Shown here: positions 1 through 64,000 of the stretch, in pieces | Layout: each line of letters opens with the position of its first letter | Position numbering within the stretch: the stretch's first letter is position 1 | Source: Gemmatimonadales bacterium | GTDB taxonomy: Bacteria; Gemmatimonadota; Gemmatimonadetes; Gemmatimonadales; GWC2-71-9 | Length of the DNA: 64,000 nt | Assembly (NCBI GenBank): GCA_035763885.1 | Contig: DASUAH010000034.1 | Coordinates: 104 to 64,103, forward strand | Reading direction: 5' to 3' | The notes under the pieces: generated by a model | Database searches by the model: none | Told to the model about the DNA's origin: nothing | What the model saw: only the letters and a program-made list of their open reading frames with translations | Program-made: the position numbers and the translations under genes

Positions 1-123
1 CGCGTCGGGCTCGTGGCGGGCGAGCTCGCGGTACAGGAACGCGGCGTCGGCTTCGTCCTGGAGGTGGTGGAGCCAGTCGACGGGGGCGGGGGCGGGGGCG
101 GGAAGGGGGGCGGGGGCAGACAT
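1..123 (-). CDS. partial CDS (first 41 codons; continues past window start), hypothetical protein
   Basis: Reverse-strand ATG at 123-121, then an open frame to the window edge: MSAPAPLPAPAPAPVDWLHHLQDEADAAFLYRELARHEPDA. GC3 bias is strong. There is only a weak resemblance to ferritin-like/VIT-type N-termini, and the ORF is too short to appear in the ORF track. Confidence 0.4.
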   Translation of the reverse strand, partial: MSAPAPLPAPAPAPVDWLHHLQDEADAAFLYRELARHEPDA

Positions 124-136
124 GGCAGGAAGGTAG

Positions 137-178
137 ATGGACCGATGGACGGATGGACAGATCCGTCCATCTGTCCAT
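137..178. repeat. array of ATGGAC hexamers (3 direct, 2 inverted) forming alternative hairpins
   Basis: ATGGAC starts at 137, 145 and 153 (8-bp period), and its complement GTCCAT at 165 and 173. Alternative 10-bp stems are 145-154/161-170 or 151-160/171-180. It lies in the 97-bp divergent gap between the minus-strand ATG at 123 and the sigma-factor ATG at 221. Confidence 0.8.
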
Positions 179-183
179 CCTTT

Positions 184-213
184 GCGACTTTCCGACCACC
201 CGGGGCATCTTTA
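184..213 (+). promoter_or_regulatory. possible ECF-type autoregulated promoter (GCGACTT-N17-TCTTTA)
   Basis: Loose match to the ECF pattern GGAACTT-N16/17-TCnnA. The -10-like element ends 7 nt before ATG 221, implying a leaderless transcript. By-eye pattern only. Confidence 0.2.
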
Positions 214-220
214 GGCAGCC

Positions 221-778
221 ATGACCAGAGCGCTCTCGATGGACTCGTACCTGCTGGCCGACGCAAAGGGTGTCGTGGCGCAGGCGAAGGCCGGCGACCC
301 TGCCGGGTTCGAGGCCCTGTACCGCGCGTTCGAATCCCCGGTGTACAATCTCTGCCGCCGGATCTGCCGCACCGCCGAGGACGCGGAGGACGTGCTGCAG
401 GAGACCTTTCTCGAGGTCTGTCGGAGCATTGGACAGTTCCGGGAGGACGGGAGCCTTTGGGGGTGGGTCCGCACGATCGCGGCCAGCAAGGCGCTCATGC
501 GGCTGCGCCGGAACAAGTACCGCGACACCGACGAGCTGCAGGACGGGATAGTGGTGGGGCGGGCACGCGACGATCACCACCTCCGCATGGATCTGGAGGC
601 GGCCCTCGAGCGGCTTCCCGAGGTGTCCCGAGCCGTGGTCTGGCTGCACGATGTCGAGGGGTACACGCACGAGGAGATCGCGGGCATGATGGGCAAGACG
701 GCGAGCTTTTCGAAGTCGCAGCTTGCCCGTGCGCACGCCCGGCTGCGCCGCTGGCTGGGCGAGGAGCCGGTAGGATGA
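221..778 (+). CDS. ECF-family RNA polymerase sigma-70 factor
   Basis: 185 aa. Sigma region 2 (DAEDVLQETFLEV...GSLWGWVRTIA) and region 4 (VVWLHDVEGYTHEEIAGMMGKTASFSKSQLARARARL-like HTH) are recognisable. Confidence 0.9.
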   Translation: MTRALSMDSYLLADAKGVVAQAKAGDPAGFEALYRAFESPVYNLCRRICRTAEDAEDVLQETFLEVCRSIGQFREDGSLWGWVRTIAASKALMRLRRNKYRDTDELQDGIVVGRARDDHHLRMDLEAALERLPEVSRAVVWLHDVEGYTHEEIAGMMGKTASFSKSQLARAHARLRRWLGEEPVG

Positions 779-1386
779 CACATCTCACGATTGAACAGTT
801 GATCGGCCAGCGCGAGCCGGGCGTCGAGCCGGGGGATCAGGCCGCGCGGGTCCACCTCGAGGCTTGCGAGAGCTGCCGGGCCGAGCTTGACCGGTTGCAC
901 CAGCGGGTCGCGCGGCTCAAGGCCCTGCCGGCGCTCCGCCCGTCGCGAGACCGCTGGCCAGTGATCAGGGCGCGGCTGGTCGCGGAACGGCGGGCGCTGC
1001 GGATGCAGCGCATCCGCCGTGTGGCGCTCGCGGGACTGGCCGCCGCGGCTTCCGTCACGCTGGTAGTGACCCTCCGCGACGTGGCCGCGCCGGAGCCGGC
1101 CAGCGCGGCCACGGAAATCTCCCGCGCGATGGAACGTTCCCGCGCGCTTGAGCGGACCATAGACCTGTATCACCCGGAGTCCCGGGTGCTGGACGGGCGG
1201 ACCGCCCGGATTGCCCAGGAGATCGAGGACCGGATCGCGGCCCTCGACCGGGAGCTGGAGTTGCTCGACGTGGCCGAGGACGCGGCCCGCGACACCCGGC
1301 AGCTCCGGCTCTGGCGCGAGCGCGTCGGACTCCTCGATGCGCTGGTGGACGTTCACCTCACCCGGGCCAGCAACGTGGGGCTGTGA
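775..1386 (+). CDS. zinc-binding (ZAS/zf-HC2) anti-sigma factor, single-pass membrane protein
   Basis: ATG 775 overlaps the sigma stop (ATGA). HLEACESC matches H-x3-C-x2-C. One hydrophobic helix (VALAGLAAAASVTLVVTL). It is the in-frame C-terminal part of the 13..1386 track ORF. Confidence 0.8.
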   Translation: MTHLTIEQLIGQREPGVEPGDQAARVHLEACESCRAELDRLHQRVARLKALPALRPSRDRWPVIRARLVAERRALRMQRIRRVALAGLAAAASVTLVVTLRDVAAPEPASAATEISRAMERSRALERTIDLYHPESRVLDGRTARIAQEIEDRIAALDRELELLDVAEDAARDTRQLRLWRERVGLLDALVDVHLTRASNVGL

Positions 1387-2285
1387 TGAGGCATCGGGCG
1401 AGGGGGTACCGGGGCGTGGCGGCGGTCGCCGCGGCGCTGCTGGCGATACCCGCCGGTGTCGGCGCGCAGGAGGGTCCCCGGCGGGGCGGACAGCCGGAGG
1501 CCGCGCCGCCCCGCGACCGGGCCGAGATCGTGATCACCCGGCGCGCGCGGCTGGGACTCAAGGTCAACCTCCAGGCGCGGCAGACCGATTCGACCGGGGC
1601 GTACGTGGATCTCGTCACGCCCGGCGGCCCGGCCGATGTCGCCGGCCTGAGAGCTGGCGACGTCATCACCCAACTCGACGGCCAGTCGCTGAACGAGGGC
1701 TCCCGCACGGCCCAGCCTGGCCGGTCTCTCCCGGGCCTCCGGCTGATTCGCCTGGCTGCCCGGCTCGACCCCGGCGACACTGTCGCGGTCGAATACCTGC
1801 GCGGTGCGGAGCGTCGGAGGACCTCGCTGGTCACGGGAGACGACCATCTCGTGCACCTGGAGCAGCATCGCATCGCCCGTGGCATTGCCCGCGCGATGGA
1901 CGGGGTCGCGCCCTGGATCCAGCTCCGGGACAGCCCTGCCTACGCCGAGCGGCGGTTCGAGTTCCCCGCACCCGCCTTCGAGCTCTTTCTCGCCGGCGAC
2001 CTGGGCGAGCTCGAGCTCGCTCCGCTCAACCCCGATCTGGGCCAGTACTTCGGGACCGGCGATGGGGTGCTCGTGATCAGCGCGCCGAAGGGCTCGCCTC
2101 TCAGGCTCCGTGGCGGCGACGTTGTCCTCGCCGTGGACGGCCGGAGACCGGCCGGCCCGCCGCACCTCCTGCGGATCCTGCGCAGCTACGATGGCGGCGA
2201 GACCTTCACGCTCGAAATCATGCGCAACCGCCGCCGGGAGCGCATGTCCGCAAGCATCAACAGCCCGGAGAGCGCCGACCGGTAG
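1383..2285 (+). CDS. PDZ domain-containing periplasmic protein
   Basis: GTG 1383 overlaps the anti-sigma stop (GTGA). The N-terminus is signal-like (VAAVAAALLAIPAGVGAQE). Two PDZ-like segments are present (GAYVDLVTPGGPADVAGLRAGDVITQLDG; GVLVISAPKGSPLRLRGGDVVLAVDG). Confidence 0.8.
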   Translation: MMRHRARGYRGVAAVAAALLAIPAGVGAQEGPRRGGQPEAAPPRDRAEIVITRRARLGLKVNLQARQTDSTGAYVDLVTPGGPADVAGLRAGDVITQLDGQSLNEGSRTAQPGRSLPGLRLIRLAARLDPGDTVAVEYLRGAERRRTSLVTGDDHLVHLEQHRIARGIARAMDGVAPWIQLRDSPAYAERRFEFPAPAFELFLAGDLGELELAPLNPDLGQYFGTGDGVLVISAPKGSPLRLRGGDVVLAVDGRRPAGPPHLLRILRSYDGGETFTLEIMRNRRRERMSASINSPESADR

Positions 2286-2356
2286 CCGCGTGTGCGCCCG
2301 CTCACAGAGGAGCGGGGCCGGGTGCCATATATTCAGGTCCAATCCCGGAGGGAATT

Positions 2357-2623
2357 ATGGGCTTCCTGTGGACCTTGATCATTGGTCTGGTCGTTGGTGC
2401 GATCGCCAAGCTGCTCATGCCCGGAAAGGATCCGGGCGGCTTCATTGTGACGATGCTGTTGGGTGTGGCAGGTGCTCTGCTTGCCGGCTTCCTGGGCCGC
2501 GCCCTCGGCTGGTACGCCGACCCGGGTTCGGGTCCCGGGATCATCGCGTCGGTGCTCGGCGCGATGCTGCTGCTGTTCCTGTACCGGCTCTTCGTGGGTC
2601 GCCTCAGGACGACGGTTCCCTGA
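2357..2623 (+). CDS. GlsB/YeaQ/YmgE family small membrane stress protein
   Basis: MGFLWTLIIGLVVGAIAKLLMPGKDPGGFIVTMLLGVAGALLAGFLG is typical of the family. GGAGGG Shine-Dalgarno lies 5 nt upstream of ATG 2357. Confidence 0.85.
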   Translation: MGFLWTLIIGLVVGAIAKLLMPGKDPGGFIVTMLLGVAGALLAGFLGRALGWYADPGSGPGIIASVLGAMLLLFLYRLFVGRLRTTVP

Positions 2624-2627
2624 AGAT

Positions 2628-2683
2628 GAGTGAGAAGTAAGAAGTGAGAAGACCTCTCACTTCTCACTTCTTACTTCTCACTC
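2628..2683. terminator. perfect 24-bp inverted repeat (bidirectional terminator candidate)
   Basis: GAGTGAGAAGTAAGAAGTGAGAAG (2628-2651), 8-nt loop, then its exact reverse complement (2660-2683). It fills the 61-nt gap between the convergent stops at 2623 (+) and 2685 (-). No U-tract on either side. Confidence 0.6.
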
Positions 2684-2684
2684 C

Positions 2685-4418
2685 TCACACGACCTCCAGC
2701 CTGGCCGCCCGCCCCGCGCTGCCGGGGTGCACCTGCCGTGCCAGTGCCCCGAACTGCTCCGGGTTCAGGCTCTGGTATCCGTCGCTCAGCGCCTTTGCCG
2801 GGTCCGGGTGGACCTCCACGATCAGACCGCACGCTCCGGCCGCGAGCGCCGCGACGCTCAGCGGGGCCACCAGCGACGCGATGCCGGCGGCGTGGCTGGG
2901 ATCAACGACCACCGGCAGATGGGTCCGCTCGCGCACCAGGGCCACTGCGTTGAGGTCGAGGGTGTGCCGCGTCGCCCGCTCGAACGTGCGGATGCCCCGC
3001 TCGCAGAGCACCACGTGGGGATTGCCCTCCGCCAGGACGTACTCCGCCGCCATGAGCCACTCCTCGACGGTGGCGCCGGCGCCCCGTTTGAGCAGGATCG
3101 GCTTGCCGCTCCGGCTCGCCGCGCGCAGCAGCGAGAAGTTCTGCATGTTCCGCGCGCCGATCTGGAGCATGTCGGCGAAGTGGGCGACCACCGGCACCTC
3201 TTCCCAGCTCAGCACCTCGGTGACCACCGGCAGTCCGGTCCGCTCGCGCGCCTGCGCGAGGTAGCGGAGCCCCTTCACCCCGAGACCCTGGAAATCGTAC
3301 GGCGAGGTCCGTGGCTTGTAGGCGCCGCCCCGGAGCATGTCGCCGCCCGCCTGCGCCACCACCTGCGCGGTCTCCAGGATCATCGCCTCGCTCTCGACCG
3401 AGCACGGCCCGCCGATGAGCACCGGCTGCGGGCCGCCGAAATCGAGGTGGCCGACCCTCACCACCGTGCCCTCCGGATTCCGGCGGCGATCCACCAGCGG
3501 CACATCCGGCTTCTTCCCGTGGTGGGCCGGGGTGGGAACGGGCGTCGCGAAACGGAGCGCGCCGTCCGGCCAGGCCTCGTAGCTCCCCAGCACGATGACC
3601 TGAACCGCCAGAGCCTCGACCTCCTCCAGCGCTTCGGCCACGCGCGGGTCCGTGGCCGCGCCGGCCACGTCGACGTAGAAGCGATAGGTCCACGGCTTGG
3701 ACCGCTCCGGCCGGGACTGCAACGCGGTCATGTTTACGCCTCGGGCGCCGAACGCCTGCAGCGTGAGCGCGAGCATCCCGGGCTTGTGGTCCACGCAGGC
3801 GATGATCGACGTCTTGAACGGCACCCCCGGATTCTGCGGCAGCGGCGCGGCGGCGCGCGAGAAGGCCAGAAACCGGGTCTGATTGGTGGGATCGTCCTCG
3901 ATCCGCTCGGCGAGGGGGACCAGGCCATGCGCGTCCGCCGCATGTCGCGCGGCGATCGCCGCCCACGCCGGGTTGGCCTCGCGCGCGACGATTTCCGCGC
4001 TGCCGGCGGTGTCCCACGCGCTCACCAGTTCGGCGTCGGGCAGGTGCTTCCCGAGCCAGATCCGGCATTGCCCCAGCGCCACGGGGTGCGAGAGCACGCG
4101 GCGGACCTGCGCGAGGTCCGCGCCGGGCAGTCCCATCAGGGTGTGATGGACCGGCAGCAGGATCTCGTGGGTGAGCCGGAGCTCCCCGTCGCCGAACGCC
4201 TCGTGTAGCAGGTCGTAGGTGGTGGTCACCGATCCGATGAGCGAGTTCTCGATCGGCAGGATGCCCGCATCGGCGCGGCCCTCCCGCACGGCCGCGACCA
4301 CGTCCTGCACCTCGCGGCAGGGTACCGGCTCGAGCTCGCGCCAGCGCCGCCGCGCGGCTGCCTCGCTGAAGGAGCCGACGGCTCCCTGAATTGCTACGCG
4401 CATCGGGGTGTGCTCCAT
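2685..4418 (-). CDS. bifunctional prephenate dehydratase (PDT+ACT) / 3-deoxy-7-phosphoheptulonate (DAHP) synthase type I-beta fusion
   Basis: The N-terminal ~290 aa look PheA-like ([16 protein letters not shown]...[12 protein letters not shown]; ESRP-type ACT region [18 protein letters not shown]). The C-terminal ~280 aa look AroF/KdsA-like ([15 protein letters not shown]...[13 protein letters not shown]...LLKRG...VDPSH). An alternative start is ATG 4403. Confidence 0.9.
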
Positions 4419-4424
4419 GGGGTG

Positions 4425-4466
4425 GAAAAAACACGACGCCCCGCCGGCAAGGCCCGGCAGGGCGTC
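4425..4466 (-). terminator. intrinsic terminator / attenuator hairpin directly upstream of the pheA-DAHPS start
   Basis: Minus-strand RNA GACGCCCUGCCGG-GCCUUG-CCGGCGGGGCGUC gives a 13-bp stem with one G-U, followed by GUGUUUUUUCC. It ends 6 nt before ATG 4418. Confidence 0.7.
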
Positions 4467-4498
4467 GAAGGGTCCGTTCTGGGGTCAGGCCTGCGCGA

Positions 4499-4573
4499 CT
4501 ACTCCCCGAACCGGACGCGTCGAGCCGCGCCGGAGGCGGTAAAGTAGAAGAACCAGTACGCGCGCATTGCCAT
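4499..4573 (-). CDS. 24-aa aromatic-rich leader peptide MAMRAYWFFYFTASGAARRVRFGE
   Basis: ATG 4573 to TAG 4499 on the minus strand. Six consecutive aromatic codons (Y W F F Y F) lie between the promoter-like element and the terminator, upstream of an aromatic amino-acid biosynthesis gene. Confidence 0.6.
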   Translation of the reverse strand: MAMRAYWFFYFTASGAARRVRFGE

Positions 4574-4581
4574 GATCCGGG

Positions 4582-4610
4582 AGTGTACCCGTCGCCGCGC
4601 CGGCCGTCAA
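4582..4610 (-). promoter_or_regulatory. sigma70-like promoter TTGACG-N17-TACACT for the leader/pheA-DAHPS transcript
   Basis: -35 at 4610-4605 and -10 at 4587-4582 on the minus strand, with exactly 17-nt spacing. The leader ATG begins 9 nt after the -10, so the transcript is near-leaderless. Confidence 0.5.
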
Positions 4611-4650
4611 GGCAGGGGGTAGTCCAAAGTCCGGCGCCCCGCCGCCGTCG

Positions 4651-4656
4651 TATAAT
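4651..4656 (+). promoter_or_regulatory. perfect TATAAT -10 box upstream of the DUF3187-like gene
   Basis: TATAAT is rare at this GC content and lies in the divergent intergenic region. No convincing -35 was found. Confidence 0.3.
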
Positions 4657-4664
4657 TTGGGAGA

Positions 4665-5678
4665 GTGTTCCCATCGCCACGCCCGCTGCCGGAGACCCGC
4701 GTGCATCCCTTCACGAGCGGCCGACCCGAAGCCGTCATCGTCGCCTGCTGCCTGGCGACCGCTGCCCCGGCACGAGCACAGGGGCTCCCACCGTGGGGCC
4801 CGATCAACCCGGCCGCCGGGTCGCGCAGCGGACTGTACTTTCAGCCCACCGTGGATTCGGCGCCGGGCCGATGGCGGGCGGCGGTCTCCGTGGACTACGG
4901 CAGCGCGATCGAGTACAACCTCCCCGCCGTGCGGCCGAGCTACCTGCTGGACGTCGAGCTCCTGCGGGTCAACCTGGCGGTCCAGCGCCAGCTCGGCCCG
5001 CGCACCTTCGCGCTTGCCGAGCTGCCCCTGCTCGGGGCGTACGGCGGGTTCCTGGACGGGTTCCTCAAGTGGTACCACGACCTGCTCGGCGTCCCGATGC
5101 CGGAGCGGGATCTCCGGCCGAACAACGCGTTCGCCTACGAGCTTACCCCGCCCAACGGCGTGCAGGTGACCCGGGAGCAGTCGGACCTCTTTATCGGCGA
5201 CCTGCGACTGGGCGCGGCGTACCGGCTCACGCCGGACCTGCAGACCGTGCTCTCGGTCACGTTCCCCACCAGTACGGGGCCTGCCGGGTACGGCCGGGGA
5301 ACCCTTTCGCTCAGCTCGATCAACACCGTGCGCGTGCCCTTCGCGTCCCGGTTCGTGTACGAGGGGAGCCTGGGCCTCGGGGTCACGCCCAGCCACGGAG
5401 AGACGGCGGAGTTTCAGCGTGAGGTCTTCCTGGCGGCGACCTCCGGACTCCGGTTTCGATTCTGGGGGCGCCAGTCGGTCTTCGTGAACTTCCTGTATCA
5501 CTCGCCGTACTATGACGGGGTCGCCCTGCCCGCGCTCGACCAGCGTGAACTGTCGCTCGATTTCGGCTGGATTCTCGCAGCCAGCCACGGGCGCGAATGG
5601 CGGCTGGGGATGGTGGAAGACCTGGAGCCGAGCGGGCCGGGAATCGATCTGGTATTTCGGGTGGGGGTGAGCTTCTAG
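4665..5678 (+). CDS. putative outer-membrane beta-barrel protein (DUF3187-like)
   Basis: Signal-like AVIVACCLATAAPARAQG, alternating beta-strand pattern and C-terminal ...VFRVGVSF. A more likely start is GTG 4701, preceded by GGAG at 4691. The family call is from memory only. Confidence 0.65.
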   Translation: MFPSPRPLPETRVHPFTSGRPEAVIVACCLATAAPARAQGLPPWGPINPAAGSRSGLYFQPTVDSAPGRWRAAVSVDYGSAIEYNLPAVRPSYLLDVELLRVNLAVQRQLGPRTFALAELPLLGAYGGFLDGFLKWYHDLLGVPMPERDLRPNNAFAYELTPPNGVQVTREQSDLFIGDLRLGAAYRLTPDLQTVLSVTFPTSTGPAGYGRGTLSLSSINTVRVPFASRFVYEGSLGLGVTPSHGETAEFQREVFLAATSGLRFRFWGRQSVFVNFLYHSPYYDGVALPALDQRELSLDFGWILAASHGREWRLGMVEDLEPSGPGIDLVFRVGVSF

Positions 5679-5697
5679 CTAGCCCATAGCCCATCGC

Positions 5698-5943
5698 TCA
5701 TCGCCCACTGCGCACCTCAAAGAGGAACTGTTCCATCTGCTGATAGAGGAATTCCTTCGCCTGGGCGTCGCGGAGGTTGAGCGCGTAATGGTTGATGAGC
5801 TGCTGCTGCAACTTCAGCCAGTCGCCCCAGCAGACGCCGCAGATCTGCTCGAACGCGCGGCGGCCCAGGTCGGTTGGAAACGGCTGGAACGCCATCGAGG
5901 CCCGATCCTGACCGCAGCGCACGCAGTGCACGGTGCTCGCCAT
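5698..5943 (-). CDS. yggX: Fe(2+)-trafficking / oxidative-damage protection protein YggX
   Basis: 81 aa. VHCVRCGQD...FQPFPTDLGRRAFEQIC...W..WLKLQQQLINHYALNL...EFLYQQMEQFLF matches the YggX pattern. Confidence 0.85.
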   Translation of the reverse strand: MASTVHCVRCGQDRASMAFQPFPTDLGRRAFEQICGVCWGDWLKLQQQLINHYALNLRDAQAKEFLYQQMEQFLFEVRSGR

Positions 5944-6014
5944 GAGCGAATCTTACCATTGCCGGCGCGGGTGTGACAGCGCGCACCGCAGGCGCGTCTC
6001 GGTGGGTATAACGG

Positions 6015-6305
6015 TCAGGGGAGGAGTTGGCGCTGGCTCCATTCCGCGCGATCGAGCGCGCGCACGGCGCTTGCAGTTCCGAAGCCGGTGCCGAGGGCGA
6101 ACGCGGCCACCGCACCGGCGCCGACCAGCGGCAGCAGCATGAACGGGCTGGCGACCACCGCCGCGGCGGCGCCGGCGATCCACGGCGCCCACGGAGACCG
6201 CACGGCGTCCACGAAACGGAGCCGCCGGGTCACGAAATCGCGAGCGAGGCGAAACCCGCCGTACCCGGCGGCGATGGTCAGGATGAGGGCGAGCGTAGCA
6301 TACAT
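6015..6305 (-). CDS. small hypothetical membrane protein (96 aa, 2-3 TM helices)
   Basis: MYATLALILTIAAGYGGF...WIAGAAAAVVASPFMLLPLVGAGAVAAFALGTGFG. ATG at 6305 within the longer track ORF 6015..6776. Confidence 0.5.
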   Translation of the reverse strand: MYATLALILTIAAGYGGFRLARDFVTRRLRFVDAVRSPWAPWIAGAAAAVVASPFMLLPLVGAGAVAAFALGTGFGTASAVRALDRAEWSQRQLLP

Positions 6306-6393
6306 GAGCGGCTCTCGTTCACGAGCTGAAGTTGTCATGTTACAGTACGGAACGCCCGGTGCCCGGGATTCAAGGGACCCAACGGAGGCTGCC

Positions 6394-6822
6394 ATGCTCA
6401 AGCACCCCACCGTCCTGGTGCCCAATATCGGACCGATGGACCATGCCTGGGACCTGCTGGGCGAGTGGCGCACCGAGCTGGAGCTGCCCAACGGGGAGGA
6501 CACCGTCCACGGGAGGGTGACCTTCCGAAGCTGGGCCGACGCGGAGCTGGAGTTCGATCCGCTAGAGGCGGCGCTCGCAGGCATCCCGGCGACCGTGCCG
6601 CTCGAGCGGGCCAGCGACATCCACCTCACCGACGCCGGTGGTGGCGCGCTCCAGTGGGTGCTGCTCGCCCCCTCGTGCAACTGGGCCCTGCAGGCCACGA
6701 TGTGGCCCGGCTCGCTGCACCTGTTCGTGCACGATGCCGAGGATGACGACGAGGAGCTGTACCGGGCGAGAGCCACGCGGACGGCGGAGTACTACGCCCG
6801 GAAATACCCGGTCGAGCGATGA
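6394..6822 (+). CDS. hypothetical protein (142 aa)
   Basis: ATG 6394 is preceded by AACGGAGG. GC3 is high. No family recognised. The upstream part of track ORF 6088..6822 is antisense to the membrane-protein gene. Confidence 0.55.
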   Translation: MLKHPTVLVPNIGPMDHAWDLLGEWRTELELPNGEDTVHGRVTFRSWADAELEFDPLEAALAGIPATVPLERASDIHLTDAGGGALQWVLLAPSCNWALQATMWPGSLHLFVHDAEDDDEELYRARATRTAEYYARKYPVER

Positions 6823-6826
6823 GCGG

Positions 6827-7822
6827 TCACCATCTGAGCGCGGCGCTCCCCCACGTGAAGCCGCTCCCGAACGCCGTCAGTATCACCAGGTCCCCACGGC
6901 GCAGCCGTCCCGCCCGCACGCACTCGTCCAGGGCGATCGGGATCGTGGCGGCCGTGGTGTTGCCGTAGCGGTCGATGTTGTTGTAAACCTGGTCGTCGCG
7001 CAGGGCGAGCGAGCGCTGGACCATCTCCGAGATCCGCAGGTTCGCCTGGTGGGCGAGCAGCAGTGCCACGTCCTCCAGCCGCTCCCCGGTCGCGGCGAGC
7101 ACCGCCCGCACCGACTCCGGCATCCGCACCACCGCATGGCGGAACACCTCCTTGCCGTCCATTTCCAGGAAGTGCCGTCCTTCCGCGAGGTGCCGCTCGG
7201 TGATCCGGGGATGATACATCGAGCCCGGACAGTCGACCCACAGCTTTTCGGCGTAGGCGCCGTCGGAGTGGAGGTCGAAGCCGAGGAGCCCGCGCCCCTG
7301 CTCCTCGGTCGGGGCGAGCACCACTGCGCCCGCTCCATCGGCGAAGATCACCGCGGTGTTACGTCCCCGGGTGGACACGTCCATTCCGGTGGACTGGATC
7401 TCTCCCCCGACGAGGAGCACCCGTCGGTACTGCCCGGTGCGGACCCACGCGTCGGCTACCGAGAGAGCGTAGATGAAGCCGCTGCACTGGGTGCGGACGT
7501 CCAGTGCGGGGATCGCGCCGCAGCCGAGCAGCCGTTGGAGGTACACCCCGTTGCCCGGGGCGAAATGGTCTGGAGTCGAGGTCGCGTAGACGATGGCGTC
7601 GAGCTCCGCGGCACGGAGGCCGGCCATCTCGAGGGCGCATTGCGCGGCCCGGGCGCCGAGCTCGGCTCCGGTCTCACCCTCCCGGGCCCAGCGACGTTCG
7701 GCGATCCCCGTGCGGGCGCGGATCCACTCGTCGCTCGTGTCCATTACGCGGGCGAGATCCTCGTTGGTCACGACCCGGTCGGGCACGGCGAACCCGGTGC
7801 CAAGGAAGCAGGTGCGGGGCAT
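6827..7822 (-). CDS. fabH: 3-oxoacyl-ACP synthase III (KAS III)
   Basis: VVTNEDLARVMDTSDEWIRARTGI, active-site QCSGFIYAL, HQANLRI and GNTTAATIPIAL motifs. Start taken at MPRTCFLG. Confidence 0.9.
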   Translation of the reverse strand: MPRTCFLGTGFAVPDRVVTNEDLARVMDTSDEWIRARTGIAERRWAREGETGAELGARAAQCALEMAGLRAAELDAIVYATSTPDHFAPGNGVYLQRLLGCGAIPALDVRTQCSGFIYALSVADAWVRTGQYRRVLLVGGEIQSTGMDVSTRGRNTAVIFADGAGAVVLAPTEEQGRGLLGFDLHSDGAYAEKLWVDCPGSMYHPRITERHLAEGRHFLEMDGKEVFRHAVVRMPESVRAVLAATGERLEDVALLLAHQANLRISEMVQRSLALRDDQVYNNIDRYGNTTAATIPIALDECVRAGRLRRGDLVILTAFGSGFTWGSAALRW

Positions 7823-7921
7823 GGAACTCCCGGGACGGAGAATCGTGGGGAGGCCCGGTATCTTCTCGTCTGGACAGTGGCTTCGCAAGTGAGGGGACCG
7901 GCTCGGCGACGGCTGCGCCCG

Positions 7922-8623
7922 ATGCCCGGTGCCTTTGCCGTCCTCGCGCTTGGCGCCGCGGTCGCGTGCGCGCAGTCCGGACCGCCGGCGGCCGCCGATT
8001 CGGTGGCCCTTCCGGCTCCCCGGCGGCCGGTCGCGGCGGTCGTGTCGCCCTCGTGGGACGACGAGTCGCGCCGCGATGGGGTGGGCGAGGCGGACCGCGT
8101 GTTCCAGCTCCTCTCGCTGGGGCCCGGCACTCGCGTGGCCGACATCGGCGCGGGGAGCGGCTACTACACGCTGCGTCTCGCACGGCGCCTCGGCCCGCGC
8201 GCGACGATCTACGCCGAGGACATCGACTCAGGCGTCGTGGCCCGGCTGGGGGCGCGGCTCGCGCGGGAGCAGGTGCGGGGCGTCCGGCTCGTTCTGGGCG
8301 ATCCGGCGGACCCTCGGCTTCCCGCCGGAACCGTGGATCTTGCGCTCCTCTCCCACATGTATCACGAGATCGCGCGACCGTACGACTTCCTCTACAATCT
8401 TCACCGCGCGCTCGCGCCGGGCGCGCGGGTTGCGATCATCGACTCCGACCGGCCTACCGGTTCGCACGGGACGCCGCCCGCGCTGCTCCGCTGCGAGCTT
8501 GGCGCCGTCGGCTACCGCGAGACGGCCTTCCATCGGCTCGCGCCGGCCGACGGCTACCTCGCGGTGTTCGCGGCCCCGCAGACGCTGCCGCCGATCGACT
8601 CCATCGCCGCCTGTCAGGCGTGA
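7922..8623 (+). CDS. class I SAM-dependent methyltransferase with N-terminal signal peptide
   Basis: MPGAFAVLALGAAVACAQS signal. Motif I is VADIGAGSGYYTLRLA. It is the in-frame 3-prime part of track ORF 6638..8623. Confidence 0.8.
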   Translation: MPGAFAVLALGAAVACAQSGPPAAADSVALPAPRRPVAAVVSPSWDDESRRDGVGEADRVFQLLSLGPGTRVADIGAGSGYYTLRLARRLGPRATIYAEDIDSGVVARLGARLAREQVRGVRLVLGDPADPRLPAGTVDLALLSHMYHEIARPYDFLYNLHRALAPGARVAIIDSDRPTGSHGTPPALLRCELGAVGYRETAFHRLAPADGYLAVFAAPQTLPPIDSIAACQA

Positions 8624-9921
8624 TCGCGGCCGGCCGCAGCGGTGGCCAGCACCTCCCGCGCCGCCCGCTCGCCGCTCGCGAGCGCGCCATGCACCGACGC
8701 GTGCTCGCCGGCCGCATCGGTCGCCTCGCCCGCGAAGAACAGCGTGTGCTCGATCGGCGCCGCCAGTCGCGCGGGCGCGTCCTCCCATCCGGCTACCGGG
8801 TAGCTGTACGCCCCGCGGGACCACCGGTCTTCCGACCAGTCGTGGGTGAACGCTCCCGCGAGCAGGCGTTCCAGCCTCACCGGTGGCACCCCGAACACCC
8901 GTGCGAGCGTGCCGAGCCCCGCCTGCACCAGCTCGTCCGCAGGGCATCCGGCCAGGCGCGCCGCCGCCGGGCCGCCCGCCCAGCCCGTCAGCAGCGGCGC
9001 GCGGACCGGCGACGGGGTCCACCAGGTCGGGATGTCCGCGCCCGGCACGTGCACGAAGCCTAGCGGTTCGTCACCCCGCTCTGTGCCGGGCAGCCCTTCC
9101 CACCAGGGCTCGCGGAAGCGGAGCACCAGGCGGAGCGCCGTGCCCATTGCGAGCCCCCGCAGCGCTGAGTCCAGCTCGGCGGGACGCGGATCGAGCTCCG
9201 GCCAATCACCCAGTGCGAGGACGCCCGCCGGCACGGTGATCACCACGGCGCGACTCCCGATCTCGGCTCCGTCGGGGGTCGACACCTCGACCGAGCCGGG
9301 CTGCCAGCGGACCCTCGCGACCGGCGCGCCGAGCCGCACCTCGCAGCCGGCGGCTCGGCGGAGCCACTCGGCCAGCGTGTCATAGCCGTCGAGGATGCGG
9401 TACCCCGCGCCGGTGCCGGAGCTCTGCCCCCGCTCGACCCGCGCGATCGCGCGGGCGCTGGCGCGATCGGCGTCCACGGCATGAAAGCCTTCCACGTAGC
9501 TCCGGAGCATCGCGGCCTGGTCGGGCGGCAGCGTCATCGCCCGCAGCACGGCTCCCACCGGCCGATCCTCCGGAAGCTCGCCGGCGCGCCGCACCAGCTC
9601 GCGAAGCGGCGTCTCCAGCTCGGGAGCGGGCGCGAGGCCCCGGTCGCGGGCGAGGTCGTGGCGCTCGCCCACCTTGACCACGGAGAGCCCGGCCGCGCGC
9701 ACGACGTTCCATACCGCCCGGGCGCGGCCGTGCACGAACTCGGCGCCGAGCTCGATGGGGAGGGGGAAGCCGGGGAGGTGACGGGTCAGGATCCGGCCGC
9801 CGATCCGCTCCCGCGCCTCGAGGACCACGACCCGCAGCCCCGCGGTACCGAGCGTGCGTGCGGCGGCCAGCCCCGCGACGCCGGCCCCGACGACAGTCAC
9901 GTCGGCCGCGGACGGCCTCAC
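8614..9921 (-). CDS. FAD-dependent amine oxidase (flavin monoamine/polyamine oxidase family)
   Basis: DVTVVGAGVAGLAAARTL...VVVLEARERIGGRI dinucleotide-binding fold and C-terminal FFAGEAT. The GTG start overlaps the upstream permease stop (GTGA). Confidence 0.85.
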   Translation of the reverse strand: MRPSAADVTVVGAGVAGLAAARTLGTAGLRVVVLEARERIGGRILTRHLPGFPLPIELGAEFVHGRARAVWNVVRAAGLSVVKVGERHDLARDRGLAPAPELETPLRELVRRAGELPEDRPVGAVLRAMTLPPDQAAMLRSYVEGFHAVDADRASARAIARVERGQSSGTGAGYRILDGYDTLAEWLRRAAGCEVRLGAPVARVRWQPGSVEVSTPDGAEIGSRAVVITVPAGVLALGDWPELDPRPAELDSALRGLAMGTALRLVLRFREPWWEGLPGTERGDEPLGFVHVPGADIPTWWTPSPVRAPLLTGWAGGPAAARLAGCPADELVQAGLGTLARVFGVPPVRLERLLAGAFTHDWSEDRWSRGAYSYPVAGWEDAPARLAAPIEHTLFFAGEATDAAGEHASVHGALASGERAAREVLATAAAGRDHA

Positions 9922-11132
9922 TCGTATCGCAACGCCACCACCGGATCCATCCTCGCCGCGCGGCGCGCCGGCCAGATACCGAAGAAAAGTCCCACGGCGG
10001 CACTGAACCCGAAGGCGATCGCGACGGAGAAGGGGGAGATGAGCGTGTTCCAGTGCAGGAAGCGCGAGAGCGCGATCGCCGTGCCCGCCCCCACCAGGAT
10101 GCCGACGAGTCCGCCCGCCAGGCAGAGCGCGAGTGCTTCGATGAGAAACTGCAGCTGGATGTTGGCGCGGGTGGCGCCGAGCGCCATGCGCACGCCGATC
10201 TCGCGGGTGCGCTCGGTGACGGACACCAGCATGATGTTCATGATCCCGATGCCGCCCACGACCAGGCTCACCGCGGCGATGCTCGCCAGCAGATAGGTGA
10301 ACACCTCGGTGGCCTGCTGCTGCGTCGCCAGCAGCTCCCGCTGGTCCCGGATCGTGAAGTCGTTGGGCTCACCCGGCCGGATCCGGTGCTCCCGCCGCAG
10401 CACGCGCTCCAGGTCGACCATCCCCTGCTCCACGGGCACGCCGTCCGCCACCTGGATCGACATGGACCGCAGCCGCTTGGTGCCGAAGAGGCGGTACTGC
10501 CCCGTCTCGAGGGGGACCAGGATCTGCTCGTCGGGATTGAACCACCCTCCCGCCGCTCCCTTCTCGCTCAGCACGCCGATGATCTCGAACGGCACGCCGC
10601 CGATGTCGAGCGTCTGGTGGATCATCGCGGCCGCGTTGCCGCCGAGCATCCCGGGCACCGACGCCCCGAGCACGGCGTACCGGCGGCGGGACCCGTTCTC
10701 GCCGGCCGTGAACATCCGCCCGAGCGGAACCGTAAAGTTCCGGACGCTGGTGTACTCGGGGGTGGTGCCGACGACCGGCAGGTTGGCGTTCTGGTTGCCG
10801 TACACCACCTGCATCGGCTGCTGCATCTCCGGCACCACCGCCGCGAGCAGCCGGGCGTCGCGGCGGAGCGCCTCGTAGTCGTCCGTGGTGAGCACGGTCA
10901 CGTCGGTGATCCGCACCATGCCGGCCCGCGCCTGGCCTGCGAAGACCGTGAAGACGTTGGCGCCGAGCGCGGCGATCCGCTCCTCCACCGCCTTCTGCGC
11001 GCCCCGCCCCAGCGCGAGCATGGTGATCACCGCGCCGACGCCGATGATGATGCCCAGCATCGTGAGGGCCGAGCGGAGCCCGTTGGCCCGGATCGATCGG
11101 AGCGCGGCGGCCAGGGTCTCCGCGAGCGGCAT
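9918..11132 (-). CDS. ABC transporter permease, MacB/FtsX family
   Basis: 404 aa. N-terminal TM, a large periplasmic domain, and C-terminal FtsX-type helices (GIMNIMLVSVTERTREIGVRMALGA). Confidence 0.9.
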   Translation of the reverse strand: MPLAETLAAALRSIRANGLRSALTMLGIIIGVGAVITMLALGRGAQKAVEERIAALGANVFTVFAGQARAGMVRITDVTVLTTDDYEALRRDARLLAAVVPEMQQPMQVVYGNQNANLPVVGTTPEYTSVRNFTVPLGRMFTAGENGSRRRYAVLGASVPGMLGGNAAAMIHQTLDIGGVPFEIIGVLSEKGAAGGWFNPDEQILVPLETGQYRLFGTKRLRSMSIQVADGVPVEQGMVDLERVLRREHRIRPGEPNDFTIRDQRELLATQQQATEVFTYLLASIAAVSLVVGGIGIMNIMLVSVTERTREIGVRMALGATRANIQLQFLIEALALCLAGGLVGILVGAGTAIALSRFLHWNTLISPFSVAIAFGFSAAVGLFFGIWPARRAARMDPVVALRYE

Positions 11133-11135
11133 CGG

Positions 11136-12488
11136 TCAGCGGGGGGTCTGGGCGCCCTGCTGGCGCATGCCGGGCACGGCGCCGCCGCCCGTCACGCGGG
11201 TCACCCGCTCGCGCATCTCCTGCCGCGACTCCACCAGGCTCGCGCTGGGCAGCAGCAGCACCGAGTCCCCGGCGGCCACGCCGTCCAGCACCTCGGTGTA
11301 GTCGAGGTCCGTGAGGCCGGTCCGGATCCAGACCGGCGTGGGCCGGCCCGCACGGAGGACGAAGACCACGTAGCGGCCGGCTTCGCGGACGGCTGGTCGG
11401 ACGGAGAGCTGCTCGGTCCGCAGGCCGGCGGAATCCCGCTTTGCGCCTCCCGGCGCCGGGGTGCGGGCGCGGTCTGCTCGCCCGGCGGTATCCGGCCGTC
11501 CGGCCGTCGGGCCCTCCGCGAGCTGCTCCCGCACCTGCGCCGGGTCGAGCCCGAGGACGGTGGCCGCCGAGCCCGCGTCACGGGCCGTGCGCAGCGCCGC
11601 GTTGGGTACCGCGAGCACGTCGCGCCGCTCGCCCACGTGGATCTCCACGTCGGCGTTCATGCCGGGTCGCAACAGGCCGTTCCGGTTGTCGATCCGGATG
11701 CGGACCGGGAACGTCGTCACGTTCTGCTGGACCACCGCCTGCGGCTCGATCTTGAGCACCGTGCCTTCGAACGGACGGTTGGGATACGCGTCCACCGTCA
11801 CCGTGGCGCTCAGTCCCGCGGCCACCTTGCCGATGTCGGTCTCGTCCACCTGGGAGGTGACCTGTACCAGCTGGAGGTCCGCCATCTTGAGCAGCGTGGT
11901 GCCGCCGCCCACGTTCTGGGTGGCCGATGCGATCACCTGGCCCCGCTCCACGCCCTTCTCGATGATCGTGCCCGAGATGGGGGCGCGCACGTCGGTGTCC
12001 TGGAGCTGGATCCGCGCGTTCTCCAGCGCCACGCGCGCTTTCACCACCGCCGCCTTCGCGTTGGCGTGGCTCAGGAGCACGTTCTCCCGGTCCTGCGCCG
12101 TGATCGCGCCGGTCCGGAACAGTTCCTCGGCACGCCCACGCTGCGCTTCGGTCGTGGTCAGCTGCGCCTTGGCCACGTCGAGGTCGGCCTGCGCCTGCGC
12201 CACCGCGTTCCGCGGCTGGCGGGGGTCGATGCGGAGCAGCAGCGTGCCCCGCCGCACCGTCTGCCCGGTTTCCACCTTCACCTCGAGCACCTCGCCGGCT
12301 GCGCGCGTCTTGACCTCCACCGTGGTGTCGGGCTGCACCGTCCCGCTCGCGCGGGCCGAGACGACGATGTCCCGCGGCGCGACCGCGACCGCCTGGTACA
12401 CCGGTGGGGCCGGCTCCTTGCGGCAGCCCACCACCAGGGCCATCCCGACGCCGATGCCGATCCGCGCGCCTGCCCGTGCCCTTGTCAT
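11136..12488 (-). CDS. efflux periplasmic adaptor (HlyD/MacA-type membrane fusion protein)
   Basis: Lipoyl, hairpin and beta-barrel signature ([18 protein letters not shown]; coiled-coil [13 protein letters not shown]). ATGA overlap with the ATPase gene. Confidence 0.9.
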
Positions 12489-13234
12489 CGCGGGGTCGCG
12501 AAGTCGCGTTCCACGCGCCCGTCCTTCAGGTGGATCTGCCGCCCGGCGTGTGCGGCGATCTCGGCCTCGTGCGTGACCACCATGATGGTCTGACCCTCCC
12601 CGTGCAGCTCCTCGAACAGTCGCATGATCTCGTGGCTGGTCGTCGAGTCCAGGTTGCCGGTCGGCTCGTCGGCGAGGAGCAGGCTGGGCCGGTTCACCAG
12701 CGCCCGCGCGATCGCGACCCGCTGCCGCTGCCCGCCCGAGAGCTCGTTCGGGCGGTGGTGCATCCGGTCGCCGAGCCCCACGTGCTCCAGGGCAGTTTCC
12801 GCCTGCCCTCGCCGGTCGCGGCTCCCTATCCCGGCGTAGACGAGCGGAAGCTCCACGTTGTGAAGCGCCGTTGCGCGGGGGAGCAGGTTGAAGGTCTGGA
12901 ACACGAAGCCGATCTCGCGGTTCCGGATGCGGGCAAGCTCGTTGTCACCCAGCTCCGACACCCGGTGTCCGTTCAGCCAGTACTCGCCGGCGGTGGGGCT
13001 GTCCAGACAGCCGATCAGGTTCATCAGGGTGGACTTGCCCGAGCCGGACGGGCCCATGATCGCCACGAACTCGTTCCGGCGGATCACCAGGTCCACGCCC
13101 GCCAGCGCGTGGACCACCTCGCCGCCCATGTCGTAGTCGCGGCGCAGGTTCCGGGTGACGATGATGGCGTCCCGCGGGATATCCGGCGGGAGCTGGGCCA
13201 TGCGTTCGGCGGTGGTTTCGAGCGTCGCGCTCAT
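12485..13234 (-). CDS. ABC transporter ATP-binding protein (MacB/LolD-type)
   Basis: Walker [10 protein letters not shown], signature [15 protein letters not shown], Walker [13 protein letters not shown]. Confidence 0.95.
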
Positions 13235-13305
13235 TGGCGTAGGATGTCCGGGTCGGGGCCCTGGTCGCGTGCCTCACTGGGGTGAAAGCTAACGACGCGA
13301 AGCAG

Positions 13306-14700
13306 TCATCCCCCGCGCCGCTGGAACGCCTCGATCCCCGCGGCCATCGCGAGCCACACGCATACGGCGCCGAACACGTACGCCGTGGTCCGCGGCAGCA
13401 GCAGGAAGAGCCCTCCGAGCACAATGAGCGCGGCGCTGATCGGGGCGTACACCGAGCGCCGAGCGGCGCTGATCAACGTGCGGGTCGCGATCGCGGCGCG
13501 GCCCCGGAGCTGGCGGGAGCTCCGCGCGCGCCCGCCCCGTTGGGGCCCCGACGGCCGGCGCTGTAGCCCGGACGGCAGCACCTGCCGCAGCCGCGGCGGC
13601 CCCCGGAGCCGTCGCTCCACCTCGACAGTCTGCTCCAGGTCGCGCCGAAAGAGCGCCTCCATCTCGCGCGCGAAGCCGACGTCCTCGATCAGCACGTCGA
13701 TCTCGTAGTTGCCGAGCAGGCTTGAGGCATTCAGGTTGCTCGTGCCGATCCGGGCCCAGCGCCCGTCCGCGACCATCGTCTTGGCGTGCAGCATGGGGCC
13801 GTCCCACTCGTAGATCCGGATGCCCGCGCGGAGCAGGCGGCGGTAGCCGATGCGGGTGAGGTTCCGGACCACCGGAATGTCGCTCGTGCCGGGCACGAGC
13901 AGCCGGATGTCGGCGCCGTCGCGCGCCGCGTCCACCAGCGCCTGGAACAGCCGCGGCGGCGGGACGAGGTAGGCGTCGGTGATCCACAGCCGGTCGACGC
14001 TGCCCGCCGTGAGGTACTCCAGCGTGCGGTAGGCGCGCTCGCGCCCGGGTTCGCCGGCGACCACGCGGATTTCGGCGTCCCCGGCCGCCGGCACGTCCAC
14101 CCGCGACTCCGAGGCGGGCAGGGGACCGGCCGCGAGCCGCCAGGTATCGGCGAATGCGGCGTCCAGCGCGATGCCGGCGGGCCCGGCGATCTCGACGCCG
14201 GTATCGCGCCACGGCGCGAGGCCGCGCGCGGGGTCGCCCACCCATTCGTCCCCGATACACTGCCCGCCGGTCACGGCCCGCGCGCCGTCGGCCACCAGCA
14301 GCTTGCGGTGATTGCGCGACAGGTTGGCGAAGACCCGCACCAGGTGCGCCGGGTTGAACCGCCGCACGTCCACCCCCGCCTGCCGCAGCGACCGCCAGAA
14401 CCGCGCCGGAGTCGCGATCGAGCCCAGCGAGTCGTACAGGAGCCGGACCGGCAGGCCCTCGCGCGCCCGCTCCGCCAGCGCGTCGGCAACGCGGCGGCCG
14501 ATGCGGTCACCGCGCACGATGTAGTTCTCGAGGTGGATCCACCGGTCGGCCCGCGCGATCACGTCGAGCATCACTTCGTATGTCGCCGCGCCGTCCACCA
14601 GGAGCCGTACCCGGTTGCCGGGGATCGGGCGGCCGCCCGCGGCGCGGTTGATCGCGGCCTCGATGGGCCGGATCTCCCGGGCCGCAACCGAAGCCGTCAT
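13306..14700 (-). CDS. phospholipase D / cardiolipin synthase-like protein with C-terminal TM helices
   Basis: Two HKD motifs (NHRKLLVADG; LHAKTMVADGRWARIGTSNLN). Start at MTASVAA overlaps the HD-gene stop (ATGA). Confidence 0.85.
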   Translation of the reverse strand: MTASVAAREIRPIEAAINRAAGGRPIPGNRVRLLVDGAATYEVMLDVIARADRWIHLENYIVRGDRIGRRVADALAERAREGLPVRLLYDSLGSIATPARFWRSLRQAGVDVRRFNPAHLVRVFANLSRNHRKLLVADGARAVTGGQCIGDEWVGDPARGLAPWRDTGVEIAGPAGIALDAAFADTWRLAAGPLPASESRVDVPAAGDAEIRVVAGEPGRERAYRTLEYLTAGSVDRLWITDAYLVPPPRLFQALVDAARDGADIRLLVPGTSDIPVVRNLTRIGYRRLLRAGIRIYEWDGPMLHAKTMVADGRWARIGTSNLNASSLLGNYEIDVLIEDVGFAREMEALFRRDLEQTVEVERRLRGPPRLRQVLPSGLQRRPSGPQRGGRARSSRQLRGRAAIATRTLISAARRSVYAPISAALIVLGGLFLLLPRTTAYVFGAVCVWLAMAAGIEAFQRRGG

Positions 14701-15293
14701 GCCGGACCGAGGCCCAGACCCCGCTCGTGCGGGCGCAGCGCCGCGAGCACGAAGGCGACGTGCTCGTCGAGCGGCACGCCGAGCTCCTCCGCGCCACGGT
14801 ATACGTCGTCGCGGCTCACGCCCCGCGCGAACCCCTTGTCCTTGAGCTTCTTCCTGACGCTCGCGACCTCGAGATCGGCCAGGCTCCGCGAGGGCCGCAC
14901 GAGGGCGCACGCGACGAGGAAGCCCGACAGCTCGTCCACCGCGAACAGCGCCCGCGCGAGCGGCGTGTCGCGCGGGACGCCGGTGTACGTCGCGTGGCCC
15001 AGGATCGCGCGGCACAGCGGCCCCGGCAGCCCCCGCGCCGCGAGGATCCGGACCCCCTCGCTCGGATGCTCACGGTCGGGCGCGCGTGCGTCGTTGGGAA
15101 AGCGCTCGTAGTCGAAGTCGTGCAGCAGACCGACGAGCCCCCAGGTGTCCCGGTCCTCGCCGGCGCGCTCGGCCATCGCGCGCATCGCGATCTCGACGCC
15201 GTACATGTGCCGCCGGAGTGCCTCCGAGGCCGTGTACTCGTGCATCAGCGCGAGCGCGCGGCTGCGCGGCCAGTCGGGGACGGCGTGGCTCAT
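14697..15293 (-). CDS. HD/HDIG domain phosphohydrolase
   Basis: 198 aa. H..HM..VE and GLLHDFDY motifs. Confidence 0.85.
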   Translation of the reverse strand: MSHAVPDWPRSRALALMHEYTASEALRRHMYGVEIAMRAMAERAGEDRDTWGLVGLLHDFDYERFPNDARAPDREHPSEGVRILAARGLPGPLCRAILGHATYTGVPRDTPLARALFAVDELSGFLVACALVRPSRSLADLEVASVRKKLKDKGFARGVSRDDVYRGAEELGVPLDEHVAFVLAALRPHERGLGLGPA

Positions 15294-15303
15294 GTCGACC
15301 GGT

Positions 15304-15720
15304 TCACTGTTCCCCGCGTTCCTCGAACGGGTGGGCGAGTCCGGCGGTCAGCGGCACCCGGAGCGCCGGCTCGCCGTCGAGCCCGATCTCGAACGCATAC
15401 AGTCCGGGGCGCGGAAGCGGGATGTCGAACACGAGCACCGCGCCCGCCTCGACGTCGGTCACACCGGCCGGCGGCTCCCCGAACTGGACGGTCCCGTCGC
15501 CGCCCAGCAGCTCGGCGCCGGTCTCGTCCACGAACCGGATCCGGATGGTGTGCATTCCGATCTCGGTGCGCCGCCCGCGGACGCGGAGCACCAGATGCGT
15601 ACGCGGGTGCACGGCCGGGAACTCGCTCACCCACACGTGCTGGAAGATCCCGAGCACCGACAGCTTGCCCTGCTGGTCGATGAGGGCGTAATCGGCGAGG
15701 ACCGCGAAGTCGACGTGCAG
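15304..15720 (-). CDS. hypothetical protein (about 138 aa), start codon unresolved
   Basis: The frame is open with high GC3 (HVDFAVLADYALIDQQGKLSVLGIF...). There is no ATG/GTG/TTG near the conserved-looking N-terminus. The only candidate is CTG 15720-15718, 1 nt after the ppiB stop. Confidence 0.5.
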   Translation of the reverse strand: MHVDFAVLADYALIDQQGKLSVLGIFQHVWVSEFPAVHPRTHLVLRVRGRRTEIGMHTIRIRFVDETGAELLGGDGTVQFGEPPAGVTDVEAGAVLVFDIPLPRPGLYAFEIGLDGEPALRVPLTAGLAHPFEERGEQ

Positions 15721-15721
15721 C

Positions 15722-16171
15722 TCAGGACACCCGGATAGACGCGACGACGTCGTTGCGCTGGATCTGCCGCACGACGTCCATCCCCTGCGTGACCTGGCCG
15801 AATACGGTGTGCACCCCGTCGAGATGCGGCTGCGGCGCGTGACAGATGAAGAACTGGCTGCCGCCGGTGTCCCGGCCCGCGTGGGCCATCGACAGCGTCC
15901 CGGCGACGTGCTTGTGGGTATTGCGCTGAGTCTCGCACTTGATCTTGTAGCCCGGCCCGCCGGTCCCCACCCGGGGATCGTGCGGATCGCGCGACAGCGG
16001 ATCACCGCCCTGTGCGACGAAATTGGCGATCACGCGATGGAAGCGCGTCCCGTCGTAGAACTCGCTGTTGGCCAGCTTCTCGAAGTTCGCGACCGTGCCG
16101 GGGACCTCGTCGGCGTACAGCTCGGCGACGATGGTGCCCCGGCTGGTCTCGATCGTGGCGGTCTTGTTCAC
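15722..16171 (-). CDS. ppiB: cyclophilin-type peptidyl-prolyl cis-trans isomerase
   Basis: 149 aa. [31 protein letters not shown] and HTVFGQV motifs. Confidence 0.95.
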
Positions 16172-16179
16172 GGAGCCCG

Positions 16180-18273
16180 TCAGGGAGAAGGGGCTTCAAA
16201 TCTAATCCGCGGGTTTCGAGCCGATAGCGCGGCGCGCCACGCGGCGAGACTCTCCGCGGGCGCGTCACACGCAGCGCCGATGCAGGCATACCCGATCGCG
16301 CGGGGCCCGCGGCCCGCCATGGCGGCGACGGCGCGCGGGAGCGTGCGCCGTTGTGCGGTCTCCGGCGTGACCCGCTGGACCGCCCGGCGCGGCGCGAACG
16401 TCGCGAGCGCCGCGCGATGCATTTGGGCGGCTTCCGGGTTGTCGCCCGCGCCGGTCACGACGTAGTGGGTCGCGGGCTTGAGCTGCCGGTCCAGTGCCAG
16501 CAGCCAGGTGGCGGCGTGAAGCCCGAGGTCGCCCGCGCGGCCCGCGAACGCGCCGAGCAGCTCCGCCGTCCGCGCCTGCCACTCGTCCCCTCCGGTGAGC
16601 TGATGCAGGCGCCCGCAGACGATCGCGGCGACCCCGTTCGCCGACGGCGCGGGTGCGTCCTCGATCGGCTTGATGCCGGCCGGCAGCAAGCCTTCGCCGG
16701 ACCCGGTCCGGGCTCGATCGAACAGCCCGCCCGCGTCGGGGTCGCGGTACTCGCGCCAGACGCGCTCCATGATCCGCTCGGCCCACTCGAGCCAACCGTC
16801 GTCGCCGGTCGCTTCGTACGCGTCGAGCGCCGCTGCGGCCACCTGGACCTGGTCGTCCACCAGGCCGCCGCCGCCGGCCGGCGTGTGCGCCACCGCGTCC
16901 CCCTCGGGAGCTTCCGCCCGCAGCCGGGAGAGCGTCCGGAGGGCATGCTCTTCGGCCCATCGGTCGTCGAGCACCGCGCCCGCGCGCAGCAGCGCGGACG
17001 CCATCATGGCGTTCCATCCGGCGTACCGGGTCCGGTCCACGAAGGGGGTGGTGCGCCGCTCGCGCGCGGCCCGCAGCTTGGCCTCCGCCGAGCCGAGGAG
17101 CTTCGCGGCGACGTCGTCCTCGTAGCCGAGGCGGGCTGCCGCGGCCGCGAGCGGGGTGGCCACGTGCAGCACGTTCTTCGCGGGGTTGTGGTGCATCTCG
17201 CCCGCGGTCCCGATGTCGTAATACGCCGCGGCCAGGTCCAGCTCCTCCGCCGAGAGCACCGCCGCCGCCTCGTCGCGCGTCCAGGTGAAGTAGTCGCCGT
17301 CGTCGTCGAGCCCCACGTCCGCATCCTGGCTCGCCCCATAGCCGCCCTCGGGATCGGCGAGCACCTCGCGGACCCATCGGACCACGCCGCGGGCCACGTC
17401 CGCGTAGCGCGCCGTCCCGAACGACGCGTACGCGTCGAGGTAGACCCGGAGCAGCTCCGAGTTGTCGTACGACAGCTTCTCGAAGTGCGGCACGATCCAC
17501 TCGGCATCCACGCTGTAACGGTGGAACCCGCCGCCAAGGTGGTCGTGAATGCCGCCGTCGGCCATGGCATCGAGCGTTCGCTCGACGACCGCCCGGATCT
17601 CGGGCCGGGGCTCGTCCCACCAGCGCGAGAGCAACAGCGACAGGGCCGCGGGGTGAGGGAACTTCGGCTGTCGCCCGAACCCGCCGTGCACCGGGTCGAA
17701 CACCCGCAGCATCCCGTCGACCGCGTCGTCGAGAATCCCGGGCGCCGGCTCGCCCGCTCCGCGCGTCTCCGGTTGCCGGTCGAGCACGCGGCGGATCGCG
17801 CGCGCCTGCGCGTCGACCTGCGGCCGGCGGTCCCGCCAGGCCTCGAGCACGCTCGCCAGCACCGTGCGGAACCCCGGCCGCCCGTATTTCCCATCCGGCG
17901 GGAAGTAGGTCCCGCCGTAGAACACCTCGCCGTCCGGGGTGAGGAACACGGTGAGGGGCCATCCGCCCTGCTGCGTGAGCACCTGCACCGCGCGCTGATA
18001 ACGCGTGTCCACGTCCGGGCGTTCGTCGCGGTCCACCTTGATGCAGACGAAATCCCGGTTCAGCAGCTCGGCCACCGCCGGATCCTCGTACGACTCGCCG
18101 TCCATGACATGGCACCAGTGACACCAGACGGCGCCGATATCGAGCAGCACCGGCTTGCCCTCCGCCCGTGCGGCGGCGAAGGCCTCGGGCCCCCAGGGGT
18201 ACCAGTGGATCGGCTGGTGCGCCGCCGAGCGGAGATACGCGGACGCCGCGGCACCGAGGCGGTTCGCGCTCAT
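16180..18273 (-). CDS. thioredoxin-domain protein of the DUF255/YyaL (SSP411-like) family
   Basis: 697 aa. N-terminal [29 protein letters not shown], followed by an (alpha/alpha)6-barrel-like region. Confidence 0.9.
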
Positions 18274-18773
18274 GACCGGCGCGCCGTCACGATCAGCGCC
18301 TCGCGAGGCCAGTGGACCCGCCCGTCGGGGAGGCGAAACGGCCCGAAGAACCCGATCATCTCGTGGTCGAGCCGAGCCCGCTGCCCGGGGCCCAGCTCCT
18401 CATGGGCGGCCGCCACGCGCCCGGCGGCCGAACGCAGCAACTCCCAGGCTGCCTCGGGTGAGTCCGCGTCGAAGGGAACCTCGACCGGTGCGACGGCGAT
18501 CTCGGCGAACCGCGCCGGCCGGCCGGCGGCGTCCCGGGTCGCCCAGGCGATCATCTCGGCGGCGAAATCCACACCGACCACCTGCCGCCCGCCGGTCTCG
18601 AGCGCCGCGAAGGCGGCGGTGCCCGGCCCGCAGGCAATGTCGAGCACGCGGTCGTCGCCGCCGATCCCGACGACGCGGCAGAGACGGCGCGCCGCGGGCA
18701 GGAAGTCCGGCGCGATCCTGTGCCGGTACTGGCGAGCCACCCGGCTCCAGACCTGGGGCAGGCCGAGCGTCAT
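18270..18773 (-). CDS. SAM-dependent methyltransferase-like protein
   Basis: Motif I VLDIACGPGTAAFAA and VVGVDFAAEMI. Start taken at MTLGLP; the track start at 18812 is also possible. ATGA overlap with the DUF255 gene. Confidence 0.65.
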   Translation of the reverse strand: MTLGLPQVWSRVARQYRHRIAPDFLPAARRLCRVVGIGGDDRVLDIACGPGTAAFAALETGGRQVVGVDFAAEMIAWATRDAAGRPARFAEIAVAPVEVPFDADSPEAAWELLRSAAGRVAAAHEELGPGQRARLDHEMIGFFGPFRLPDGRVHWPREALIVTARRS

Positions 18774-18823
18774 GGGCCCAATGTATAGCGATGGGCGCCG
18801 GCCATCCGCCATCCGGAAAGCCG

Positions 18824-18853
18824 GAAGCCCTCCCCTGACACAGGGAGGGCTTC
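18824..18853 (-). terminator. 11-bp perfect hairpin downstream of the cytochrome c gene
   Basis: GAAGCCCTCCC (18824-18834), 8-nt loop, GGGAGGGCTTC (18843-18853). Only a weak T-run follows on the minus strand. Confidence 0.45.
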
Positions 18854-18880
18854 GGAAGGCCCCCGGTGAAGGGCTCGGGG

Positions 18881-19267
18881 CTACTTGTGACTCAGCGCGT
18901 ACACGTACGCCGCGACCTGGTTCACCTCTTCATCGCTGATCTTGGACCCGCCGCGCGGCGGCATCGGAATGCCGCTCTTCGACTCCTCCTTCGTCAGGCC
19001 CTTCTTGATGTACTCCACGATGGCGGGATACGAGCCGTCGCTGTGGAGCCACTGGGCGTCCGTGAGGTTCGTCGTGGGGCCCAACATCCCCTGCGCGTTC
19101 TGCCCATGGCAGGCGTAGCAGTTGCCAGCGCCAGCGAACACCGCCTTGCCCTTGTCCACCATCTCCTGCGTGATGCCCGCAGGCAGCTTGGCCTGCGCGT
19201 GCGCGGAAGCGGCCGGCGCCGCCGTAGCAAGGAGGACGAGCAGGCCGAGACGAATGCGGATGTCCAT
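18881..19267 (-). CDS. class I c-type cytochrome (128 aa, signal peptide)
   Basis: MDIRIRLGLLVLLATAAPAASAHA signal, CYACHG haem-binding site and distal Met (IPMPP). Start at ATG 19267 within track ORF 18881..20230. Confidence 0.85.
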   Translation of the reverse strand: MDIRIRLGLLVLLATAAPAASAHAQAKLPAGITQEMVDKGKAVFAGAGNCYACHGQNAQGMLGPTTNLTDAQWLHSDGSYPAIVEYIKKGLTKEESKSGIPMPPRGGSKISDEEVNQVAAYVYALSHK

Positions 19268-19343
19268 CAGTGGCTCCTGTACGGTTGCTGGACGCCGGCA
19301 GCCTCGGCGAATGCCGAGGAATCCCTGGTTGTGGGGAATCTCT

Positions 19344-19371
19344 AGAATAAGCCGGCGCCACACCCGGTCAA
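19344..19371 (-). promoter_or_regulatory. sigma70-like promoter TTGACC-N16-TATTCT upstream of the cytochrome c gene
   Basis: -35 at 19371-19366 and -10 at 19349-19344 on the minus strand. A 7-bp hairpin (19302-19319) and CAGGAG Shine-Dalgarno follow before ATG 19267. Confidence 0.3.
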
Positions 19372-19500
19372 CCGGCGCCCGACATGCGCAACTATCGGAC
19401 CGGCAGCGGAGCCACCAGGCTGACCTGGAACATGTTTTGCGGCAACAACTTGCGAGTGTCAGAACGAGTGGGACTGGCGGGCTGTCCCCCCGGGGCGGCG

Positions 19501-20754
19501 CTACTCCGCCGCCTCCGGTGCCCCGCTGGACACGAGGCCCAGCGCGGTGGGCTTCCGCCCGAAGATCGCCGGATCGTAGGCACTGCGCGGATTCCAGAGC
19601 ACCCACGACGTGATCCCGACGTCCTTCGCCGCCCGTATCTGGGCCCGCACCTCGGCGGGAGAGTAGCGCGGCGGTCCGAGCGTGAACGCCTGAAGGTAGG
19701 GCCGGATCTCGGCGGTCTTGCCGAGCGGCGTGGACCGCCGGAGACCATCCTCCAGCGCGCGCCGCACGATGCGGTACGGCTCGCCGTTGGGGTGGCGGCT
19801 CTGGTACATCCCGCGGTAGTAGTGACTGGGGTAGACCATCGGCAGCACGACGTCGGCCGCTGTCACGAGGTCCTCCCAGAGCTGGCCGATGCCCATGTCG
19901 CCGGTGGCCGTCGTCGTAAGCCCGAACACGTCGATCGTGAACGGCACGCCGAGCGGCTTGGTGCGCTCCCGCAGGAGCGCCAGCCCCCGCATCACCCCGT
20001 TCCGCTTGGTTTCCCCCGAGTCGCGGGCGGTGAAGACCGCCGACGCCATGCGCGATGGAGGCTCGTCGGGGAACCGTACGTAGTCGTACTGCACTTCCGC
20101 AAACCCGAGCCGCACCGCTTCCTCGGCGAGCTGGGCCGCGTAGACCCAGACCGAGTCGTTGAACCCATCGACCCACGCGAAATCCAGCCGGTCGCGCCAG
20201 AGGCCTCCGTTCACATGCCGGACGGCCCACTCCGGCTTGCGGGAGGCGAGCAGGGGATCCTTGGCGACCACGATCCGCGCGATCGGGTAGATCCCCTTCT
20301 CCTGCAACAGGCGGAGGCGCTCCTCCGCGTCACGGGCACGTCGGCGATCGTTCGCGCCGATCTCGACTGCCGTCGGCACCGCCGACCGGTAGGTCAGATA
20401 CCCGGTATCGTCCTTCACGTCGATGACGAACGCGTTGATCTCGGTCGTATCGGCCATGCGCACGAGATCATGGAACCGCCGGCCGCCGAAAGCCCAGGCG
20501 TTCACGTAGACCGCCCGGATTTCTTTCGGCGGCTCGACCAGCGGTGGCGCGGGCCAGTGCAGGGGCTGCGCCGCGGCGCCGGGGAGCGACCGCACTGGCG
20601 GCAGCGGCGAGGCAAGCTCGTCTCCCCAGCCCGCGGCAGGTGCTGAAACTTGCGCGGCCGCATGGGTCGCGAAGGAAACCGTGAGAGTCGTGCAGAAGGC
20701 GATGCGGAACATCCCAGGCCCCGGGCGGAGGTCCCGGTTGCCGGCGCGCGCCAA
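19501..20754 (-). CDS. putative TIM-barrel glycoside hydrolase (DUF4015-like), secreted
   Basis: IRAVYVNAWAFGG...INAFVIDVKDDTGYLTY...YDYVRFPDE pattern. The likely real start is MFRIAFCTTL at 20712. The family name is from memory. Confidence 0.75.
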   Translation of the reverse strand: MARAGNRDLRPGPGMFRIAFCTTLTVSFATHAAAQVSAPAAGWGDELASPLPPVRSLPGAAAQPLHWPAPPLVEPPKEIRAVYVNAWAFGGRRFHDLVRMADTTEINAFVIDVKDDTGYLTYRSAVPTAVEIGANDRRRARDAEERLRLLQEKGIYPIARIVVAKDPLLASRKPEWAVRHVNGGLWRDRLDFAWVDGFNDSVWVYAAQLAEEAVRLGFAEVQYDYVRFPDEPPSRMASAVFTARDSGETKRNGVMRGLALLRERTKPLGVPFTIDVFGLTTTATGDMGIGQLWEDLVTAADVVLPMVYPSHYYRGMYQSRHPNGEPYRIVRRALEDGLRRSTPLGKTAEIRPYLQAFTLGPPRYSPAEVRAQIRAAKDVGITSWVLWNPRSAYDPAIFGRKPTALGLVSSGAPEAAE

Positions 20755-20828
20755 CCCATGGCGTCAGAACGTGTTGGCGCCTTGCTGACAACCGCGAGCC
20801 GAATCAGGATGCTCGCTACGGGAGCAAA

Positions 20829-22292
20829 TCAGGGGCCGGTGGGAAGTGGAGTGATCTCGATACGGCGGTTCGTGGCGCGACCAGTGACCGTGGTGTCGCT
20901 GGTGATGGGAGCGGTGGCGCCGTAGAATTTCGGCACGAGCTGCTGCGGACGAATGCCCTTGTTGATGAGATACGAGCGCACCGCCTCGATGCGAAGCGTG
21001 GCGAGCTGGCGGCTGTCGGTCTGCGACCGCGAGCTCGCGGTGTGGGCGCCGACCTCGACCCGCAGCGCGGACGTTGCGAGCAGTACGTTCGCGATCGAGT
21101 CGAGCACCGGGTAGGCCTCGGCGCGCAGCCGCGCGCTGCCGAGGGCGAACGCGGCGTCGCGGAGCACCACGGGCCGGGGGGCCGCCGCAGGTGTCGGGGC
21201 GGGGGCGGGGGCCGGCGGAGGCGCGGGCGGAGGCGCGGGACGCTTCTGCGGACGCGCCCCATCTGAGGGGCAACCCTCGCGGTCGACCCGGGTAGCGGGG
21301 GGCGTATCGGGGCAGCGGTCGAGCCCGTCGAGCACCTCGTCCCCGTCGGTGTCGTTGGGGCAGCCCAGCGCGTCGACCGTGGCGCCGGGAGGTGTGTCCG
21401 GGCAGCGGTCGAGCCCGTCGGGGACCTGGTCCCGATCGGCGTCGCTGGAGCATCCGAAGGCGTTCACGGCGGCGCCAGCGGGGGTGCCCGGGCAGCGGTC
21501 GATCCCATCGGGGATCGCGTCGTTGTCTTCGTCGAGCGGGCAGCCATTCTCCCCGGTCCGCACGCCGGCGGGCGTGGCGGGACACCGGTCGATGCCATCC
21601 GCGACCCCATCGTTGTCGGCGTCGGTGGGGCAGCCCTTGCGGTTCACCAGCGCGCCCGCGCGGGTTCCCGGGCAGTCGTCGTCGGCGTCGATCACCCCGT
21701 CGCCGTCCGCATCCACGAGCGCCTTGCTGCCCAGCATGAGGCTCAGGCCCAGCGTGCCGCCGAAGTTGGAGAACTTGCGCTGCCCGAACGCGTCGCTGCT
21801 GCTGATATTGCGTTGCACGGTGCCGTCAGCTCGCACGAGCAGGGTGGGTGTGATGCCGATGCGGAAACCCGCGCCCGCACTCCACGTACCTGCGCTACCG
21901 CAAGCGCCCGCTCCTGGCGTGGACTGGGGCGCGCATTCGCCGTAGCTGATGGATCCGAGACCGGCCCTGAGGTGGAAAAAGTTTCGCTCACTGAGCGGAA
22001 TATTGTAAAGAAGCGAGCCGCCGACCGACGTCACGCCGACGGCATCGCCACCTGCCTGCGGCTTTGCGCGCACGTAGGAGAGCTCGCCCTCCAATGAGAA
22101 GCGCAGCGGCAGCCATAGGCCTAGTCGCCCGGTGCCGCCATATCCCGTTCCGTACCCGGTCGTGTCGTCGAGGGCCGTGAGCGCGCCGGCGGCGCCGAGC
22201 TCGACCAGATAGCGGCGTTGTTGAGCGGGAGCGGAGGCCGGGGCGAGGAGCAGCAGCACGAGCGGGAGGGATACGACGCGCCGGAGGGCCAT
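20829..22292 (-). CDS. OmpA-family outer-membrane protein with thrombospondin type-3 repeats
   Basis: Signal MALRRVVSLPLVLLLLAPASAPAQ, N-terminal beta-barrel, repeated D.D.DGV.D..D.CP motifs, a Pro/Ala linker, and a C-terminal OmpA peptidoglycan-binding domain (NRRIEI). Confidence 0.9.
   Translation of the reverse strand: MALRRVVSLPLVLLLLAPASAPAQQRRYLVELGAAGALTALDDTTGYGTGYGGTGRLGLWLPLRFSLEGELSYVRAKPQAGGDAVGVTSVGGSLLYNIPLSERNFFHLRAGLGSISYGECAPQSTPGAGACGSAGTWSAGAGFRIGITPTLLVRADGTVQRNISSSDAFGQRKFSNFGGTLGLSLMLGSKALVDADGDGVIDADDDCPGTRAGALVNRKGCPTDADNDGVADGIDRCPATPAGVRTGENGCPLDEDNDAIPDGIDRCPGTPAGAAVNAFGCSSDADRDQVPDGLDRCPDTPPGATVDALGCPNDTDGDEVLDGLDRCPDTPPATRVDREGCPSDGARPQKRPAPPPAPPPAPAPAPTPAAAPRPVVLRDAAFALGSARLRAEAYPVLDSIANVLLATSALRVEVGAHTASSRSQTDSRQLATLRIEAVRSYLINKGIRPQQLVPKFYGATAPITSDTTVTGRATNRRIEITPLPTGP
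21250..21720 (-). repeat. in-frame tandem TSP3 (calcium-binding) repeats inside the OmpA gene
   Basis: About five copies of (D.D.D.V.DG.DRCP.TP.G..V...GCP) can be seen at both the protein and DNA level (recurring gggcagcggtcga[gt]cc[cg]). Confidence 0.7.
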
Positions 22293-22344
22293 GGCAAATA
22301 GATACCCGCGGCCAAGGTGGGTGACAAGCCGCGGGTGCGCGGGC

Positions 22345-22373
22345 TTGGCAGCACGACGGACGGCGGGTAAGAT
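22345..22373 (+). promoter_or_regulatory. sigma70-like promoter TTGGCA-N17-TAAGAT upstream of the selW-like gene
   Basis: -35 at 22345-22350 and -10 at 22368-22373. The predicted 5-prime UTR is about 40 nt, with GGAGAG Shine-Dalgarno at 22411-22416. Confidence 0.4.
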
Positions 22374-22419
22374 GCGACGGCCCGAGTTCCCAACGGTCCG
22401 GAGCGAACCAGGAGAGCAC

Positions 22420-22653
22420 GTGCGCGTCGTGATCGAATACTGCGTCGTTTGAAACTACCAGCCACGGGCCGCCGGTCTGGCGGCCGAGCTGAAGCGGGAG
22501 TTTCCCGAGGCGGACATCCAGCTGATGCAGTCGTCGGGGGGACGATTCGAGGTCAGCGTGGACGGGCGCCTCGTCTTCTCCAAGGCGAAGCTGGGCCGGC
22601 ATGCCCAGCCGGGGGAGGTGCTGAATCTCATCCGGAGAGGGAGCGCCGAGTAA
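22420..22653 (+). CDS. selW: Rdx/SelW-like selenoprotein (77 codons) with in-frame UGA (Sec) at 22450-22452
   Basis: GTG 22420 opens MRVVIEYCVV[TGA]NYQPRAAGLAAELKREFPEADIQLMQSSGGRFEVSVDGRLVFSKAKLGRHAQPGEVLNLIRRGSAE, ending at TAA 22651. The TGA falls at the second position of the family CxxC/CxxU redox motif. Family-typical residues (RAA..LA.EL, GG.FEV.VDG) continue in frame after the TGA. Confidence 0.8.
22459..22491 (+). promoter_or_regulatory. bacterial SECIS-like stem-loop
   Basis: The upper stem GGCCGCC (22467-22473) pairs with GGCGGCC (22479-22485) around apical loop GGUCU. The lower stem is CAGC (22459-22462) with GCUG (22488-22491). The upper stem starts 14 nt after the UGA. The loop sequence resembles the E. 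coli fdhF SECIS apex (GGUCU). Confidence 0.6.
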
Positions 22654-22690
22654 GCCGTGAGCGTGGGCTGCTTACTGCACACCACCTACT

Positions 22691-23770
22691 ATGAGGATCG
22701 CGATTTCCACGGGCGGCGGCGACGCGCCGGGCCTCAATGCGGTCATCCGGGCCGTCGTGCTCTCCGCGCAGCATCGGGGCTGGCGCTCCTACGGCATCCT
22801 CCGCGGCTACGACGGGCTGCTCGCGTTCAGCGGCGTCGTGCCGCTTGGCCCGGAGCAGGTGCGGGGGATCACCCACCTGGGCGGCACCATCCTCGGCACC
22901 AGCAACCGGGGGAATCCGTTCCGTTACATCGTGAAGGACGCGGATGGGAGGGAGCGGGAGGTGGATCGCTCCGACGACCTCGTGGCGGCGTTCCATGCCA
23001 GCGGCTTTGACGCGTTGGTGGCCATCGGCGGCGACGGCAGCCTCACCATCGCCTACGAGCTCTGGAAGAAGGGGATTCCCGTCGTCTGCGTGCCCAAGAC
23101 GATCGACAACGACGTGCCCGGGACCGAGCGGACCTTCGGCTACGACACCGCCGTCGCCACCGCCACCGACGCCATCGACAAGCTCCACTCCACGGCCGAG
23201 AGCCACGAGCGCGTGATCGTGGTCGAGCTGATGGGCCGCTATGCCGGCTGGATCGCGCTGTCCAGCGGGGCGTCGGGCAGCGCCGACGTGATCCTGCTGC
23301 CCGAGATCCCGTTCGATATCGAGAAGGTCTGCGAGAAGATCCGGGCCCGCGAGGCTGCCGGGCGCCGGTTCAGCATCGTCGTGGTCGCCGAAGGGGCGCG
23401 CCCCAGGGACGGGGACATCGTGCTGCTCGAGCGCCGCAGCGCGGGCGCGGCGGACCGGCTCGGCGGGATCGGCGGCAAGGTGGCACGGGCCATCCAGGAG
23501 CGCACCGGCAAGGAAGTGCGTACGCTGGTGCTCGGGCACCTCCAGCGCGGCGGCTCGCCCACCACGTACGATCGTCTGCTGGCGTTGCGCTTCGGGGCGG
23601 CGGCGGTGCGTGCCATCGCGGACCGCGCCTTCGGCGTCATGGTCGGCCTCAACGGCCCCACCATCACCCGGGTACCGCTCGCGGAGGTCGTCGGAAGGCC
23701 GCACAACGTCCCGCTCGACTCCGACATCGTCGCCACCGTGCGCGACCTTGGCATCAGCCTCGGGGACTGA
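22691..23770 (+). CDS. pfkA: 6-phosphofructokinase (PfkA family; GGDGS + PKTIDND motifs)
   Basis: 359 aa. MRIAISTGGGDAPGLNAVIRAV, AIGGDGSL, CVPKTIDNDV, MGRYAGWIAL. Confidence 0.9.
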   Translation: MRIAISTGGGDAPGLNAVIRAVVLSAQHRGWRSYGILRGYDGLLAFSGVVPLGPEQVRGITHLGGTILGTSNRGNPFRYIVKDADGREREVDRSDDLVAAFHASGFDALVAIGGDGSLTIAYELWKKGIPVVCVPKTIDNDVPGTERTFGYDTAVATATDAIDKLHSTAESHERVIVVELMGRYAGWIALSSGASGSADVILLPEIPFDIEKVCEKIRAREAAGRRFSIVVVAEGARPRDGDIVLLERRSAGAADRLGGIGGKVARAIQERTGKEVRTLVLGHLQRGGSPTTYDRLLALRFGAAAVRAIADRAFGVMVGLNGPTITRVPLAEVVGRPHNVPLDSDIVATVRDLGISLGD

Positions 23771-25856
23771 TCTCCTGCCGCCGCCGCAGACCCGCCGCGC
23801 CGACCTGGTCGAGGTGATCCACGGCGAGTCGATCGCCGACCCCTACCGCTGGCTCGAGAACGGCGACAGCGCCGAGACCAGGGCCTGGACCGAGACGCAG
23901 AACGCGCTGACCGAGGCCTACCTTTCGGCGTCGCCCGCCCGCCCGCTCATCCGCGCGCGACTGGACGAGCTGCTGGCCATCGGCGCGCTCGGCACGCCCA
24001 CGCCGGTGCGGGGCCGCTACTTCTATCAGACCCGGGACGGCCGCCAGAATCAGCCGGTGCTCAACGTCCGCCAGGGCGTCCACGGCGCCGACCGCGTGCT
24101 CCTCGATCCGAACACCATGAACCCGGACGGGACCACCGCGCTCGACTGGTGGCACCCCAGCGAGGACGGGCGCATGCTCGCCTACGGGCTCTCGGAGGAC
24201 GGGAGCGAGGAGAGCGTGCTCCACGTGCTGGACGTCGAGAGCGGAGCGGTCGGGCCCGACCGGATCCCCGACACGCGCGCGGCGGACGTGGCGTGGCTTC
24301 CCGACGGGACGGGGTTCTACTACACGCGCTTTCCGGCGCGTGGCACCGTCGCGGACGGTGACGAGCACTATCACCGGGCCGTCTGGTTCCACCGGCTCGG
24401 CACCGACCCGGCGACGGATTCGCTGATCTTCCGTCCCGCAGAGAAGGAGTTCTGGCCGGCGGTGAGCCTCTCGCCCGACGGCCGGTGGCTCCTGATCAGC
24501 GTCTCCCGGACCTTCGAGCAGACCGACCTGTGGCTCCAGGATCTTCGCGCGGGCACTCCTGCGGTCGCGGTCGCACGCGATCTCCCCGCACTGTTCGACG
24601 GCGGCGTGGTGCGCGACCGGCTCTACGTCCGCACCAACCTCCGCGCCCCCACCTACGGCCTCTACGAGATCGACGCGGAGCGGCCGCGCCTCGACGAGAT
24701 GCGCGAGCTGGTGCCCCCCCGGGCCGACGCGGTACTCGACGGCGCGGCTATCGCGGGCGACCACCTGCTGCTCACCTATCTGGAGCGGGCCACCTCACGG
24801 CTCCGCATCGCACGCCGGGACGGGAGCGCCGTGCGCGACCACCCGCTGCCGGGCATCGGCAGCCTTTTCGGCCTCGGCGCCGAGTGGGACGGCGACGAGG
24901 CGTTCTACGGGTTCTCGTCCTACACGACGCCACCCAGCGTCTTCCGCATCGACCTGCGGACGGGCGAGGAGACCCTGTGGCGGCGGGTGGAGGCCGAGGT
25001 GCAGCCGGAGCGCTTCGAGGTGCGGCAGGTGGAGTATCGCTCGCGCGACGGTACGCCGATTACCATGTTCGTGGTCCAGCCGCGCGGGGTCGAGCTGGAC
25101 GGGAACAACCCCACCTACCTCACCGGCTACGGCGGGTTCAACATCAGCATGGCCCCCGCGTTCTCCCGCTCGCTCGTTTTCTGGCTGGAGTGGGGCGGTG
25201 TCGTCGCGGTGCCGAACCTGCGTGGCGGCGGCGAGTACGGCGAAAGCTGGCACCAGGCCGGCATGCTGGCGAACAAGCAGAACACCTTCGACGACTTCAT
25301 CGCTGCGGCGGAGTGGCTGGTCGCGAGCGGATACACCCGGCCCCGCCGGCTGGCCGTGGCCGGCGGGTCGAACGGCGGGCTCCTGATGGGGGCCGCGCTC
25401 ACGCAACGTCCGGAGCTGTTCGGGGCCGTGGTGATCCAGGTGCCGCTGCTCGACATGCTGCGCTACCACCGCTTCCTCCTCGCGCGGCTCTGGATCCCCG
25501 AGTACGGCTCGCCCGACGACCCCACGGAGTTCCGCTGGCTGAGGTCGTACTCGCCGTACCATCACGTCCGCGACGGGGTGTCCTATCCGGCGGTGCTGCT
25601 CTCCACCGCGGAGGGCGACACGCGGGTGGATCCGATGCATGCGCGGAAGATGGCCGCCCGGCTGCAGGCCGCGAGCGTCTCCGGTCGTCCGGTGCTGGTC
25701 CGGCTCGAGTCTCGCGCCGGCCATGGGGCGGGTAAGCCGCTTTCCAAGGTGCTGGACGAGCTGACGGACAGCTGGACCTTCATCAGCCGGGAGTTGGGGG
25801 TCGAGGTGGGCCCCGGTACCGCTTACCGTTCACCCGGAGGAGGACCTCACGCATGA
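23748..25856 (+). CDS. prolyl oligopeptidase (S9A family)
   Basis: N-terminal PPPQTRRADLVEVIHGESIADPYRWLE, a beta-propeller region, then the catalytic domain with the GGSNGGLL nucleophile elbow. There is no ATG near the N-terminus. The proposed start is TTG 23748 (overlapping the pfk 3-prime end); alternatives are CTG 23775 and GTG 23814. Confidence 0.85.
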   Translation: MASASGTDLLPPPQTRRADLVEVIHGESIADPYRWLENGDSAETRAWTETQNALTEAYLSASPARPLIRARLDELLAIGALGTPTPVRGRYFYQTRDGRQNQPVLNVRQGVHGADRVLLDPNTMNPDGTTALDWWHPSEDGRMLAYGLSEDGSEESVLHVLDVESGAVGPDRIPDTRAADVAWLPDGTGFYYTRFPARGTVADGDEHYHRAVWFHRLGTDPATDSLIFRPAEKEFWPAVSLSPDGRWLLISVSRTFEQTDLWLQDLRAGTPAVAVARDLPALFDGGVVRDRLYVRTNLRAPTYGLYEIDAERPRLDEMRELVPPRADAVLDGAAIAGDHLLLTYLERATSRLRIARRDGSAVRDHPLPGIGSLFGLGAEWDGDEAFYGFSSYTTPPSVFRIDLRTGEETLWRRVEAEVQPERFEVRQVEYRSRDGTPITMFVVQPRGVELDGNNPTYLTGYGGFNISMAPAFSRSLVFWLEWGGVVAVPNLRGGGEYGESWHQAGMLANKQNTFDDFIAAAEWLVASGYTRPRRLAVAGGSNGGLLMGAALTQRPELFGAVVIQVPLLDMLRYHRFLLARLWIPEYGSPDDPTEFRWLRSYSPYHHVRDGVSYPAVLLSTAEGDTRVDPMHARKMAARLQAASVSGRPVLVRLESRAGHGAGKPLSKVLDELTDSWTFISRELGVEVGPGTAYRSPGGGPHA

Positions 25857-26389
25857 ACCGGCGCCCCACCGTGTCCCTGGACCACCCCGAAGAGTGGATC
25901 GTCTTCCTGCGCGTTGTCGTTGGCCTCTACTTCGTCAAGGCGCTCTGGACCAAGCTCTCGTTCGCGCTGGTCGGCGGGTTTGTGCCGGTGCTGGTGACCC
26001 AGGAGCGGTGGATCGACACGATGCCGAAGATCGTCGCGCGTCAGGCCTCGGAAAACCCGATCCTGTGGTACAAAGGGTTCCTCGAGAACACCGTGCTCAC
26101 GCATCCGGCGTTGTTCGCCCATCTCACGGCCTGGGGGGAAACAGCTGTCGGACTCGGCCTGGTGCTGGGGTTGCTCAACGGGCTGGCGGCGGCCACCGGC
26201 ATGCTGATGGTTGCCGGGTACGGGCTGGCCACGCAGTGGATGTCCCCCGGCCAGCGGGGCTTCCACATCGTGCTCTTCGCGGTGATGGTCGTGTTCTTCT
26301 TCGCGCGCGCCGGGCGGCGCTGGGGCCTCGACGCGGTGATCGCGACCCGGAAGCCGGATTCCATGCTGGCAGGGAGGCCGTGGTCGTGA
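25853..26389 (+). CDS. DoxX/DoxD-like integral membrane protein
   Basis: 178 aa with 4 hydrophobic helices. ATGA overlap with the oligopeptidase stop. Family assignment is tentative. Confidence 0.6.
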   Translation: MNRRPTVSLDHPEEWIVFLRVVVGLYFVKALWTKLSFALVGGFVPVLVTQERWIDTMPKIVARQASENPILWYKGFLENTVLTHPALFAHLTAWGETAVGLGLVLGLLNGLAAATGMLMVAGYGLATQWMSPGQRGFHIVLFAVMVVFFFARAGRRWGLDAVIATRKPDSMLAGRPWS

Positions 26390-26419
26390 GGCCGGCGGCG
26401 GAGCAAGACGGACCCCCGA

Positions 26420-27505
26420 TCAGCTTCCGGTGCTCCGCGAGATCGCCACTCCCCACGGCGTCTCCCCGGCGGGGATCTTCTTCAGCACCTCGAGGGTCGT
26501 CGCGTCCACCACGGTGACGTCGTTGGAGGGGCCGTTCGCCGTGTAGAGCTTCTTCCCGTCACCGCTCAGCCCGATGCCCCACGGGCGCCGGCCCACCTGA
26601 ACGGTCTGCTCTACCTTCCCGCTGGTCGCGTCGATCACCGATATCGTGCCACCGCGCCCGTTGGCCACGTAGACCCGCGCGCCGTCGGGACTCACCAGGA
26701 CGCCCATCGGCTTCGAGCCCTCGGGCAGCTTGATCGTGAGGAGCGGCTTGCGGGCTGCCGCATCGATCACCCAGAGCGTGCCGTCCACCTCGGAAGTCAC
26801 ATATGCACGGCTGCCGTCGGGCGAGAACGCGAGGTCGCGCGGGCGCTTCCCCACGCTGATGGCGCCCATCTTTTTCCCCGTCCCGGTATCCAGGATGGTG
26901 ACGTCGTGATCGGTCTCCCCGGTCACCCACACCGTCCGGCCGTCCGGGTGGGTCCGCACGCCCTCGGGCTCCCTCCCGACGGGAACCGTGGCCACCACCT
27001 TGCCGCTGGCTATGTCAATGATCGAGGCGGTGTTCGCGTCCTCGTTCGACACGAACATTCTGGTGCCGTCCTTCGACAGGTCGAAGGTCTCGGGATCGGA
27101 GCCGCCCGGCAGCACCCGGGCCACCTGCCGGGAGGCCACGTCCACCAGGGCCACCCCGTCCTTGCTCTTGTCCGCCACCAGCTTCTCGCACTCCTCGTCC
27201 GGCATGGTGGGGGGGCACTTGGGCGAACCGCTGAGTGCGACGTAGACCGTCCGGCCGTCGTCGCTTACCCGCACGCCGCGGGGTCGGGTGCCCACTTCGA
27301 TCGTGGCGACGACGCTGTCGGTCCGGGTATCGATGACACTGAGGTTGCGGGAGTCCTCGTTTGTGACGTAGGCCAGCTCCGAGGGGGGAGTGCCCGTGGC
27401 CGCTGCCGACGCGGCGGTCGTCTCGGCCGGGGGGCCGCCCGCTCCAGGGCGGTCGGGGGCGCACGCGGCGAGGAGTGCCGCTGCGGCGAGAAAGCTAGTT
27501 CGCAT
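26420..27505 (-). CDS. YVTN-family beta-propeller repeat lipoprotein
   Basis: Lipobox MRTSFLAAAALLAAC. Repeated (YVTN/YVAN..d..VSVID..tgkv...i.vG..P.gv..spDG) blades. Confidence 0.8.
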   Translation of the reverse strand: MRTSFLAAAALLAACAPDRPGAGGPPAETTAASAAATGTPPSELAYVTNEDSRNLSVIDTRTDSVVATIEVGTRPRGVRVSDDGRTVYVALSGSPKCPPTMPDEECEKLVADKSKDGVALVDVASRQVARVLPGGSDPETFDLSKDGTRMFVSNEDANTASIIDIASGKVVATVPVGREPEGVRTHPDGRTVWVTGETDHDVTILDTGTGKKMGAISVGKRPRDLAFSPDGSRAYVTSEVDGTLWVIDAAARKPLLTIKLPEGSKPMGVLVSPDGARVYVANGRGGTISVIDATSGKVEQTVQVGRRPWGIGLSGDGKKLYTANGPSNDVTVVDATTLEVLKKIPAGETPWGVAISRSTGS

Positions 27506-28385
27506 CGAAGATGGCCTTGTCGCGGTTCCTGGCCTCGTCGAGCCCCTTGATCTGCGTCCGCCCGATGATGTCGCGGAAGATCGCGCCACTGACGTCGGCC
27601 TTCGCGAGATTGGCGCCGGTGAGGTCGGCCCGCGTGAAGTCGGTTTGTACCAGATCGCTGTTGCTCAGGTCGGCGTTGACCAGCTTTGCCTCGCCGAGGT
27701 TCGCGTACGAGAAATCGGCCTTGAAGAGATTGGCGCCCGTGAGATCGGCGCCGTGCAAATCGGCGCCCACGAACTGGGCCCGCATCACTCCCATGGACTG
27801 ATTACCGGGGTCGGCGCCGATGTTCGCCTCGCGCAGGTTGGCGCCGGCGAGCCTGGCGTTCTTCAGGTAGCCGATGATGCGCGTCCGCGAGAGGTTGGCG
27901 CCGCGCAGATCCGCCGCCTCGATGATCGTCGCGAAGAGGCTGGCGCCCTCCAGGTTGGCGTGCTGGAGGTCGGCTCGGCGGAGCGTGGTGACGTCGAGGT
28001 TGGCCTCGCGGAGATCGGCGTCCGCGAGGACGGCGTCGGTCAGGTCGGAGCTCAGGAGGTTCGCCTTGGCCAGTTTCGCTCCTGCCAGGCGTGAACCGGT
28101 GAGGGTCGCGCTCCGGAAGTCCAGGCCGGCCAGGTCGAGCCCGCTCAGGTCCGTTCGGCTGAGATCGGCCGGATTTTGCGCCGACCCCTTCGCGACCTCG
28201 GCCCGGACCTCGGCAACGGTGAGCTTCCGGAGTCCGGCGGTCTGGGCGCCGGCCGGGGGGACGCCGAGGCCGAGGCCCGCGGCGAGGCCGAGAAAAGCGA
28301 GCGGGAGACGCACGGCGTGCCTCCAGTCGAGATGACGGCAAGCGCGACGGGACCGCCCAGCCTGCGCGGTCCCGTAGCGCTCCAT
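27495..28385 (-). CDS. pentapeptide-repeat protein, secreted
   Basis: Start MERYG at 28385, 15 nt after the upstream stop. Signal LPLAFLGLAAGLGLGVPPAGAQ, followed by more than 35 A(D/N)LxX pentads (ADLSRTDLSGLDLAGLDFRSATLTGSRLAGAKLAKANL...). Confidence 0.85.
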   Translation of the reverse strand: MERYGTAQAGRSRRACRHLDWRHAVRLPLAFLGLAAGLGLGVPPAGAQTAGLRKLTVAEVRAEVAKGSAQNPADLSRTDLSGLDLAGLDFRSATLTGSRLAGAKLAKANLLSSDLTDAVLADADLREANLDVTTLRRADLQHANLEGASLFATIIEAADLRGANLSRTRIIGYLKNARLAGANLREANIGADPGNQSMGVMRAQFVGADLHGADLTGANLFKADFSYANLGEAKLVNADLSNSDLVQTDFTRADLTGANLAKADVSGAIFRDIIGRTQIKGLDEARNRDKAIFDAN

Positions 28386-28399
28386 CGAACGCGGTTGAG

Positions 28400-28849
28400 T
28401 CAGCTTTGGGACTTCTCCACCTTCACCGCCGGCCGTCCGATCCCGATCTTCTTGTCGGCGCGGCCCTTCACGTACTTGTAGATGTTCTCGATCTTGTCCA
28501 TCTCGAGCCCGAGCGCGCACCAGGCGGGCATCCCCTTCTCGGGGCGGCCGGCACACACCACCTGCACGAACAACTCCTTGCTCGGCACCGTCCCGTCAGG
28601 CTGCAGTGATACGATCAGGGCGGGGGCGAACGAGGTGCCCACCGCGTACTCGCCGTGGCAGCGCGCGCAGTTGAGCTCGTACTGCTTCCAGCCGTTGTAC
28701 ACGTCCTGCGCGACGGTGTCCCTGGGCGCAGTGTGATACGGATCGCGCGCCTGCGCGCCGGCGTCCCGGCCTGCCCCGGCCAGCAGAACGAAGACGGTGA
28801 CGACAGCACCGGCCAGGCGGGCGACCGGCGAGAACGAGGCGATTCGCAT
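28400..28849 (-). CDS. xoxG: c-type cytochrome (xoxG/mxaG-position electron acceptor candidate)
   Basis: MRIASFSPVARLAGAVVTVFVLLAGAG signal and CARCHG haem site, 149 aa. The symbol is based on operon position after xoxF-xoxJ, not on sequence-level proof. Confidence 0.75.
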   Translation of the reverse strand: MRIASFSPVARLAGAVVTVFVLLAGAGRDAGAQARDPYHTAPRDTVAQDVYNGWKQYELNCARCHGEYAVGTSFAPALIVSLQPDGTVPSKELFVQVVCAGRPEKGMPAWCALGLEMDKIENIYKYVKGRADKKIGIGRPAVKVEKSQS

Positions 28850-28981
28850 CTTGACGGACGGTCCTTTCAGCCTCTGAGGGCCCACGAGAAACGCCACGAC
28901 CACGGACAGACAAGCGCAACCGACGTGCCGCCCAAGGACGGACCGCCGAGGCGTGGGAACGGGGTAGTGGTAACTCGCATG

Positions 28982-29010
28982 ATTATACACCGTTGCCGCT
29001 TCGCTGTCGC
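28982..29010 (-). promoter_or_regulatory. internal promoter candidate GCGACA-N17-TATAAT at the 3-prime end of xoxJ
   Basis: A perfect TATAAT (28987-28982, minus strand) overlaps the xoxJ TAA stop, with exactly 17-nt spacing to GCGACA (29010-29005). It lies about 125 nt upstream of the cytochrome c ATG. Confidence 0.35.
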
Positions 29011-29957
29011 GGGGGACTCGACGGCGCCCCGGTCCCCGTGGCCGCCGGGGCGTCCCCCCGCGGGGCCGCTCTCGTACGCTCCTCCTCGGCCTTCTTCGGC
29101 TCGACCACCGGGAGCAGCGGCACGTGGTACTCGCGCAGGATGGCCTCGATCTCGGGTCGCTTCCGGTCGATCACCTGCTGCAGGCTGTCCCGCAGCTCCC
29201 CGTCCCGCCGCCGCACAGCCATCGACATGTTGAACGCAAACGGAATATCGGCCAGGCTGTCGTACTCGATCGGCCTGATGACGAGCGGCACCGGCGCCCG
29301 GGTGGCGAAGTAGCCGGCCAGCGGTCCCCAGACGATGGAGACATCGACCTTCTTGTCGACCACCGCGTCGATGATGGCTTCGGGGCGGTCGAGCTCGCTG
29401 TAGAAGGTGCCGAATCCCACCAGGTTGCCCACGACTCCGTGGCGGCTCAGCGCCATCGCGGGGGGCGTATTCTCCGCGTCGGAGTTGAGCAGGTTCACCC
29501 CGATCTTGAGCTTCTTCCAGTCGGGGTCATCCAGTGACTGGAGGTCGAGCCCGCTGTCCTTCCGGTAGACGATCACGTACGCCGAGCGGAAGTAGGGCTT
29601 GGTGGTCGCCGCCATGTCGAGCTCGGCGGGCGCGGTGAGGGCGATATCGCAGTAGCGGCCATTCAGGGCGCGCGAGAAGAACCCGCGGCGCACCGGCCAC
29701 CAGGCGTACTCGAGCTTCGCGTTCCATTCCTTGGCGAGGAGCTCGGCGATCTTGTTCTCGTAGCCCTCACCCTTCTCGTTCGAGGCCGGCATGTTGTCGG
29801 GGTCGGCACAGATGCGGAGCACCCCCGCCGTGGGGAGGGTCGAACGAAGGCCGCCGCCCTGCTGCGCCGGGGCGGGGGCGGGTGTCACGAGGAGCGCGAG
29901 CAGGCCAACGCTCGCGGCGGCTCGGAGCAGCATGCAGAAACGCTGGTGCGCGGTCAT
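28983..29957 (-). CDS. xoxJ: MxaJ/XoxJ-like periplasmic substrate-binding protein associated with quinoprotein dehydrogenases
   Basis: 324 aa. Signal, LRICADPDNMPASN, YENKIAELLAKEW and YCDIAL motifs typical of the MxaJ family. Pro/Ala-rich C-terminal tail. Confidence 0.85.
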   Translation of the reverse strand: MTAHQRFCMLLRAAASVGLLALLVTPAPAPAQQGGGLRSTLPTAGVLRICADPDNMPASNEKGEGYENKIAELLAKEWNAKLEYAWWPVRRGFFSRALNGRYCDIALTAPAELDMAATTKPYFRSAYVIVYRKDSGLDLQSLDDPDWKKLKIGVNLLNSDAENTPPAMALSRHGVVGNLVGFGTFYSELDRPEAIIDAVVDKKVDVSIVWGPLAGYFATRAPVPLVIRPIEYDSLADIPFAFNMSMAVRRRDGELRDSLQQVIDRKRPEIEAILREYHVPLLPVVEPKKAEEERTRAAPRGDAPAATGTGAPSSPPRQRSGNGV

Positions 29958-30025
29958 GCCTGCATCCCGGTACTGAGGGCCGGCGCGCCTTGGTTCGGTC
30001 CGGCGCGGGGGACCCGTGGTGACGA

Positions 30026-30058
30026 ACGGCGCCGGAGCGGGTCGCGCTCCGGCGCCGT
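30026..30058 (-). promoter_or_regulatory. 14-bp perfect intercistronic hairpin between xoxF and xoxJ
   Basis: ACGGCGCCGGAGCG (30026-30039), 5-nt loop, CGCTCCGGCGCCGT (30045-30058). No U-tract. Candidate mRNA-stability or partial-termination element. Confidence 0.5.
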
Positions 30059-30127
30059 CGCCGTACCTCGTGAATCTAGCCCCATCGGGCGCCGACGGCG
30101 ACGCCGCCGGGCCCGCGGGGGTGCTGC

Positions 30128-31939
30128 CTAGAGCGAGAAGACCGTCAGCACGCCACCCTGGGTGGAGAACTGACCCGCGTCGCCGAACGCGCCGAGCGCG
30201 CCCAGCCCCGCGGTCGGATCCTCGGCGCCGATCCCGGCGGCCACGCCGATGCCGGCCCAGCCACCGATGCCCGAGAGCACCGCGACGTACTGCTTGCCGC
30301 CGCTGGTGTAGGTCATCGGGTTGCCGATGATGCCCGAGGGCGTCTTGAAGCGCCAGAGCTCCTTGCCGCTCTGGGCGTCAACCGCCTTGAGCCAGCCTTC
30401 CATCGTGCCGTAGAAGACCACGCCGCCCGCCGTCGCGAGGGCGCCGCCGTACGCGGCGAGGTTCTCCTTGATCTCCCACTTCACGGTGCCCGCCATCGGA
30501 TCCCACGCGATGAACCGGCCGCGGTGACCGCCCGGGCCGGGGAACATGCGCACGATCGCGCCGACGTAGGGCTGGCCGGCCGAGTACTTCACTTCCACGC
30601 CCTCGTAGTCCATGCAGATGTGGTTCGCGGGGACGTAGAAGAGGCCGGTGGTGGGGCTGTATGCGGCGGGCTGCTGATCCTTGAAGCCGATCGCCGCCGG
30701 GCAGATGCCCTCGGTGTTCTTCTTGGAGGTGGTGCCGTACTTCGGATCGCGCACCGGGAGGCCGGTCGTCAGGTCGACGCTCTTGGCCCAGTTGACCGGG
30801 CCGAATGGCTTGGCCACGACCAGCTTGCCGTTGGTGCGGTCGAGCGTGTAGCCGAAGCCGTTACGATCGAAGTGGGCCAGCAGCTTCTGGCCGCCCTTCT
30901 CGAACAGCACCATCTCGTTGATGCCGTCGTAGTCCCACTCGTCGTGCGGCGTCATCTGGTAGGCCCAGACCACCGAGCCGTCGGCCGGCTTGCGGGCCCA
31001 GATCGTCATCGACCACTTGTTGTCGCCCGGCCGCTGGTCGGGGTTCCAGGTCCCGGGGTTGCCCGAGCCGTAATAGAAGAGATCGAGCTCGGGATCGTAC
31101 GAGTACCAGCCCCAGGTGGTGCCGCCGCCGCGCTTCCACTCGTCACCCTGCCAGGTCGACACGCCGAGGTCCTTGCCCTTGTGCGAGGCGTAGTTTGCGT
31201 TGCCGACGCCGTTCTGGATGCCGACCTCGTCGTCCGGACCGGTGGAGTACCGGGTCCAGAGATGCTTGCCGGTGTTCACGTCGAACGCCGAGACGCGGCC
31301 GCGGACGCCGAACTCACCGCCCGAAATGCCGGCAATGACGATGTCCTTGATCACGATCGGGGCGTTGGTCATCGTGGCGCCGGTCTTGTAACCGTTCGCC
31401 TCGGGACCCGCGTTCGACTTGTCCGGGTGCTTCGACTTCCACAGCTCCTTGCCGGTCTTGGCGTCGAGCGCGAGCAACTCACCCTGAAGCAGCTGGATGA
31501 AGATCTTGCCGCTGGGGTGGTACGCCGTGCCGCGGTTCACCAGGTCGCAGCACGCGATGGGAATCGCATCGGGCGACTGGTTCGGCACGTGCTTCCAGAT
31601 CTGCGGTGCACCCGGCTTGGAAAGGTCGAGCGCGTAGACGATGTTCGGGAACGAGGTGTGCACGTACATCACGTTCCCGATGATGAGCGGATTGCCCTCG
31701 TGACCTCGCAGCGTCCCGGTCGAGAACGTCCAGGCCGCTTTCAGGTTGGCCACGTTGGCAGTCGTGATCTGCTTGAGCGGGCTGAACCGCTGCATGCCGT
31801 AATCAATGCCCGTCATGTGCACCTCGCCCGCGGGCGCATTCAGGGTCCAAGCCCCTGACTTCGCCTGGGCGTTGGCGACGGTCGCGAGCGTGCAACTCGC
31901 GGCGACGCCACCCACCACCATCCGAGTAAAGCGGTTCAT
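30128..31939 (-). CDS. xoxF: PQQ-dependent methanol dehydrogenase, XoxF (lanthanide) type
   Basis: 603 aa from ATG 31939 (GAGG Shine-Dalgarno 6 nt upstream). Signal MNRFTRMVVGGVAASCTLATVANA, vicinal Cys IACCDLVNRG, PHDEWDYDGINEMV (D336-Y337-D338 at 30926-30934), and the MDH-type C-terminus GGVLTVFSL. Confidence 0.95.
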   Translation of the reverse strand: MNRFTRMVVGGVAASCTLATVANAQAKSGAWTLNAPAGEVHMTGIDYGMQRFSPLKQITTANVANLKAAWTFSTGTLRGHEGNPLIIGNVMYVHTSFPNIVYALDLSKPGAPQIWKHVPNQSPDAIPIACCDLVNRGTAYHPSGKIFIQLLQGELLALDAKTGKELWKSKHPDKSNAGPEANGYKTGATMTNAPIVIKDIVIAGISGGEFGVRGRVSAFDVNTGKHLWTRYSTGPDDEVGIQNGVGNANYASHKGKDLGVSTWQGDEWKRGGGTTWGWYSYDPELDLFYYGSGNPGTWNPDQRPGDNKWSMTIWARKPADGSVVWAYQMTPHDEWDYDGINEMVLFEKGGQKLLAHFDRNGFGYTLDRTNGKLVVAKPFGPVNWAKSVDLTTGLPVRDPKYGTTSKKNTEGICPAAIGFKDQQPAAYSPTTGLFYVPANHICMDYEGVEVKYSAGQPYVGAIVRMFPGPGGHRGRFIAWDPMAGTVKWEIKENLAAYGGALATAGGVVFYGTMEGWLKAVDAQSGKELWRFKTPSGIIGNPMTYTSGGKQYVAVLSGIGGWAGIGVAAGIGAEDPTAGLGALGAFGDAGQFSTQGGVLTVFSL

Positions 31940-32161
31940 AACTGACCTCAGGATGAAGGGTGATACTACCGCACCTGCACCTTCGGGATAGTGCCTTGTG
32001 GTGCCCCGGCCGGGCCCCCGGTCCTCCGTCGCTCCGGAAGCCCAGGCCCGCCGAGAAGGGCGCTCACGCGCGCGCGCCAGGTGGGCCACGCTCGATCGTG
32101 CACGCCATCCAGAAACCCCCGGCACAGGGGCTCCGAACCCGGATACGCGGGAAACTGATCC

Positions 32162-32187
32162 TTTGCATGTACGCCCAAAATCGCAAA
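32162..32187. promoter_or_regulatory. inverted repeat TTTGC-N16-GCAAA in the AT-richer patch upstream of xoxF
   Basis: TTTGC at 32162-32166 and GCAAA at 32183-32187, about 225-250 nt upstream of the xoxF ATG. It is short and could be chance. Confidence 0.2.
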
Positions 32188-32629
32188 AGCGCCAGACGGG
32201 GCGCCCGGCACCCGCCGGACCGACGGCGGGGCAGATCTGAGATGACCGGGGCGGGGGAGATACCGACATGACCATGTGGGTGAAGCGCGACGGGGCACCG
32301 CCACTTGACCCACGGGCGTTGGGACCGCAGCCATGCGGTCGCAGCGAACGGGAAAGATCCCATCATGGACATCGGCCAGGCCGTCGTCCCTCGCCGGGTT
32401 GTCTCGGAGGAATAGACCACCGCAACGGAGCGATCCGTCGGGCGGCGTCGCCAGGAGTTCCTGGACTGTTGTTGCGGCGCGGCTCGGCCGCCGCGGAGCG
32501 CGACCGGTGCGCAGTGCCGTTCGCCCTCACCAGTCGCACCACCCGGCAGCCGCGGCGCGAGTTCCCACGCGGAGATCCTGGGTCCGACTGGAAGGCGGGC
32601 GGAAACTATACCGCTCGCATTCTCAACTG

Positions 32630-33616
32630 TCAATCACGCAACGCCTTCGTCACCGCCCTCCAGACCCGGGCGCCCTCCGCCGCAAACGCGCCGGTCGAGA
32701 CCTGTCCGGTCGTACCGAGCCACTCCCTCGCGCACCGCGCCAGCCGCTCGGCCTCGGCATCACCGCGAACGATGGCGTAAGCTGTTGGACCCCAAGAGCT
32801 TTGGCCAACCCCCGGAGCCCCAGCCCCGGCGAATCGCTCGATCAGCATTCCGGTCGGGCCCGGCGCGAAGACGCCCCCCTGGCTCGCTGCGAACCAGCCG
32901 CCGGTTATGCGCTGGATCTCGCTCAGCGCCGCGCCGAAGGCCGCCAGGTCTCCATCGACGAGCGCCGGGAGAAGTCCCATGAGCGCCAGATGGGCCACGC
33001 GCTCCACCTCGCGGGCGGCCGGCGGGGGCAGGCGCCGGAACGCCGCGGCCTCGGCGTCGCCGCTCAGGCCCGGTGGACCCTCGGGGATCGCGAGCACGTA
33101 CCGCCACGAGGCCGGCAGCGGATACCGCGCGAGCAGCGGGGCGATGGCGTCGGACTCCGGCGGACGGCCGCCCTCGACGATGAACCCCCCGGACGCGAAC
33201 GCGTGCGTGCCGATGGCTGACCGGCGCCCGCGTCCCGCTGCGCGGGCGAGCTCCGGCGCCGCTGCGTCGATGCCGTGGAGCTCGGCGAGCGCCCGTGCCA
33301 CTGCGAGGCCGAGCTGGGTGCCCGAGCCGAGCCCCGCGTGGGCGGGGATCGCGCGGTGCACGCGGATGCGTGCCGCCCCCTGAAGGCCCCATCGCGCCGT
33401 CACGCGCCGGGCGAAGCTCGCCGCGCGCCTGGCGTCCGGCCCGGCGGCGGCGAACTCCGCCGCGCGCCCCACTTCGACGAGCAGCGACGGGGTGGGGATC
33501 GCCGCGCCCAGTCCGCCGAACCGGCGCCCCAGATCCCCCCTGAGGTCGAGCACGCCGAAGTGGAGACGCGCCGGCGCCTCCACGAACACCGCGTCCGCAT
33601 CGCCAGGCCCCGTCAC
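32630..33616 (-). CDS. beta-ribofuranosylaminobenzene 5-phosphate (beta-RFAP) synthase, H4MPT biosynthesis (GHMP-kinase fold)
   Basis: APARLHFGVLDL.G..GRRFGGLG, IPAHAGLGSGTQLGLAVA and SSWGPT motifs. The GTG 33616 start overlaps the DUF447 stop (GTGA). Confidence 0.85.
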   Translation of the reverse strand: MTGPGDADAVFVEAPARLHFGVLDLRGDLGRRFGGLGAAIPTPSLLVEVGRAAEFAAAGPDARRAASFARRVTARWGLQGAARIRVHRAIPAHAGLGSGTQLGLAVARALAELHGIDAAAPELARAAGRGRRSAIGTHAFASGGFIVEGGRPPESDAIAPLLARYPLPASWRYVLAIPEGPPGLSGDAEAAAFRRLPPPAAREVERVAHLALMGLLPALVDGDLAAFGAALSEIQRITGGWFAASQGGVFAPGPTGMLIERFAGAGAPGVGQSSWGPTAYAIVRGDAEAERLARCAREWLGTTGQVSTGAFAAEGARVWRAVTKALRD

Positions 33617-34203
33617 TTGCCCGCCCCCGCGCCCGCTTCCGCCCCCCCGGCCAGCCGCTCCGCCACGTAGCCCCGCAGCAGCTCCCAGGCCTCCTGCTCC
33701 CGGGGGCCGGCGGTCTTCTCCACCAGAACCGCGAGCCGCGCGAGCTCGTCGCGGACCTGGGCACCGGGCAGCAGGTGCACCCGGGTGGCGAGGATGGCGG
33801 CCTCGAGCACGGCGTGGCGGGCGCGATTGAACCCGATGAAATCGCGGCGGGTGCCCCGGTGGACCACCCGCGTGACGATGCGCGAGCGCGGGGGTGTGCC
33901 GTCGAGGTGCACCACTTCGAGCTCGCGCCAGGAGCACGCGGCGTCGAGGACCGCGCCCGGTACCGCCGACGCCGGCGACCAGGGAAACTCCGGGCTGGCG
34001 ATCGCGCTCCGGGCGAACAGCAGCACGTCGTCGGTCAGGTTGACCACGGCCGCGCGCGTGGCGCTCACGTTGCGGAAGGTCGTCGTGTCGAGAAACGGCT
34101 TGAGCACGATCGTCTCCTCGTCCCATTCGACACCCATGGGCGCGAAGTTGACCCGCCCGTCGGGCGCCAGCGACGTGACGATCGACTCGATGATGAGGGG
34201 CAT
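33613..34203 (-). CDS. DUF447 family protein (H4MPT-biosynthesis associated, flavin-reductase-like fold)
   Basis: 196 aa. MPLIIESIVTS...G.VNFAPMGV...T.T..N pattern. The family call is from memory and gene context. Confidence 0.7.
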   Translation of the reverse strand: MPLIIESIVTSLAPDGRVNFAPMGVEWDEETIVLKPFLDTTTFRNVSATRAAVVNLTDDVLLFARSAIASPEFPWSPASAVPGAVLDAACSWRELEVVHLDGTPPRSRIVTRVVHRGTRRDFIGFNRARHAVLEAAILATRVHLLPGAQVRDELARLAVLVEKTAGPREQEAWELLRGYVAERLAGGAEAGAGAGK

Positions 34204-34225
34204 GGTCGTCGCTGCCGGCTATCCG

Positions 34226-34930
34226 CTATCCGCCGGTGTACCATGGCGCTTCGTGCGCACGCGAGGCCCGGCGCCGGTCCAGGCCCTCGGCCGACAGCTG
34301 ATAGCCGATGGCGGAGAGCCCGAGGCCGCCGTCCGCCGCCGCCGGTGCCTCGGCCGCGCGGGCCGCATCGGCGCCGAGGAACCGGGCCAGCATCCGGTAC
34401 CCATGCTCGGTCAGCACCGATTCGGGGTGGAACTGCACTCCCACCACCGGGTGCTCCGCGTGGCGGACCGCCATGATCTCGCCGTCATCCGACGTCGCCG
34501 TCACCCTGAGCCACGGCGGCACCGATCCCGGCGCGATCACGAGCGAATGGTACCGTGTGGCGAGCAGCGGGTTGGGGAGCCCCTGGAAGATGCCGGTGCC
34601 GTCGTGCCGCACGAGGGATGTCTTGCCGTGCATCGGCCGGCGGGCGCGCACGATCTCGGCGCCGTACGCCTCCCCGATGCACTGATGTCCCAGGCACACG
34701 CCCAGGATCGGGATCGTGGCGCCGAGCCGGCGCACCAGCTCGGTGGAGATGCCCGCCTCCTTCGGCGAACACGGGCCCGGCGAGATGATGATGTGCGACG
34801 GGCCGAGCCGCGCAACCTCCTCGATCGTGATCGCGTCGTGGCGGCGGACCACCGGCGTCTCGCCGAGCTCGCGCACGTAGCGTGCGAGGTTGTAGACGAA
34901 GGAGTCGTAGTTGTCGATGAGTAAGATCAT
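34226..34930 (-). CDS. pabA: aminodeoxychorismate/anthranilate synthase glutamine amidotransferase component
   Basis: MILLIDNYDSFVYNL, catalytic GVCLGHQ and GVQFHPES. About 45 aa of C-terminal extension. Confidence 0.85.
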   Translation of the reverse strand: MILLIDNYDSFVYNLARYVRELGETPVVRRHDAITIEEVARLGPSHIIISPGPCSPKEAGISTELVRRLGATIPILGVCLGHQCIGEAYGAEIVRARRPMHGKTSLVRHDGTGIFQGLPNPLLATRYHSLVIAPGSVPPWLRVTATSDDGEIMAVRHAEHPVVGVQFHPESVLTEHGYRMLARFLGADAARAAEAPAAADGGLGLSAIGYQLSAEGLDRRRASRAHEAPWYTGG

Positions 34931-34948
34931 GAGCTATGAGCAGCCACC

Positions 34949-36424
34949 TCAGACATGCGCCAGCGCCCGGATGATCCCCCGCGCCTTGTCCAGCGTCTCG
35001 CGGTACTCCTGCTCGGGGTCCGAATCCGCCACGATCCCGCCGCCGGCCTGAAAATACACCCGCCCGCCGAGCGCCACGGCGGTGCGGATCGCGATGCTGG
35101 TATCCATCTCGCCCGTGAGGCCCAGGTACCCGAGCGAGCCGCAGTACACGCCGCGCCGCGTCGGCTCCAGCTCGGCGATGATCTCCATCGCGCGCACCTT
35201 GGGGGCACCGGTGATCGAGCCGCCGGGAAACGCGGCGCGGATGAGTGCGACCGGATCGGCCCCGGGCTCGAGCTCGCCGACCACGGTCGAGACCAGGTGG
35301 TGCACGGTCGGATGGTGCTCGAGGGCGAAGAGCTCGGGTACGCGGACCGTCCCGGGCCGGCAGACGCGCGAGAGGTCGTTCCGGAGCAGATCCACGATCA
35401 TCACGTTCTCCGCGCGGTCCTTGTCGCTCTCGGCCAGCACCTGGCTGAGCAGGGCGTCGTGCATGGGGCCCAGCCCGCGCGGGCGGGTGCCCTTGATCGG
35501 GCGGGTCTCGACATGGGTGCCGGAGAGGCGGAGGAATCGCTCCGGTGAGACGCTGAGAATCTGATGGTCGCCGGCGTCGAACCACGCCCCGAACGCGGCC
35601 GGGTTCTGCCGCCGGAGGCGGCGATAGAGCGACCATGGGTGCTCTCCGAGCGGCGCCTCGAACCGCTGCGACAGATTGGCCTGGAAGATGTCGCCCGCGA
35701 GGATGTACTCGCGCACCCGCGCGACGGCGGACAGATAGCCGCGATGGGTGAACGTGGAGCGGAGTCCGATCTGCTCGGCGCTCTCGACGCCGTAGACCGG
35801 GAACGATGGGGCGCCGTCGGAGGAGGCGACCAGCCGAGGAGCGGGAGGGAGCTGCGGGGTACGGCTCGTCCGCTCGCCGCTCGCCAAGCGCCCGCGCACG
35901 AGTGCCAGTCGTTCCCCGGCCCTCCGGGTGCGTGCGGCCCCGTCGAGCGGCATTCCGGTCGACACGATCCACGCCGACCCCTCGCAGTGGTCCCAGGCGA
36001 TCACCCAGTCGTACACGCCCAGCAGCACGTCGGGCATTGCGAGGTCGTCGTAGCGCGGCGCCGGCAGCCGCTCGAGGGTGCTGCCCCAGTCGTACGCGAT
36101 GTAGCCCGCCGCCCCGCCCTGGAACGGCGGCAGACCCGCCACCCCGGGCGCGGCGAACGGGGCCAGCTCGGCGGCGATCGCGGCGAGGGCGTCCCCGCCG
36201 CTGCGGGTCCGGCGCCCGCCGGCATCCATCCTCTCGGTGGCGGAGCCCTTGCTGCGGACGACGACACACGGGTCCGCGCAGAGGAAGCTGTAGCGCCCGG
36301 TGCGCTCGTGATCGGCGGTGCTGTCGAGGAGGAGCACCAGCGGAAGGTCGGCGAAGCGCTCCGCCGCGTCGGCCGGATCCGGCACGGAGGCGAGCGGCTC
36401 GACCAACGGCACCGCGCGGCTCAC
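34949..36424 (-). CDS. pabB: aminodeoxychorismate synthase component I
   Basis: 491 aa chorismate-binding enzyme (GDIFQANLSQRF, PGGSITGAPK, RGVYCGSLGY). The pab rather than trp assignment is from context next to beta-RFAP synthase, which uses pABA. Confidence 0.8.
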   Translation of the reverse strand: MSRAVPLVEPLASVPDPADAAERFADLPLVLLLDSTADHERTGRYSFLCADPCVVVRSKGSATERMDAGGRRTRSGGDALAAIAAELAPFAAPGVAGLPPFQGGAAGYIAYDWGSTLERLPAPRYDDLAMPDVLLGVYDWVIAWDHCEGSAWIVSTGMPLDGAARTRRAGERLALVRGRLASGERTSRTPQLPPAPRLVASSDGAPSFPVYGVESAEQIGLRSTFTHRGYLSAVARVREYILAGDIFQANLSQRFEAPLGEHPWSLYRRLRRQNPAAFGAWFDAGDHQILSVSPERFLRLSGTHVETRPIKGTRPRGLGPMHDALLSQVLAESDKDRAENVMIVDLLRNDLSRVCRPGTVRVPELFALEHHPTVHHLVSTVVGELEPGADPVALIRAAFPGGSITGAPKVRAMEIIAELEPTRRGVYCGSLGYLGLTGEMDTSIAIRTAVALGGRVYFQAGGGIVADSDPEQEYRETLDKARGIIRALAHV

Positions 36425-37902
36425 TCGGTTTCCGCGGCGCGCGCGGCCCGGCGCGACCGCTGGGTGAGCTTGACGTGCTCGGCGCGGGGATCGTCCGGGG
36501 GCGTCAGATAGCCCCAGCTGAGTGCCCCTTCCTGCCGGTAGGTCTTGCCCAGCTGCAGCGCGAGCCTGGCCTTCATCAGCTCCCGGCCGAGGTAGAAGGC
36601 GTGCATGGGCTCATCGACGCCCAGCTGGGCGAAGATGGCCTGGACGTCGGTGCCGCGCACGAAGATCTCGTTGTTGAAGACGGTGATCGCGTCGCGGTCG
36701 GCGAAGATCCGGAAGTTCGGGTCCTTCACCGCGGCGTGCAGCTCGCGCAGCTCGGCCTCGCTGTAGCCGAGCACCTCGGGATCCTTCACCGTGACCAGCC
36801 GGTCGTCCACCCCCTTGGGGACCCGCCGTTCTCGCACGGCGTAGTGCATCAGGCGTCGCGCGACGTCGAGCTCGCGCACCGACCCGCGGGCCCACGGGAT
36901 CACCTCGGTCGTGAGCACGGCGCGGACGCCGACCTCCTCCGCGATCGCCATCAATACGGCGTTCACGCCGGTGGTGTCCGCCGCAGTGAGCTCGGTGATG
37001 TTGCCCACTCCCATGAGCTGCGCCGCGTCCGGATGGCGCCGGCGCACCTCGGCGTACCGCTCCAGGGACGCCATGAAGCCGAAGCCGATCGGCTCGATGA
37101 CCGGATCGACCAAATACGGCACCCCCCAACGCTCGAGCGCCGCGATGCTCCGGTCGAGCGTATCGAGTCCCGCGCCGAAGTCCGGGATCACCACGACCTT
37201 CCCGCCACCCTCGGCGACGTCCTGCGCCACGTCGAGGTTCGTGGCGTTCACGCTGAGCACGAGCTCGGCGCCGGCCGCGACCGCGGTCCGGATCTCGTCC
37301 GGATCGAAGGAATCGATGCTCACGCGGAGCCCCGCGCCGCGGAGCTCGCGCACCGACTCGCCGAGGTGCGGGAAGGACGCACCCGGGGTGCACCCGAGAT
37401 CGATGATGTCGGCGCCGTCCGCGCGGTACCGCTCCGCGGCGGCGCGGATCGCGTCGCGCGACAACTTCGCCGCGTTGTTGATCTCGGCCAGGATCTCGAT
37501 GCTGTAGGCGCCGTAATCGGGCGCCGCGGCGGCGCGGCCGAAGTAGGCGGGAATCTCGCGCAGGTCCTTCGGTCCCTTCTCCACGCGCACCCCGAACCGC
37601 TCCGCGATGACGGCCGGATCGCCCTCGCAGAGCCCCGGAATGAGCACGAGGTCCGTGCCGTCGGGCACCTGCAGGAAGCGCGCGATCCACGGCGCGGTCA
37701 TCAGGGCGGCCACCGTGATCTTGAGGACGGCGACATGCGCCTCGAAGGGCGGGTGCATGTCCGCCAGGGTGCGGCGGAGGGCCGGCTCGGCCAGCGTGCC
37801 GGTGACGAAGAGGACGCGGCGGATGGCCGGACGGCCGGACGGCGGGACGGCCGGGTGGCCGGTCCGCTCTTCGCTACGAGGACCGTCTGCCCCGGGGAGC
37901 AC
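36421..37902 (-). CDS. H4MPT-type dihydropteroate-synthase-like protein (MJ0301-like, with N- and C-terminal extra domains)
   Basis: Pterin-binding barrel (GADIIDLGCTPG...SIDSFDP...VLSVNA...DPVIEPIGFGF). The proposed start is GTG 37902. The track ORF 36421..39249 is a run-on through upstream genes. Confidence 0.8.
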   Translation of the reverse strand: MLPGADGPRSEERTGHPAVPPSGRPAIRRVLFVTGTLAEPALRRTLADMHPPFEAHVAVLKITVAALMTAPWIARFLQVPDGTDLVLIPGLCEGDPAVIAERFGVRVEKGPKDLREIPAYFGRAAAAPDYGAYSIEILAEINNAAKLSRDAIRAAAERYRADGADIIDLGCTPGASFPHLGESVRELRGAGLRVSIDSFDPDEIRTAVAAGAELVLSVNATNLDVAQDVAEGGGKVVVIPDFGAGLDTLDRSIAALERWGVPYLVDPVIEPIGFGFMASLERYAEVRRRHPDAAQLMGVGNITELTAADTTGVNAVLMAIAEEVGVRAVLTTEVIPWARGSVRELDVARRLMHYAVRERRVPKGVDDRLVTVKDPEVLGYSEAELRELHAAVKDPNFRIFADRDAITVFNNEIFVRGTDVQAIFAQLGVDEPMHAFYLGRELMKARLALQLGKTYRQEGALSWGYLTPPDDPRAEHVKLTQRSRRAARAAETE

Positions 37903-37934
37903 TGACCGGCCGGCCGTCCGCCCGTCTGTCCGTT

Positions 37935-38315
37935 CTATCGCGGCTCCCCCGACCGCACCCACTTGTTGGGCGTCCCCTCCAGCGCGCCTCCGCTGGGCCG
38001 CCAGAGCACGTGCTCTTCGATCTTCCGGGCAAGCTCGAAGTCTTTGTCCGTGATCCCCCCGGCGGCGTGGTTCTGGAGCTTCACGATGACCCGACCCCAC
38101 GTCACCGTGAGGTCCGGGTGATGATAGGCCGCTTCCGCGAGATAGCCGATCGTATTGACGAGCATCAGCGTGGTGGGCCAACCGTCGGTCTTGTACACCC
38201 GCCGGATCCAGCCGTCCTCCAGATACCAGCCGGGGAGCTCCTTGAGCTTCTCGTTGATCTCGGCGTCGGTGTAGGTGCGTTCCTTGGTAGCAGGCATCGA
38301 TCCTCCTCGTGGCAT
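37935..38315 (-). CDS. pterin-4a-carbinolamine dehydratase (PCD/DCoH family)
   Basis: LPGW...F.....A..F...V...AE...HHPD....W..V...L.TH pattern (LPGWYLEDGWIRRVYKTDGW...AEAAYHHPDLTVTWGRVIVKLQNH). An alternative start is ATG 38297. Confidence 0.85.
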   Translation of the reverse strand: MPRGGSMPATKERTYTDAEINEKLKELPGWYLEDGWIRRVYKTDGWPTTLMLVNTIGYLAEAAYHHPDLTVTWGRVIVKLQNHAAGGITDKDFELARKIEEHVLWRPSGGALEGTPNKWVRSGEPR

Positions 38316-38402
38316 CTATCCGCCATCCGCCGCCGCCGGGTCCGCCGCCGATCGTTGCCGCGCCGCGCGGAGCGGCCGCACCCCGACCGATGGCGGATGG
38401 CT

Positions 38403-39197
38403 TCACATGACGACCCCGCCGTTCACTACGATCATCTGCCCGGTGACGAACGCCGCCTCGTCGGATACGAGATAGACCGCCGCGGCGGCGACATCCTCCG
38501 GTGTGCCCCAGCGGCCGAGCGGCGTCCGCTCCATGACTTCCTGGCGCCAGGCAGGGTCGGCGTTGGCGCCAAACGCGGTCTCGATGAACCCGGGGGCGAG
38601 CAGGTTCACCCGGATGCGGGGCGCGACGTCCCGCGCGAGCGACGTGCTGAAGCTCGCCACCCCGCCCTTGGCCGCGGCGTAGAGCCCGGGGTTCTCCCCC
38701 GCCATCCCGAACGATACGTGGTCCCAGGCCATATTGACGATCGTACCGCCGGCCGGCTGCTCCCGCATCAGCTCGACCGCGGCCCAGGAGGCGAGAATCG
38801 TCGCGCGGAGGTCGATGGCGAGCACGAGGTCGAGCTTCTCGCGCCGGGACAGCCTGCCGAACTCCGCGGTCAGGATGTCGGCGCCGGCATTGTTGATCCA
38901 CCCGTCGACGCGGCCGAACGCTGCTCGGGCCGCGGCACCCAGGCCGGTGACCTGCGCGTCGTTCGAGAGCTCGAGGGGCAGCACCTCCGCCCGCCGCCCG
39001 AATGCGCGCACGTCGGCAGCGGTCCGGTCGGCGCCCGGGAGGTTGCGGCGGTACGTGAGCGCGACATCGGCTCCTTCCCGTGCGCAGGCGAGCGCGATCG
39101 CCCGGCCGATGCCGCTCGATCCGCCGGTCACCAGCACGACCTTGCCGGCCAGGCGCCCCCCGCAGGCCTCCGCCGCGCCCCCCTCCCGTTGCGCCAC
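38403..39197 (-). CDS. short-chain dehydrogenase/reductase (SDR), possible pteridine/dihydropteridine reductase
   Basis: GKVVLVTGGSSGIGRAIA, NNAG and YAAAKGG catalytic motifs. GTG start. The functional guess is from operon context only. Confidence 0.85.
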   Translation of the reverse strand: MAQREGGAAEACGGRLAGKVVLVTGGSSGIGRAIALACAREGADVALTYRRNLPGADRTAADVRAFGRRAEVLPLELSNDAQVTGLGAAARAAFGRVDGWINNAGADILTAEFGRLSRREKLDLVLAIDLRATILASWAAVELMREQPAGGTIVNMAWDHVSFGMAGENPGLYAAAKGGVASFSTSLARDVAPRIRVNLLAPGFIETAFGANADPAWRQEVMERTPLGRWGTPEDVAAAAVYLVSDEAAFVTGQMIVVNGGVVM

Positions 39198-39522
39198 GCC
39201 GCCTCCCCCCTTGACCGGTTCCAGTGTGCCAACCCCTAACCGCTAACATATCTTGACGTTAGCATCTCACAAGGGAGCCGCGCCGATGGTCGTTGCGCGG
39301 CAGTCATCCGGACGGGCAGCCCCGCTTGCGAACGGCGGCCGCGATTGCAGGAGCGCCGGGGCGTGCCGCGAAGCACCAGACGGAGCCGGGCGACCCGGCC
39401 CCGCGGACATCGGCAAGTATCGCTGCGCCAACAACCTGCGCCACACCGCCGGCAGGGCATAGCGTTTGCCACTGTCAGGCACATCTCCCGGTCGTCAACT
39501 ACCTCGTCAGCTCTGGATCTCC

Positions 39523-42500
39523 ATGACGCTCGGTCGGGGCCTGCTGCGCAGCCGATTCGGTCGCCGTCTGGTGCTGCTGTTCGTCGGCTGCGCGGTGGTC
39601 CCGATGGCGCTGCTCGCGGTCCTGTCCTGGCGGCACATGACCCGCCAGCTCGAGCGCCAGAGCCAGTTGCGGCTCCATCAGGCGAACCGCGCCCTCGGTC
39701 GCGCGGTCTTCGAGCGGCTGCTGCTGCTCGAGGCGACGCTCAAGAACATCCCCCCCACGGCCATCGCCGAGCTGGCGCGCAGCGCGCTCGTCCCGGAGCC
39801 ACCCGCCGCCGGGCCGCCGGCTCGTACCGGCGGCGTCACGGGCGCAGTGACCCGCGCGCCGGTAGACGGGCGGGTCGCGCTCGGGGGGCTGAAAGACCGC
39901 CGAGGTCGGGCCGGGGACCCGCCAGCGCCTCCGGCCCCGAGCCACGATCCGGAGGCGAGCCGTGCGCTCGCCGTCGGGCTCGATCTCCTCGCCCGCAGCC
40001 GCTTCGCCGCACTCGAGTTCCAACCCGACGTCGGCCGCCGCCTGCCGGTCTTCGGCCGGCTTGACCGGGTCCCCGCCCTCACGCCCGCGGAGAGCGCGTT
40101 CGTCGGGGAGAGCCATACGCTCGTCGTCACCGAGCACGCCGACACCGGCGCCGCGCGGATCTATCTCGTGCGTCGCATGGATCGGCGTGAGGCGCGGGGT
40201 TTCTTCGTCGGGGAGGTGAGCCCGGCTTACCTGTGGGGCACGCGCGAGCAGGGCATGCCGTCGCCGGCGACGCATCTGGCGGTCGTGGATGACTCGGGTC
40301 ACGTGCTGTTCGGCCCGCCGCCGGTGACATCGGCGTGGGGGGGACCGGTGGACGATACGGCCGCAACGGATCCGGCCGAGGCGGGGCTGTCCTCGACTCG
40401 CGTGGAACCCGAGGTGGTCGCCAGCTACTGGCCGGTGCCGATCGAGAGCGTGTTCGGCGCTCCCGACTGGATCATCGTGCTGAGCGAGCCGAGGGAGGCT
40501 GTGGTCGGGCCGATGACCGATTTTGCGTCGACCTTCGCGCTCATCATCGCACTCTGCACCGGCGTCGTGCTGCTCCTCAGCATGAGCCAGATCCGGCGGA
40601 GTCTGATGCCGCTCGAGGAGCTGCAGGAGGGGACCCGCCGCATCGCGCTCCGTGACTTCGACACCCGTGTGGCGGTCACCAGCCACGACGAGTTCGCCGA
40701 GCTGGCGGAGTCGTTCAACTCGATGGCCACACGGCTCGGCCGGCAGTTCCGGGCGCTGGACACGGCCGCCGACATCGATCGTGCCGTGCTCAGCGCCACC
40801 GATGCCACCACCATCGTCCGGGCGGTGCTCGCGCGGCTCCCCGACGTCTATCCGTGCGCCGGCGCCTGCATCACCCTGTTCCCGGCCGACCGGGGCGGTG
40901 CCGGGCCGAGCTGGGTGAGGAGCTTCGGGGCCGCCGGGGTCCCGGAGCTGAGGCGGGTCGAGTTCGCGCCGGGTGAGCTGCGCGCGCTGGCCGCGCTTCC
41001 CGAGGTGCTCGAACTCGGCGACGGCGATCCGCTCCCCGCGTGCGTGCGGCCCCTCGCCGAACTGGGGCTCCGCTCCTTCGTCGTGCTGCCGCTCGCCTAC
41101 CAGCAGCAGCTTGCCGGCGTGCTGGTGCTCGGCGCCGCCGACGCGTCGCGGACGCCGGACGACCTGCTGCACGCCCGGCGGCTGGCCGACCAGGTCGCCG
41201 TGGCGCTGTCCAACGCGCGCATGATCGATCAGGTGCGCACGCTGGCGTACTTCGACAGCCTCACCGGGCTGCTCAACCGCGCGGCCTACAAGGAGCGCCT
41301 CGCGCGGGCGCTCGCGCTGGCGAAGCGGGACCGGCGGTCTGCGGCGGCGTTCTTCATCGACCTCGACAACTTCGGCCGCATCAACGACACGCTGGGACAT
41401 GAGCTGGGGGACGAGCTGCTCCGCCAGGTGGCCGGCCGCCTGCGCGCCTGCTGCGAGGCTGAGGAAAGTGGGCCGGGCCCCCGGGCGCGGCCCGAGGTGG
41501 CGCGCATCGGCGGTGACGAGTTCACCGTCCTCGTGGGCGGCCTGCCCCGGCCGGAAGACGCGGTCGGGCTGGCCCGGCGCATTCTCGCCGTGTTCGCGCC
41601 CTCCTTCCAGCTCGGCCAGCACGACATGTTCACGACGGCGAGTGTCGGCGTCGCGGTCTACCCGGAGGACGGCGAGGAGGTGGAGACCCTGCTCGCCCAC
41701 GCCGACACGGCGATGTACGAGGCGAAGCATCAGGGCGGCAATGGCTACCAGCTTTACTCGCGCTCCATGAACGCGACCGCGCTGCAGCGCCTCACCCTGG
41801 AGAACGATCTCCGGCGGGCGCTGGAGCGCGACGAGCTGGTGCTCCACTATCAGCCCATCGTCGAGGCCGCGACCGGCGTCATCGTCGGCGCGGAGGCGCT
41901 GGTGCGCTGGCGCCACCCCTCGCTGGGACTCCTGCTCCCGGGCGAGTTCATCGCCATCGCGGAGGAGAACGGGCTGATCGTGCCGCTGGGGGAGTGGGTG
42001 CTGCGCACGGCGTGCGCCCAGAACCGCGGGTGGCAGAGCGCGGGCCTGCCCCCGATCCGGGTCGTGGTCAACCTCTCCGGTCGGCAGCTCCGGCAAGGCA
42101 ACCTGATCGCCGGCGTGCGGGACGCGCTGGAAGCCGCGGGACTGGAGCCGGAGTGGCTCGGCCTCGAGCTCACCGAGAGCATGCTCATGGAACGCCAGCA
42201 CGAGGGCGTGTCGGCGCTGCAGGCGCTCCGGGCCATGGGCATCCAGCTCTCCATCGACGACTTCGGGACCGGCTATTCCTCCCTCAGTTACCTCAAGCAC
42301 TTCCCGGTCGATACGCTGAAGATCGATCGCTGCTTCGTGCGGGACCTCGCCAGCGTGCCCGACGACGCCGCGATCACAGCGGCGATCATCGCGATGGCGC
42401 ACGCGCTCGATCTCCTGGTGGTCGCCGAAGGCGTCGAGACCGAGGAGCACCTCGGCTTTCTCCGGGCGCAGGGATGCGACGAGGTCCAGGGACACCTGCT

Positions 42501-42600
42501 GGGCCGGCCGGTCCTGCCGGAGCGGTTCGCGGAATGGCTGGCGCGACCCCGGCCGGTGATCCGGAGCTCCAGGCGCACGACCGGGATCCGCTCGGCCTGA
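39523..42600 (+). CDS. membrane sensor diguanylate cyclase/phosphodiesterase (periplasmic domain-HAMP-GAF-GGDEF-EAL)
   Basis: Two TM helices flank a ~300-aa periplasmic region. HAMP (LMPLEELQEGTRRIALRDFD), intact RIGGDEFTV, and EAL motifs (EALVRW, ELTES, DDFGTGYSSL). The start may instead be at 39466. Confidence 0.9.
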   Translation: MTLGRGLLRSRFGRRLVLLFVGCAVVPMALLAVLSWRHMTRQLERQSQLRLHQANRALGRAVFERLLLLEATLKNIPPTAIAELARSALVPEPPAAGPPARTGGVTGAVTRAPVDGRVALGGLKDRRGRAGDPPAPPAPSHDPEASRALAVGLDLLARSRFAALEFQPDVGRRLPVFGRLDRVPALTPAESAFVGESHTLVVTEHADTGAARIYLVRRMDRREARGFFVGEVSPAYLWGTREQGMPSPATHLAVVDDSGHVLFGPPPVTSAWGGPVDDTAATDPAEAGLSSTRVEPEVVASYWPVPIESVFGAPDWIIVLSEPREAVVGPMTDFASTFALIIALCTGVVLLLSMSQIRRSLMPLEELQEGTRRIALRDFDTRVAVTSHDEFAELAESFNSMATRLGRQFRALDTAADIDRAVLSATDATTIVRAVLARLPDVYPCAGACITLFPADRGGAGPSWVRSFGAAGVPELRRVEFAPGELRALAALPEVLELGDGDPLPACVRPLAELGLRSFVVLPLAYQQQLAGVLVLGAADASRTPDDLLHARRLADQVAVALSNARMIDQVRTLAYFDSLTGLLNRAAYKERLARALALAKRDRRSAAAFFIDLDNFGRINDTLGHELGDELLRQVAGRLRACCEAEESGPGPRARPEVARIGGDEFTVLVGGLPRPEDAVGLARRILAVFAPSFQLGQHDMFTTASVGVAVYPEDGEEVETLLAHADTAMYEAKHQGGNGYQLYSRSMNATALQRLTLENDLRRALERDELVLHYQPIVEAATGVIVGAEALVRWRHPSLGLLLPGEFIAIAEENGLIVPLGEWVLRTACAQNRGWQSAGLPPIRVVVNLSGRQLRQGNLIAGVRDALEAAGLEPEWLGLELTESMLMERQHEGVSALQALRAMGIQLSIDDFGTGYSSLSYLKHFPVDTLKIDRCFVRDLASVPDDAAITAAIIAMAHALDLLVVAEGVETEEHLGFLRAQGCDEVQGHLLGRPVLPERFAEWLARPRPVIRSSRRTTGIRSA

Positions 42601-42622
42601 CGGCCGACCGCCCCCGCAGCCG

Positions 42623-43297
42623 TCACCCCGGCCCTGCAGCCCTTCCGCTCATCCGCTCTTCGATGAGCGCTCCCAGCCGCTCCACCTCATACGCCGCGAT
42701 CACCGCCACTGGCAGCCGTTCCGGCACGACCGTCGGGAAGCAGGGATCCGTCAGCTCGCCCGGCGCGCCGGACACCGGCTTGACCAGCACGAGGAGCCCG
42801 GCATCGAGCGCCCCCGCCAGAAACGCGGCCACGCTGTCGCTCGTCGCGTTCCAGCTGTGGGGCAGGACGTCCGCGGCCAGCATCCAGTCCGACGGCGCGA
42901 GCACCGGCACCTTCCCGGCCCGGTGCGCCGCGCCGATCTCCTCCGCGCTCCGCACCACGACCGATCCCGGCACCCGATCCGCCAGCGCGTACGCGTACTG
43001 ATCCATCGCGAGGATCGCCATCCAGTGTGCGGCGGCCGGGGTGAGACCATGGGTCCGCTCGAACTCCCGCACCGCGTCCGCGAACGGTCCGCCGCCGGGG
43101 ACGACGACGACCGGACGGCGGCCGGCGGCGGCGGCCACGGCGCGGCCGACCCGCTCGAGCGCCTCGCGCGCCGTCGCGAGCCCGCCCCCGACCTTGACGA
43201 TCGCGAGCAACGAGGCGCCCTCAGGTTGACGCCGCCGATCGGCCTGCCGATCATCGTCGGAGCCGTGGTCACTAGCCAGGGAGCGCATGGAGATCAT
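42623..43297 (-). CDS. amino-acid-kinase-fold protein (aspartate/glutamate/uridylate kinase family) of the H4MPT/MFR cluster
   Basis: LLAIVKVGGGLA, VVVPGGGPFAD. The start is ambiguous: ATG 43297, ATG 43288, or TTG 43210 (GAGGG Shine-Dalgarno 7 nt upstream), which would free a 76-bp intergenic region. Confidence 0.75.
   Translation of the reverse strand: MISMRSLASDHGSDDDRQADRRRQPEGASLLAIVKVGGGLATAREALERVGRAVAAAAGRRPVVVVPGGGPFADAVREFERTHGLTPAAAHWMAILAMDQYAYALADRVPGSVVVRSAEEIGAAHRAGKVPVLAPSDWMLAADVLPHSWNATSDSVAAFLAGALDAGLLVLVKPVSGAPGELTDPCFPTVVPERLPVAVIAAYEVERLGALIEERMSGRAAGPG
43226..43254 (+). promoter_or_regulatory. possible promoter TTGACG-N17-GATCAT for the HisA-like gene
   Basis: -35 at 43226-43231 and -10 at 43249-43254. 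This only makes sense if the divergent kinase gene starts at TTG 43210. Confidence 0.25.
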
Positions 43298-44084
43298 TCC
43301 CGTAGTGGATGTGGCGCGTGGCGTGGCCGTCCACGCGCAGGGCGGCGACCGGTCGGCCTACGCCCCGGTGAAGTCTGCCGTGGCGCCGGAGCACCCCGGC
43401 GACCCGCTCGCGCTGGTCCGGGCCTACCGTGACGTGCTGGGCGCGCGGGTGTGTTATGCGGCCGACCTCGACGCCCTGCAGGGCGGCCCCATTCAGCGGG
43501 GGCTCATCCGGGACCTGGCCGCGTTCCAGACCGGCTTCGCCGGCGAGCTGCTGGTGGATGCCGGCGCGTGCGATGCGGACGGCGTGCTGGAGGTGCTCTC
43601 CTGCGGGGCGTCCGATGCCGTCGTCGGCCTGGAGACCCTGCACGCGTTCGCCGACCTGCGGGCGATCGTGGACGCGGCCGGGGCGAGCCGGGTGATCTTC
43701 GGGCTGGACCTGCGGCTCGGCACGCCGATGATCCATCCGCAGCTGCAGGACGTGTGCGGGGCGCCGGATCCCGTGAGCCTGGCCGGGCAGGCGGCCGACT
43801 GCGGTGTGACGAGCATGCTGGTGCTCGACCTCGGCCGGATCGGCACGGGCTGCGGCGTGGACCTCTCCCTGGTCGAGGCCCTGCGACGGCGATGCCCGGA
43901 CGCGCGACTGCTGGCCGGTGGCGGGGTGCTGACGCGCCGGGATCTCGAGCGGATGGCGGGCGCGGGGTGCGACGGGGCCCTCGTCGCGAGCGCGGTTCAC
44001 GCCGGCCGGATCACCGCGGAGGACGTGGCCGCGCTGCGGCACCGCCGGCCGGCGGCTCAATCCGGGGCGAGCGTCTCCCGGTAG
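43287..44084 (+). CDS. HisA/HisF-family (beta/alpha)8-barrel protein, H4MPT-biosynthesis associated
   Basis: MEIIPVVDVARGVAV....GD, AADLDAL, GGGV motifs. GGGAG Shine-Dalgarno. The 3-prime end overlaps the convergent PTPS-like gene by 28 nt. Confidence 0.8.
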   Translation: MEIIPVVDVARGVAVHAQGGDRSAYAPVKSAVAPEHPGDPLALVRAYRDVLGARVCYAADLDALQGGPIQRGLIRDLAAFQTGFAGELLVDAGACDADGVLEVLSCGASDAVVGLETLHAFADLRAIVDAAGASRVIFGLDLRLGTPMIHPQLQDVCGAPDPVSLAGQAADCGVTSMLVLDLGRIGTGCGVDLSLVEALRRRCPDARLLAGGGVLTRRDLERMAGAGCDGALVASAVHAGRITAEDVAALRHRRPAAQSGASVSR

Positions 44085-44560
44085 GTCGCTGACTGCCCGA
44101 AGTTCTCCTCCACTTCGAGCTCGAGCTGCGTCAGGTGGGTGTGCCCCTCGCGGGCGAGCTGGTCGCGCACCGCCGTGCCGAGGTACTGCGCGAGCATTTC
44201 GGCCGTACTGTTCGGGATCGGCAGCAGCGCACAGTCGCCCCGCGGAAACATGTATGTCGCCTTGCCGAAGTAGTCGACGTGCAGCATCCCGTCCTGCTCG
44301 CGGTACGACAGCTTCGGGTTCCGGGTGGGCAGCAGGACCTTGTGGTCGATCTCGTCCACCAGCCCCCGTACCATCCGCTTCAGCACGCTGAAATCGAGCA
44401 CGAACAGGCACTCGGCGTCGACCGTGCCCTCGACCGCGACGCCGACGCGATAGTTGTGGCCGTGAAGCGACTCACACTGGTGGCCGCGGAAGGTGATGAA
44501 GTGCGCCGAGGCGAAGACCAGGTAGTCCTTGCTGACCTCGACGCGGAACTTACTCTGCAC
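44057..44560 (-). CDS. 6-pyruvoyl-tetrahydropterin synthase / QueD-family protein
   Basis: FASAHFITFRGHQCESLHGHNYRV (the C-x-x-x-HGH zinc/catalytic motif). GTG 44560 start within track ORF 44057..44929. Confidence 0.8.
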   Translation of the reverse strand: MQSKFRVEVSKDYLVFASAHFITFRGHQCESLHGHNYRVGVAVEGTVDAECLFVLDFSVLKRMVRGLVDEIDHKVLLPTRNPKLSYREQDGMLHVDYFGKATYMFPRGDCALLPIPNSTAEMLAQYLGTAVRDQLAREGHTHLTQLELEVEENFGQSATYRETLAPD

Positions 44561-45419
44561 GAGCCTGCGCTCCCGATGAGTGCCACCCGTCTTCCAAGAT
44601 AACGGCACAGATCGCCGCCGCGGCGAGGTCGGCGCTGGTGCCGGGGTTGCGGGTGTTTCGCTCGTCCCGCAACTCGGCATCGAACGCGACGAGTGCCGCC
44701 CGCCCCTCGGGGGTCCGCACTCCGCCCGCGGCGCGCACCGCCGCGGCGCGGCGCGAGATCGCTGCTGCCGCCGCCGGCCCCAGCTTCCGGCCCACGTGGC
44801 TGTCGGGCACCGCGGCGAGGATGCCAAGGTAAGCCTCCACGACCGCGTCCGTCCAGGCGAGCCCGGCGCCGCGCGCCGCCCGGAGCGCGGGGGCCCCGAG
44901 CTCGAACGTGATCGCGAAATCGGTGACATACTCCCGGGCCACGCTGTCCCGGTCGGCCGCGAGCGCCATCGCCTCCCGCAGTGTGACCGTCGGCTCGGTG
45001 GCGACGTCCTGGCTGCCGGTGGAGCCCAGCCCGCTGGGGGCCGCGAGACGGATCGCCGCGTACGCCTCGGCCGCGTCGGCGACGCTGGTCTCCGCGAGCA
45101 CGCCCCGGACCCGCTCCCGCAGGGTCCCGCCGGTGCGGAGCGCCGCCCGGCACAGCGGGGCGAGAAGCAGGACGATGCCGAGGTTCGTGTTGCGGCCGGT
45201 GACCCGGCGGGTGGCCTCCACCCCGGCGCGGATGGTCGCGCCGAGGCACCGCTCGCCCGCAGCCGCCATCGCCGGAGCGATGGCGACTGCGCTGGCGAGG
45301 AAGTCCTCGTAGCGGGTGTCGTGGAAATGGAGCCCGGGCGACACGTTGCCGGGCTTCGGCGCGCTCGCCTCGAGCAGGCAGGCGAGCTGGGCGGCGGCGG
45401 CGGCTTCGGCCGGGGTCAT
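44550..45419 (-). CDS. triphosphoribosyl-dephospho-CoA synthase (CitG/MdcB)-like protein of the H4MPT/MFR cluster
   Basis: LEASAPKPGNVSP...HDTRYEDFLASA...TNLGIVLLLAPL pattern typical of the CitG family. Confidence 0.8.
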   Translation of the reverse strand: MTPAEAAAAAQLACLLEASAPKPGNVSPGLHFHDTRYEDFLASAVAIAPAMAAAGERCLGATIRAGVEATRRVTGRNTNLGIVLLLAPLCRAALRTGGTLRERVRGVLAETSVADAAEAYAAIRLAAPSGLGSTGSQDVATEPTVTLREAMALAADRDSVAREYVTDFAITFELGAPALRAARGAGLAWTDAVVEAYLGILAAVPDSHVGRKLGPAAAAAISRRAAAVRAAGGVRTPEGRAALVAFDAELRDERNTRNPGTSADLAAAAICAVILEDGWHSSGAQARAE

Positions 45420-45445
45420 CGGGCCCGCGCGCGCGCCGCGGGGCG

Positions 45446-46237
45446 CTACTGCTGTACGCCGATGAGCGCGGTGAGCCCGCCGCTTGCGAAGTTCGCGAGA
45501 TCGTCGCCCACCTTCTTGAACGCCGGAGTGGCGGTCCCCTTCGCCACGGCCTCGGACGACTCGAAGCAGAGCTCGGCCTGCCGGTACTTTGCCGCCGGGC
45601 TCCCGTCGAGGTTCGACTCGAACTTCGTGAGATCGGCACGGACGAAGCCGATCTCGCCCTGGCCGGCGCTCACCAGGGGGAGGTGGGTGTCGGCGTAGTA
45701 GCGCTCGAACACGGCGTGGTCCTTCGGGTGCTCGTAGATCACCGTGACCAGCGCGCGGCAGGCGGCCGGACTCTCTTCTCCGGTTTCAGTCGCGATCATG
45801 GCGATCAGACCGCCGGTCGCGAAGTTCGCGAGATCGTCGCCCACCTTCTTGAATGCGGGGGTGGCGGTTCCCTTCCTGAGGTCGTCCATCGAGCCGAAGT
45901 ACAGCTCCGCCTGGCGGTAGAACGTCGGCTCCTTGCCATCCAGTGTCGACACGAACTTCGTCAGCTCCGCGGTGGTGAACCCGATCTCACCCTGGCCGCC
46001 GCTCACCAGCGGCAGGTGCACCTCCCGGTAGTATTTCTCGAACGCCGCCGTGTCCTTCGGCTGCAGGTAGATCACCGTCACGATCGCCCGCGGGCCCGCC
46101 GCGGCCGCCGGGGCCGGCGCGGAGTCGGCCGAGGCGGCGGGCTTGTCAGCGGTTCGGCCGCAGGCGAGGGCGAGGGCCACGAGGACGACGGGGGCGGGGC
46201 GCATCTGGTCTCTCCGCTGATGATGGTGAGCATTCAC
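45446..46237 (-). CDS. tandem EthD-domain lipoprotein
   Basis: Lipobox VVLVALALAC (likely start MRPAP at 46204). Two ~105-aa EthD-like modules each begin IVTVIY/LVTVIYxxPKDxxxFExYY and end KGTATPAFKKVGDDLANFA(T/S)GGL. Confidence 0.8.
   Translation of the reverse strand: MNAHHHQRRDQMRPAPVVLVALALACGRTADKPAASADSAPAPAAAAGPRAIVTVIYLQPKDTAAFEKYYREVHLPLVSGGQGEIGFTTAELTKFVSTLDGKEPTFYRQAELYFGSMDDLRKGTATPAFKKVGDDLANFATGGLIAMIATETGEESPAACRALVTVIYEHPKDHAVFERYYADTHLPLVSAGQGEIGFVRADLTKFESNLDGSPAAKYRQAELCFESSEAVAKGTATPAFKKVGDDLANFASGGLTALIGVQQ
45486..45853 (-). repeat. internal tandem duplication (period 333 bp) within the EthD gene
   Basis: An identical 35-nt string, gcgaagttcgcgagatcgtcgcccaccttcttgaa, occurs at 45486-45520 and 45819-45853. 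The flanks are similar but diverged. Confidence 0.85.
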
Positions 46238-46238
46238 C

Positions 46239-47225
46239 CTACTCGGGATAGCACGACGCCGTCAGCACCGCGGGATCCAGGTTGCCCGCGCTGAAGGTGC
46301 GCCCGGTCGTCGTGCTGGTGAGCCGCACCTGGGCCGGGCTGAACAACAGCGGGTCGATCTTGTAGAAGTCGCCGTCGTAGCGCTGGAAGATCTCGTAGAA
46401 CGGTGTGCCACAATCGGGCGAGGAGGACGCCGGCACCTTCGGCGCCAGCTCGGCGAGTTCCTCGTCGCCGGCGCGCACGGTGAAGTGCGCCTGGGCGCCG
46501 TAGAGGATGCAGTCGTTGGTGCGGCCGATCGCGCGGATGTCGTTCTTTGCGACCGGAGGAATCGGCGCCATGCCCATGCCGCTGACCACCTTTCGCACAT
46601 CGAACCCCAGCGTCTCCATCTTGTGGAGCCCGGTCTCGAGCACCCGCGCCGCGATCTGGACGCCACCCGCGAGGCTGGCGGTGGGGGCGATGACGAACGT
46701 GAGCTGGGAGGGCTGGAGACCGGCCTTCGCCGCCACCCATGCCGCGACTGCGTCGGTAGGGAGCCGGCGGCCCTCGAGCACGAGCACGCCCTGCTCGGCC
46801 TGCTCGGCGTACTCCAGCTTCTCGAACAGCTCCTTCTCGACGCGGGCGTGCGCCCGCAACGGGCCGGACCCCATCGCGAAGAATTCCCCGACCGAGATCG
46901 CCCAGCCGGCGTACTGCGAGGCCATGCACGCCACCGCGGGGTGGTCCGTCCACACCGTGACCCCCGGCCAGGTGCGGTCGCCGATGGGCAGCGGGCTGTA
47001 GACGACGTTGCCCAGGCCGCCCATGCAGATCTTGGCGAGAGCGAGGCCGGCGTCGAAGCCACCGTCCACCTCCACTCCGGCGTCGATCACCCGTGCCCCG
47101 CCGGGCAGGCGATGGACCCGGACGCGGAGCCGCGCGGCATTCTCCTCCACGGCGTCCGCGATCTCCACCGCCAGCTCGTTGAGACCCAGCGCGTCGAGAC
47201 TGGGTGACGTCGTTCCGATGGTCAT
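46239..47225 (-). CDS. mch: methenyl-tetrahydromethanopterin cyclohydrolase
   Basis: 328 aa. Mch-typical ...VIDAGV...GG..AGL.LA.ICMGGLG.V...; SQYAGW; GSGP.RA. ATGA overlap with the upstream ftr. Confidence 0.9.
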   Translation of the reverse strand: MTIGTTSPSLDALGLNELAVEIADAVEENAARLRVRVHRLPGGARVIDAGVEVDGGFDAGLALAKICMGGLGNVVYSPLPIGDRTWPGVTVWTDHPAVACMASQYAGWAISVGEFFAMGSGPLRAHARVEKELFEKLEYAEQAEQGVLVLEGRRLPTDAVAAWVAAKAGLQPSQLTFVIAPTASLAGGVQIAARVLETGLHKMETLGFDVRKVVSGMGMAPIPPVAKNDIRAIGRTNDCILYGAQAHFTVRAGDEELAELAPKVPASSSPDCGTPFYEIFQRYDGDFYKIDPLLFSPAQVRLTSTTTGRTFSAGNLDPAVLTASCYPE

Positions 47226-48133
47226 GCGTGCGCCTCCGTGCTCTCCGCCATGATCTGCCGAAGGTGGAAGTGATGGGGGCCGAGCTTGCCGCCGTAGTTG
47301 CCCGCCGTGATCGACACCACGCCGTCGCGGCAGGCGGCGCCGATCCCGGCTCGCATCGCCCGGCTGATCGCGCCGGCGTCGAGGCCGTTGATCACGATCT
47401 CGAGCACCGAGTTGACCCCCTCGGGCAGCGCGGTCTGCGTGGCGGCCCGGAGCGTCGGGCAGAAGGCGTCGTTGGTCGAGGCGATCATCTTCTTCGAGCG
47501 GCGCGAGCCGACCTTGCTCCCGCTGCGCACCACGCCTCCGGGAAAGGGGAGAATGACTCCTGCCGCCGGCGTCATCGCCGCCACCGCCGCCTCCGCCGCG
47601 TCCAGCGCGGCGTCTGCGCTCCGGGCGAGGATCAGGAAGTTCCCCCCGCCCACGCCCTTCTGCATGCCGAACTTCTCCTGCACCAGGAACTCCCCTTCCA
47701 TGACCGGGATCCGCCAGAACCGCTCGCCGCGGAGCACCTTGCTCGCCTGAAAGCCGTCCCCGAAGAACCGGAGCACCGACCCGACGCCGATCCGGTCCGG
47801 GGCATCGGGCAGCCCGTCGAAGCAGGCGGTGGTCGGGCAGGTGAGCACCGTCTGACCCACGCGCTCGACCAGCCGGTTGGAGAGGTCGTCCTTTCCCATG
47901 GTCATGACGAGCACGCTCACGCCCGGCCGGCCGTCCGGCGTCTCCGCCGGAGCGAGCTCGCGCTCGATGCCCGCCTCGCACTTGCACCCGATGACCGATG
48001 TCGCGAAGCCCGTGAGCTTGAGCGCCGCCTCCCGGGCCCAGCGGAGCGTGCGCGCCGTGATGAGCACGCGCGCTACGCGGACGGTGAACGCCTCGGCAAA
48101 GGTGTCATCGATGAAGACGCCGCGCAGATACAT
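47222..48133 (-). CDS. ftr: formylmethanofuran:H4MPT N-formyltransferase (Ftr/FhcD), copy 1
   Basis: 303 aa. IDDTFAEAF..R.AR.LITA......A....TGFATSVIGC.CEAGIE, FFGDGFQ.SK, WRIPVMEGEF, GGGNFL. Confidence 0.9.
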   Translation of the reverse strand: MYLRGVFIDDTFAEAFTVRVARVLITARTLRWAREAALKLTGFATSVIGCKCEAGIERELAPAETPDGRPGVSVLVMTMGKDDLSNRLVERVGQTVLTCPTTACFDGLPDAPDRIGVGSVLRFFGDGFQASKVLRGERFWRIPVMEGEFLVQEKFGMQKGVGGGNFLILARSADAALDAAEAAVAAMTPAAGVILPFPGGVVRSGSKVGSRRSKKMIASTNDAFCPTLRAATQTALPEGVNSVLEIVINGLDAGAISRAMRAGIGAACRDGVVSITAGNYGGKLGPHHFHLRQIMAESTEAHA

Positions 48134-48160
48134 GATCAGCCCTCCGTGGCCGCCCCGCGC

Positions 48161-48976
48161 TCAGACCCAGACCAGGATCTCGCCCCGGCCGTCGTTGCCG
48201 AGGTCCCCCATGTACCGCCGCGCCCGCAGCCGCCCGTCGGGGAGCGTTCCGAACCGGCCGGGGAGCGTCCGCCAGGAGCGCACCAGCAGGGTGAGGAACA
48301 GGTTCGGGTGCTCGCCGCAGTCGTTGAAGGTGGCGACGAGCGCGGCGGGCGGCTGCAGCAGCAGCAGCGTGCCGCGCCGCATGGCCAGGCCCGGGAAGCC
48401 GCCCACCCGGCCGGCCACCGCGATGGTGCCGGCCACCATGCGGGACGCGCAATAGTCTCCTGCGTCGCCTTCGATCAGCACCATGCCCCGGCGCATGCGA
48501 TCGCCCACCCGGTCGCCGGCATTGCCGCCCACGACGACGGTGCCCCCGCGCATGCCGCGCCGCTCGCCCGCAAGCGCCGACGCCAGGAAGTCTCCGGCGT
48601 CGGCCGTCACGTGGAGCACGCCGCCCCGCATTGCGCATGCGGCACGGGCGCCGACGCTCCCGTGCACCTCGACAACCCCCCCGCGCATCCCGGCTCCGAC
48701 GTACGCGCCCGCGTCGCCCCGGACGATGACGTGTCCGTGCGTCATTCCCGCGCCGATCCGATCCAGCTTCTCGCATCCGCCCCGGATCTCGAGCTCCGAT
48801 CCGAAATCGCCGGCAATGGTGAACAGGTCGTCCACCCGAATCTTGCGGTTGCCGGTCGCGAGCTCGATTGCGGCCACCTGCGCCGGGGTCTTGCCGGCGA
48901 GGTGGTCGGCAGACAGCGGCGACAGGTCGACACGCTGGGCGGGCGGCTCGCGCAGCGTCAGGCGGAGCGTGCTCAT
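48161..48976 (-). CDS. fhcC: formylmethanofuran dehydrogenase subunit C-like (FwdC/FhcC), copy adjacent to ftr
   Basis: 271 aa. Gly-rich beta-helix repeats (GDAG..VGAGM.GG...V.G..G). Assignment to Fhc rather than Fwd is by position only. Confidence 0.85.
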   Translation of the reverse strand: MSTLRLTLREPPAQRVDLSPLSADHLAGKTPAQVAAIELATGNRKIRVDDLFTIAGDFGSELEIRGGCEKLDRIGAGMTHGHVIVRGDAGAYVGAGMRGGVVEVHGSVGARAACAMRGGVLHVTADAGDFLASALAGERRGMRGGTVVVGGNAGDRVGDRMRRGMVLIEGDAGDYCASRMVAGTIAVAGRVGGFPGLAMRRGTLLLLQPPAALVATFNDCGEHPNLFLTLLVRSWRTLPGRFGTLPDGRLRARRYMGDLGNDGRGEILVWV

Positions 48977-49015
48977 GCGGGGTCCTGGAGCGGCGGCGGT
49001 GCGGCCGCGGACAGC

Positions 49016-49846
49016 TCAGTTCGGCGCCGAGGGTGCCGCGGCGTCGAGCAGCAGCACCTCGCCGCGATTCAGCTCCACCGCGTCGCCGCACCAGCGCTGG
49101 TACGTCCCGTCCAGCATCGCGTCGGTGATGCCAAAGCCGAGCCGGCGAAGGTAGTGAAGATACGGGCGGAGGAAAGGGGGCTGGTAGGTGCACGAGTAGC
49201 TGAACGTCGGCAGCAGCTCCGCGGGGTGCATGGCCACGATCGAGCCGCGCCGCAGGCCCGCCCCCGCCCGCCAGCCGAGCGAGCCCAGGACGACGACCGT
49301 CCCGGCGAGCATGTTCACGCCGGCGAAATCGGCGCAATCGCCGCCTACGGCGATGAGCCCGCGCCGCATGCCGGCGCCGACCTCGTTCCCCGCGCTGCCG
49401 AAGACGAGGATCTCGCCGCCCCGGATCCCAACCGCGCTGCCCCGGCAGGCGCTGCCGACCATGTGCCCGGCGTTGCCCCGGACGACGATGCGTCCGCCCG
49501 TCATGTCCGGGCCCACCCAGTCGCCGGCGTCGCCCTCCACGATGATCTCGCCGCCGCTCATGCCCGCTCCGAGGTGCATGCCGACCGGCCCGTGCACCAG
49601 CACCCGGCCGGCAGCCATCCCCGCGCCAACCTGCTTGATCCGCGAGAGGTCGCCGGTGAGGCGCAGCTCGCCGTTGGCCGAGCCGGTCACGCGGAAGAAC
49701 TCGCCCAGCTCCGCGCGCTGGTTGCCATATACGACGCCCAGCTTCGCGACGTCGCGCCCGGACAGCCCGGACAGCCGGGCCGGGCTCAGAACCTCGGCCT
49801 CGAGCGGCACCGCCGGAGCGGTGTGGAGGGTGAGCTCCAGCGTCAC
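49016..49846 (-). CDS. fwdC: formylmethanofuran dehydrogenase subunit C (FwdC), copy coupled to fwdA
   Basis: 276 aa from GTG 49846 (GTGA overlap with the fwdA stop). Same Gly-rich repeats (GAGMAAGRVLVHGPVGMHLGAGMSGGEIIVEGDAGDW...). Confidence 0.85.
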   Translation of the reverse strand: MTLELTLHTAPAVPLEAEVLSPARLSGLSGRDVAKLGVVYGNQRAELGEFFRVTGSANGELRLTGDLSRIKQVGAGMAAGRVLVHGPVGMHLGAGMSGGEIIVEGDAGDWVGPDMTGGRIVVRGNAGHMVGSACRGSAVGIRGGEILVFGSAGNEVGAGMRRGLIAVGGDCADFAGVNMLAGTVVVLGSLGWRAGAGLRRGSIVAMHPAELLPTFSYSCTYQPPFLRPYLHYLRRLGFGITDAMLDGTYQRWCGDAVELNRGEVLLLDAAAPSAPN

Positions 49847-51525
49847 GGCCGGGCGGCCCCGGCGGCAGCCGCCTGCTGCATCGTGGGAACCACCTCGCCG
49901 TGGGGCACGTACCGGTCGTCCACGGCGTAGTTCCGGAACTGGATGGTGTAGTAGTCGTCGAAGAACGGCTCGATCACCTGCTCGATGCCGGCGTCGTAGT
50001 CGGGCGCCACGTGGTACACCCGCCCCTCGTGGTCGGCGCGGAACTCGTGGTCCTCGATGATCACGACGCCGTCCTTGAGCACGTACCGCGGGGCCGCGAA
50101 CATCTTCTCCTTGTCCGCGTCCTCCTCGTAGATGGTCACGTCGGCGTCGGCCCCGACGCCGAGATGGCCCTTGCTCGCGAGGCCGAGGAGCCGCGCCGGG
50201 CCGGCCCGGGTGACGATCGCGATCTCGTAGAGCGAGTACTCGCGGTCCTGGCAGTCGCGCAACCCGCTGTGTTCGAGAGCCTTCTGGTTCACCACGGCCA
50301 TCTGCTCCTTGCGGTACTCGCGGTCCATGAGCAGCCGGATGAGCCGGGGATAGCTGGTGAAGGATCCTCCGTTGGGGTGGTCGGTGGAGAACACCATGCG
50401 CCAGGGATCGTCCGACAGCAGGAACAGCTCGAGGCCGATCGCCCACTGGAGCGCGTTGGTGTAGACCCGGTCCTGATAGGTGAACGGGATGATCCCGCAC
50501 CCGCTCTCGTGCTCGGTGTCGGCGTTTACCCACTTCGCGCCGCCGAACTGCCGCAGCATGTAGACGGCGGGGGCGTCCGCGGTCATGATCGTCGCCCGCC
50601 CGAACATGACCGCGCCCACATCGGCGCTGATGTTCGGATGCGTGTTTATGTACTCGGCGATGTCCCGCGCCCGCGAGGTTGGGTTGTCGTGGCTCTTGCC
50701 GGCGACGGAGCCGTAGCTGTGGAACTGGATGTGGGCGATGTGGGCACGCCGGCCGTCGGCGATCCGCATCGTCTCGAGCGTCGTGTCAGCGTTGCCGCTG
50801 TGGCCCAGATTGTTGCAGTGGATGTGCACCGGGTGGGGCAGCCCCAGCTCGTTGGCGGCCTCGATGAACGCGCCGATCACAGTGCTCGGGGTGAGGTCGA
50901 AGGGGCCGATCTTGTCGTCCAGCCGGGTGATGTTCCCGTGCCCCTGGCCCTTCCACAGCTCGTCGCCGCCCGGATTCACCAGCTTCGGTGCGTATGCCTT
51001 CGTGGCGTTCAGCCACCAGGCGAGCGCGTGCCGGAACTCCTCCCGCCGTCCCTCCTGCAGGAGTCGGTAGAGGAGCACGCTGTTGCCCACCAGAACGTAG
51101 AACCCCTTGTCGATCACCGGCGTGTCGTGCAGCTCCTCGAGGGTGTGGCGCGCGCCCAGCGGAGTGACGGCCGCCTCCATTGCCGCGGTGTAGCCCAGCG
51201 CGGCGTAGCGGTAGCCCGTCGCGAAGGTGGAGGGCACCGTGCCGCCGGTTCCCGAGCGGGTGAACCGGGTGCGCGGATGCACGTCGCGCCGGTGATCTTC
51301 GGGCTGGACCTTGCGGGCGAGATTGACCTTGGGGCCGGCGATGTGGCAATGGATGTCCACGCCGCCGGGCATCACGACCATGCCGCGGGCATCGATCGTC
51401 TTCGCGTCCGGCGGCGCATCGGCGGCGATCCTGCCGTCGCGGATGCAGATGTCCCGCACGGCGCCGTCCACGCCGTTGGCCGGGTCGTAGACCCGGCCGT
51501 TGATGATGCGGAGCGACGATCCCAT
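49843..51525 (-). CDS. fwdA: formylmethanofuran dehydrogenase subunit A (amidohydrolase), copy 1
   Basis: 560 aa. PGGVDIHCHIAGPKVN (HxH metal site) and the metallo-dependent hydrolase fold throughout. Confidence 0.9.
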   Translation of the reverse strand: MGSSLRIINGRVYDPANGVDGAVRDICIRDGRIAADAPPDAKTIDARGMVVMPGGVDIHCHIAGPKVNLARKVQPEDHRRDVHPRTRFTRSGTGGTVPSTFATGYRYAALGYTAAMEAAVTPLGARHTLEELHDTPVIDKGFYVLVGNSVLLYRLLQEGRREEFRHALAWWLNATKAYAPKLVNPGGDELWKGQGHGNITRLDDKIGPFDLTPSTVIGAFIEAANELGLPHPVHIHCNNLGHSGNADTTLETMRIADGRRAHIAHIQFHSYGSVAGKSHDNPTSRARDIAEYINTHPNISADVGAVMFGRATIMTADAPAVYMLRQFGGAKWVNADTEHESGCGIIPFTYQDRVYTNALQWAIGLELFLLSDDPWRMVFSTDHPNGGSFTSYPRLIRLLMDREYRKEQMAVVNQKALEHSGLRDCQDREYSLYEIAIVTRAGPARLLGLASKGHLGVGADADVTIYEEDADKEKMFAAPRYVLKDGVVIIEDHEFRADHEGRVYHVAPDYDAGIEQVIEPFFDDYYTIQFRNYAVDDRYVPHGEVVPTMQQAAAAGAARP

Positions 51526-51544
51526 GATCCGCTCGGCCGTCCGG

Positions 51545-52894
51545 CTAGGCGGATGCGCCGGGCAGACTCACCGCGGGCGGGAGGCGGTTGCCGCCGAGGA
51601 GCGCACGCACCCGGTCACGGATGCCGGTGAGGATCTCCTGGTCGCTCGGGTACGGCGAGTCGAACGCCGGCCGCAGCGTGATCGGCACGTCATCCATGCG
51701 GTACACCGTCCCGGTCACGTTGATGCCGTAGGTGGCCGTGGTGAACGCCACCCGTGCCAGCTGGCTCGTGTGGGTGACCTTGGGGTCGAGCGTGATGACG
51801 GGGATATGCCGGAGGTGCTCGATCGCCGCCTTCGGGAAATTGGACGCGGGATCGCTCGCGATGATCAGCGCCGCGTCGGCGTCGCCGCGCGACAGGGTGT
51901 CCACCGTGGTGAACTCGCCCGGGTTGAACCGGGGGAAGCCGCGGCTGAAGTTCACCCCGAACGGGAAGCCGGTCTGCCACGACACCACGTTGTCCGCCCC
52001 GGTCACGTTGCCGTGCCCCCGCACGGGCTTGGCAACCCAGTGCGCGAACTCGTTGAGGTCCGTCGCCAGCGCGAGCAGCGCACCGGAGTTGAAGTGCCGC
52101 CCGCGGTTCATCGTGAGACCCATGCCGAACAGCAGCGCGCCGTAGCGGCAGCTCTTCATCCGCGCGACGAGATCCTCGAGGACGGCGAGCGACACGCCGG
52201 TCCGCCGCTCGATCGACGGATCGACCTTGCGCCCCCTGACCAGGGCGCGGAGCGCCCACAGCACCTCGAAATCGGTCCGGGGCTTGACCTGGATGAAGAT
52301 GTCGGCCACCGGCGTGCTCGCCGTGCGACGCACGTCGACCAGCACCACCGTCCGGTCCTTCCGGCCGTTGGGCGTGTACAGGCCCTTCGCGGTCACCGCG
52401 TAGCGGGTGAAGAGCCGCGGGTGCGCCTCGGCCGGGTTCCCTCCCCAGAAGACGACCATGTCGGCGCGGTTCTTGATCTCGCCCAGCGAGGCGGTGCTCT
52501 CGCCCACGCCCTGGAACGCGATCCCCGACGGGCCGTGGCAGACCGAGGTCGTGGTGTCCACCGTGCCCCCGATCATGTCGCCGATGGACACGGCGACCCG
52601 CTGCGCCTCGCAGGTCGTATCCGAGAGCCCGTAGATGATGGGGAACCGGGCCGTGGCGAGGATCTGCGCCGCTTCCTCGATCGCGTCCTCGACCGTGGCC
52701 TCCCGGCCCCCGATCAGCGCTGCCGGGCGCGCCTCCACGCCGTGCTCCCGGAACCACGCCTTCCCGAGCACGCAGGCGTTTTCGGCCTTGGTGATGCGCT
52801 TGTGCTCGAGGTCCACGGTCAGCACCATGTCGTCGCACACGCAGCCGCAGAACGTGCAGGTGGCGTTCTCGACCACCCGGGTGTTTTCGCTCAT
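51545..52894 (-). CDS. fwdB: formylmethanofuran dehydrogenase subunit B, catalytic-type (Mo/W-bisPGD fold with Cys-His ligand motif)
   Basis: 449 aa. N-terminal Cys cluster ATCTFCGCVCDD, TSVCHGPSG (Cys119 = TGC at 52538-52540, His120) and VRGHGNVTGADN. ATGA overlap with the fwdD stop. Confidence 0.9.
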   Translation of the reverse strand: MSENTRVVENATCTFCGCVCDDMVLTVDLEHKRITKAENACVLGKAWFREHGVEARPAALIGGREATVEDAIEEAAQILATARFPIIYGLSDTTCEAQRVAVSIGDMIGGTVDTTTSVCHGPSGIAFQGVGESTASLGEIKNRADMVVFWGGNPAEAHPRLFTRYAVTAKGLYTPNGRKDRTVVLVDVRRTASTPVADIFIQVKPRTDFEVLWALRALVRGRKVDPSIERRTGVSLAVLEDLVARMKSCRYGALLFGMGLTMNRGRHFNSGALLALATDLNEFAHWVAKPVRGHGNVTGADNVVSWQTGFPFGVNFSRGFPRFNPGEFTTVDTLSRGDADAALIIASDPASNFPKAAIEHLRHIPVITLDPKVTHTSQLARVAFTTATYGINVTGTVYRMDDVPITLRPAFDSPYPSDQEILTGIRDRVRALLGGNRLPPAVSLPGASA

Positions 52895-53268
52895 CCCGCT
52901 ACTCCTCCAGAGGGCGACGCGTCCTCCCGCACCGGCTCCACCTCCACCTCGAGGTTCTTGGAGATGGGCATCCCGCTCGCCGCCGTGTCACTCGCCATGA
53001 GCTCGCTGGACGCGGGCCCGTAGGCCATGAACAGGACGCCAGGCGGCAAGTCCTTGGTCTCGCGACTCTTGCACCGTACGACGGTCTCCCCGCCCGGCGT
53101 CCGCAGCCGCACCCGGCTGTTGTTCGCCAGCCCGAGACGGGCCATGTCCTCGACGTTCATCTCGACGGTGGTCGTCAGGTCCACGTATTCCGCGCCGAGC
53201 TTTCCGGCGCACAGGGAGGTCCCCTGCTTGCTGGAGCGCCCGCCGATCAGGGTCATCACCTCAGGCAT
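52891..53268 (-). CDS. fwdD: formylmethanofuran dehydrogenase subunit D (molybdopterin dinucleotide-binding beta-barrel domain)
   Basis: 125 aa. LIGGRSSKQG......K...Y......VEMN.EDM..LG......V.L....G..VV.C...........G..FM pattern typical of FwdD/FmdD. Confidence 0.85.
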   Translation of the reverse strand: MPEVMTLIGGRSSKQGTSLCAGKLGAEYVDLTTTVEMNVEDMARLGLANNSRVRLRTPGGETVVRCKSRETKDLPPGVLFMAYGPASSELMASDTAASGMPISKNLEVEVEPVREDASPSGGVAG

Positions 53269-53320
53269 ACGCCCCGCGGGTGGTGGATGATTCCCTACTT
53301 ACACCCGGGTTTCCCCGGTA

Positions 53321-54705
<1,385 letters not shown>

Positions 54706-54709
<4 letters not shown>

Positions 54710-55602
54710 GCGAGGATCTGGTGGAGGCGGAAATGGTGCCGGCCGAGCTTGCCGCCGTAGTCGCCGGCGCTGACCCGGCGGATCCCGTGCTCTGCGCCGA
54801 GCTTCAGGACCGCCTGGATGCCGGTCCGCATCGCGGCGGCGACATCGGGCGGCCGGAGGCCATCGATGACGATCTCCATGACCGCTCCGACGTCGGGGGT
54901 GAGCTGGGTGGCGGTCACGCCCCGGATGGTGGGGCAGAACGCGTCGTTGGTGGACGCACGGAGCGTCGCGTATTTCGAGCCCAGCTTCGAGCCCGAGCGG
55001 ACCACCCCGCCGGGGAATGGCATGATCACGTTCGGAATCTGCCGCATCGCGGCCACCGCCGCCTCGCACGCGCCGAGCGCCTGCGCCTGCGACTCGGCCA
55101 GCACGAGGAAGTTGCCGCCGCCCACCCCATTCACCATGCTGGTCGTATCCTGGATCAGGAAATCTCCGTCCATCACGGGAATCCGCCAGTACCGCTGGCC
55201 GCCGATCAGCTTCGAGGTCTGGAACCCGTCCCCGAAGAAGCGAAGGTACTTGCCGAGCGGCAGCGGCTCGCCCCCCTCCACGCCCGCGAAGACCGCGCTC
55301 GTCGGGGAGGTCAACACGCACTGCCCGACCCGGCGCTCGAGCTGCTTCGTCAGCTCTTTGGCAGACACCGCGAAGAGCAGCACCGAGATCCCGGGGCGAC
55401 CGTCGGGCGTCTCCTCGGCCGTCAGCTCGCGCTCGATGCCGGCCTCGCAGCCGCATCCGATCACCGAGGTCGCGAAGCCCGTGGCCGCGGTCGCGGCATG
55501 GTAGGCCCACTCCAGGTCCTGGGCGGTGATGAGAAACCGCGTGGCCTTCATGTCGAAGGCCTCCGCGAACGCGTCGTCGATCGTGACACCGTTGATGATC
55601 AT
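54706..55602 (-). CDS. fhcD: formylmethanofuran:H4MPT N-formyltransferase (Ftr/FhcD), copy 2
   Basis: 298 aa. MIINGVTIDDAFAEAFDMKATRFLITA...TGFATSVIGCGCEAGIE...FFGDGFQTSK...WRIPVMDGDF. Start at ATG 55602. Confidence 0.9.
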
Positions 55603-55607
55603 CGGGG

Positions 55608-57269
55608 TCAGCGCCGGCAGGGGTGAGTGACCACGCCGGCGCCGTGCCCGAAGGCCAACATCTCCTCCTCGGCGATGCGGAAGTTCTCCGCGCGAATGGT
55701 GTGAAACCGCTCGAAGTAGCTCTGGAGGCGCCGCTCGATGCCACGGTCGAACCCCGGCGCCACGGTGTGGAATCGTCCCCAGGTGACGCCCACGATGGTC
55801 CCGTTGCGAGCCACCAGCTCGCCGTCCTTGAACACGTACTCGGGCGCCGCGAACATCCGCTCGCGGTCGGGCTGGTCGCGATAGACCGTGATGTCGGCCG
55901 CGGCGCCGGGACCCAGATGGCCGCGGTCGCTCAGGCCGAGGATCCGCGCCGGCGCCGCCCGCGTGAGGATCGCGATCTCGTACAGGGAGTACTCGCGGTC
56001 GATGGTGCCCAGCGTGGTCATGGCCCGCGCGTCCGGCTGAATGAGCGCCAGCCGCTCGTTCCGGAAGGACCGGTCCATGAGCAGGCGGATGAGCTCGGGG
56101 TAGCTGGTGAACGGCGCGCCGTTGGGGTGATCGGTCGTGAGGAACACGCGCCAGGGGTCGCTCACCAGGAGGAAGATCTCGAGTCCGACCGCCCACTGGA
56201 GCGCGTTGACGAAGTTCTTGTCGCGGTAGCGGAACGGTACGACTCCACACCCGGCATCGCACTCGATGTCCATGATGACGGCTTTGCGGGGATGGCCGTG
56301 GGGGACGTTGCGATACTGGGCCATCGTGTCGCCCGAGGCGGTCACCGTCTGGCCGAACATGATCTGCCCCACGTCGCAGCTCACGTTCGGCTGGCGGTTG
56401 ATCGCCTCGGCGACGCGCGCGGCTCCCGAAGAGAATTTCCGGTCCCCCTCGGTGCCGTAGCTGTGGAACTGGATGTGGGTGAGGTGGATGGGGAGCCCCT
56501 CCGCCGCGCGCATCGTGTCCAGCGTCGTCGCGAGGTTGCCGGGCACGCCGAGGTTGCTGGCGTGCACGTGGAGCGGGTGCGGCACGCCCAGGTCGTCAAC
56601 CGCGCGGGCGAGCACGCGAACGATGTCCCGGGGCGTAACCTGGTAGTAAACGTGCCGCTCGTCGAGGTCCAGCTTCCGCTGGTTGAACTTGAACGCCGAG
56701 ATGCCGCCCGGGTTCACGACCTTGATGCCGATACAGCGCGTCGCGTGGAGGGTCCACGCCACGTAATCGTTGATCACGGCCTGCTCCTCGCCGGCCGCGA
56801 GCAGGCGCAACAGGAAGTCGTCGCTCCCCAGCATGGCGTAGCCGCCCTTGTCCACGATCGGCGTGTCCCCCATCTCCAGATGCGCCTGGCGGGCGTTGAC
56901 CGGCAGGATCGCGGGCTCGAAGCAGGTGGTGTATCCCATCGTGGCGTAGCGATAGCCCGCGGCGAAGGTTCCGGGCGCCGCGTGCCCGCTGGACGCACGG
57001 GTCAGCTCGGCGCGCGCCACCGGGTCGGCCCGGTGGTCCTCCGGCAGCATGGCCCGTGCGAGATTGACCTTGCCGCCGCCGATGTGCGTATGGATGTCGA
57101 TCGCGCCTGGCATCACGATCCGGCCGGTCAGGTCGTACTCGCGGTCGATCCGCTGCCTCGCCCCCGGCGGCGGGACGATGCGGTCCCCGCGCACGTAGAC
57201 GTCGCGCACCTGGCCGGCGACCGCATGCGCCGGGTCGTACAGCCGGCCACCCTTCAGTTTCAGCAGCAT
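55608..57269 (-). CDS. fhcA: formylmethanofuran dehydrogenase subunit A homologue (FhcA-type amidohydrolase), copy 2
   Basis: 553 aa. PGAIDIHTHIGGGKVN. Collinear with copy 1 but clearly diverged. Confidence 0.9.
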   Translation of the reverse strand: MLLKLKGGRLYDPAHAVAGQVRDVYVRGDRIVPPPGARQRIDREYDLTGRIVMPGAIDIHTHIGGGKVNLARAMLPEDHRADPVARAELTRASSGHAAPGTFAAGYRYATMGYTTCFEPAILPVNARQAHLEMGDTPIVDKGGYAMLGSDDFLLRLLAAGEEQAVINDYVAWTLHATRCIGIKVVNPGGISAFKFNQRKLDLDERHVYYQVTPRDIVRVLARAVDDLGVPHPLHVHASNLGVPGNLATTLDTMRAAEGLPIHLTHIQFHSYGTEGDRKFSSGAARVAEAINRQPNVSCDVGQIMFGQTVTASGDTMAQYRNVPHGHPRKAVIMDIECDAGCGVVPFRYRDKNFVNALQWAVGLEIFLLVSDPWRVFLTTDHPNGAPFTSYPELIRLLMDRSFRNERLALIQPDARAMTTLGTIDREYSLYEIAILTRAAPARILGLSDRGHLGPGAAADITVYRDQPDRERMFAAPEYVFKDGELVARNGTIVGVTWGRFHTVAPGFDRGIERRLQSYFERFHTIRAENFRIAEEEMLAFGHGAGVVTHPCRR

Positions 57270-57333
57270 CGGGTCAACCCGGGTTGGGCGGGAACCTGGG
57301 ACGGGGGACGAGCGGAACCGGTCGCGCCGACGG

Positions 57334-58626
57334 CTAGAGCGCGGCCTCGATGGCGTCCAGTACCTGTGCTACGCTCGGCAGCGCCGAATCGCGCAGCCGG
57401 CGGAGAGGCAGGGTCACCACCCGGTCGGTGCGAAAGAGATGGCCGGCATGGTCGATCCCGGGCGTCCCCACCGGGACGAACACCTCCGGCTCGCGATCGA
57501 GCGCCATCCCGGCGCGGCCCAGTACCACAGTCGGGACCGTGCTGCGGGGCGGCCCCCGGGTCGGGTCGAAGCTGGAGATCCACACCAGCACGTCGGCCTC
57601 GCCGCCCTCCAGCAGGCGCGGAGCCGAATAGAGGTACGCGTCGGCTTCCGGAAACCCGCAGCCGAACGAGGTCCGGAAGCCGTAGCCGGTCTGCCACACG
57701 TGCACGTTGTCGCTCGTGATGTCGCCGTCGCTGCCGCCCAGCGGCAGTCCGCTGAATCGCGTCGTGCGATTGAGATCCATGACCAGCTCACAGATCGCCT
57801 GCACCGCGAGGTCGGCGTGCGGAAAGTCGAGATCGGCGGCGGCCCACGCCACCACGCCGTAGCGGGCGGATCGCATCCGGCCGGCGAGCTCCATCCAGAC
57901 CGGAAGCGGCACGCCCGCCACCTCGCGCGCCTGCACCGCGCGTCCGGCGACCAGCGCGCGCAGCAGCCCGAACGCCTCGGGCAGCCGCGCCGGCGCACAG
58001 GGGATGGCCGCCGGAGCGGGGCCCGGGAGGGTCAGCCCCTCCGGCACGTCGCTCCCGACGAACACCACCTCGCAGCGGCGGTCGGTGCCGAACAGGGTCT
58101 CGCGGTTGGCGATGCACCGCTCGAAGAAGCGGGGAAACCGGCGGGTGATGTCGCTGCCGGCCACGACGAGGAGGTCGGCGCGGTTGCGGACCTCCGACAG
58201 CGTAGTCGTCATCCAGCCGCCGTCCTGCAGCACCAGTATGTTCCGCAGCACCGCGGGGGAGTTCATGTGATCCAGCACCCCGCCGCACCGGTCGGCGAGG
58301 CGCCCGGCCGCGCGCGCGCCGGCGACATCGGTCGCGAGGCCGGCGAAGAGCGGCTGCCGTGCGCCCCGCAGCAGCCGGGCCGCCTCGGCCGCGGCCTCCG
58401 GCAGCGTCGCCGCCCGCCCGCCTACGCGGGGCTCGGCGTCGCGAGGCAGCGACGCCTGCTCGAACGCGGACACGCTGATGGGACAGCCGTTGGCGCGCAC
58501 GCACAGCCGCCCCCCGTCTCGCGCGACGACGAGATCGTCGCACGTGAGCCCGCAGAACGGGCACGCGACGTTGCCGATTTCGTGCGACGGGGAAGGCGCG
58601 GACGTGCTCGCGGAGGACATAAACAC
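57334..58626 (-). CDS. fhcB: formylmethanofuran dehydrogenase subunit B homologue lacking the catalytic Cys-His (FhcB-type), copy 2
   Basis: 430 aa. It keeps the N-terminal Cys cluster (VACPFCGLTCDD). At the positions aligned by eye to copy 1 it has ...GGVLDHMNSPAVLRN (Ala-Val in place of Cys-His) and SGLPLGGSDGDITSDN (in place of VRGHGNVTGADN). The start may be ATG 58620. Confidence 0.85.
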   Translation of the reverse strand: MFMSSASTSAPSPSHEIGNVACPFCGLTCDDLVVARDGGRLCVRANGCPISVSAFEQASLPRDAEPRVGGRAATLPEAAAEAARLLRGARQPLFAGLATDVAGARAAGRLADRCGGVLDHMNSPAVLRNILVLQDGGWMTTTLSEVRNRADLLVVAGSDITRRFPRFFERCIANRETLFGTDRRCEVVFVGSDVPEGLTLPGPAPAAIPCAPARLPEAFGLLRALVAGRAVQAREVAGVPLPVWMELAGRMRSARYGVVAWAAADLDFPHADLAVQAICELVMDLNRTTRFSGLPLGGSDGDITSDNVHVWQTGYGFRTSFGCGFPEADAYLYSAPRLLEGGEADVLVWISSFDPTRGPPRSTVPTVVLGRAGMALDREPEVFVPVGTPGIDHAGHLFRTDRVVTLPLRRLRDSALPSVAQVLDAIEAAL

Positions 58627-58646
58627 TCACTAAGATGTATAGTTCC
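58621..58646. promoter_or_regulatory. AT-rich patch between/over divergent starts (candidate bidirectional -10 region)
   Basis: aaacactcactaagatgtatagttcc contains TAAGAT (+, 58631-58636) and ATACAT/TATACA (-). Only 8-14 nt separate the annotated divergent start codons. Confidence 0.3.
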
Positions 58647-59798
58647 GCCGCCATCGCAATGCCGAATCGCACCGCTGTCGGATCCCATCCGTACCTCGTC
58701 GCCGCGGTGACCGGCCGCGCGCTGGCCGCCTCCGCCGCGCGGGGCGGGCATGCCACCGTCGTGCTCGACTGCTTCGCAGACCAGGACACCCGCGCGCTCG
58801 CCGCCGCCTCTCGCGCTGTGATGAGCCCGCGCGGGATCCGTTTCGACGGCACTGCGCTGCTCGGCGCCGCGGGCACGCTGGCCCCGCCCGCACGGTGTGC
58901 CGGCCTGGTGTACGGCTCCGGATTCGAGGGTCGCACGGCGCTGCTCGGGCGACTCGCCGCCGGTCGCCGGCTGTACGGGAACCAGCCCGCGGTGGTCGCC
59001 GCCGTGAAGGACCCGCGGCGATTCTTTCCGCTCCTCGACCGCCTCGGCATCCGCTATCCCCCGGTGCGGTTCCGGCCGCCGGCCAGCCCCGCGGCATGGC
59101 TGGTCAAGGAGCCGGGTGGAGCCGGGGGCGCGCACGTGCGCCGGGCCGACCGGGGTCGGGCGCCGGCCGGCGCGTACTTCCAGCGCTTCGCGCGGGGCCG
59201 GTCCCTCTCGGCGCTCTTTCTGGCCGACGGCCGACGCGCCTGCGTCCTCGGGTTCAGCGCGCAGTGGACGATGGCCGCGCGGCCCGGACGGCCGTTTCTT
59301 TACGGTGGCGCGATCGGCGGCGTTGGTCTCCCGGCCGCGGTCGAGTCCGATCTGCGGGCCCGACTCGACCGGCTGGTGGCGGCGACCGGTCTGGTCGGGC
59401 TGAACGGCCTGGATTTTCTCCAGCGGGGCGATGCCTGGCTCGCGCTCGAGGTGAACCCGCGCCCCACCGCCACGCTGGAGCTCTACGATGCGGATTACTC
59501 CCGCGGGCTGTTCGACTGGCACCTTCGCGCCTGCCGGGGCGAGCTGCCGGAGCGTGCCGCGCGTCCGCGCGCGGTGCGCGCCCACGCCGTCGTCTACCTC
59601 AGCGGCCCCGGGCGCGTGAGCCGGGCGTTCAGCTTTCCCGACTGGTGCCGCGACGTCCCGGCGCCGGGGACGCGGTTCGACCCGGGCGACCCGGTGTGTA
59701 CCGTCCACGGGGCGGCCCCCAACGCCGAGCGGGCGTTGGCGCTGGTCCATCGCCGCCGGACCATCATCCAGACCGCGCTGCTCGGCCGGGCGGCATGA
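58635..59798 (+). CDS. ATP-grasp domain protein of the H4MPT/MFR cofactor-biosynthesis cluster
   Basis: 387 aa. ATP-grasp core (WLVKEPGGAGGAHV...FQRF..G...S..F..DG....LG.S.Q...........Y.G........LVGLNGLDF......W..LEVNPRP). An alternative start is ATG 58659. Confidence 0.8.
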   Translation: MYSSAAIAMPNRTAVGSHPYLVAAVTGRALAASAARGGHATVVLDCFADQDTRALAAASRAVMSPRGIRFDGTALLGAAGTLAPPARCAGLVYGSGFEGRTALLGRLAAGRRLYGNQPAVVAAVKDPRRFFPLLDRLGIRYPPVRFRPPASPAAWLVKEPGGAGGAHVRRADRGRAPAGAYFQRFARGRSLSALFLADGRRACVLGFSAQWTMAARPGRPFLYGGAIGGVGLPAAVESDLRARLDRLVAATGLVGLNGLDFLQRGDAWLALEVNPRPTATLELYDADYSRGLFDWHLRACRGELPERAARPRAVRAHAVVYLSGPGRVSRAFSFPDWCRDVPAPGTRFDPGDPVCTVHGAAPNAERALALVHRRRTIIQTALLGRAA

Positions 59799-59811
59799 CA
59801 GGAGGGATCGC

Positions 59812-60741
59812 GTGACGCTGCGCGTCGCCATCATCACGGACGATCCCGGCTGGCACGGCGCCCGGCTGCGGCGCGCGTTCGAGGCCCGCCACGGAGAGGT
59901 GCGCTACGTCAGCCTGCGCGACTGCCGCATCGACCTGCAACACGGCTGCCACGGCCTGTTCATCCCCGGGTTCGAGCAGCGCCTGCCGGACGGCGTATTC
60001 GTCCGCGGGGTCCCGGGCGGCACACTGGAGCAGGTCGTGCTGCGCCTGGACGTGCTGCACGCGCTCCGGGCGCTGGGCATTCCGGTGTACAACGACGGCC
60101 GCGCCATCGAGCGGACCGTCGACAAGGGAATGACCAGCTTCCTGCTCGCCCGCGCGGGCCTGCCTACCCCCGCCACCTGCGTCACCGAGACGCCCGACCA
60201 CGCGCGCGCGTTCCTGCGGCGTGAAACCGCCGCGGGCCAGGAGGTCGTCGCCAAGCCCCTGTTCGGCTCGCAGGGCGTGGGGCTGAGGCGCCTGGTGGCC
60301 GGCATGGACATCCCCGACGCGTCGGAATGCAATGGCGTCTGGTACCTCCAACGCTACGTCGAGACCGGCCCCGCCAACGAGGGATGGCACGACTGGCGGG
60401 TGTTCGTCATCGCCGGCGCGGCGGTGGCCGCGATGGTGCGGCGCGGTACCAGCTGGGTCAACAACGTGGCCCAGGGGGCGCGCTGCGAGGCGGCCGAGCT
60501 CGAGCACGAGCTGGAACGCCTCGCGGTGGCCGCCTGTCGCGCGGTCGGGGCCGACTACGCCGGCGTGGATCTGGTGCGCGGCGGCGACGGCCGGCTGCAG
60601 GTGCTGGAGGTCAATGGCGTCCCCGCGTGGAAGGGCCTGCAGGGCGTGACCCAAGTCGATATCGCCGACTGTCTGGTCGACGATTTCGTCTCGCGGCGGC
60701 TCGGCGACCGGCCGCGAGCGGCGGCGGCCGCCAGCGCGTGA
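59812..60741 (+). CDS. mptN: RimK-family alpha-L-glutamate ligase (MptN-like, H4MPT:glutamate ligase candidate)
   Basis: GTG start after GGAGGG. VVAKPLFGSQGVGL, WRVFVIAG, GADYAGVDL and LEVNGVPAWKG motifs. Confidence 0.8.
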   Translation: MTLRVAIITDDPGWHGARLRRAFEARHGEVRYVSLRDCRIDLQHGCHGLFIPGFEQRLPDGVFVRGVPGGTLEQVVLRLDVLHALRALGIPVYNDGRAIERTVDKGMTSFLLARAGLPTPATCVTETPDHARAFLRRETAAGQEVVAKPLFGSQGVGLRRLVAGMDIPDASECNGVWYLQRYVETGPANEGWHDWRVFVIAGAAVAAMVRRGTSWVNNVAQGARCEAAELEHELERLAVAACRAVGADYAGVDLVRGGDGRLQVLEVNGVPAWKGLQGVTQVDIADCLVDDFVSRRLGDRPRAAAAASA

Positions 60742-61733
60742 AGATCTTCGTCTACGAGTTCATCACCGGAGGCGGGCTCGCCCGGCAGCCGCTGCCGCCG
60801 AGCCTGGCGCGCGAGGGCGGGATGATGCTGCGCGCGCTGCTCGACGATCTGGCGGAGCTGCCGGGCATCGTCCTGCTGGCGAGCCGGGATTCGCGGCTGG
60901 CCCCGGTGCCCGGTGTCGAGACCATCGTGGCAGCCCCGGGCGATGATCCGCTCGCGGTCTATACGCGCGGGCTGGACGCGTCGGACGCGACCTGGCCGAT
61001 CGCGCCGGAGGCCGGCGGGGCGCTCGAGCGCCTGGCCCGCGCCACCGTCCGCTCGGGGCGGCGCCTGCTCGGCTGCGGGCCCGATGCCGTTCGCCTCGCG
61101 GCCAGCAAGCGCGCGACGGCGGCCGTGCTGAGCGCCGCGGGCGTTCCCGTCGTCCCGACCTTCGCGGCTTCCGAGGAGTTGCCGCGCCTCCCCGGGCCGT
61201 GGGTTGTGAAGCCCGACGACGGAGCCGGGTGCGACGACACGTTCGTCGTTCCCGACCGGCGCGCCGCGCGTGAGCGCCTCGCCGCCGACCCCCACAGGCT
61301 GGTAGCGCAGCCCTGGATCGACGGCGCCCCGGCGAGCCTCTCGCTCCTCTGCGGCGATGGCGGGGCGCTCCTGCTCGCGTGCAACCGTCAGGACGTGCGC
61401 ATCGCGGACGGGCGGATCATCCTCGACGGTCTTGGGGTGAACGCAATCCGCGACCCCGCGGGGCGGTTGGCCGCGCTGGGCGAAGCCGTCGCAGCCGCCA
61501 TCCCGGGGCTCTGGGGCTACGTGGGGATCGACCTGATTCACACCAGCGGCGGCCCGGTCGTGCTGGAGATCAACCCGCGAGTCACCACCTCCTACTGCGG
61601 CCTGCGCGCAGCCCTGGGCATCAATGCCGCCGCCCTGGTGCTCGACCTCCTGCGGCCGCACGGCCGCCGGTCCGGCTGGCGGCGGCCGGCGCGCGGCAGG
61701 CCGGTGCAGATCGCGCTCGCGGCCCGGACGTGA
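60738..61733 (+). CDS. ATP-grasp ligase (MfnD-like, tyramine-glutamate ligase candidate for methanofuran/methylofuran synthesis)
   Basis: GTG 60738 overlaps the previous stop (GTGA). VKIFVYEFITGGG, PWVVKPDDGAGC, VGIDLI......VVLEINPRVTTSY. Confidence 0.75.
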   Translation: MKIFVYEFITGGGLARQPLPPSLAREGGMMLRALLDDLAELPGIVLLASRDSRLAPVPGVETIVAAPGDDPLAVYTRGLDASDATWPIAPEAGGALERLARATVRSGRRLLGCGPDAVRLAASKRATAAVLSAAGVPVVPTFAASEELPRLPGPWVVKPDDGAGCDDTFVVPDRRAARERLAADPHRLVAQPWIDGAPASLSLLCGDGGALLLACNRQDVRIADGRIILDGLGVNAIRDPAGRLAALGEAVAAAIPGLWGYVGIDLIHTSGGPVVLEINPRVTTSYCGLRAALGINAAALVLDLLRPHGRRSGWRRPARGRPVQIALAART

Positions 61734-62788
61734 ACGCCGAGCCCGTGATCGGCTGGGATCTCGGCGGCGCCCACCTCAAGGCCGCGCGCCTGGGTGGCTC
61801 GGGCGCGGTCGAGCGGGTGCTGCAGATCCCCTGCCCCCTGTGGCAGGGGATGCACCATCTCGATGCCGCCCTGGAGCGGGCGGCAGCGGAGCTGGGCCGC
61901 GCCTCCGTCCACGCCGTGACGATGACGGGCGAGATGGTCGATCTCTTCGGCGACCGCCGGGAGGGCGTGGCCCGGCTGGTCACGGCGATGCGCGAGCACG
62001 TGTCCACTGCCGCCCTGTGGCTGTACGCGGGTGCCGATGGCTTCCTCGAGGCCGACCGGGCCGGCACCGCGGCCGGCCGGATCGCTTCCGCGAACTGGAT
62101 GGCGAGCGCCTCGCTGGTCGCCGCGCGCGTCCCTGCCGCGCTGCTCGTCGACATCGGCAGCACGACTACCGATCTGGTGCTCGTGGAGGGCGGCTGCGTC
62201 CGGGCGCGCGGCCGCGACGACGGCGAGCGCCTGGCTGCGGGGGAGCTGCTCTACACCGGCGTCGTGCGCACGCCGGTCATGGCTTTGGTCCCCCACGTCC
62301 CGTTCGGGGGCGAGTGGGTGCCCCTGATGGCCGAGTGCTTCGCGACCACCGCCGACGTCCACCGACTGGGTGGACGGCTGCCCGATGGCGCCGACCAGCA
62401 CCCGGCCGCCGACGGGGGCGAGAAGACCATCCCCGGCAGCGCGCGGCGCCTGGCGCGCATGATCGGTCGCGACCTGGATTCGGCGCCGCCTGGCGCGTGG
62501 CGCGCCCTCGCGGACTGGCTGGCTCGCGCGCAAACCCGCGCGATCGGGGACGCAGCCGACCGGCTGCTCTCACGGGGGCTCCTCGCCGATGACGCCCCCA
62601 TGGTCGGCGCGGGGATCGGCCGGTTCGTCGCGGCGGAGCTCGCGCGGGGTCGCGACCGCCCGTACCTGGACTTCGGAAGCCTGGTGTCCGGCAGCGACCC
62701 CGAGCGCGTTCGGGCGTCGGACTGCGCGCCCGCGGTCGCGGTGGCGTGGCTGGCCCAGCGGGCGCGGCCGGGTCAGAGACCGGTCTAG
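61730..62788 (+). CDS. hydantoinase/oxoprolinase-fold 'H4MPT-linked C1 transfer pathway' protein
   Basis: GTG 61730 (GTGA overlap). VIGWDLGGAHLKAA, LVDIGSTTTDLV, GELLYTGVVRTPV. ASKHA-type phosphate motifs. Confidence 0.8.
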   Translation: MNAEPVIGWDLGGAHLKAARLGGSGAVERVLQIPCPLWQGMHHLDAALERAAAELGRASVHAVTMTGEMVDLFGDRREGVARLVTAMREHVSTAALWLYAGADGFLEADRAGTAAGRIASANWMASASLVAARVPAALLVDIGSTTTDLVLVEGGCVRARGRDDGERLAAGELLYTGVVRTPVMALVPHVPFGGEWVPLMAECFATTADVHRLGGRLPDGADQHPAADGGEKTIPGSARRLARMIGRDLDSAPPGAWRALADWLARAQTRAIGDAADRLLSRGLLADDAPMVGAGIGRFVAAELARGRDRPYLDFGSLVSGSDPERVRASDCAPAVAVAWLAQRARPGQRPV

Positions 62789-63480
62789 CTGAGGGCGAGA
62801 GCCGGCCGCGGGATCCGCCGCCGCACATCGGCCAGGGATCCGGGATCGAGCACCGAGCCGCGCACTCCTCCCGAGCACAGCGCGCCGCGGAATCCGAGAT
62901 AGTCGGGACCCAGCCGAAGCAGCGGCGGGATGTCGCTCGGCGTCAGCGACCCCGCGAGGCCGGCGAACAGCCCTGCCGCCCGCGCCGCGCGGACGAACCG
63001 GGCCAGGTCCTCGTCGGCTGCGTGCGTCCGCAGCCCGCCCGACCGCTTGTCGGCGGTGTCGAGCATGACGCCGCGCAGCCCCGCGGCCGCGATCCGATCG
63101 AGCCGCGAGAGGTCCGGTCGCTGATCGGCGAACAGCACCGCCACCACCCTCACGCCCGCTCGCGCGGCCCGGGCCAGCGCATCGAGGCAAGGGTCGAACG
63201 GCCCGCCGCCGAACAGTCCGACCTTCACGAACGACACACCGGTGGCGGCCATCTCGGCGATGGCCGGGGCGAGGAGCAGGGGCTGCATCGGCAGGTCGCC
63301 GACCGTGGCGCTCACGGGCACGCGGCCGTCCACGAATCGCACGACGTCCGCGGCGACATCGACCGCTACCGCGCCCAGCGCGCCGGCAGACGGTTCCTTG
63401 AGATCGAGGATGTCGGCCCCGCCCGCGAGCGCCATGCGCGCTTCCGTGATGGTCCGGACGCTGGCCAGGAGGAGGGTCAC
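62785..63480 (-). CDS. mfnB: (5-formylfuran-3-yl)methyl phosphate synthase (MfnB, DUF556), methanofuran biosynthesis
   Basis: 231 aa from GTG 63480. LLASVRTITEARMALAGGADILDLKEP..GALGA, SATVGD, FVKVGL, VMLDTADK, GLAGSL and YLGFRGALC parallel the archaeal MfnB pattern. Confidence 0.85.
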   Translation of the reverse strand: MTLLLASVRTITEARMALAGGADILDLKEPSAGALGAVAVDVAADVVRFVDGRVPVSATVGDLPMQPLLLAPAIAEMAATGVSFVKVGLFGGGPFDPCLDALARAARAGVRVVAVLFADQRPDLSRLDRIAAAGLRGVMLDTADKRSGGLRTHAADEDLARFVRAARAAGLFAGLAGSLTPSDIPPLLRLGPDYLGFRGALCSGGVRGSVLDPGSLADVRRRIPRPALALS

Positions 63481-64000
63481 CGGGCGAGCCCCACGCGACG
63501 GCGCGCGGCCGCGGGAGTGATCACCGCGAGGTGATCGAGCACGGTGCCCGCCGCCGCGCGGATGCGCATCCCGTCCACCAGCGGCTGAAAGGCGCCGCCG
63601 GCCAGCCCGTCGGCGAGGATTGCCGCGCCCTGCGCCGCCGCCTTGGCCGTTCGGGCGAAGCCGTCGAGCCGGCGCACCGGCGCGATGGCGCGGAGGCCCG
63701 GCTCCAGCCGCTCGCCAACGCCCGGCTCGGCGAGAGAGCGGCCGGACAGCAGGATCTCTCGGGGCGCGGGCAGCGAGACGAGCAGGCTGCGAACCGCCTT
63801 GAGCGCCCCCTCCGCGAACGCGTCCAGCGCCAGTTCCCGTTGCGAGGGGTCCTGCTCCGCCACGAATCCGGCCCCGCCGCGAAAGAGCATGGCCTTGGTC
63901 ACCTCTCCCGCGAGGTAGGCCACCTCGCCGTCCAACGCCCCGCACGAACGCCAGCCGATCGGGCCGCTCGTGCCGCCGACACCATCGACGACCCGGCCCT
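63477..64000 (-). CDS. partial CDS (C-terminal ~174 codons; open to window end), DUF1464/ASKHA-like protein
   Basis: The frame stays open from 63477 to base 63998, the last complete codon before the window edge at 64000 (…GRVVDGVGGTSGPIGWRSCGALDGEVAYLAGEVTKAMLF…). GTGA overlap with the mfnB start. The family call is tentative. Confidence 0.6.
   Translation of the reverse strand, partial: GRVVDGVGGTSGPIGWRSCGALDGEVAYLAGEVTKAMLFRGGAGFVAEQDPSQRELALDAFAEGALKAVRSLLVSLPAPREILLSGRSLAEPGVGERLEPGLRAIAPVRRLDGFARTAKAAAQGAAILADGLAGGAFQPLVDGMRIRAAAGTVLDHLAVITPAAARRRVGLAR

Follow-up and report, generated by a model that had tools for sequence, protein, structure and literature searches.

The window, a stretch of 64,000 nucleotides comprising nearly all of a 64,383-bp contig from the MAG of an uncultured Gemmatimonadales bacterium, carries at positions 32630–64000 one contiguous cluster of genes for H4MPT and methanofuran (methylofuran) biosynthesis and C1 transfer, adjoining xoxF. 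What the genes are, how they are ordered and which motifs they conserve is established directly; taken as a whole, the cluster is probably the H4MPT/methylofuran-dependent module with which a methylotrophic member of the Gemmatimonadales, using XoxF, oxidizes formaldehyde, and it would include a formyl-methylofuran dehydrogenase (Fwd) linked to NADP+. 'Archaeal-like' formaldehyde-oxidation gene clusters are a well-known kind of island, and a contig of the same kind, beside xoxF, was already reported in Gemmatimonadetes in 2016 (PMC5103831).

Gene calling by GC3 frame plot returned exactly the 30 genes counted in the preliminary description of 32630–64000, the last of which (DUF1464) runs off the end of the window. 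Scanned against NCBIfam and Pfam, the called genes yielded every family named there, and 27 of the 30 belong to H4MPT/methylofuran biosynthesis or C1 transfer, in keeping with the statement that most belong to an archaeal-type C1 module; the gene list had left two unnamed, an FprA-type oxidoreductase (53321–54709) and an EthD lipoprotein (45446–46237). The genes form three co-directional arrays, a seven-gene pterin/pABA operon, a 14-gene C1 operon and a four-gene methylofuran operon, plus mfnB and DUF1464. The GGDEF-EAL gene singled out earlier as an exception (39523–42600, plus strand) encodes a HAMP-GAF-GGDEF-EAL signalling protein (Pfam EAL, GGDEF, HAMP, GAF) outside the C1 module, and it is absent from the equivalent position in the gene table of the Gemmatimonadales MAG locus L081.

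The neighbouring xoxF (30128–31939, minus strand) lies downstream of mptG, 690 bp from the end of the pterin/pABA operon, and its identity as a lanthanide-type PQQ methanol dehydrogenase is borne out by TIGR03075 (673 bits), by XoxF1 as the best solved relative (6OC5, 731 bits), by the DYD lanthanide-Asp motif (DEWDYDG) and by a signal peptide beginning at ATG 31939. Downstream of xoxF are a xoxJ-like gene (28983–29957) and a cytochrome c gene (28400–28990).

The C1 operon runs from fhcB to PTPS with no gap above 64 bp and with 4-bp overlaps at ftr1/FNR and fwdD/fwdB. Its formyltransferase and subunit genes had been listed as present twice, and the counts hold (two ftr, two A, two B and two C genes, and fwdD), but these are not simple duplicates: they are two distinct enzymes, an Fhc-type hydrolase set and an Fwd-type dehydrogenase set. 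The Fhc-type set, all on the minus strand, consists of an fhcB-like gene (57334–58626; 302 bits against a cutoff of 328), fhcA (55608–57269), the fhcD-like ftr1 (54706–55602; best match M. extorquens FhcD, 334 bits) and the fhcC-like fwdC2 (48161–48976; TIGR03122, 256 bits), whose product is 46–47% identical to the Azospirillum C subunit and only 37% to that of L081. The FhcB-like protein retains the N-terminal CPFCGLTCDD..NGC; its active site reads NSPAVLRN and the Arg is replaced (PLGGSDG), so that Cys, His and Arg, all three catalytic residues, are gone. The Fhc-type set is absent from the 21-kb L081 locus.

The Fwd-type set, likewise on the minus strand, comprises fwdD (52891–53268), fwdB (51545–52894), fwdA (49843–51525), fwdC1 (49016–49846) and the formyltransferase gene ftr2 (47222–48133), followed by the methenyl-H4MPT cyclohydrolase gene mch (46239–47225, minus strand; TIGR03120, 411 bits, cutoff 229). 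FwdD is a molybdopterin-dinucleotide-binding cap domain (PF01568, 46.8 bits, cutoff 26.8) that scores 63 bits with the curated FwdD model NF042908, below its cutoff of 175. FwdB, the metallopterin subunit (TIGR03129, 491 bits), matches archaeal FwdB with 380 bits (8RJA_B) and 367 bits (5T5I_B), and retains the N-terminal four-Cys motif CTFCGCVCDD..NAC, the Cys-His of SVCHGPS and the Arg of PVRGH. The amidohydrolase subunit FwdA (TIGR03121, 691 bits; 80% identical to L081) scores 495 bits with 8RJA_A, and its metal-ligand motifs (HxH, K, H, H and D) are complete; the C subunit FwdC1 is 73% identical to L081. The best solved matches to FwdB and FwdA are the B and A subunits of Fwd from Ca. Ethanoperedens (8RJA). 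Ftr2 (TIGR03119, 431 bits) shares 75% identity with the only Ftr in L081, and three archaeal Ftr chains (311–317 bits) score marginally above M. extorquens FhcD (308 bits). Fhc is told from Fwd by the catalytic residues of FwdB and by the absence of FwdD (PMC6926001); the window's FwdB and FwdD keep exactly what Fhc lost, namely the four Cys, the Cys-His, the Arg and the FwdD cap. By its sequence, the set has the appearance of an archaeal-type formyl-methanofuran dehydrogenase with its full redox capacity.

We infer that the locus encodes two different ways to dispose of the formyl group. The Fhc-type formyltransferase/hydrolase (FhcB-like scaffold, FhcA, FhcD-like Ftr1 and FhcC-like FwdC2) would release formate. 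FwdA, FwdB, FwdC1 and FwdD would make up a true formyl-methylofuran dehydrogenase with Ftr2 as a free transferase: FwdA would hydrolyse formyl-MYFR, and a Cys-ligated Mo/W-pterin in FwdBD would oxidize the channelled formate to CO2. Electrons would pass from the [4Fe-4S] cluster of FwdB to a 7Fe ferredoxin, from which an FprA-type ferredoxin-NADP+ reductase (FNR) would take them to form NADPH. We found no paper describing such an NADP+-linked bacterial enzyme. Neither a ferredoxin gene nor a CxxCxxCxxxC motif occurs anywhere in the window, which leaves a gap in the electron path in cis; in relatives, a 7Fe ferredoxin gene lies beside the cluster.

The candidate reductase (53321–54709, minus strand; 462 aa) is of the FprA/adrenodoxin-reductase type, matches M. 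tuberculosis FprA over its full length (1LQT, 390 bits) and is 100% identical to protein P0001 of a Gemmatimonadales MAG. Its gene is translationally coupled within the C1 operon, its start overlapping the ftr1 stop by 4 bp, and stands in front of fwdD at a distance of 52 bp. In a survey of 80 metagenome loci, FNR flanks fwd in 31 (17 upstream, 14 downstream), and a 7Fe ferredoxin gene adjoins FNR in 25 of these 31; among the 17 loci whose sequence extends 2 kb or more to either side, FNR adjoins fwd in 12. The order FNR-fwdD-fwdB-fwdA-fwdC1-ftr2-mch is conserved in L081 at 73–84% identity. An alphaproteobacterial MAG (L082) has FwdD, FwdB, FwdA, FwdC1 and FNR products at 63–79% identity (Ftr, 52–57%), and a gammaproteobacterial MAG (L164) carries FwdD-B-A-Ftr-C-Fdx-FNR-FhcB-A-D-C as one run. 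FNR may nonetheless be a general housekeeping reductase, judging from the neighbourhood in L083, where an FNR 68% identical to that of the window and its ferredoxin sit beside a 2-oxoacid:ferredoxin oxidoreductase. Fwd would then be a real dehydrogenase delivering electrons to the ferredoxin pool or to something else, with FNR no dedicated partner. The five of 17 fully informative metagenome loci that have no FNR beside fwd, and the lack of a ferredoxin gene in the window, point the same way, but this is unlikely, given that FNR stands next to fwd in 31 of 80 loci, which show two different arrangements and come from MAGs with different phylum labels, and that in the window it lies inside the operon.

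That the second set is a duplicated Fhc, with both sets redox-inactive, formate the sole product and separate formate dehydrogenases finishing the oxidation, is considerably less probable still. It would agree with Fhc being the only bacterial methylofuran enzyme characterized so far (PMC6926001), and both A and both C subunits do pass the same NCBIfam equivalog models. Against it stand the retained FwdB motifs and the fwdD gene. Among the 81 FwdB copies of the survey, which are 72–92% identical, SVCHGP[ST]G and the four-Cys motif are each kept in 80 and PVRGH in 77; such conservation speaks for selection on redox function.

As to direction, Fwd enzymes are reversible and M. tuberculosis FprA normally passes electrons from NADPH to ferredoxin; the NADP+ couple lies at −320 mV. 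Compared with this, the E0' of about −530 mV for formyl-MFR/CO2 (PMC11656701) makes oxidation with NADP+ downhill. The F420-coupled Fwd of Ca. Ethanoperedens offers a precedent for an end acceptor other than ferredoxin (PMC11493965). Reversibility, the usual direction of FprA and the presence of CO2-reducing enzymes among the closest solved homologues would also fit a reductive role as in methanogens, with CO2 placed onto methylofuran for C1 assimilation by NADPH-reduced ferredoxin. However, the step from NADPH at −320 mV to a couple at −530 mV is strongly uphill without bifurcation, the locus contains no Hdr- or Nfn-type genes, and the neighbourhood of xoxF, joined in relatives by fae and mtd, points to an oxidative route; we regard reduction as extremely improbable.

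Hardly credible, finally, is a recently transferred island, or a contig that is chimeric or wrongly binned, in which the co-occurrence of Fhc and Fwd is an artefact: the fhc set does resemble proteobacterial Fhc (43–61% identity to Azospirillum) and the fwd set shares 80–81% identity with proteins that bear Anaerolineae and Gammaproteobacteria labels, but cluster and flanks agree in GC (0.719 versus 0.706) and GC3 (0.911 versus 0.902), codon bias is alike in the two sets, and the interleaved order fhcB-fhcA-ftr1-(FNR)-fwdD-B-A-(ftr2)-C1-C2 is seen again in other, independent contigs from metagenomes (L096, L097, L099–L102, L104, L105 and L113). In composition the region is not distinct from its flanks; this is a gene cluster rather than a recently acquired island.

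The absence of fae, mtd and Dmr noted previously was reproduced: HMM scans of all called genes in the whole window detected no fae, no mtd and no DHFR- or flavoprotein-type Dmr, and tblastn of the window with Fae and Mtd from a related MAG gave only matches with E>7. Fae-Mtd directly adjoins DUF1464 in L081, as does Mtd in L095, also from Gemmatimonadales. This synteny supports the suggestion that fae and mtd may lie beyond 64000, and we expect them just past the contig end at 64,383 bp. DUF1464 itself (63477–64000, minus strand; PF07318, 116 bits, profile positions 169–325) has its 5' part cut by the window and contig end. Next to it is mfnB (Orf22; 62785–63480, minus strand), of the (5-formylfuran-3-yl)methyl phosphate synthase family (NF002576, 275 bits, below the cutoff of 297; also NF002575, 113 bits).

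The methylofuran side-chain and core operon (58635–62788, plus strand) contains four genes: ATP-grasp MyfA/OrfY-like (58635–59798), RimK-type MyfB/Orf5 (59812–60741), MfnD/Orf1-like ATP-grasp (60738–61733) and MfnF/Orf9 (61730–62788; Hydantoinase_A/TIGR03123). The families assigned earlier were right and the names can be refined: the 'MptN-like' RimK gene corresponds to MyfB/Orf5 and the extra ATP-grasp gene to MyfA/OrfY (PMC8141765, PMC5020050), both methylofuran glutamate ligases (PMC8141765), and the hydantoinase-like gene to MfnF/Orf9 (PMC8141765). In proteobacterial loci the ATP-grasp gene adjoins mch.

The pterin/pABA operon (minus strand) opens with a generic SDR oxidoreductase bearing the classical TGxxxGIG motif (38403–39197) and a pterin-4a-carbinolamine dehydratase-like (PCD) gene (37935–38315; NF002017, 97 bits). 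These are followed by an MJ0301-type dihydropteroate-synthase-like protein of H4MPT biosynthesis (36421–37902; TIGR00284, 196 bits, short of the 257-bit cutoff; DUF6513, Pterin_bind and PterinBD-DUF4346 in Pfam), by pabB (34949–36424; TIGR00553, 363 bits, cutoff 328) and pabA (34226–34930; TIGR00566, 235 bits), encoding aminodeoxychorismate synthase for p-aminobenzoate supply, by a DUF447 protein (33613–34203; PF04289, PF20766), whose solved relatives are all uncharacterised, and lastly by the beta-RFAP synthase gene mptG (32630–33616; TIGR00144, 170 bits, cutoff 113.5). The order from SDR to pabA is kept in L145, and the DHPS-like/DUF447/mfnB trio is conserved in most methylotroph loci (most of 80 genome loci).

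Between the sensor gene and the C1 operon lie an MfnE/Orf21-like kinase of the amino-acid-kinase fold (42623–43297, minus strand; NF040622, 78 bits, below cutoff; PF00696), whose start is uncertain, with 43210 as the alternative, and a HisA/HisF-like Orf17 homologue (43287–44084, plus strand; TIGR00734, 98 bits). Orf17 is required for methylofuran synthesis in M. extorquens (PMC8141765). The C1 operon closes with CitG-like (44550–45419, minus strand; PF01874, 237 bits) and PTPS-like (44057–44608, minus strand; PF01242, 76 bits) genes, preceded by the minus-strand gene for the tandem EthD-domain protein (TIGR02118, 142 bits, two stretches). This protein has a lipoprotein-type signal, its N-terminus reading LVALALAC|G, and its gene was seen only in loci with both fhc and fwd sets.

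Genes in the 64 kb were called from third-position GC and frame plots. With a G+C content of about 70% across the window, spurious frames make up the bulk of raw ORF lists. Thirty genes were obtained between positions 32630 and 64000, the last of which (DUF1464) is partial; the total is the same as in the preliminary description, and every gene family named there was matched by scans with the NCBIfam and Pfam models. Two of the 30 had not been listed, namely a gene for a ferredoxin-NADP+ reductase-like protein (hereafter, FNR; 53321–54709, minus strand) and one for an EthD protein.

A pterin/pABA operon runs on the minus strand from 39197 to 32630 and comprises genes for an SDR, a PCD, an MJ0301-type DHPS-like protein, PabB, PabA, a DUF447 protein and MptG. 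Next to it on the plus strand is a sensor gene (39523–42600) for a HAMP-GAF-GGDEF-EAL protein, followed by two single genes, on the minus and then the plus strand, for an MfnE-like kinase and a HisA/F-like homologue of Orf17; the starts of this pair (43287–43297) overlap as called. The C1 array occupies the minus strand from 58626 to 44057 with 14 genes in the order fhcB-like, fhcA, ftr1, FNR, fwdD, fwdB, fwdA, fwdC1, fwdC2, ftr2, mch, tandem-EthD, CitG-like and PTPS-like. Its intergenic gaps are all 64 bp or less, with a 4-bp overlap at four junctions. A methylofuran array extends on the plus strand from 58635 to 62788 and encodes an ATP-grasp protein, a RimK-type ligase, an MfnD-like ATP-grasp protein and MfnF (TIGR03123), and the right end holds, on the minus strand, mfnB and the 3' part of the DUF1464 gene. 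The fhcB-like gene (minus) and the adjoining ATP-grasp gene (plus) are divergent, and their starts lie only 8–38 bp apart within 58620–58660, so that at least one promoter must be situated inside coding sequence.

The gene content almost certainly identifies the cluster as a C1 module based on tetrahydromethanopterin (H4MPT) and methylofuran (MYFR). Genes for Mch, formyltransferase and the A, B and C subunits that convert formyl-MYFR are all present, with scores above the model cutoffs for TIGR03120 and, twice each, for TIGR03119, TIGR03121 and TIGR03122; one B subunit is above the cutoff of TIGR03129. For H4MPT biosynthesis, mptG (TIGR00144, above cutoff) and the MJ0301-type DHPS-like gene were found, the latter with pterin-binding Pfam domains and a TIGR00284 score of 196 bits, below the cutoff of 257. 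The families of methylofuran biosynthesis (MfnB, MfnE, MfnF, Orf17, MyfA and MyfB) are likewise all represented, with equivalog scores below the cutoffs of the archaeal models, as expected for bacterial versions. In the Orf nomenclature, Orf22 is MfnB, Orf21 is MfnE, Orf9 is MfnF, Orf17 is the HisA-like protein, Orf5 is MyfB and OrfY is MyfA (PMC8141765), while Orf1 is MfnD (PMC5020050).

The same enzyme families make up the 'archaeal-like' cluster of Methylorubrum extorquens and further methylotrophic Proteobacteria (fae, mtd, mch, fhcCDAB, mptG, orf5/7/9/17/19-22, orfY). Common to both are mch, genes of the fhcA/B/C/D type, mptG, the genes for DHPS-like, DUF447, MfnB, MfnE, MfnF and Orf17 HisA-like proteins, ligases of the MyfA and MyfB types, and the tie to methanol oxidation. 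The window differs in its extra FwdDBAC set with redox motifs and an FprA-type reductase, in the placement of pabAB, PCD and SDR genes inside the pterin operon, in the separation of mfnB from the DHPS-like/DUF447 pair, and in the lack of fae and mtd on the contig. In most methylotroph genomes sampled (genome loci L001–L080), the DHPS-like, DUF447 and mfnB genes are adjacent and co-directional; in the window mfnB is displaced by about 25 kb from the other two and now lies beside DUF1464. A scan of the genome collection with MfnB returned a closest match of 62% identity and no representative of the Gemmatimonadota. The available portion of Butterfield et al. 2016 describes a contig from the same phylum that, like the window, has H4MPT genes immediately upstream of xoxF, and that also carries fae, mtdB, fhc and mch; within that portion the formyl-converting genes are labelled 'fhc' only and the word formylmethanofuran is absent (PMC5103831). 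Overall, the observation and interpretation of the preliminary description hold, for a type of locus that is known and has been reported before in this phylum. The island itself is ordinary, being one more H4MPT/methylofuran cluster beside xoxF in the Gemmatimonadota; what it adds is a distinct Fwd module, apparently competent in redox catalysis and accompanied by an FprA-type reductase, beside an intermediate-type Fhc.

The fwd/fhc genes listed as double in the preliminary description were assigned to the right families. They are not plain duplicates, however, and represent two different enzymes, Fwd (fwdD, fwdB, fwdA, fwdC1, ftr2) and Fhc (fhcB-like, fhcA, ftr1, fwdC2). In comparison to Fwd, the Fhc complex has lost Cys118, His119 and Arg288 as well as the N-terminal cluster domain, and has no FwdD (PMC6926001). 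The fwdB product (51545–52894) aligns with archaeal FwdB with 380 bits (8RJA) and 367 bits (5T5I), and keeps the cluster motif CTFCGCVCDD..NAC, the Cys-His site as SVCHGPS and the Arg site as PVRGH. The FhcB-like protein (57334–58626, minus strand) scores 118 bits to 5T5I. At its Cys-His and Arg sites the sequences are NSPAVLRN and PLGGSDG, so that the equivalents of catalytic Cys118, His119 and Arg288 are lost, as in Fhc. Its N-terminal four-Cys [4Fe-4S] motif (CPFCGLTCDD..NGC) is retained, as it is in 14 of 15 related FhcB-like genes, whereas the motif is lost in FhcB of M. extorquens. Judged by these motifs, the FhcB-like protein appears to occupy an intermediate position between Fwd and classical Fhc.

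The remaining subunits fall into the same two groups. The fwdD gene overlaps the fwdB start by 4 bp; its product is above the cutoff for PF01568 and below that of the curated FwdD model (63 versus 175 bits). FwdA scores 691 bits with TIGR03121, and its motifs DIHCHIAG, KLVNPGG, HIHCN, IQFHSYG and TDHPNGG align with the metal-ligand motifs of archaeal FwdA, in keeping with a binuclear-metal amidohydrolase. FNR, fwdD, fwdB, fwdA, fwdC1, ftr2 and mch are 73–84% identical to their counterparts in L081, a Gemmatimonadales MAG locus (GCA_035538515.1) of 21 kb that contains no fhc set, and this difference in orthology makes the Fwd and Fhc sets separable. The products of fhcB, fhcA, ftr1 and fwdC2 resemble proteobacterial Fhc, with 43–61% identity to Azospirillum (46–47% for fwdC2 and the Azospirillum C subunit). 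The best match of ftr1 is M. extorquens FhcD (6S6Y_D, 334 bits), and ftr2 scores 311–317 bits to archaeal Ftr, marginally above its 308 bits to FhcD. The predicted Fhc set has its own FhcD-type formyltransferase and FhcC. Codon bias is the same in the fhc and fwd halves.

The conserved motifs suggest that the Fwd set is probably a real dehydrogenase. Like the archaeal tungsten/molybdenum enzyme FwdABCDFG of M. wolfeii (5T5I), to which the A and B subunits score 367–480 bits, it has the zinc ligands, the [4Fe-4S] motif, the equivalents of Cys118, His119 and Arg288 and the FwdD cap. Unlike that enzyme, it is found in a bacterial host, in a context of aerobic-type methylotrophy and with a presumed oxidative direction, and FwdF/FwdG polyferredoxin subunits are missing, there being no ferredoxin motif in any frame of the window; relatives carry a 7Fe ferredoxin and FNR instead. 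Fhc has been called the only known bacterial methylofuran enzyme (PMC6926001). According to an opinion article of 2016, Archaea, Synergistetes, Firmicutes and NC10 retain fwdD and Planctomycetes and Proteobacteria do not have it (PMC5020050), a survey of the DMSO reductase family tallied FwdB homologues in bacteria with no analysis of their function (PMC10100899), and a 2024 review of formylmethanofuran dehydrogenases gives bacteria the distant Fhc complex only (PMC11656701). No description of a ferredoxin- or NADP-linked bacterial Fwd was found in the literature searched, which lay mostly outside the subscription journals. In bacterial genomes, the automatic annotations 'formylmethanofuran dehydrogenase' and 'fhc' would conceal two functionally different enzymes, for which SVCHGP together with fwdD offers a simple motif test.

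The FNR gene product is homologous over its full length to M. tuberculosis FprA (1LQT; 390 bits over residues 11–455) and to mitochondrial adrenodoxin reductase (1CJC; 365 bits), with similar length and both dinucleotide motifs of the FAD and NADP Rossmann folds (VGSGPSG and IGQGNVAIDV). The start of the gene and the stop of ftr1 overlap, and fwdD follows 52 bp downstream. To assess the distribution of this arrangement, 80 loci recovered by a metagenome scan with FwdB (72–92% identity) were annotated by tblastn with the proteins of the window and with Fae, Mtd and ferredoxins of relatives. SVCHGP[ST]G and the four-Cys motif are each kept in 80 of 81 FwdB copies, and PVRGH in 77 of 81. FNR is found beside the fwd genes in 31 of the 80 loci (17 upstream, 14 downstream), and in 12 of the 17 loci that have at least 2 kb on both sides; a 7Fe ferredoxin gene is next to FNR in 25 of the 31 FNR-bearing loci. 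The order FwdD-B-A-Ftr-C-Fdx-FNR is seen in L082 and L164, MAG loci labelled Alphaproteobacteria and Gammaproteobacteria, and in L164 it is directly followed by FhcB-A-D-C. Anaerolineae also occur among the named homologues. L165 has Fwd genes and no FNR within the locus. The interleaved fhc/fwd order of the window recurs in the independent contigs L096, L097, L099–L102, L104, L105 and L113. One metagenome contig (L148, 8001–10700) carries tandem fwdB copies with 73% and 69% identity to FwdB of the window, which may be metal isoforms.

The analysis establishes which genes are present, how the operons are built, how far the motifs are conserved and how often the genes adjoin one another; the following pathway is inferred. 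Formaldehyde derived from XoxF would be bound to H4MPT by Fae, oxidised by Mtd and cyclohydrolysed by Mch, and Ftr would hand the formyl group to methylofuran. In the Fhc branch, formate would be released; it could be used by the H4F-to-serine route that Butterfield et al. report for Gemmatimonadetes (PMC5103831). In the Fwd branch, FwdA would hydrolyse formyl-MYFR, and FwdBD would oxidise the channelled formate at its Cys-ligated Mo/W-pterin. From the FwdB cluster, electrons would pass to a 7Fe ferredoxin and then to the FprA-type reductase, which would form NADPH. The potential of NADP+ is −0.32 V. With the formyl-MFR/CO2 couple at about −0.53 V (PMC11656701), electron transfer from formyl-MYFR to NADP+ would be strongly downhill. 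The F420-reducing Fwd of Ca. Ethanoperedens thermophilum (8RJA; PMC11493965), which provides the best solved matches for the A and B subunits, is a precedent in which an attached reductase couples formyl-MFR oxidation to an acceptor of higher potential, with a thermodynamic pull. The reductase module is F420-dependent in that organism, whereas the window encodes a flavoenzyme of the FprA/adrenodoxin-reductase type for NADP(H). FprA and adrenodoxin reductase themselves pass electrons from NADPH to ferredoxins for P450s, and the flow proposed here would be reversed, from Fwd-reduced ferredoxin to NADP+.

The chances that Fwd is coupled to NADP+ through ferredoxin and FNR appear to be about even on the present genomic evidence. 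In an Acidiferrobacterales MAG (L083, 6197–11598), a 7Fe ferredoxin and an FNR adjoin a 2-oxoacid:ferredoxin oxidoreductase and not Fwd. This FNR shares 68% identity with that of the window. The arrangement counts against a dedicated partner of Fwd and suggests that aerobes use the pair more generally to re-oxidise ferredoxin. Also counting against the coupling, no ferredoxin was found in the window by tblastn with the 7Fe ferredoxin of relatives or by a six-frame scan for Cys motifs. A 520-residue metagenome protein (P0045) with an apparent FNR-FwdD fusion was not accepted as evidence that the two are physically linked; it is an isolated case of read-through over the spacer and may be a sequencing error.

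Coupling to NADP+ would, with equally balanced odds, extend to many uncultured bacteria (MAG labels Gemmatimonadota, Alpha- and Gammaproteobacteria and Anaerolineae), in which a genuine Mo/W-pterin formyl-MYFR dehydrogenase, a 7Fe ferredoxin and an FprA-type reductase would convert the formyl group to CO2 and NADPH, beside an intermediate-type Fhc in lineages like that of the window. This dehydrogenase, bypassing free formate and formate dehydrogenase, would be the second methylofuran enzyme known from bacteria, and its electron-acceptor module would be new for Fwd. Each formyl group would yield one NADPH with no formate pool needed and with a requirement for Mo or W, and the accounting of carbon and reducing power in environmental methylotrophs would change. 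The module supplies living intermediates for the proposed evolution of bacterial Fhc from archaeal Fwd. An Fwd that may tolerate oxygen and whose NADP-linked electron chain is simple and soluble would also be attractive for CO2 and formyl-amide biocatalysis.

The preliminary description had noted the absence of fae, mtdA/mtdB and a dmrA-type reductase and had suggested that they may lie past 64000. HMM scans of the called genes found no fae or mtdA/mtdB in the 64 kb, every tblastn match in the window to the Fae and Mtd sequences of a related MAG was at E>7, and neither a DHFR-like DmrA nor an Afp/DmrB flavoprotein was detected among the called genes of the 64 kb by HMM scans. The order in L081 is Fae, Mtd, DUF1464, MfnF, ATP-grasp, RimK, ATP-grasp, FNR, FwdD, FwdB, FwdA, FwdC, Ftr, Mch, CitG, PTPS, HisA-like, AA-kinase, MfnB and SDR, and Mtd also adjoins DUF1464 in L095. 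By this synteny, which supports the suggestion indirectly, mtd and fae are expected directly past the partial DUF1464 gene, beyond the end of the 64,383-bp contig, and their absence is most likely a contig-end effect. The SDR of the pterin operon is a candidate substitute, of the pteridine-reductase type, for the dihydromethanopterin reductase DmrA; this role is speculative and unsupported, as the protein has a classical TGxxxGIG motif, different from the FolM-type signature TGxxxRxG, and only generic SDR scores.

The xoxF gene reported beside the cluster is real (30128–31939, minus strand) and encodes a signal peptide and the DYD lanthanide motif (in the sequence DEWDYDG), the extra Asp of which is lanthanide-binding in XoxF. 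The protein scores 673 bits with TIGR03075, and its best PDB match is XoxF1 (6OC5). Downstream are xoxJ-like and cytochrome c genes, and beyond these, at 26420–28385 on the minus strand, genes for a pentapeptide-repeat protein and a 'PQQ-dependent catabolism-associated beta-propeller' protein. The 690 bp that separate the stop of mptG from the start of xoxF (31940–32629) contain no convincing ORF and no Rfam match, and presumably hold the promoter of xoxF and its regulatory region. Over the entire window, Rfam models gave no hit at gathering score, and neither a Moco nor a THF riboswitch was found. The cluster shows no trace of having been acquired recently; a test of composition for horizontal acquisition was negative, the cluster not being distinct from its flanks (GC 0.719 versus 0.706; GC3 0.911 versus 0.902).

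The tandem EthD protein (45446–46237, minus strand), encoded between mch and the CitG-like gene, carries a lipoprotein-type signal (LVALALAC|G) within an otherwise cytoplasmic operon. Solved relatives of both the EthD and the DUF447 proteins are all uncharacterised. EthD homologues occur in L097, L100, L101 and L104 together with ftr1, fwdC2 and fwd genes, and fhcB/fhcA are also present in these loci wherever the contig reaches that far; loci with the fwd set alone lack an EthD homologue. Outside the cluster, a 577-residue ORF (2685–4418, minus strand) combines a prephenate dehydratase (residues 4–282) with a Bacillus-type DAHP synthase (residues 306–564).

Follow-up and report, generated by a model that had tools for sequence, protein, structure and literature searches.

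A candidate dihydromethanopterin reductase of the SDR fold, paired with a pterin-4a-carbinolamine dehydratase, in a tetrahydromethanopterin operon of Gemmatimonadales

Described reductases and dehydratases of pterin metabolism

Formaldehyde oxidation linked to tetrahydromethanopterin (H4MPT) is central to aerobic methylotrophy. The enzymes described for the reduction of dihydromethanopterin are DmrA, which is DHFR-like, and the FMN flavoprotein DmrB/AfpA/DmrX. Bacterial Dmr proteins are known from two lineages only (PMC5020050, PMC6193120), and the same studies report that Planctomycetes have neither Afp/DmrB nor DmrA, their DHFR homologues being all of the DfrA type. Among enzymes of the SDR fold, the points of comparison are PTR1, the pteridine reductase of trypanosomatids, and FolM, which in bacteria reduces dihydromonapterin and dihydrofolate. 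The dihydro-to-tetrahydro step of PTR1 resembles that of DHFR, in that the proton comes from water and not from the active-site Tyr (PMC1618733, PMC8996148). The canonical pterin-4a-carbinolamine dehydratases (PCD/DCoH) are represented by PhhB, which is the partner of FolM in the tetrahydromonapterin cycle, and by PCBD1, which is paired with the SDR-fold reductase QDPR. A PCD gene has also been seen next to an H4MPT gene, as the ‘pcbD-mptG’ pair listed for Methylosinus trichosporium OB3b with no function proposed (PMC3615186), and as an observation the link between PCD and H4MPT is thus not new. Beyond this pair, a search of the literature on PCD together with methanopterin, methanol dehydrogenase or methylotrophs returned nothing relevant.

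The operon and its recurrence across phyla

The window, by which we mean the whole stretch of 64,000 nucleotides analysed here, comes from a soil Gemmatimonadales MAG, and contains a 38-kb H4MPT/methanofuran/XoxF island. Inside this island, a sequence-only reading had placed an SDR and a PCD at the head of an operon for H4MPT pterin biosynthesis, and Pfam, NCBIfam and the translations bear this out for both open reading frames and for the genes downstream. All of the genes lie on the minus strand, in the order SDR, PCD, DHPS-like, PabB, PabA, DUF447 and RFAP synthase, with successive gaps of 87, about 32, -4, 18, 22 and -4 nt. The SDR (264 aa, 38403..39197) starts with a GTG at 39197, with the Shine-Dalgarno sequence GGGGAGG 5 nt upstream, and is followed by the PCD (126 aa, 37935..38315). 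Next comes a DHPS-like gene of the MptH/orf20 type (36421..37902; TIGR00284, 8e-58; DUF6513, Pterin_bind and DUF4346, a domain make-up read from the orthologue at locus L001). Its 5' end is uncertain: the sole in-frame ATG, GTG or TTG past the PCD stop is the GTG at 37902, and the orthologues start about 29 residues further in, at a point where the window has no start codon. Its 3' end overlaps by 4 nt the start of the gene for a PabB-type aminodeoxychorismate synthase component I (34949..36424; TIGR00553, 362.7 bits against a cutoff of 328.4), an enzyme that would supply the arylamine branch. A PabA-type glutamine amidotransferase (GATase; 34226..34930, by Pfam) and DUF447 of the orf19 type (33613..34203, by Pfam and synteny) follow, and a beta-RFAP synthase (MptG; 32630..33616; TIGR00144, 169.9 bits against a cutoff of 113.5) ends the operon. 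DUF447 is a universal gene of H4MPT biosynthesis that has no assigned step in the pathway. The operon holds pabBA and no pabC, and we considered the PCD as a substitute for ADC lyase; we found no evidence for this, and its intact catalytic motif favours ordinary chemistry.

Upstream of the SDR start, an intergenic region of 325 nt (39198..39522) extends to a divergent GGDEF-EAL gene and is presumed to hold the promoter of the operon, though a promoter scan, of a kind that is uninformative for this phylum, showed no sigma-70 consensus in it. The intergenic gaps of the operon hold no terminator-like sites in a scan whose number of sites is not above that in shuffled sequence, and the single minus-strand match, 35073-35061, falls within pabB. 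Elsewhere in the island, a PTPS paralogue on the same strand (44057..44560) carries by profile matches and motif the C-E-x-L-HGH active site, the Glu-bearing PTPS-III type, and is likely to be a FolB bypass that gives the pathway its 6-hydroxymethyl-dihydropterin.

The sequence-only reading had also found neither an aromatic hydroxylase nor DmrA in the window, and both absences hold. Pfam detects no DHFR_1, Flavoprotein (PF02441) or Biopterin_H domain in 51 of the 57 called open reading frames of the window, the other six being the first three (by eye ECF sigma, anti-sigma and PDZ proteins), two efflux-pump genes (11136-13234) and a SoxYZ/XoxJ-like gene. In tblastn searches of the window with a DmrA-like protein, DmrB, Fae, FolB and E. 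coli FolA (the last an approximate query), nothing significant was found. A crude motif scan of 1.64 Mb of related loci likewise revealed no aromatic amino-acid hydroxylase.

The arrangement is much too regular to be due to chance: in 60 of the 61 loci with both genes the SDR immediately precedes the PCD, at a median distance of 45 nt, and the order SDR-PCD-DHPS-like is found in 48/49 loci of Gemmatimonadota, in 7/10 of Acidobacteriota and on several planctomycete contigs, with differing flanking genes; counted by taxon, it is present in about 55 species of Gemmatimonadota, in Vicinamibacteria and in several lineages of planctomycetes. Two fusions were found, one of SDR to PCD (P0026), which hints that the two proteins may interact, and one of HPPK to SDR (P0330). 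The three-phylum synteny, the fusions and the presence of the PCD subfamily in H4MPT islands support a link of the SDR and the PCD to H4MPT pterin metabolism. Two observations count against the role proposed below: one Vicinamibacteria locus (L064) has PCD and DHPS-like genes with no SDR, and many planctomycete SDRs of the same W-D type are located away from any H4MPT gene. The neighbours of the PCD in Zavarzinella are unrelated genes and are uninformative.

The distribution of the SDR is complementary to that of DmrA and DmrB. Among 36 plasmids and chromids with a DHPS-like gene, DmrB is present on 27 and a DmrA-like protein on 9, so that 35 of the 36 have one or the other, and none carries an orthologue of the window SDR; its top match in the plasmid collection has at most 41% identity and lies on unrelated replicons. 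Conversely, neither DmrA nor DmrB has a match in the window, nor in some 70 loci of Gemmatimonadota, Acidobacteriota and Planctomycetota with flanks of up to 10 kb, and the SDR is present in planctomycete H4MPT clusters. In the available data, which comprise islands and genes on the same replicon, the two distributions are mutually exclusive. Position follows the same pattern, since DmrB in proteobacterial islands most often adjoins the DHPS-like gene directly at its 5' end, or overlaps it there, and this slot is occupied by SDR-PCD in the window. The phyletic pattern does not, however, separate a protein that replaces Dmr from one that works with PTPS, because the SDR co-varies with the PTPS-III gene to the same extent. 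Gemmatimonadota, Acidobacteriota and Planctomycetota have the two genes, Proteobacteria have neither and rely on FolB, and in some planctomycetes the SDR directly follows PTPS.

The active sites of the SDR and the PCD

The SDR was earlier called classical, and this holds for the window protein alone. Pfam assigns it to adh_short_C2 (183 bits, 8e-54) and adh_short (128 bits, 3e-37), above the gathering score, and its translation contains TGGSSGIG at residues 24-31, NNAG at 102-105 and YAAAK at 173-177. Across the orthologues, the cofactor motifs TGxxxGxG and NNAG are invariant, the first reading TG[GAS]SSGIG. The catalytic residues are another matter, as the tetrad Asn-Ser-Tyr-Lys is not kept in the family. 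Position 173, the Tyr of YAAAK, is F in 31, Y in 25 and L in 1 of 57 genome orthologues; in a planctomycete set of 120 sequences, the motif could be parsed in 62 (58 unparsed), and all 62 have Phe (59) or Leu (3) there. The Ser position is W or D, and Asp129 aligns at the expected site of the tetrad Asn. What is invariant in the alignment of the 57 orthologues is W158, D159 and K177, where W158-D159 follows strand beta5.

The comparison with PTR1 and FolM gives resemblances on some counts and differences on others. All three have the SDR fold and an NADPH-type loop after beta2 (LTYRRN in the window SDR, LHYHRS in PTR1 and VSYRTH in FolM). Asp159 falls, together with Asp181 of PTR1 and the Asp of FolM, in the MAFFT column of the catalytic Ser of ordinary SDRs, a tentative correspondence obtained from approximate reference sequences and only by way of a 2-residue insertion, the placement of which lies in a loop of moderate model confidence. 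Unlike PTR1 and FolM, the window SDR has two extra residues and the invariant Trp before this Asp, and lacks the TGX3RXG motif; the Tyr of their Asp-Tyr-Lys triad is not conserved in its family, being Phe in most orthologues; and its gene lies in an H4MPT setting instead of one for folate or biopterin. It also scores well below the NCBIfam cutoffs of their families (140.8 against 288 for pteridine reductase, NF006598; 140.4 against 325 for TmpR, NF012208), and generic glucose-1-dehydrogenase and FabG models outscore the pteridine reductase models on it. A search of the PDB with the AF2 model (pLDDT 88.8) returned generic FabG, glucose dehydrogenase and acetoin reductase folds with no discrimination among them, a sequence search of the PDB gave the same FabG-like picture, and neither favoured PTR1 or FolM. 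As judged from sequence and the predicted fold, the SDR thus stands at least as near to FabG as to PTR1, FolM or DHPR. It is not related in sequence or fold to DmrA, DmrB or DmrX; Pfam finds in it neither a DHFR domain (PF00186) nor that of the archaeal flavoprotein (PF02441), and tblastn with a DmrA-like protein and DmrB does not match it. If it catalyzes their reaction, it would resemble DmrA in using NADPH directly, but would do so on a Rossmann/SDR scaffold. An invariant Asp and a dispensable Tyr would fit the reduction of a dihydropterin C=N bond better than that of a carbonyl.

The PCD is by contrast a conventional member of its family in its catalytic residues. It matches Pterin_4a (PF01329, COG2154) with 92.4 bits against a threshold of 26 (2e-26), scores 97 bits with NF002017, the NCBIfam model of 4a-hydroxytetrahydrobiopterin dehydratase, which is above the equivalog cutoff of 80, and has the intact catalytic motif E-AAY-HHP-DLTVT-W-x9-H-x8-D. 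When the motif is written as [EDKH]-x3-H-[HN]-[PCS]-x5,6-[YWF]-x9-[HW]-x8,15-D, it is found in 78 of the 88 PCD matches over all loci, and the remainder are truncated matches. In all these respects the protein resembles PhhB and PCBD1, and like PCBD1 it is paired with an SDR-fold reductase. It differs from them in having no hydroxylase partner in sight and in belonging to a distinct subfamily, embedded in H4MPT islands and marked by a C-terminal extension. The tail of the window protein, LWRPSGGALEGTPNKWV, is specific to this subfamily, and a looser form, W-[RQ]-P...G-x-L-x-G-x-P, is conserved in 88 loci. Identity within the subfamily is about 60-70% across phyla (60-63% between the window PCD and those of islands in Azospirillum, Paraburkholderia and Phyllobacterium) and at most 41% to other PCDs.

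The association of this subfamily with H4MPT genes extends to Azospirillum, Phyllobacterium, Paraburkholderia, Methyloligella and others. Of the plasmids, 28 have a member with at least 50% identity, and every one of them also holds a DHPS-like gene; in Proteobacteria the PCD gene heads fhcBADC or mptG-mtdB-mch operons, being co-transcribed with fhc genes in Alphaproteobacteria and with mptG-mtdB-mch in Betaproteobacteria, and not with a hydroxylase. The OB3b pair is similar in tying a PCD gene to mptG and H4MPT genes, and differs in that the Proteobacteria have no SDR partner. That one PCD subfamily goes with H4MPT islands in four or more phyla offers a setting for the old puzzle of why a PCD is kept by so many bacteria that have no aromatic amino-acid hydroxylase. 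We also considered whether orfY could be a PCD, and rejected this, since orfY is MyfA, an ATP-grasp ligase (PMC8141765).

A possible redox module for the pterin ring of H4MPT

We propose, tentatively and with somewhat more doubt than confidence, that the SDR is a new type of NADPH-dependent dihydromethanopterin reductase, which works with the PCD as a 4a-hydroxy-H4MPT dehydratase. The two would form a module for the redox chemistry of the pterin ring of H4MPT. The SDR would bring 7,8-dihydromethanopterin to the tetrahydro state at the expense of NADPH, and may also reduce a quinonoid form or a late dihydropterin intermediate, thereby filling in Gemmatimonadota, Vicinamibacteria and Planctomycetota the role of DmrA or of the flavoproteins DmrB/DmrX. 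Hydride would pass from NADPH to C6, and N5 would be protonated through a network of carboxylate and water, as in the dihydro-to-tetrahydro step of PTR1 and DHFR; the carboxylate in the SDR would be the invariant Asp159, aided by the His, Arg or Gln at position 160, and the usual SDR Tyr would be unnecessary. The PCD would act as a genuine 4a-hydroxy-tetrahydropterin dehydratase on 4a-hydroxy-H4MPT, which may arise from H4MPT and O2, and would yield the quinonoid dihydro form before it can rearrange, so that the SDR could return it to H4MPT. Of this scheme, we infer the substrates of both proteins, the direction of the reactions and the absence of DmrA and DmrB from the rest of these genomes. 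It builds on two ideas of the sequence-only reading. That of a non-orthologous dihydromethanopterin reductase gains real, if indirect, support from the distribution complementary to Dmr, the DmrB slot, the Planctomycetes and the predicted active site, and loses from a global similarity that ties the SDR no more closely to PTR1, FolM or DHPR than to FabG; that of a repair of oxidised H4MPT by PCD and SDR together would be compatible with the observations.

A broader formulation, which we regard as rather unlikely in its entirety, would make the W-D type SDR a third independent class of dihydromethanopterin reductase, one that has given up canonical Ser/Tyr chemistry for DHFR-like, Asp-assisted imine reduction and fills the gap in Planctomycetes, Gemmatimonadota and Acidobacteriota, and would make ‘pcbD’ part of a new cycle for the repair of oxygen damage to H4MPT in aerobic users across phyla. 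If true, a conserved and cloneable SDR, for which the assay is clear, would close the gap left by DmrA and DmrB, neither of which is reported for Planctomycetes; pathway calls for the abundant methylotrophic Gemmatimonadota and Acidobacteriota of soils would improve; and the SDR family would gain a member that works without its hallmark Tyr. The presence of PCD in H4MPT islands points to cofactor repair as a cost of using an ‘anaerobic’ coenzyme in air.

Other explanations have to be weighed against the proposed reductase. Unlikely, though deserving of attention, is the case in which a canonical Dmr is encoded elsewhere in the genome, and the SDR is a quinonoid dihydropterin reductase (an analogue of DHPR) acting with the PCD, a partner that binds NADP without catalysing a reaction, or a FabG-like enzyme that happens to sit in the operon and is unrelated to it. 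Our Dmr searches covered the window and flanks of up to 10 kb, the global similarity of the SDR is indeed to FabG-like enzymes, and a family that has lost the canonical Ser and Tyr may equally have lost redox catalysis. However, the cofactor motifs, W-D and K177 are strongly conserved in three phyla and two fusions exist, which argues for a selected, pathway-specific function, and 35 of 36 proteobacterial H4MPT replicons have a Dmr along with the DHPS-like gene on one replicon, while about 70 SDR islands show none. A somewhat weaker candidate, and one we think distinctly improbable, has the SDR acting with PTPS and HPPK on an unconjugated precursor, as sepiapterin reductase does with PTPS, by reducing a side-chain carbonyl (of 6-pyruvoyl-tetrahydropterin or a 6-formyl or 6-acyl pterin), either to give the alcohol for pyrophosphorylation by HPPK or to clear a by-product. 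The co-variation of the SDR with the island PTPS across Gemmatimonadota, Acidobacteriota and Planctomycetota would be expected from this, as would the HPPK-SDR fusion and the location of the SDR immediately 3' of PTPS in three loci (L080, L092 and L094). Yet carbonyl reduction by an SDR requires Ser-Tyr-Lys, and here the Ser is missing and the Tyr is mostly Phe; moreover, the active site of the island PTPS is of the PTPS-III type, and such enzymes require no reductase, since they reportedly make 6-hydroxymethyl-dihydropterin directly. PTPS-III enzymes have been listed as validated (PMC3223725).

Two further readings are, in our view, very unlikely, and to a similar degree. The SDR may serve H4MPT assembly at some other reduction, most probably the one that opens the ribofuranosyl ring in the DHPS-like product and leaves a ribityl group, with hydride delivered onto an aza-quinone methide. 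The SDR shares an operon with DHPS-like, MptG and DUF447 genes, a pair of Asp and His might donate a proton to the departing ring oxygen, and no enzyme is known to be assigned to ring opening in the White/Rasche pathway. But this step is universal, so that a lineage-restricted enzyme would be unexpected for it; proteobacterial islands lack the SDR and do have DUF447, a flavin-reductase-like candidate for the same step; and both the close coupling to the PCD and the fusion to HPPK would be left unexplained. Alternatively, the SDR and the PCD, with PTPS, may make and recycle a separate, unconjugated tetrahydropterin for a pterin-dependent oxygenase encoded elsewhere, the H4MPT neighbourhood reflecting shared precursors only. 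There is a bacterial precedent in FolM (an SDR), PhhB (a PCD) and PhhA with tetrahydromonapterin, the PCD retains all of its catalytic residues, and a PTPS gene is close by. This reading has to contend with the lack of a hydroxylase in the window (Pfam) and in the 1.64 Mb of related loci (crude motif scan), and with a PCD subfamily that follows H4MPT islands specifically, as on 28/28 plasmids, and in Proteobacteria goes with fhc or mptG-mtdB-mch and not with a hydroxylase.

Finally, the window has neither mtdB nor fae, and we considered the SDR as a stand-in for methylene-H4MPT dehydrogenase. The match of MtdB to the SDR is weak (E = 3e-4) and confined to the glycine-rich region of the Rossmann fold. 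Both fae and mtdB were reported in these genomes by Butterfield 2016 (PMC5103831), and in a locus from another Gemmatimonadales genome (L049) Fae-MtdB lies just upstream of DUF1464-Mch. As Gemmatimonadota have MtdB and Fae, the SDR is not needed as a methylene-H4MPT dehydrogenase.

An SDR-PCD pair at the head of the H4MPT operon

Genes in the window (G+C, 71%) were called by third-position G+C, and a Pfam scan took in 51 of the 57 called ORFs. The first 26 kb hold housekeeping genes unrelated to what follows, and the remainder (26.4-64 kb) is a single 38-kb methylotrophy island comprising XoxF, XoxJ and cytochrome c genes, an H4MPT biosynthesis operon, the methanofuran genes MfnB and MfnE-like, PTPS, CitG, a tandem-EthD gene, Mch, two Fhc sets, an FwdB/FwdD-like pair, three ATP-grasp ligases, a hydantoinase-like gene and DUF1464. 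The H4MPT/methylotrophy island itself is already known (PMC5103831). Seven of its minus-strand genes form one run, SDR-PCD-DHPS-like-PabB-PabA-DUF447-MptG, whose members are separated by short gaps or overlap by 4 nt; a window scan found no terminator-like sites in the intergenic gaps. The sequence-only reading had placed a short-chain reductase (SDR) and a pterin-4a-carbinolamine dehydratase (PCD) at the operon head; both genes are real, at 38403-39197 (-) and, directly after it, 37935-38315 (-). Its further statement that the window carries neither an aromatic amino-acid hydroxylase nor a DHFR-like (DmrA-type) gene also holds by tblastn and by Pfam on 51 of 57 ORFs, searches which likewise returned no DmrB flavoprotein in the window.

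An alignment of island PCDs, run against a single GTDB genome for each species, recovered at least 571 relatives, and the gene content of the best 80 loci was determined by local tblastn with 33 reference proteins. Among these best 80, the SDR is present in 48 of 49 loci from Gemmatimonadota and 7 of 10 from Acidobacteriota (mostly Vicinamibacteria), and one planctomycete genome (UBA1146) also has SDR-PCD-DHPS-like(-PabB-PabA)-DUF447-MptG. PCD lies directly downstream of the SDR in 60 of the 61 loci holding both, at a median gap of 45 nt. When the planctomycete SDR was used as query for a homologue search, genomic context look-ups gave a common core with varying flanks: CitG-PTPS-SDR-PCD-DHPS-like-PabB, AA-kinase-SDR-PCD-DHPS-like and, in one case, two units with PTPS-SDR apart from PCD-DHPS-like-PabB. 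Two fusions, found once each, link the SDR to the pterin branch: an SDR-PCD protein joined by a 4-residue linker, SGGS (P0026, L003:1685-2863), and an HPPK fusion to a WD-type SDR (P0330, L093:26-1276). Both are on short metagenome contigs, and either may be an assembly or frameshift artefact. In one Vicinamibacteria genome, an ORF of 178 aa that contains an HExxH motif occupies the SDR slot upstream of PCD-DHPS-like (L064:1643-2179). At some other loci (L048, L070), PCD adjoins PabB and the DHPS-like gene is absent.

PCD subfamily and reductase distribution

A tblastn search of 72,556 plasmids with PCD returned 28 records at 51-64% identity, followed by an abrupt fall to at most 41%, and all 28 fall within the set of 36 replicons with a DHPS-like H4MPT gene. 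In Azospirillum and Phyllobacterium, PCD heads fhcBADC with mptG divergent from it; the Paraburkholderia gene stands at the front of mptG-mtdB-orf-mch-rimK-citG-fae. Similar layouts occur in chromosomal loci of Methyloligella, Methyloceanibacter and further Alpha- and Betaproteobacteria. PCD is a member of an H4MPT-island subfamily, which keeps the catalytic HHP...H...D and adds a conserved C-terminal tail. Between Gemmatimonadota and Proteobacteria, PCD retains about 60% identity and the DHPS-like protein about 42%. The PCD-mptG pairing has previously been listed, as 'pcbD-mptG', in an account of Methylosinus trichosporium H4MPT gene islands that gives it no function (PMC3615186). This was the single mention of a PCD-H4MPT association in the literature searched, where its scale and specificity were not found; PCDs of hydroxylase-less organisms are otherwise only loosely linked to 'Moco metabolism' (PMC3223725).

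Only two bacterial lineages of dihydromethanopterin reductase (Dmr) have been described, and Planctomycetes are reported to lack Afp/DmrB, their DHFR homologues all clustering with ordinary DfrA (PMC5020050, PMC6193120). DmrB is encoded on 27 of the 36 DHPS-like replicons, in most of which its gene touches or overlaps the DHPS-like gene's 5' end, and a DmrA-like 'dihydrofolate reductase family protein' (Azospirillum) on 9; one or the other is found on 35, both occurring together on one replicon. None of the 36 carries an orthologue of the window SDR, for which the top match in the whole plasmid collection was at most 41% identical and on unrelated replicons. Conversely, neither DmrA nor DmrB was found within 10 kb in any SDR-bearing locus examined, or in the window's 38-kb island. 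Across the replicons and flanks of up to 10 kb examined, the SDR distribution is thus the complement of the known Dmr enzymes.

The main confounder of this argument is that the SDR co-varies with PTPS as well, since the same three phyla (Gemmatimonadota, Acidobacteriota, Planctomycetota) have a PTPS with a Glu-bearing C-E-x-L-HGH site, and Proteobacteria have FolB instead. In the window, this PTPS paralogue (44057-44560, minus strand; Cys and Glu, PTPS-III type) takes the slot held by dihydroneopterin aldolase in proteobacterial islands, and C-E precedes HGH in 46 of 47 island PTPS genes extracted.

Active site and proposed function

The motifs on which the SDR had been called classical (TGGSSGIG, NNAG, YAAAK) are present in its translation, so that the label suits the window sequence, but it does not extend to the family, in which the catalytic Tyr and Ser are not conserved. 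Of 57 genome orthologues, 31 carry Phe at the Tyr position of YAAAK, 25 retain Tyr and 1 has Leu; in the 62 of 120 planctomycete homologues fitting the parsing pattern, it is Phe in 59 and Leu in 3. No Ser stands at its canonical place three residues past the beta5 Asn: genome orthologues share N-x-[SAG]-W-D-[HRQ], in which neither W nor D varies, and 114 of the 120 planctomycete homologues have N-x-G-W-D-Q. There is likewise no variation at Lys177, in the Gly motif or in NNAG. An AF2 model (pLDDT 88.8) places W158-D159 just past strand beta5, at the usual Ser site. In a MAFFT alignment, Asp159 shares a column with PTR1 Asp181, the FolM Asp and FabG Ser138, past a two-residue insertion; the match to PTR1/FolM is a lead and not proof. 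The SDR differs from PTR1/FolM in lacking the TGX3RXG motif and in NCBIfam scores far under the cutoffs, and PDB sequence and fold searches returned only relatives of FabG, glucose dehydrogenase and acetoin reductase. The second, dihydro-to-tetrahydro step of PTR1 is described as resembling that of DHFR, its proton being drawn from water and not from Tyr (PMC1618733, PMC8996148); by analogy, a Tyr-independent, Asp-bearing site would suit C=N reduction of a dihydropterin, not carbonyl reduction of the sepiapterin-reductase type. A WD-type subgroup (N-I-G-W-D-Q) on planctomycete-like contigs (L091:8001-10404, L095:7001-9998, L097:4058-6623) has an altronate-dehydratase-like gene (GD_AH) downstream, in L095 after a 150-aa ORF, glycosyltransferase or methyltransferase genes upstream and no H4MPT gene nearby; this may be a paralogue serving some other function, or simply reflect a scattered planctomycete genome.

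We tentatively propose that the SDR is a reductase of the H4MPT pterin ring, its 'LTYRRN' loop pointing to NADPH as cofactor, which would provide the Dmr step in phyla that lack both DmrA and DmrB. Tetrahydropterin reacting with O2 would yield 4a-hydroxy-H4MPT, which PCD would dehydrate to the quinonoid dihydro form; the SDR would re-reduce this form in the window's lineage, as DmrA or DmrB would among Proteobacteria. Such repair fits four observations: in Proteobacteria, PCD is co-transcribed with genes for C1 oxidation; its catalytic site is intact; no hydroxylase lies nearby; and PCD is paired with whichever reductase each lineage has. We hold the proposal at somewhat less than even confidence because substrates and activities are deduced, and Dmr absence was judged from islands rather than whole genomes. 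That a canonical Dmr lies elsewhere in the genome, with the SDR acting only as a DHPR or being non-catalytic, appears rather unlikely. The SDR-PTPS adjacency and the HPPK-SDR fusion would favor action on an unconjugated pterin alongside PTPS/HPPK; however, the absent Ser/Tyr and the signature of PTPS-III argue against this role, and we regard it as unlikely. A reductive ring-opening step in H4MPT assembly is poorly matched by an SDR restricted to certain lineages and seems quite improbable, and we would give as little weight to a separate unconjugated tetrahydropterin cycle serving an unseen oxygenase.

The SDR is thus a candidate third, non-orthologous Dmr, accompanied by an unexplained conserved dehydratase, and the acknowledged Dmr gap becomes a simple experimental set. 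In the literature searched, we found neither the SDR-PCD module and its three-phylum spread, nor the complementarity of the SDR with DmrA/DmrB, nor its non-canonical active site.

Other genes of the island and related loci

Between 47222 and 58626 (-) lie two formyltransferase/hydrolase-like sets (two FTR, two amidohydrolase FhcA, two GXGXG FhcC, one FhcB), with FwdB-like molybdopterin subunit (51545-52894) and FwdD-like (52891-53268) genes, and an FprA/GltD-like pyridine-nucleotide oxidoreductase (53321-54709) between the sets; together they may form a true formyl-methanofuran dehydrogenase that has an electron-input protein of its own. The tandem-EthD gene (45446-46237, -; two EthD domains, lipoprotein-like N-terminus) keeps its place between citG and mch in most Gemmatimonadota loci and, to our knowledge, has no known role in methanofuran or H4MPT pathways. 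Divergent from the SDR operon is a gene for a HAMP-GAF-GGDEF-EAL protein (39523-42600, +), which many Gemmatimonadales also carry, flanked by the SDR operon on one side and the mfnE-like gene on the other, and through which the island may be under c-di-GMP control. The operon includes pabB and pabA (34226-36424, -), and no pabC (aminodeoxychorismate lyase) was found in the window's island.

Bordering a planctomycete-type H4MPT cluster (L096:14651-14771) is the start of a 615-aa protein with B12-binding and radical SAM domains, reminiscent of the archaeal methanopterin C-methylase; we know of no bacterial H4MPT methylation enzymes. At the window end, DUF1464 (63477-63935, -) lies beside mfnB. 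In L049:1-2293, Fae and MtdB homologues precede the DUF1464 orthologue, and therefore fae and mtdB of the window's lineage are probably just beyond coordinate 64000. Given that MtdB and Fae occur in Gemmatimonadota (L049; PMC5103831), the idea of the SDR as methylene-H4MPT dehydrogenase was rejected.

Follow-up and report, generated by a model that had tools for sequence, protein, structure and literature searches.

The hydrolytic Fhc complex is the only formyl-MFR complex characterized in bacteria (PMC6926001). In M. extorquens, FhcB carries Ser at the Cys position and has neither an N-terminal Fe-S domain nor an FwdD partner; the features reported as lost in Fhc are Cys118, His119, Arg288, the FwdD cap, and the N-terminal Fe-S domain (PMC6926001). 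An archaeal Fwd has been described whose electrons go to F420, a non-ferredoxin acceptor, which pulls the reaction toward oxidation (PMC11656701). A published study of the methylotrophy island of Gemmatimonadetes labeled the genes simply fhc (PMC5103831). Here, we analyzed a 64-kb stretch of Gemmatimonadales DNA (the window), which contains two paralogous formyl-MFR gene sets, both on the minus strand. All of the features listed as lost in Fhc were found in one of them, the Fwd-type set.

The Fwd-type set is arranged in the order fwdD-fwdB-fwdA-fwdC and the main block of the Fhc-type set in the order fhcB-fhcA-fhcD (Table 1). The fourth Fhc gene, fhcC, lies apart from fhcBAD, with an inserted FNR-fwdDBAC block between them. 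Seven of these genes had been delimited in an initial annotation of the sequence; all seven open reading frames translate as claimed, and the 4-nt overlaps of fwdD with fwdB (ATGA) and of fwdA with fwdC (GTGA) as well as the 19-nt gap between fwdB and fwdA were exact. However, that gene list had overlooked the reductase gene as well as fhcC and ftr2, two further genes of the system that lie beyond position 49016, where it ended. With the latter two found, both sets are complete, and the fwd genes reside within a split fhcBADC operon. The protein family matches of the seven listed genes (Table 1) were well above what chance would give. The array from 58626 to 44057 (minus strand) has short junctions, including a 4-nt overlap of ftr2 with mch, the following gene, and looks like a single transcription unit.

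Table 1. Genes of the two formyl-MFR sets and their methylotrophic context (window positions)
Feature	Coordinates	Strand	Evidence or position
Cytochrome c, methanol related	28400-28903		Downstream of XoxF-type dehydrogenase gene
MoxJ-like protein	28983-29957		Downstream of XoxF-type dehydrogenase gene
XoxF-type PQQ methanol/ethanol dehydrogenase (context)	30128-31921	-	TIGR03075, 674 bits; TIGR03871, 269.6 bits; TIGR03874, 51 bits
mch, methenyl-H4MPT cyclohydrolase	46239-47225	-	Pfam MCH, 408 bits
ftr2, second, archaeal-like formyltransferase	47222-48133	-	Pfam FTR and FTR_C
fhcC, C subunit of Fhc	48161-48976	-	Pfam GXGXG
fwdC, GXGXG beta-helix subunit	49016-49846	-	TIGR03122, 250 bits
fwdA, amidohydrolase subunit	49843-51525	-	TIGR03121, 691 bits
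fwdB, Mo/W-bisPGD-type catalytic subunit	51545-52894	-	TIGR03129, 491 bits (cutoff, 327.8 bits)
fwdD, pterin-dinucleotide-binding cap domain	52891-53268	-	Pfam PF01568 (Molydop_binding), 46.8 bits
FprA/adrenodoxin-reductase-type NADPH:ferredoxin oxidoreductase, 462 aa	53321-54709	-	Between the two sets
fhcD (ftr1), formyltransferase subunit	54706-55602	-	TIGR03119, 436 bits
fhcA, amidohydrolase (formyl-MFR hydrolase) subunit	55608-57269	-	TIGR03121, 757 bits
fhcB, Fhc-type B subunit	57334-58626	-	TIGR03129, 301.6 bits (below the cutoff)

Besides mch and the XoxF-type dehydrogenase gene, the methylotrophic context of the window includes genes for H4MPT and methanofuran biosynthesis. The closest relatives were Gemmatimonadales MAGs, and the host is presumably an aerobic soil member of the Gemmatimonadales with XoxF-type methylotrophy; that it is a methylotroph, presumably aerobic, had been suggested before and is supported by the XoxF-type dehydrogenase, the MoxJ-like protein, and the methanol-related cytochrome c.

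FwdB was ∼50% identical to archaeal FwdB and aligned nearly without gaps with the archaeal structures (380 bits to 8rja_B, of its top PDB match, and 367 bits to 5t5i_B). In the alignment to M. wolfeii FwdB (5t5i_B), SVCHGPS and RGHxNVTG were intact; hence, the reading of Cys119-His120 (codons TGC at 52538-52540, then CAC) and of an RGH-x-NV-x-G motif (Arg292-Gly-His) in the initial annotation was correct. The four-Cys [4Fe-4S] set (C13, C16, C20, and C41) was intact too, so that FwdB shows the same pattern of four Cys, Cys-His, and Arg-Gly-His as the M. wolfeii protein. Of the Cys cluster proposed earlier (C13, C16, C18, and C20), C18 has to be replaced: it is an extra Cys, and homology assigns the role of fourth Fe-S ligand to Cys41 (ENAC). 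A separate FwdD, as previously noted, was recovered both by Molydop_binding and by NF042908 (FwdD; 62.9 bits, under that model's 175-bit cutoff), and its top PDB matches were the archaeal FwdD chains 7bkb_J, 5t5i_D, and 8rja_D. FwdA retains all binuclear-metal ligands and matched archaeal FwdA best (8rja_A, 495 bits, and 5t5i_A, 480 bits, versus 391 bits for FhcA), as did FwdC archaeal Fmd/FwdC (160 and 146 bits versus 143 bits for FhcC). The product of ftr2, 57% identical to that of ftr1 (fhcD), scored slightly higher with archaeal Ftr (1ftr, 317 bits; 1m5s, 314.5 bits) than with FhcD (308 bits), and probably feeds the Fwd route.

Whereas archaeal Fwd structures outscored Fhc for FwdB and FwdA, the reverse was true for FhcA, FhcC, and FhcD. 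The top PDB matches of these three were the M. extorquens subunits: 6s6y_A for FhcA (439 bits), 6s6y_C for FhcC (162 bits over the full length versus 125 bits for archaeal FwdC), and 6s6y_D for FhcD (334 bits versus 293 bits for archaeal Ftr). The metal ligands of FhcA (HxH, K, H, H, and D) are in place, and FhcC is 34% identical to FwdC of the window. Alignment of FhcB to 5t5i_B revealed loss of the metal-pterin active site: SPAV stands in place of SVCH, and GGS in place of RGH, as expected from the Ala-Val and the missing RGH motif recognized earlier by eye. FhcB also keeps four N-terminal [4Fe-4S] Cys residues (C22, C25, C29, and C48), which had previously escaped notice.

At least 580 species genomes contained a close relative of FwdB. 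The best 80 of these were all MAGs, and were assigned to Gemmatimonadales, Gamma-, Alpha-, and Betaproteobacteria (USC-gamma among them), and Caldilineaceae, with FwdB identities of 73 to 88% across these groups. Such identity in so many carrier species argues for strong purifying selection. Each of the 84 Fwd-type B subunits recovered from related loci retained Cys-His and Arg-Gly-His, although one of them lacked Cys at the first three aligned Cys positions; fwdD was present in 72 loci. Retention of the two motifs by hydrolase-type FhcB, named in the initial annotation as a point that would speak against a dehydrogenase, was seen in none of 33 Fhc-type B subunits (32 from related loci plus FhcB of the window) and in none of 141 diverse FhcB representatives. 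These patterns bear on the idea that the Fwd-type set forms a further isoenzyme with a hydrolase or scaffold role and no redox chemistry, in which the B-subunit motifs persist as relics of recent acquisition from archaea. This would fit with the hydrolytic nature of the sole bacterial complex characterized (PMC6926001) and with the plain fhc labels published for the Gemmatimonadetes island (PMC5103831). We nevertheless consider it highly improbable, given the invariance of both motifs across several phyla, the retention of FwdD, and a cross-phylum identity unlike that under relaxed selection. Moreover, both motifs are lost from all Fhc-type paralogues, which often share an operon with the Fwd type and so experience the same mutational conditions.

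The 1.4-kb stretch between the two sets is a gene and not a spacer. Its product matched M. tuberculosis FprA (1lqt, 390 bits) and adrenodoxin reductase (1cjc, 365 bits) over the full length and contains the dinucleotide motifs GSGPSG and GQGNVA; the gene overlaps fhcD by 4 nt and adjoins fwdD. Among the 48 related loci with enough flank to be informative, the reductase gene flanked fwd in 33 and was absent from 15. Its position was one of two depending on the phylum: it either preceded fwdD or followed fwdC and a ferredoxin gene. Of the related loci, 39 contained a 7Fe ferredoxin gene, and this gene adjoined the reductase gene in those inspected (L005, L006, L008, L087, and L090); the window has no ferredoxin gene. 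In seven look-ups that started from the reductase, six hits lay in H4MPT/MFR C1 clusters, four of the seven directly beside fwdD or fwdB, and one (L093) was an Fd-FNR pair beside a 2-oxoacid:ferredoxin oxidoreductase, which likewise is a low-potential ferredoxin enzyme. In two Gemmatimonadales contigs (L089 and L092), the reductase gene was part of an fhcBAD-FNR-fhcC operon and fwd genes were missing from the vicinity; its linkage to fwd in cis is therefore not strict.

The Fwd-type set might be redox active but have no dedicated tie to the reductase: its electrons would enter a general pool of ferredoxin or reach some other acceptor, and the reductase would act as a general Fd/NADPH balancer or take part elsewhere in the C1 island, for example in cofactor biosynthesis. 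The 15 fwd loci that do without the reductase, the two fhc-only operons, its placement in L093, and the lack of a ferredoxin gene in the window all lean this way. On the other hand, fwd-adjacent placement recurs in two gene orders across phyla, the reductase-first look-ups led mostly to C1 clusters, and we know of no other ferredoxin-dependent step in the bacterial H4MPT pathway. We regard a nondedicated reductase as a plausible but rather unlikely alternative.

Taken together, we somewhat favor the interpretation that the array encodes a hydrolytic FhcBADC next to a Mo/W-dependent FwdDBAC dehydrogenase that oxidizes formyl-MFR to CO2, with electrons probably passing via ferredoxin and FprA to NADP+. 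An additional oxidative enzyme beside the hydrolytic route had already been predicted; motifs, FwdD, and conservation support it at the sequence level, and metal-cofactor occupancy and the direction of catalysis are inferred. FhcBADC would be a canonical formyltransferase/hydrolase: FhcD would load the furan cofactor with the formyl group carried by H4MPT, FhcA would hydrolyze the formylated cofactor to release free formate, and FhcB would serve as a scaffold lacking a Mo/W site. FwdDBAC with free Ftr would form a Mo- or W-bis-pyranopterin formyl-methanofuran dehydrogenase, in which FwdA would hydrolyze formyl-MFR and the FwdB/FwdD metal-pterin site (Cys119 as ligand, His120, and Arg292) would oxidize the formate to CO2. 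Electrons would leave via the FwdB [4Fe-4S] cluster to a 7Fe FdxA-type ferredoxin, then to the adjacent FprA-type flavoprotein and NADP+; in relatives, the gene for such a ferredoxin lies beside that of the reductase, but the window does not contain one. Since FwdF/FwdG polyferredoxins are missing from the cluster, this electron exit would differ from that of every characterized Fwd.

Some points count against a dehydrogenase. Characterized Fwd/Fmd enzymes are oxygen sensitive, whereas the host is presumably aerobic, and neither the window nor the gene families that recur across 86 loci included genes for Mo/W cofactor biosynthesis, molybdate/tungstate transport, or fdhD-type proteins.

The potential of NADP+ is about -320 mV. 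With the CO2+MFR/formyl-MFR couple at about -530 mV (PMC11656701), the reaction would be strongly pulled toward oxidation. The archaeal F420-wired Fwd, whose structure (8rja) is the top PDB match here, provides a precedent for a non-ferredoxin acceptor. Conversely, the set could work reductively, making formyl-MFR out of CO2 and MFR as methanogens do, for C1 assimilation or as an electron sink: Fwd/Fmd are reversible, archaeal relatives fix CO2 (PMC11656701), and some of the bacterial carriers, namely Anaerolineae, Caldilineaceae, and serpentinite Actinobacteria (PMC7325909), may be anaerobes with Wood-Ljungdahl-like metabolism. We judge this very unlikely, as such a low potential demands a very low-potential ferredoxin, and the cluster has no Hdr/Mvh, Nfn-like bifurcating module, or FwdF/G; furthermore, the adjoining reductase is NADPH linked, favoring oxidation, and the context of XoxF-type dehydrogenase and Fhc is one of methanol oxidation.

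If formyl-MFR is indeed oxidized by FwdDBAC, the branch point between assimilation and dissimilation would shift from formate to formyl-MFR, and the predicted direct route from the formyl group to CO2 would be new for bacteria at the biochemical level.

All seven ORFs of the initial annotation were recovered on the minus strand with exact boundaries, and the junctions reported for them proved equally accurate: 4-nt overlaps at fwdD/fwdB and fwdA/fwdC and a 19-nt gap between fwdB and fwdA. The inventory itself was incomplete, however, since fhcC, a second formyltransferase gene (ftr2), and a gene for an FprA/adrenodoxin-reductase-type NADPH:ferredoxin oxidoreductase (FNR) had been overlooked. 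A GC3-based gene map combined with Pfam and NCBIfam annotation yielded the minus-strand array fhcB-fhcA-fhcD-FNR-fwdD-fwdB-fwdA-fwdC-fhcC-ftr2-mch-EthD-domain gene-CitG-like gene-PTPS. Profile searches placed FwdA and FhcA on TIGR03121 (∼700 bits each), FwdC on TIGR03122, and the set 2 formyltransferase on TIGR03119, and the identification of every product by profile was well beyond chance. In structural comparisons, FwdA and FwdC were nearest to archaeal subunits and FhcA to Methylorubrum extorquens FhcA. The fhcC product reached 125 bits against archaeal FwdC; it aligned to M. extorquens FhcC (6s6y_C) over residues 3 to 269, and the alignments to archaeal FwdC stopped near residue 220, so that its C-terminus is of the Fhc type. 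By these subunit assignments, the array therefore encodes two complete sets, the Fwd-type fwdD-fwdB-fwdA-fwdC (set 1) and an Fhc-type set of fhcB, fhcA, fhcD, and fhcC (set 2).

The FNR-fwdDBAC block lies between fhcD and fhcC and thereby splits the fhc operon, unlike in M. extorquens; the canonical gene order is fhcBADC (PMC6926001). Identities between the paralogues amounted to 29% for FwdB/FhcB, 46% for the A subunits, 34% for the C subunits, and 57% for the formyltransferases, and the Fwd and Fhc paralogues are old. A promoter and terminator scan gave no signal above background, and single operon is meant here solely in the sense of short or overlapping junctions. The same split of fhcD and fhcC recurred in four related Gemmatimonadales loci from other genomes (L018 and L021 to L023), where it encloses a fwdD-B-A-ftr-C block without a reductase gene. 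This recurrence suggests that the fwd block was either inserted into fhc or excised from it later. Between mch and the CitG-like gene, positions 45446-46204 encode a protein of 252 aa that matches the EthD domain twice; the corresponding position is also occupied in the Gemmatimonadales C1 islands L001, L089, and L092.

Features of the window and of related loci (L numbers, loci from other genomes) with their positions and closest matches
Feature	Position	Strand	Details
fhcB	57334-58626	-	TIGR03129, 301.6 bits, below the cutoff of 327.8
fhcD (ftr1)	54706-55602	-	best PDB match M. extorquens FhcD 6s6y_D, 334 bits
FNR	53321-54709	-	462 aa; M. tuberculosis FprA 1lqt_A, 390 bits, residues 11-455; adrenodoxin reductase, 365 bits
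fwdB	51545-52894	-	TIGR03129, 491 bits; cutoff 327.8
fhcC	48161-48976	-	best PDB match M. extorquens FhcC 6s6y_C, 162 bits, full length
ftr2	47222-48133	-	slightly nearer archaeal stand-alone Ftr
Pentapeptide-repeat protein	27495-28313	same as XoxF-type gene
Beta-propeller protein	26420-27274	same as XoxF-type gene
Third-type B subunit	L007:14776-16023
Third-type B subunit	L009:14961-16226
Third-type B subunit	L010:14403-15896
Third-type B subunit	L014:7253-8542

Also within the window are genes for an XoxF-type PQQ methanol/ethanol dehydrogenase, a MoxJ-like protein, and a methanol-related cytochrome c, together with H4MPT and methanofuran (MFR) biosynthesis genes (beta-RFAP synthase, a DHPS-like protein, MfnB, and ATP-grasp ligases). 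This C1 region is the Gemmatimonadetes methylotrophy island described with proteomic support by Butterfield et al., in which the genes were simply labeled fhc (PMC5103831). In the segment 26420-31921, the XoxF-type, MoxJ-like, and cytochrome c genes are followed on the same strand by two further genes, for a pentapeptide-repeat and a beta-propeller protein. The edge of the island is marked by a 1,009-aa HAMP-GAF-GGDEF-EAL signaling protein (39571-42600), and a similar gene borders the island of L092.

Subunits A to D of set 1 all have counterparts in the Fwd complex of Methanothermobacter wolfeii. FwdB aligned nearly without gaps, at ∼50% identity, to archaeal FwdB, and the best PDB match was the Fwd of the ethane oxidizer Candidatus Ethanoperedens thermophilum (PDB 8RJA; PMC11493965, PMC11656701), with 380 bits for FwdB (8rja_B) and 495 bits for FwdA. 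The tungsten enzyme FwdABCDFG of M. wolfeii (PDB 5T5I) scored 367 bits (5t5i_B) and 480 bits, respectively, so that FwdA spanned 480 to 495 bits against its archaeal counterparts. In the alignment to 5t5i_B, where M. wolfeii has Cys118-His119, the Cys-His pair claimed for FwdB was intact as Cys119-His120 within SVCHGPS (TGC at 52538-52540, as annotated, followed by CAC). The RGH-x-NV-x-G motif was likewise recovered, as Arg292-Gly-His within VRGHGNVTG, equivalent to M. wolfeii Arg288. Of the N-terminal cysteine cluster named in the initial annotation, C13, C16, and C20 held up, but Cys18 did not as a ligand; by homology the fourth ligand is Cys41, and C13, C16, C20, and C41 align with the N-terminal four-cysteine [4Fe-4S] motif of M. 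wolfeii. Cys18 is an additional cysteine in CTFCGCVCDD, inside the Fe-S motif, and M. wolfeii FwdB has no such residue. The ligands of the binuclear metal site in FwdA (HxH, carboxy-Lys, H, H, D), which are the same as in M. wolfeii, were present in DIHCH, KLVNPGG, HIHCNNLG, HIAHIQFHSYG, and TDHPNG. A separate FwdD was also correctly recognized: it matched the molybdopterin-dinucleotide-binding domain (PF01568, 46.8 bits; cutoff 26.8) and had archaeal FwdD chains as best PDB matches, with 62.9 bits on the NCBIfam FwdD model, under the cutoff of 175. Fhc is restricted to hydrolysis by the loss of five features, namely the residues Cys118, His119, and Arg288, the N-terminal [4Fe-4S] domain, and the FwdD cap (PMC6926001). 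Set 1 retains all five; none of the losses that mark the missing dehydrogenase function of Fhc applies to it.

Set 1 departs from M. wolfeii Fwd in its bacterial, presumably aerobic host, its FprA-type neighbor, and the oxidative direction predicted for it, and also in lacking FwdF/FwdG, an accessory rather than catalytic component. Neither the window nor the related loci yielded a FwdF/FwdG polyferredoxin or other Fe-S electron module; found in its place was an FprA-type flavoprotein, accompanied in some cases by a 7Fe ferredoxin. By sequence, set 1 belongs to the Fwd/Fmd family, and the electron module predicted for it is of a new type. Pfam and NCBIfam searches of the ∼55 genes of the window revealed no Mo/W cofactor biosynthesis, molybdate/tungstate transport, fdhD, formate dehydrogenase, fae, or mtdB genes. 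Among the gene families of 86 related loci, fae and mtdB did recur near fwd; cofactor or metal-transport genes did not. The lack of FwdF/FwdG and of cofactor and metal-transport genes counts against all redox readings of set 1, as does the oxygen sensitivity of known Fwd enzymes.

FhcB scored only 100 to 119 bits against the same archaeal FwdB chains. Its description as a subunit with Ala-Val at the Cys-His position, a lost RGH motif, and no FwdD partner was borne out on each point: Ser-Pro-Ala-Val stands where FwdB has Ser-Val-Cys-His, Gly-Gly-Ser replaces Arg-Gly-His, and the single fwdD gene is the one joined to fwdB by an overlap. Set 2 corresponds to M. extorquens FhcABCD (PDB 6S6Y; PMC6926001), in which FhcA, FhcC, and FhcD found their best PDB matches. 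The two have in common an FhcB without Cys-His and Arg, the missing FwdD, and the order fhcB-A-D...C, and set 2 is an ordinary Fhc. FhcB of the window (430 aa) nevertheless keeps C22, C25, C29, and C48, unlike the domain-less FhcB of M. extorquens (361 aa). Of the 33 Fhc-type B subunits in the alignment across loci, 32 kept these four Fe-S cysteines, as did ∼85% of 141 diverse FhcB representatives (among the homologous proteins P0241 to P0390), which were taken from a 50%-identity clustering of 1.84 billion library proteins. M. extorquens FhcB is therefore atypical, and loss of the N-terminal Fe-S domain seems to be specific to its lineage and not family-wide.

Scanning one genome per species, we found close FwdB relatives in at least 580 genomes. 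The best 80 of these were all metagenome-assembled genomes (MAGs), from Gemmatimonadales, Gamma-, Alpha-, and Betaproteobacteria, and Caldilineaceae, and included the USC-gamma bin USCg_Taylor, Candidatus Methylophosphatis, and Candidatus Oxydemutatoraceae. The nearest relatives came from Gemmatimonadales MAGs (up to 92% identity), and identity across phyla was 73 to 88%. Wherever a locus was long enough to tell, the reconstructed gene order was fwdD-fwdB-fwdA-(ftr)-fwdC. When all B-type proteins of the related loci were aligned, Cys-His and Arg-Gly-His were present, as in M. wolfeii, in 84/84 Fwd-type B subunits and in 0/32 Fhc-type ones, a contrast often seen inside one operon. The 141 FhcB representatives contained no such case either (0/141), so that hydrolase-type FhcB proteins retaining CHGPS/RGH, which the initial annotation had named as a potential refutation, were not encountered in either sample. 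The residue contrast and the cross-phylum identity together form the pattern that would be expected from selection on a working metal-pterin site. This pattern contradicts the reading of set 1 as a redox-dead second hydrolase, which we regard as highly improbable. Annotation pipelines give the two paralogues one and the same name, formylmethanofuran dehydrogenase subunit B, although they can be told apart cleanly by a signature of three residues, Cys-His and Arg.

In some Gemmatimonadales loci, a third type of B subunit is encoded ahead of A, ftr, and C genes of its own. Its identity to FwdB of the window is ∼36 to 38%. The four Fe-S cysteines and the Arg of RGH are conserved in this type, but Ala, Thr, or Pro replaces the metal-ligand Cys. 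It may represent a transitional stage in evolution between Fwd and Fhc.

The reductase encoded between the two sets resembles Mycobacterium tuberculosis FprA (1LQT) over its full length and has both dinucleotide-binding motifs of the FAD/NADP GxGxxG/A type (GSGPSG at 18 and GQGNVA at 157); an entry with 100% identity (P0121) came from a Gemmatimonadales MAG. The context of the fwd and reductase genes was taken from the loci of homologues. An FprA-type gene was present in 33 of the 48 loci with sufficient flank, immediately before fwdD in Gemmatimonadales and Betaproteobacteria and, in Gamma- and Alphaproteobacteria, downstream of both fwdC and a ferredoxin gene. This ferredoxin gene (101 aa) occurred in 39 loci and adjoined the reductase gene wherever its position was examined. 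Its product has the cysteine pattern of 7Fe FdxA-type ferredoxins, and ferredoxins of the 7Fe class have been reported to partner with FprA. No homologue of the gene was detected in the window (tblastn, E < 1e-5). FprA usually transfers electrons from NADPH to ferredoxin, serving P450s; for the reductase of the window, in its C1-metabolism context, the reverse flow is proposed.

Seven reductase-first contexts comprised four beside fwdD/fwdB, two with fhcBAD-FNR-fhcC and no fwd, and one in which ferredoxin and FNR lie beside a 2-oxoacid:ferredoxin oxidoreductase. From these contexts, the module resembles an outlet through which low-potential oxidoreductases would pass electrons from ferredoxin to NADP+; in most cases, though not invariably, it accompanies fwd. 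In the two Gemmatimonadales loci L089 (2961-9242) and L092 (3099-9212), the order is fhcB-fhcA-fhcD-FNR-fhcC-mch, with no fwd within ∼15 kb. An FprA-type reductase is therefore retained in an Fhc-only operon, either as a relic of fwd loss or in a role apart from Fwd. Given the Fe-S cluster predicted for most FhcB proteins and the reductase in fhc-only operons, one might speculate that the "hydrolytic" Fhc has an unrecognized redox connection. In an Acidiferrobacterales MAG (L093:6197-11598), the ferredoxin and reductase genes lie beside a three-gene 2-oxoacid:ferredoxin oxidoreductase and not beside fwd, an arrangement that fits a general ferredoxin-to-NADP+ outlet. That the dehydrogenase is real and the reductase is not its dedicated partner is, in our estimation, rather unlikely. 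A true FNR-FwdD fusion (P0165, a 520-aa read-through at L087:4420-5982) was considered as a Rosetta-stone link and rejected as a probable assembly artifact, because the contig carries a frameshifted fwdB and a truncated fwdD and the fusion was seen in 1 of the 120 listed reductase homologues.

The initial annotation had proposed an oxidative dehydrogenase beside a hydrolytic Fhc, and this reading is supported at the level of sequence and comparative genomics. We consider it fairly probable that Fhc would hydrolyze formyl-MFR to formate while a genuine Mo- or W-containing FwdDBAC would oxidize formyl-MFR to CO2, its electrons most likely passing via ferredoxin and FprA to NADP+. The NADP+/NADPH couple lies at ∼-0.32 V. 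For CO2 plus MFR/formyl-MFR, a value of ∼-0.53 V has been given (PMC11656701), and coupling of the two would thus render formyl-MFR oxidation strongly exergonic. A precedent is the Fwd of Ca. Ethanoperedens, where an acceptor of ∼-340 mV pulls formyl-MFR oxidation. That enzyme is archaeal and anaerobic and its acceptor module is an F420 reductase, whereas set 1 is bacterial and its candidate module is an unrelated FAD flavoprotein of the adrenodoxin reductase family with or without a 7Fe ferredoxin. Operation of set 1 in the reductive direction is very unlikely, as no bifurcating or low-potential donor module was found in the cluster. More specifically, FwdDBAC, the 7Fe ferredoxin, and the FprA-type reductase may tentatively be viewed as an uncharacterized bacterial formyl-methanofuran dehydrogenase that is NADP-coupled and oxygen-compatible. 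Such an enzyme would have a wide distribution among uncultured methylotrophs of soil and sediment and among oxidizers of atmospheric methane (Gemmatimonadales, USC-gamma, and other Proteobacteria), and it would convert the formyl group straight to CO2, bypassing free formate.

Fhc has been described as the sole known bacterial methanofuran-dependent enzyme (PMC6926001). Genomic hints of bacterial Fwd exist: a fwdDBA-ftr-fwdC cluster with the Fe-S domain and Cys118 in Hakuba (serpentinite) Actinobacteria (PMC7325909), fwdD retained in NC10, Firmicutes, and Synergistetes but stated to be absent from Proteobacteria (PMC5020050), and 149 bacterial FwdB representatives interpreted as transfers from Archaea (PMC10100899). 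The claimed absence from Proteobacteria is contradicted by the MAG loci found here. None of these three studies reports co-operonic Fhc and Fwd, a link to FprA or ferredoxin, or biochemistry, and full-text searches of open-access papers turned up no account of an operon with both Fwd and Fhc, of an FprA/ferredoxin association, or of biochemistry on a bacterial Fwd. Set 1 extends these scattered hints and is not a categorically new system; it would be relevant to C1 microbiologists and is directly testable.

Bacterial H4MPT-linked formaldehyde oxidation is taught to end in free formate released by Fhc. If functional, set 1 would provide a second exit from the pathway, direct to CO2, with the reducing power captured as NADPH, and the branch point between assimilation and dissimilation would lie at formyl-MFR and not at formate. 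If the proposal is true, the electron module would be the third type known for Fwd, after polyferredoxin/Hdr and F420 reductase, and a family of CO2-converting enzymes that is of interest for biocatalysis would gain a member naturally exposed to oxygen. It would also alter flux models for the methanol and methane oxidizers that dominate soil metaproteomes (Gemmatimonadetes, PMC5103831) and, in the same way, for the USC-gamma atmospheric-methane oxidizers.
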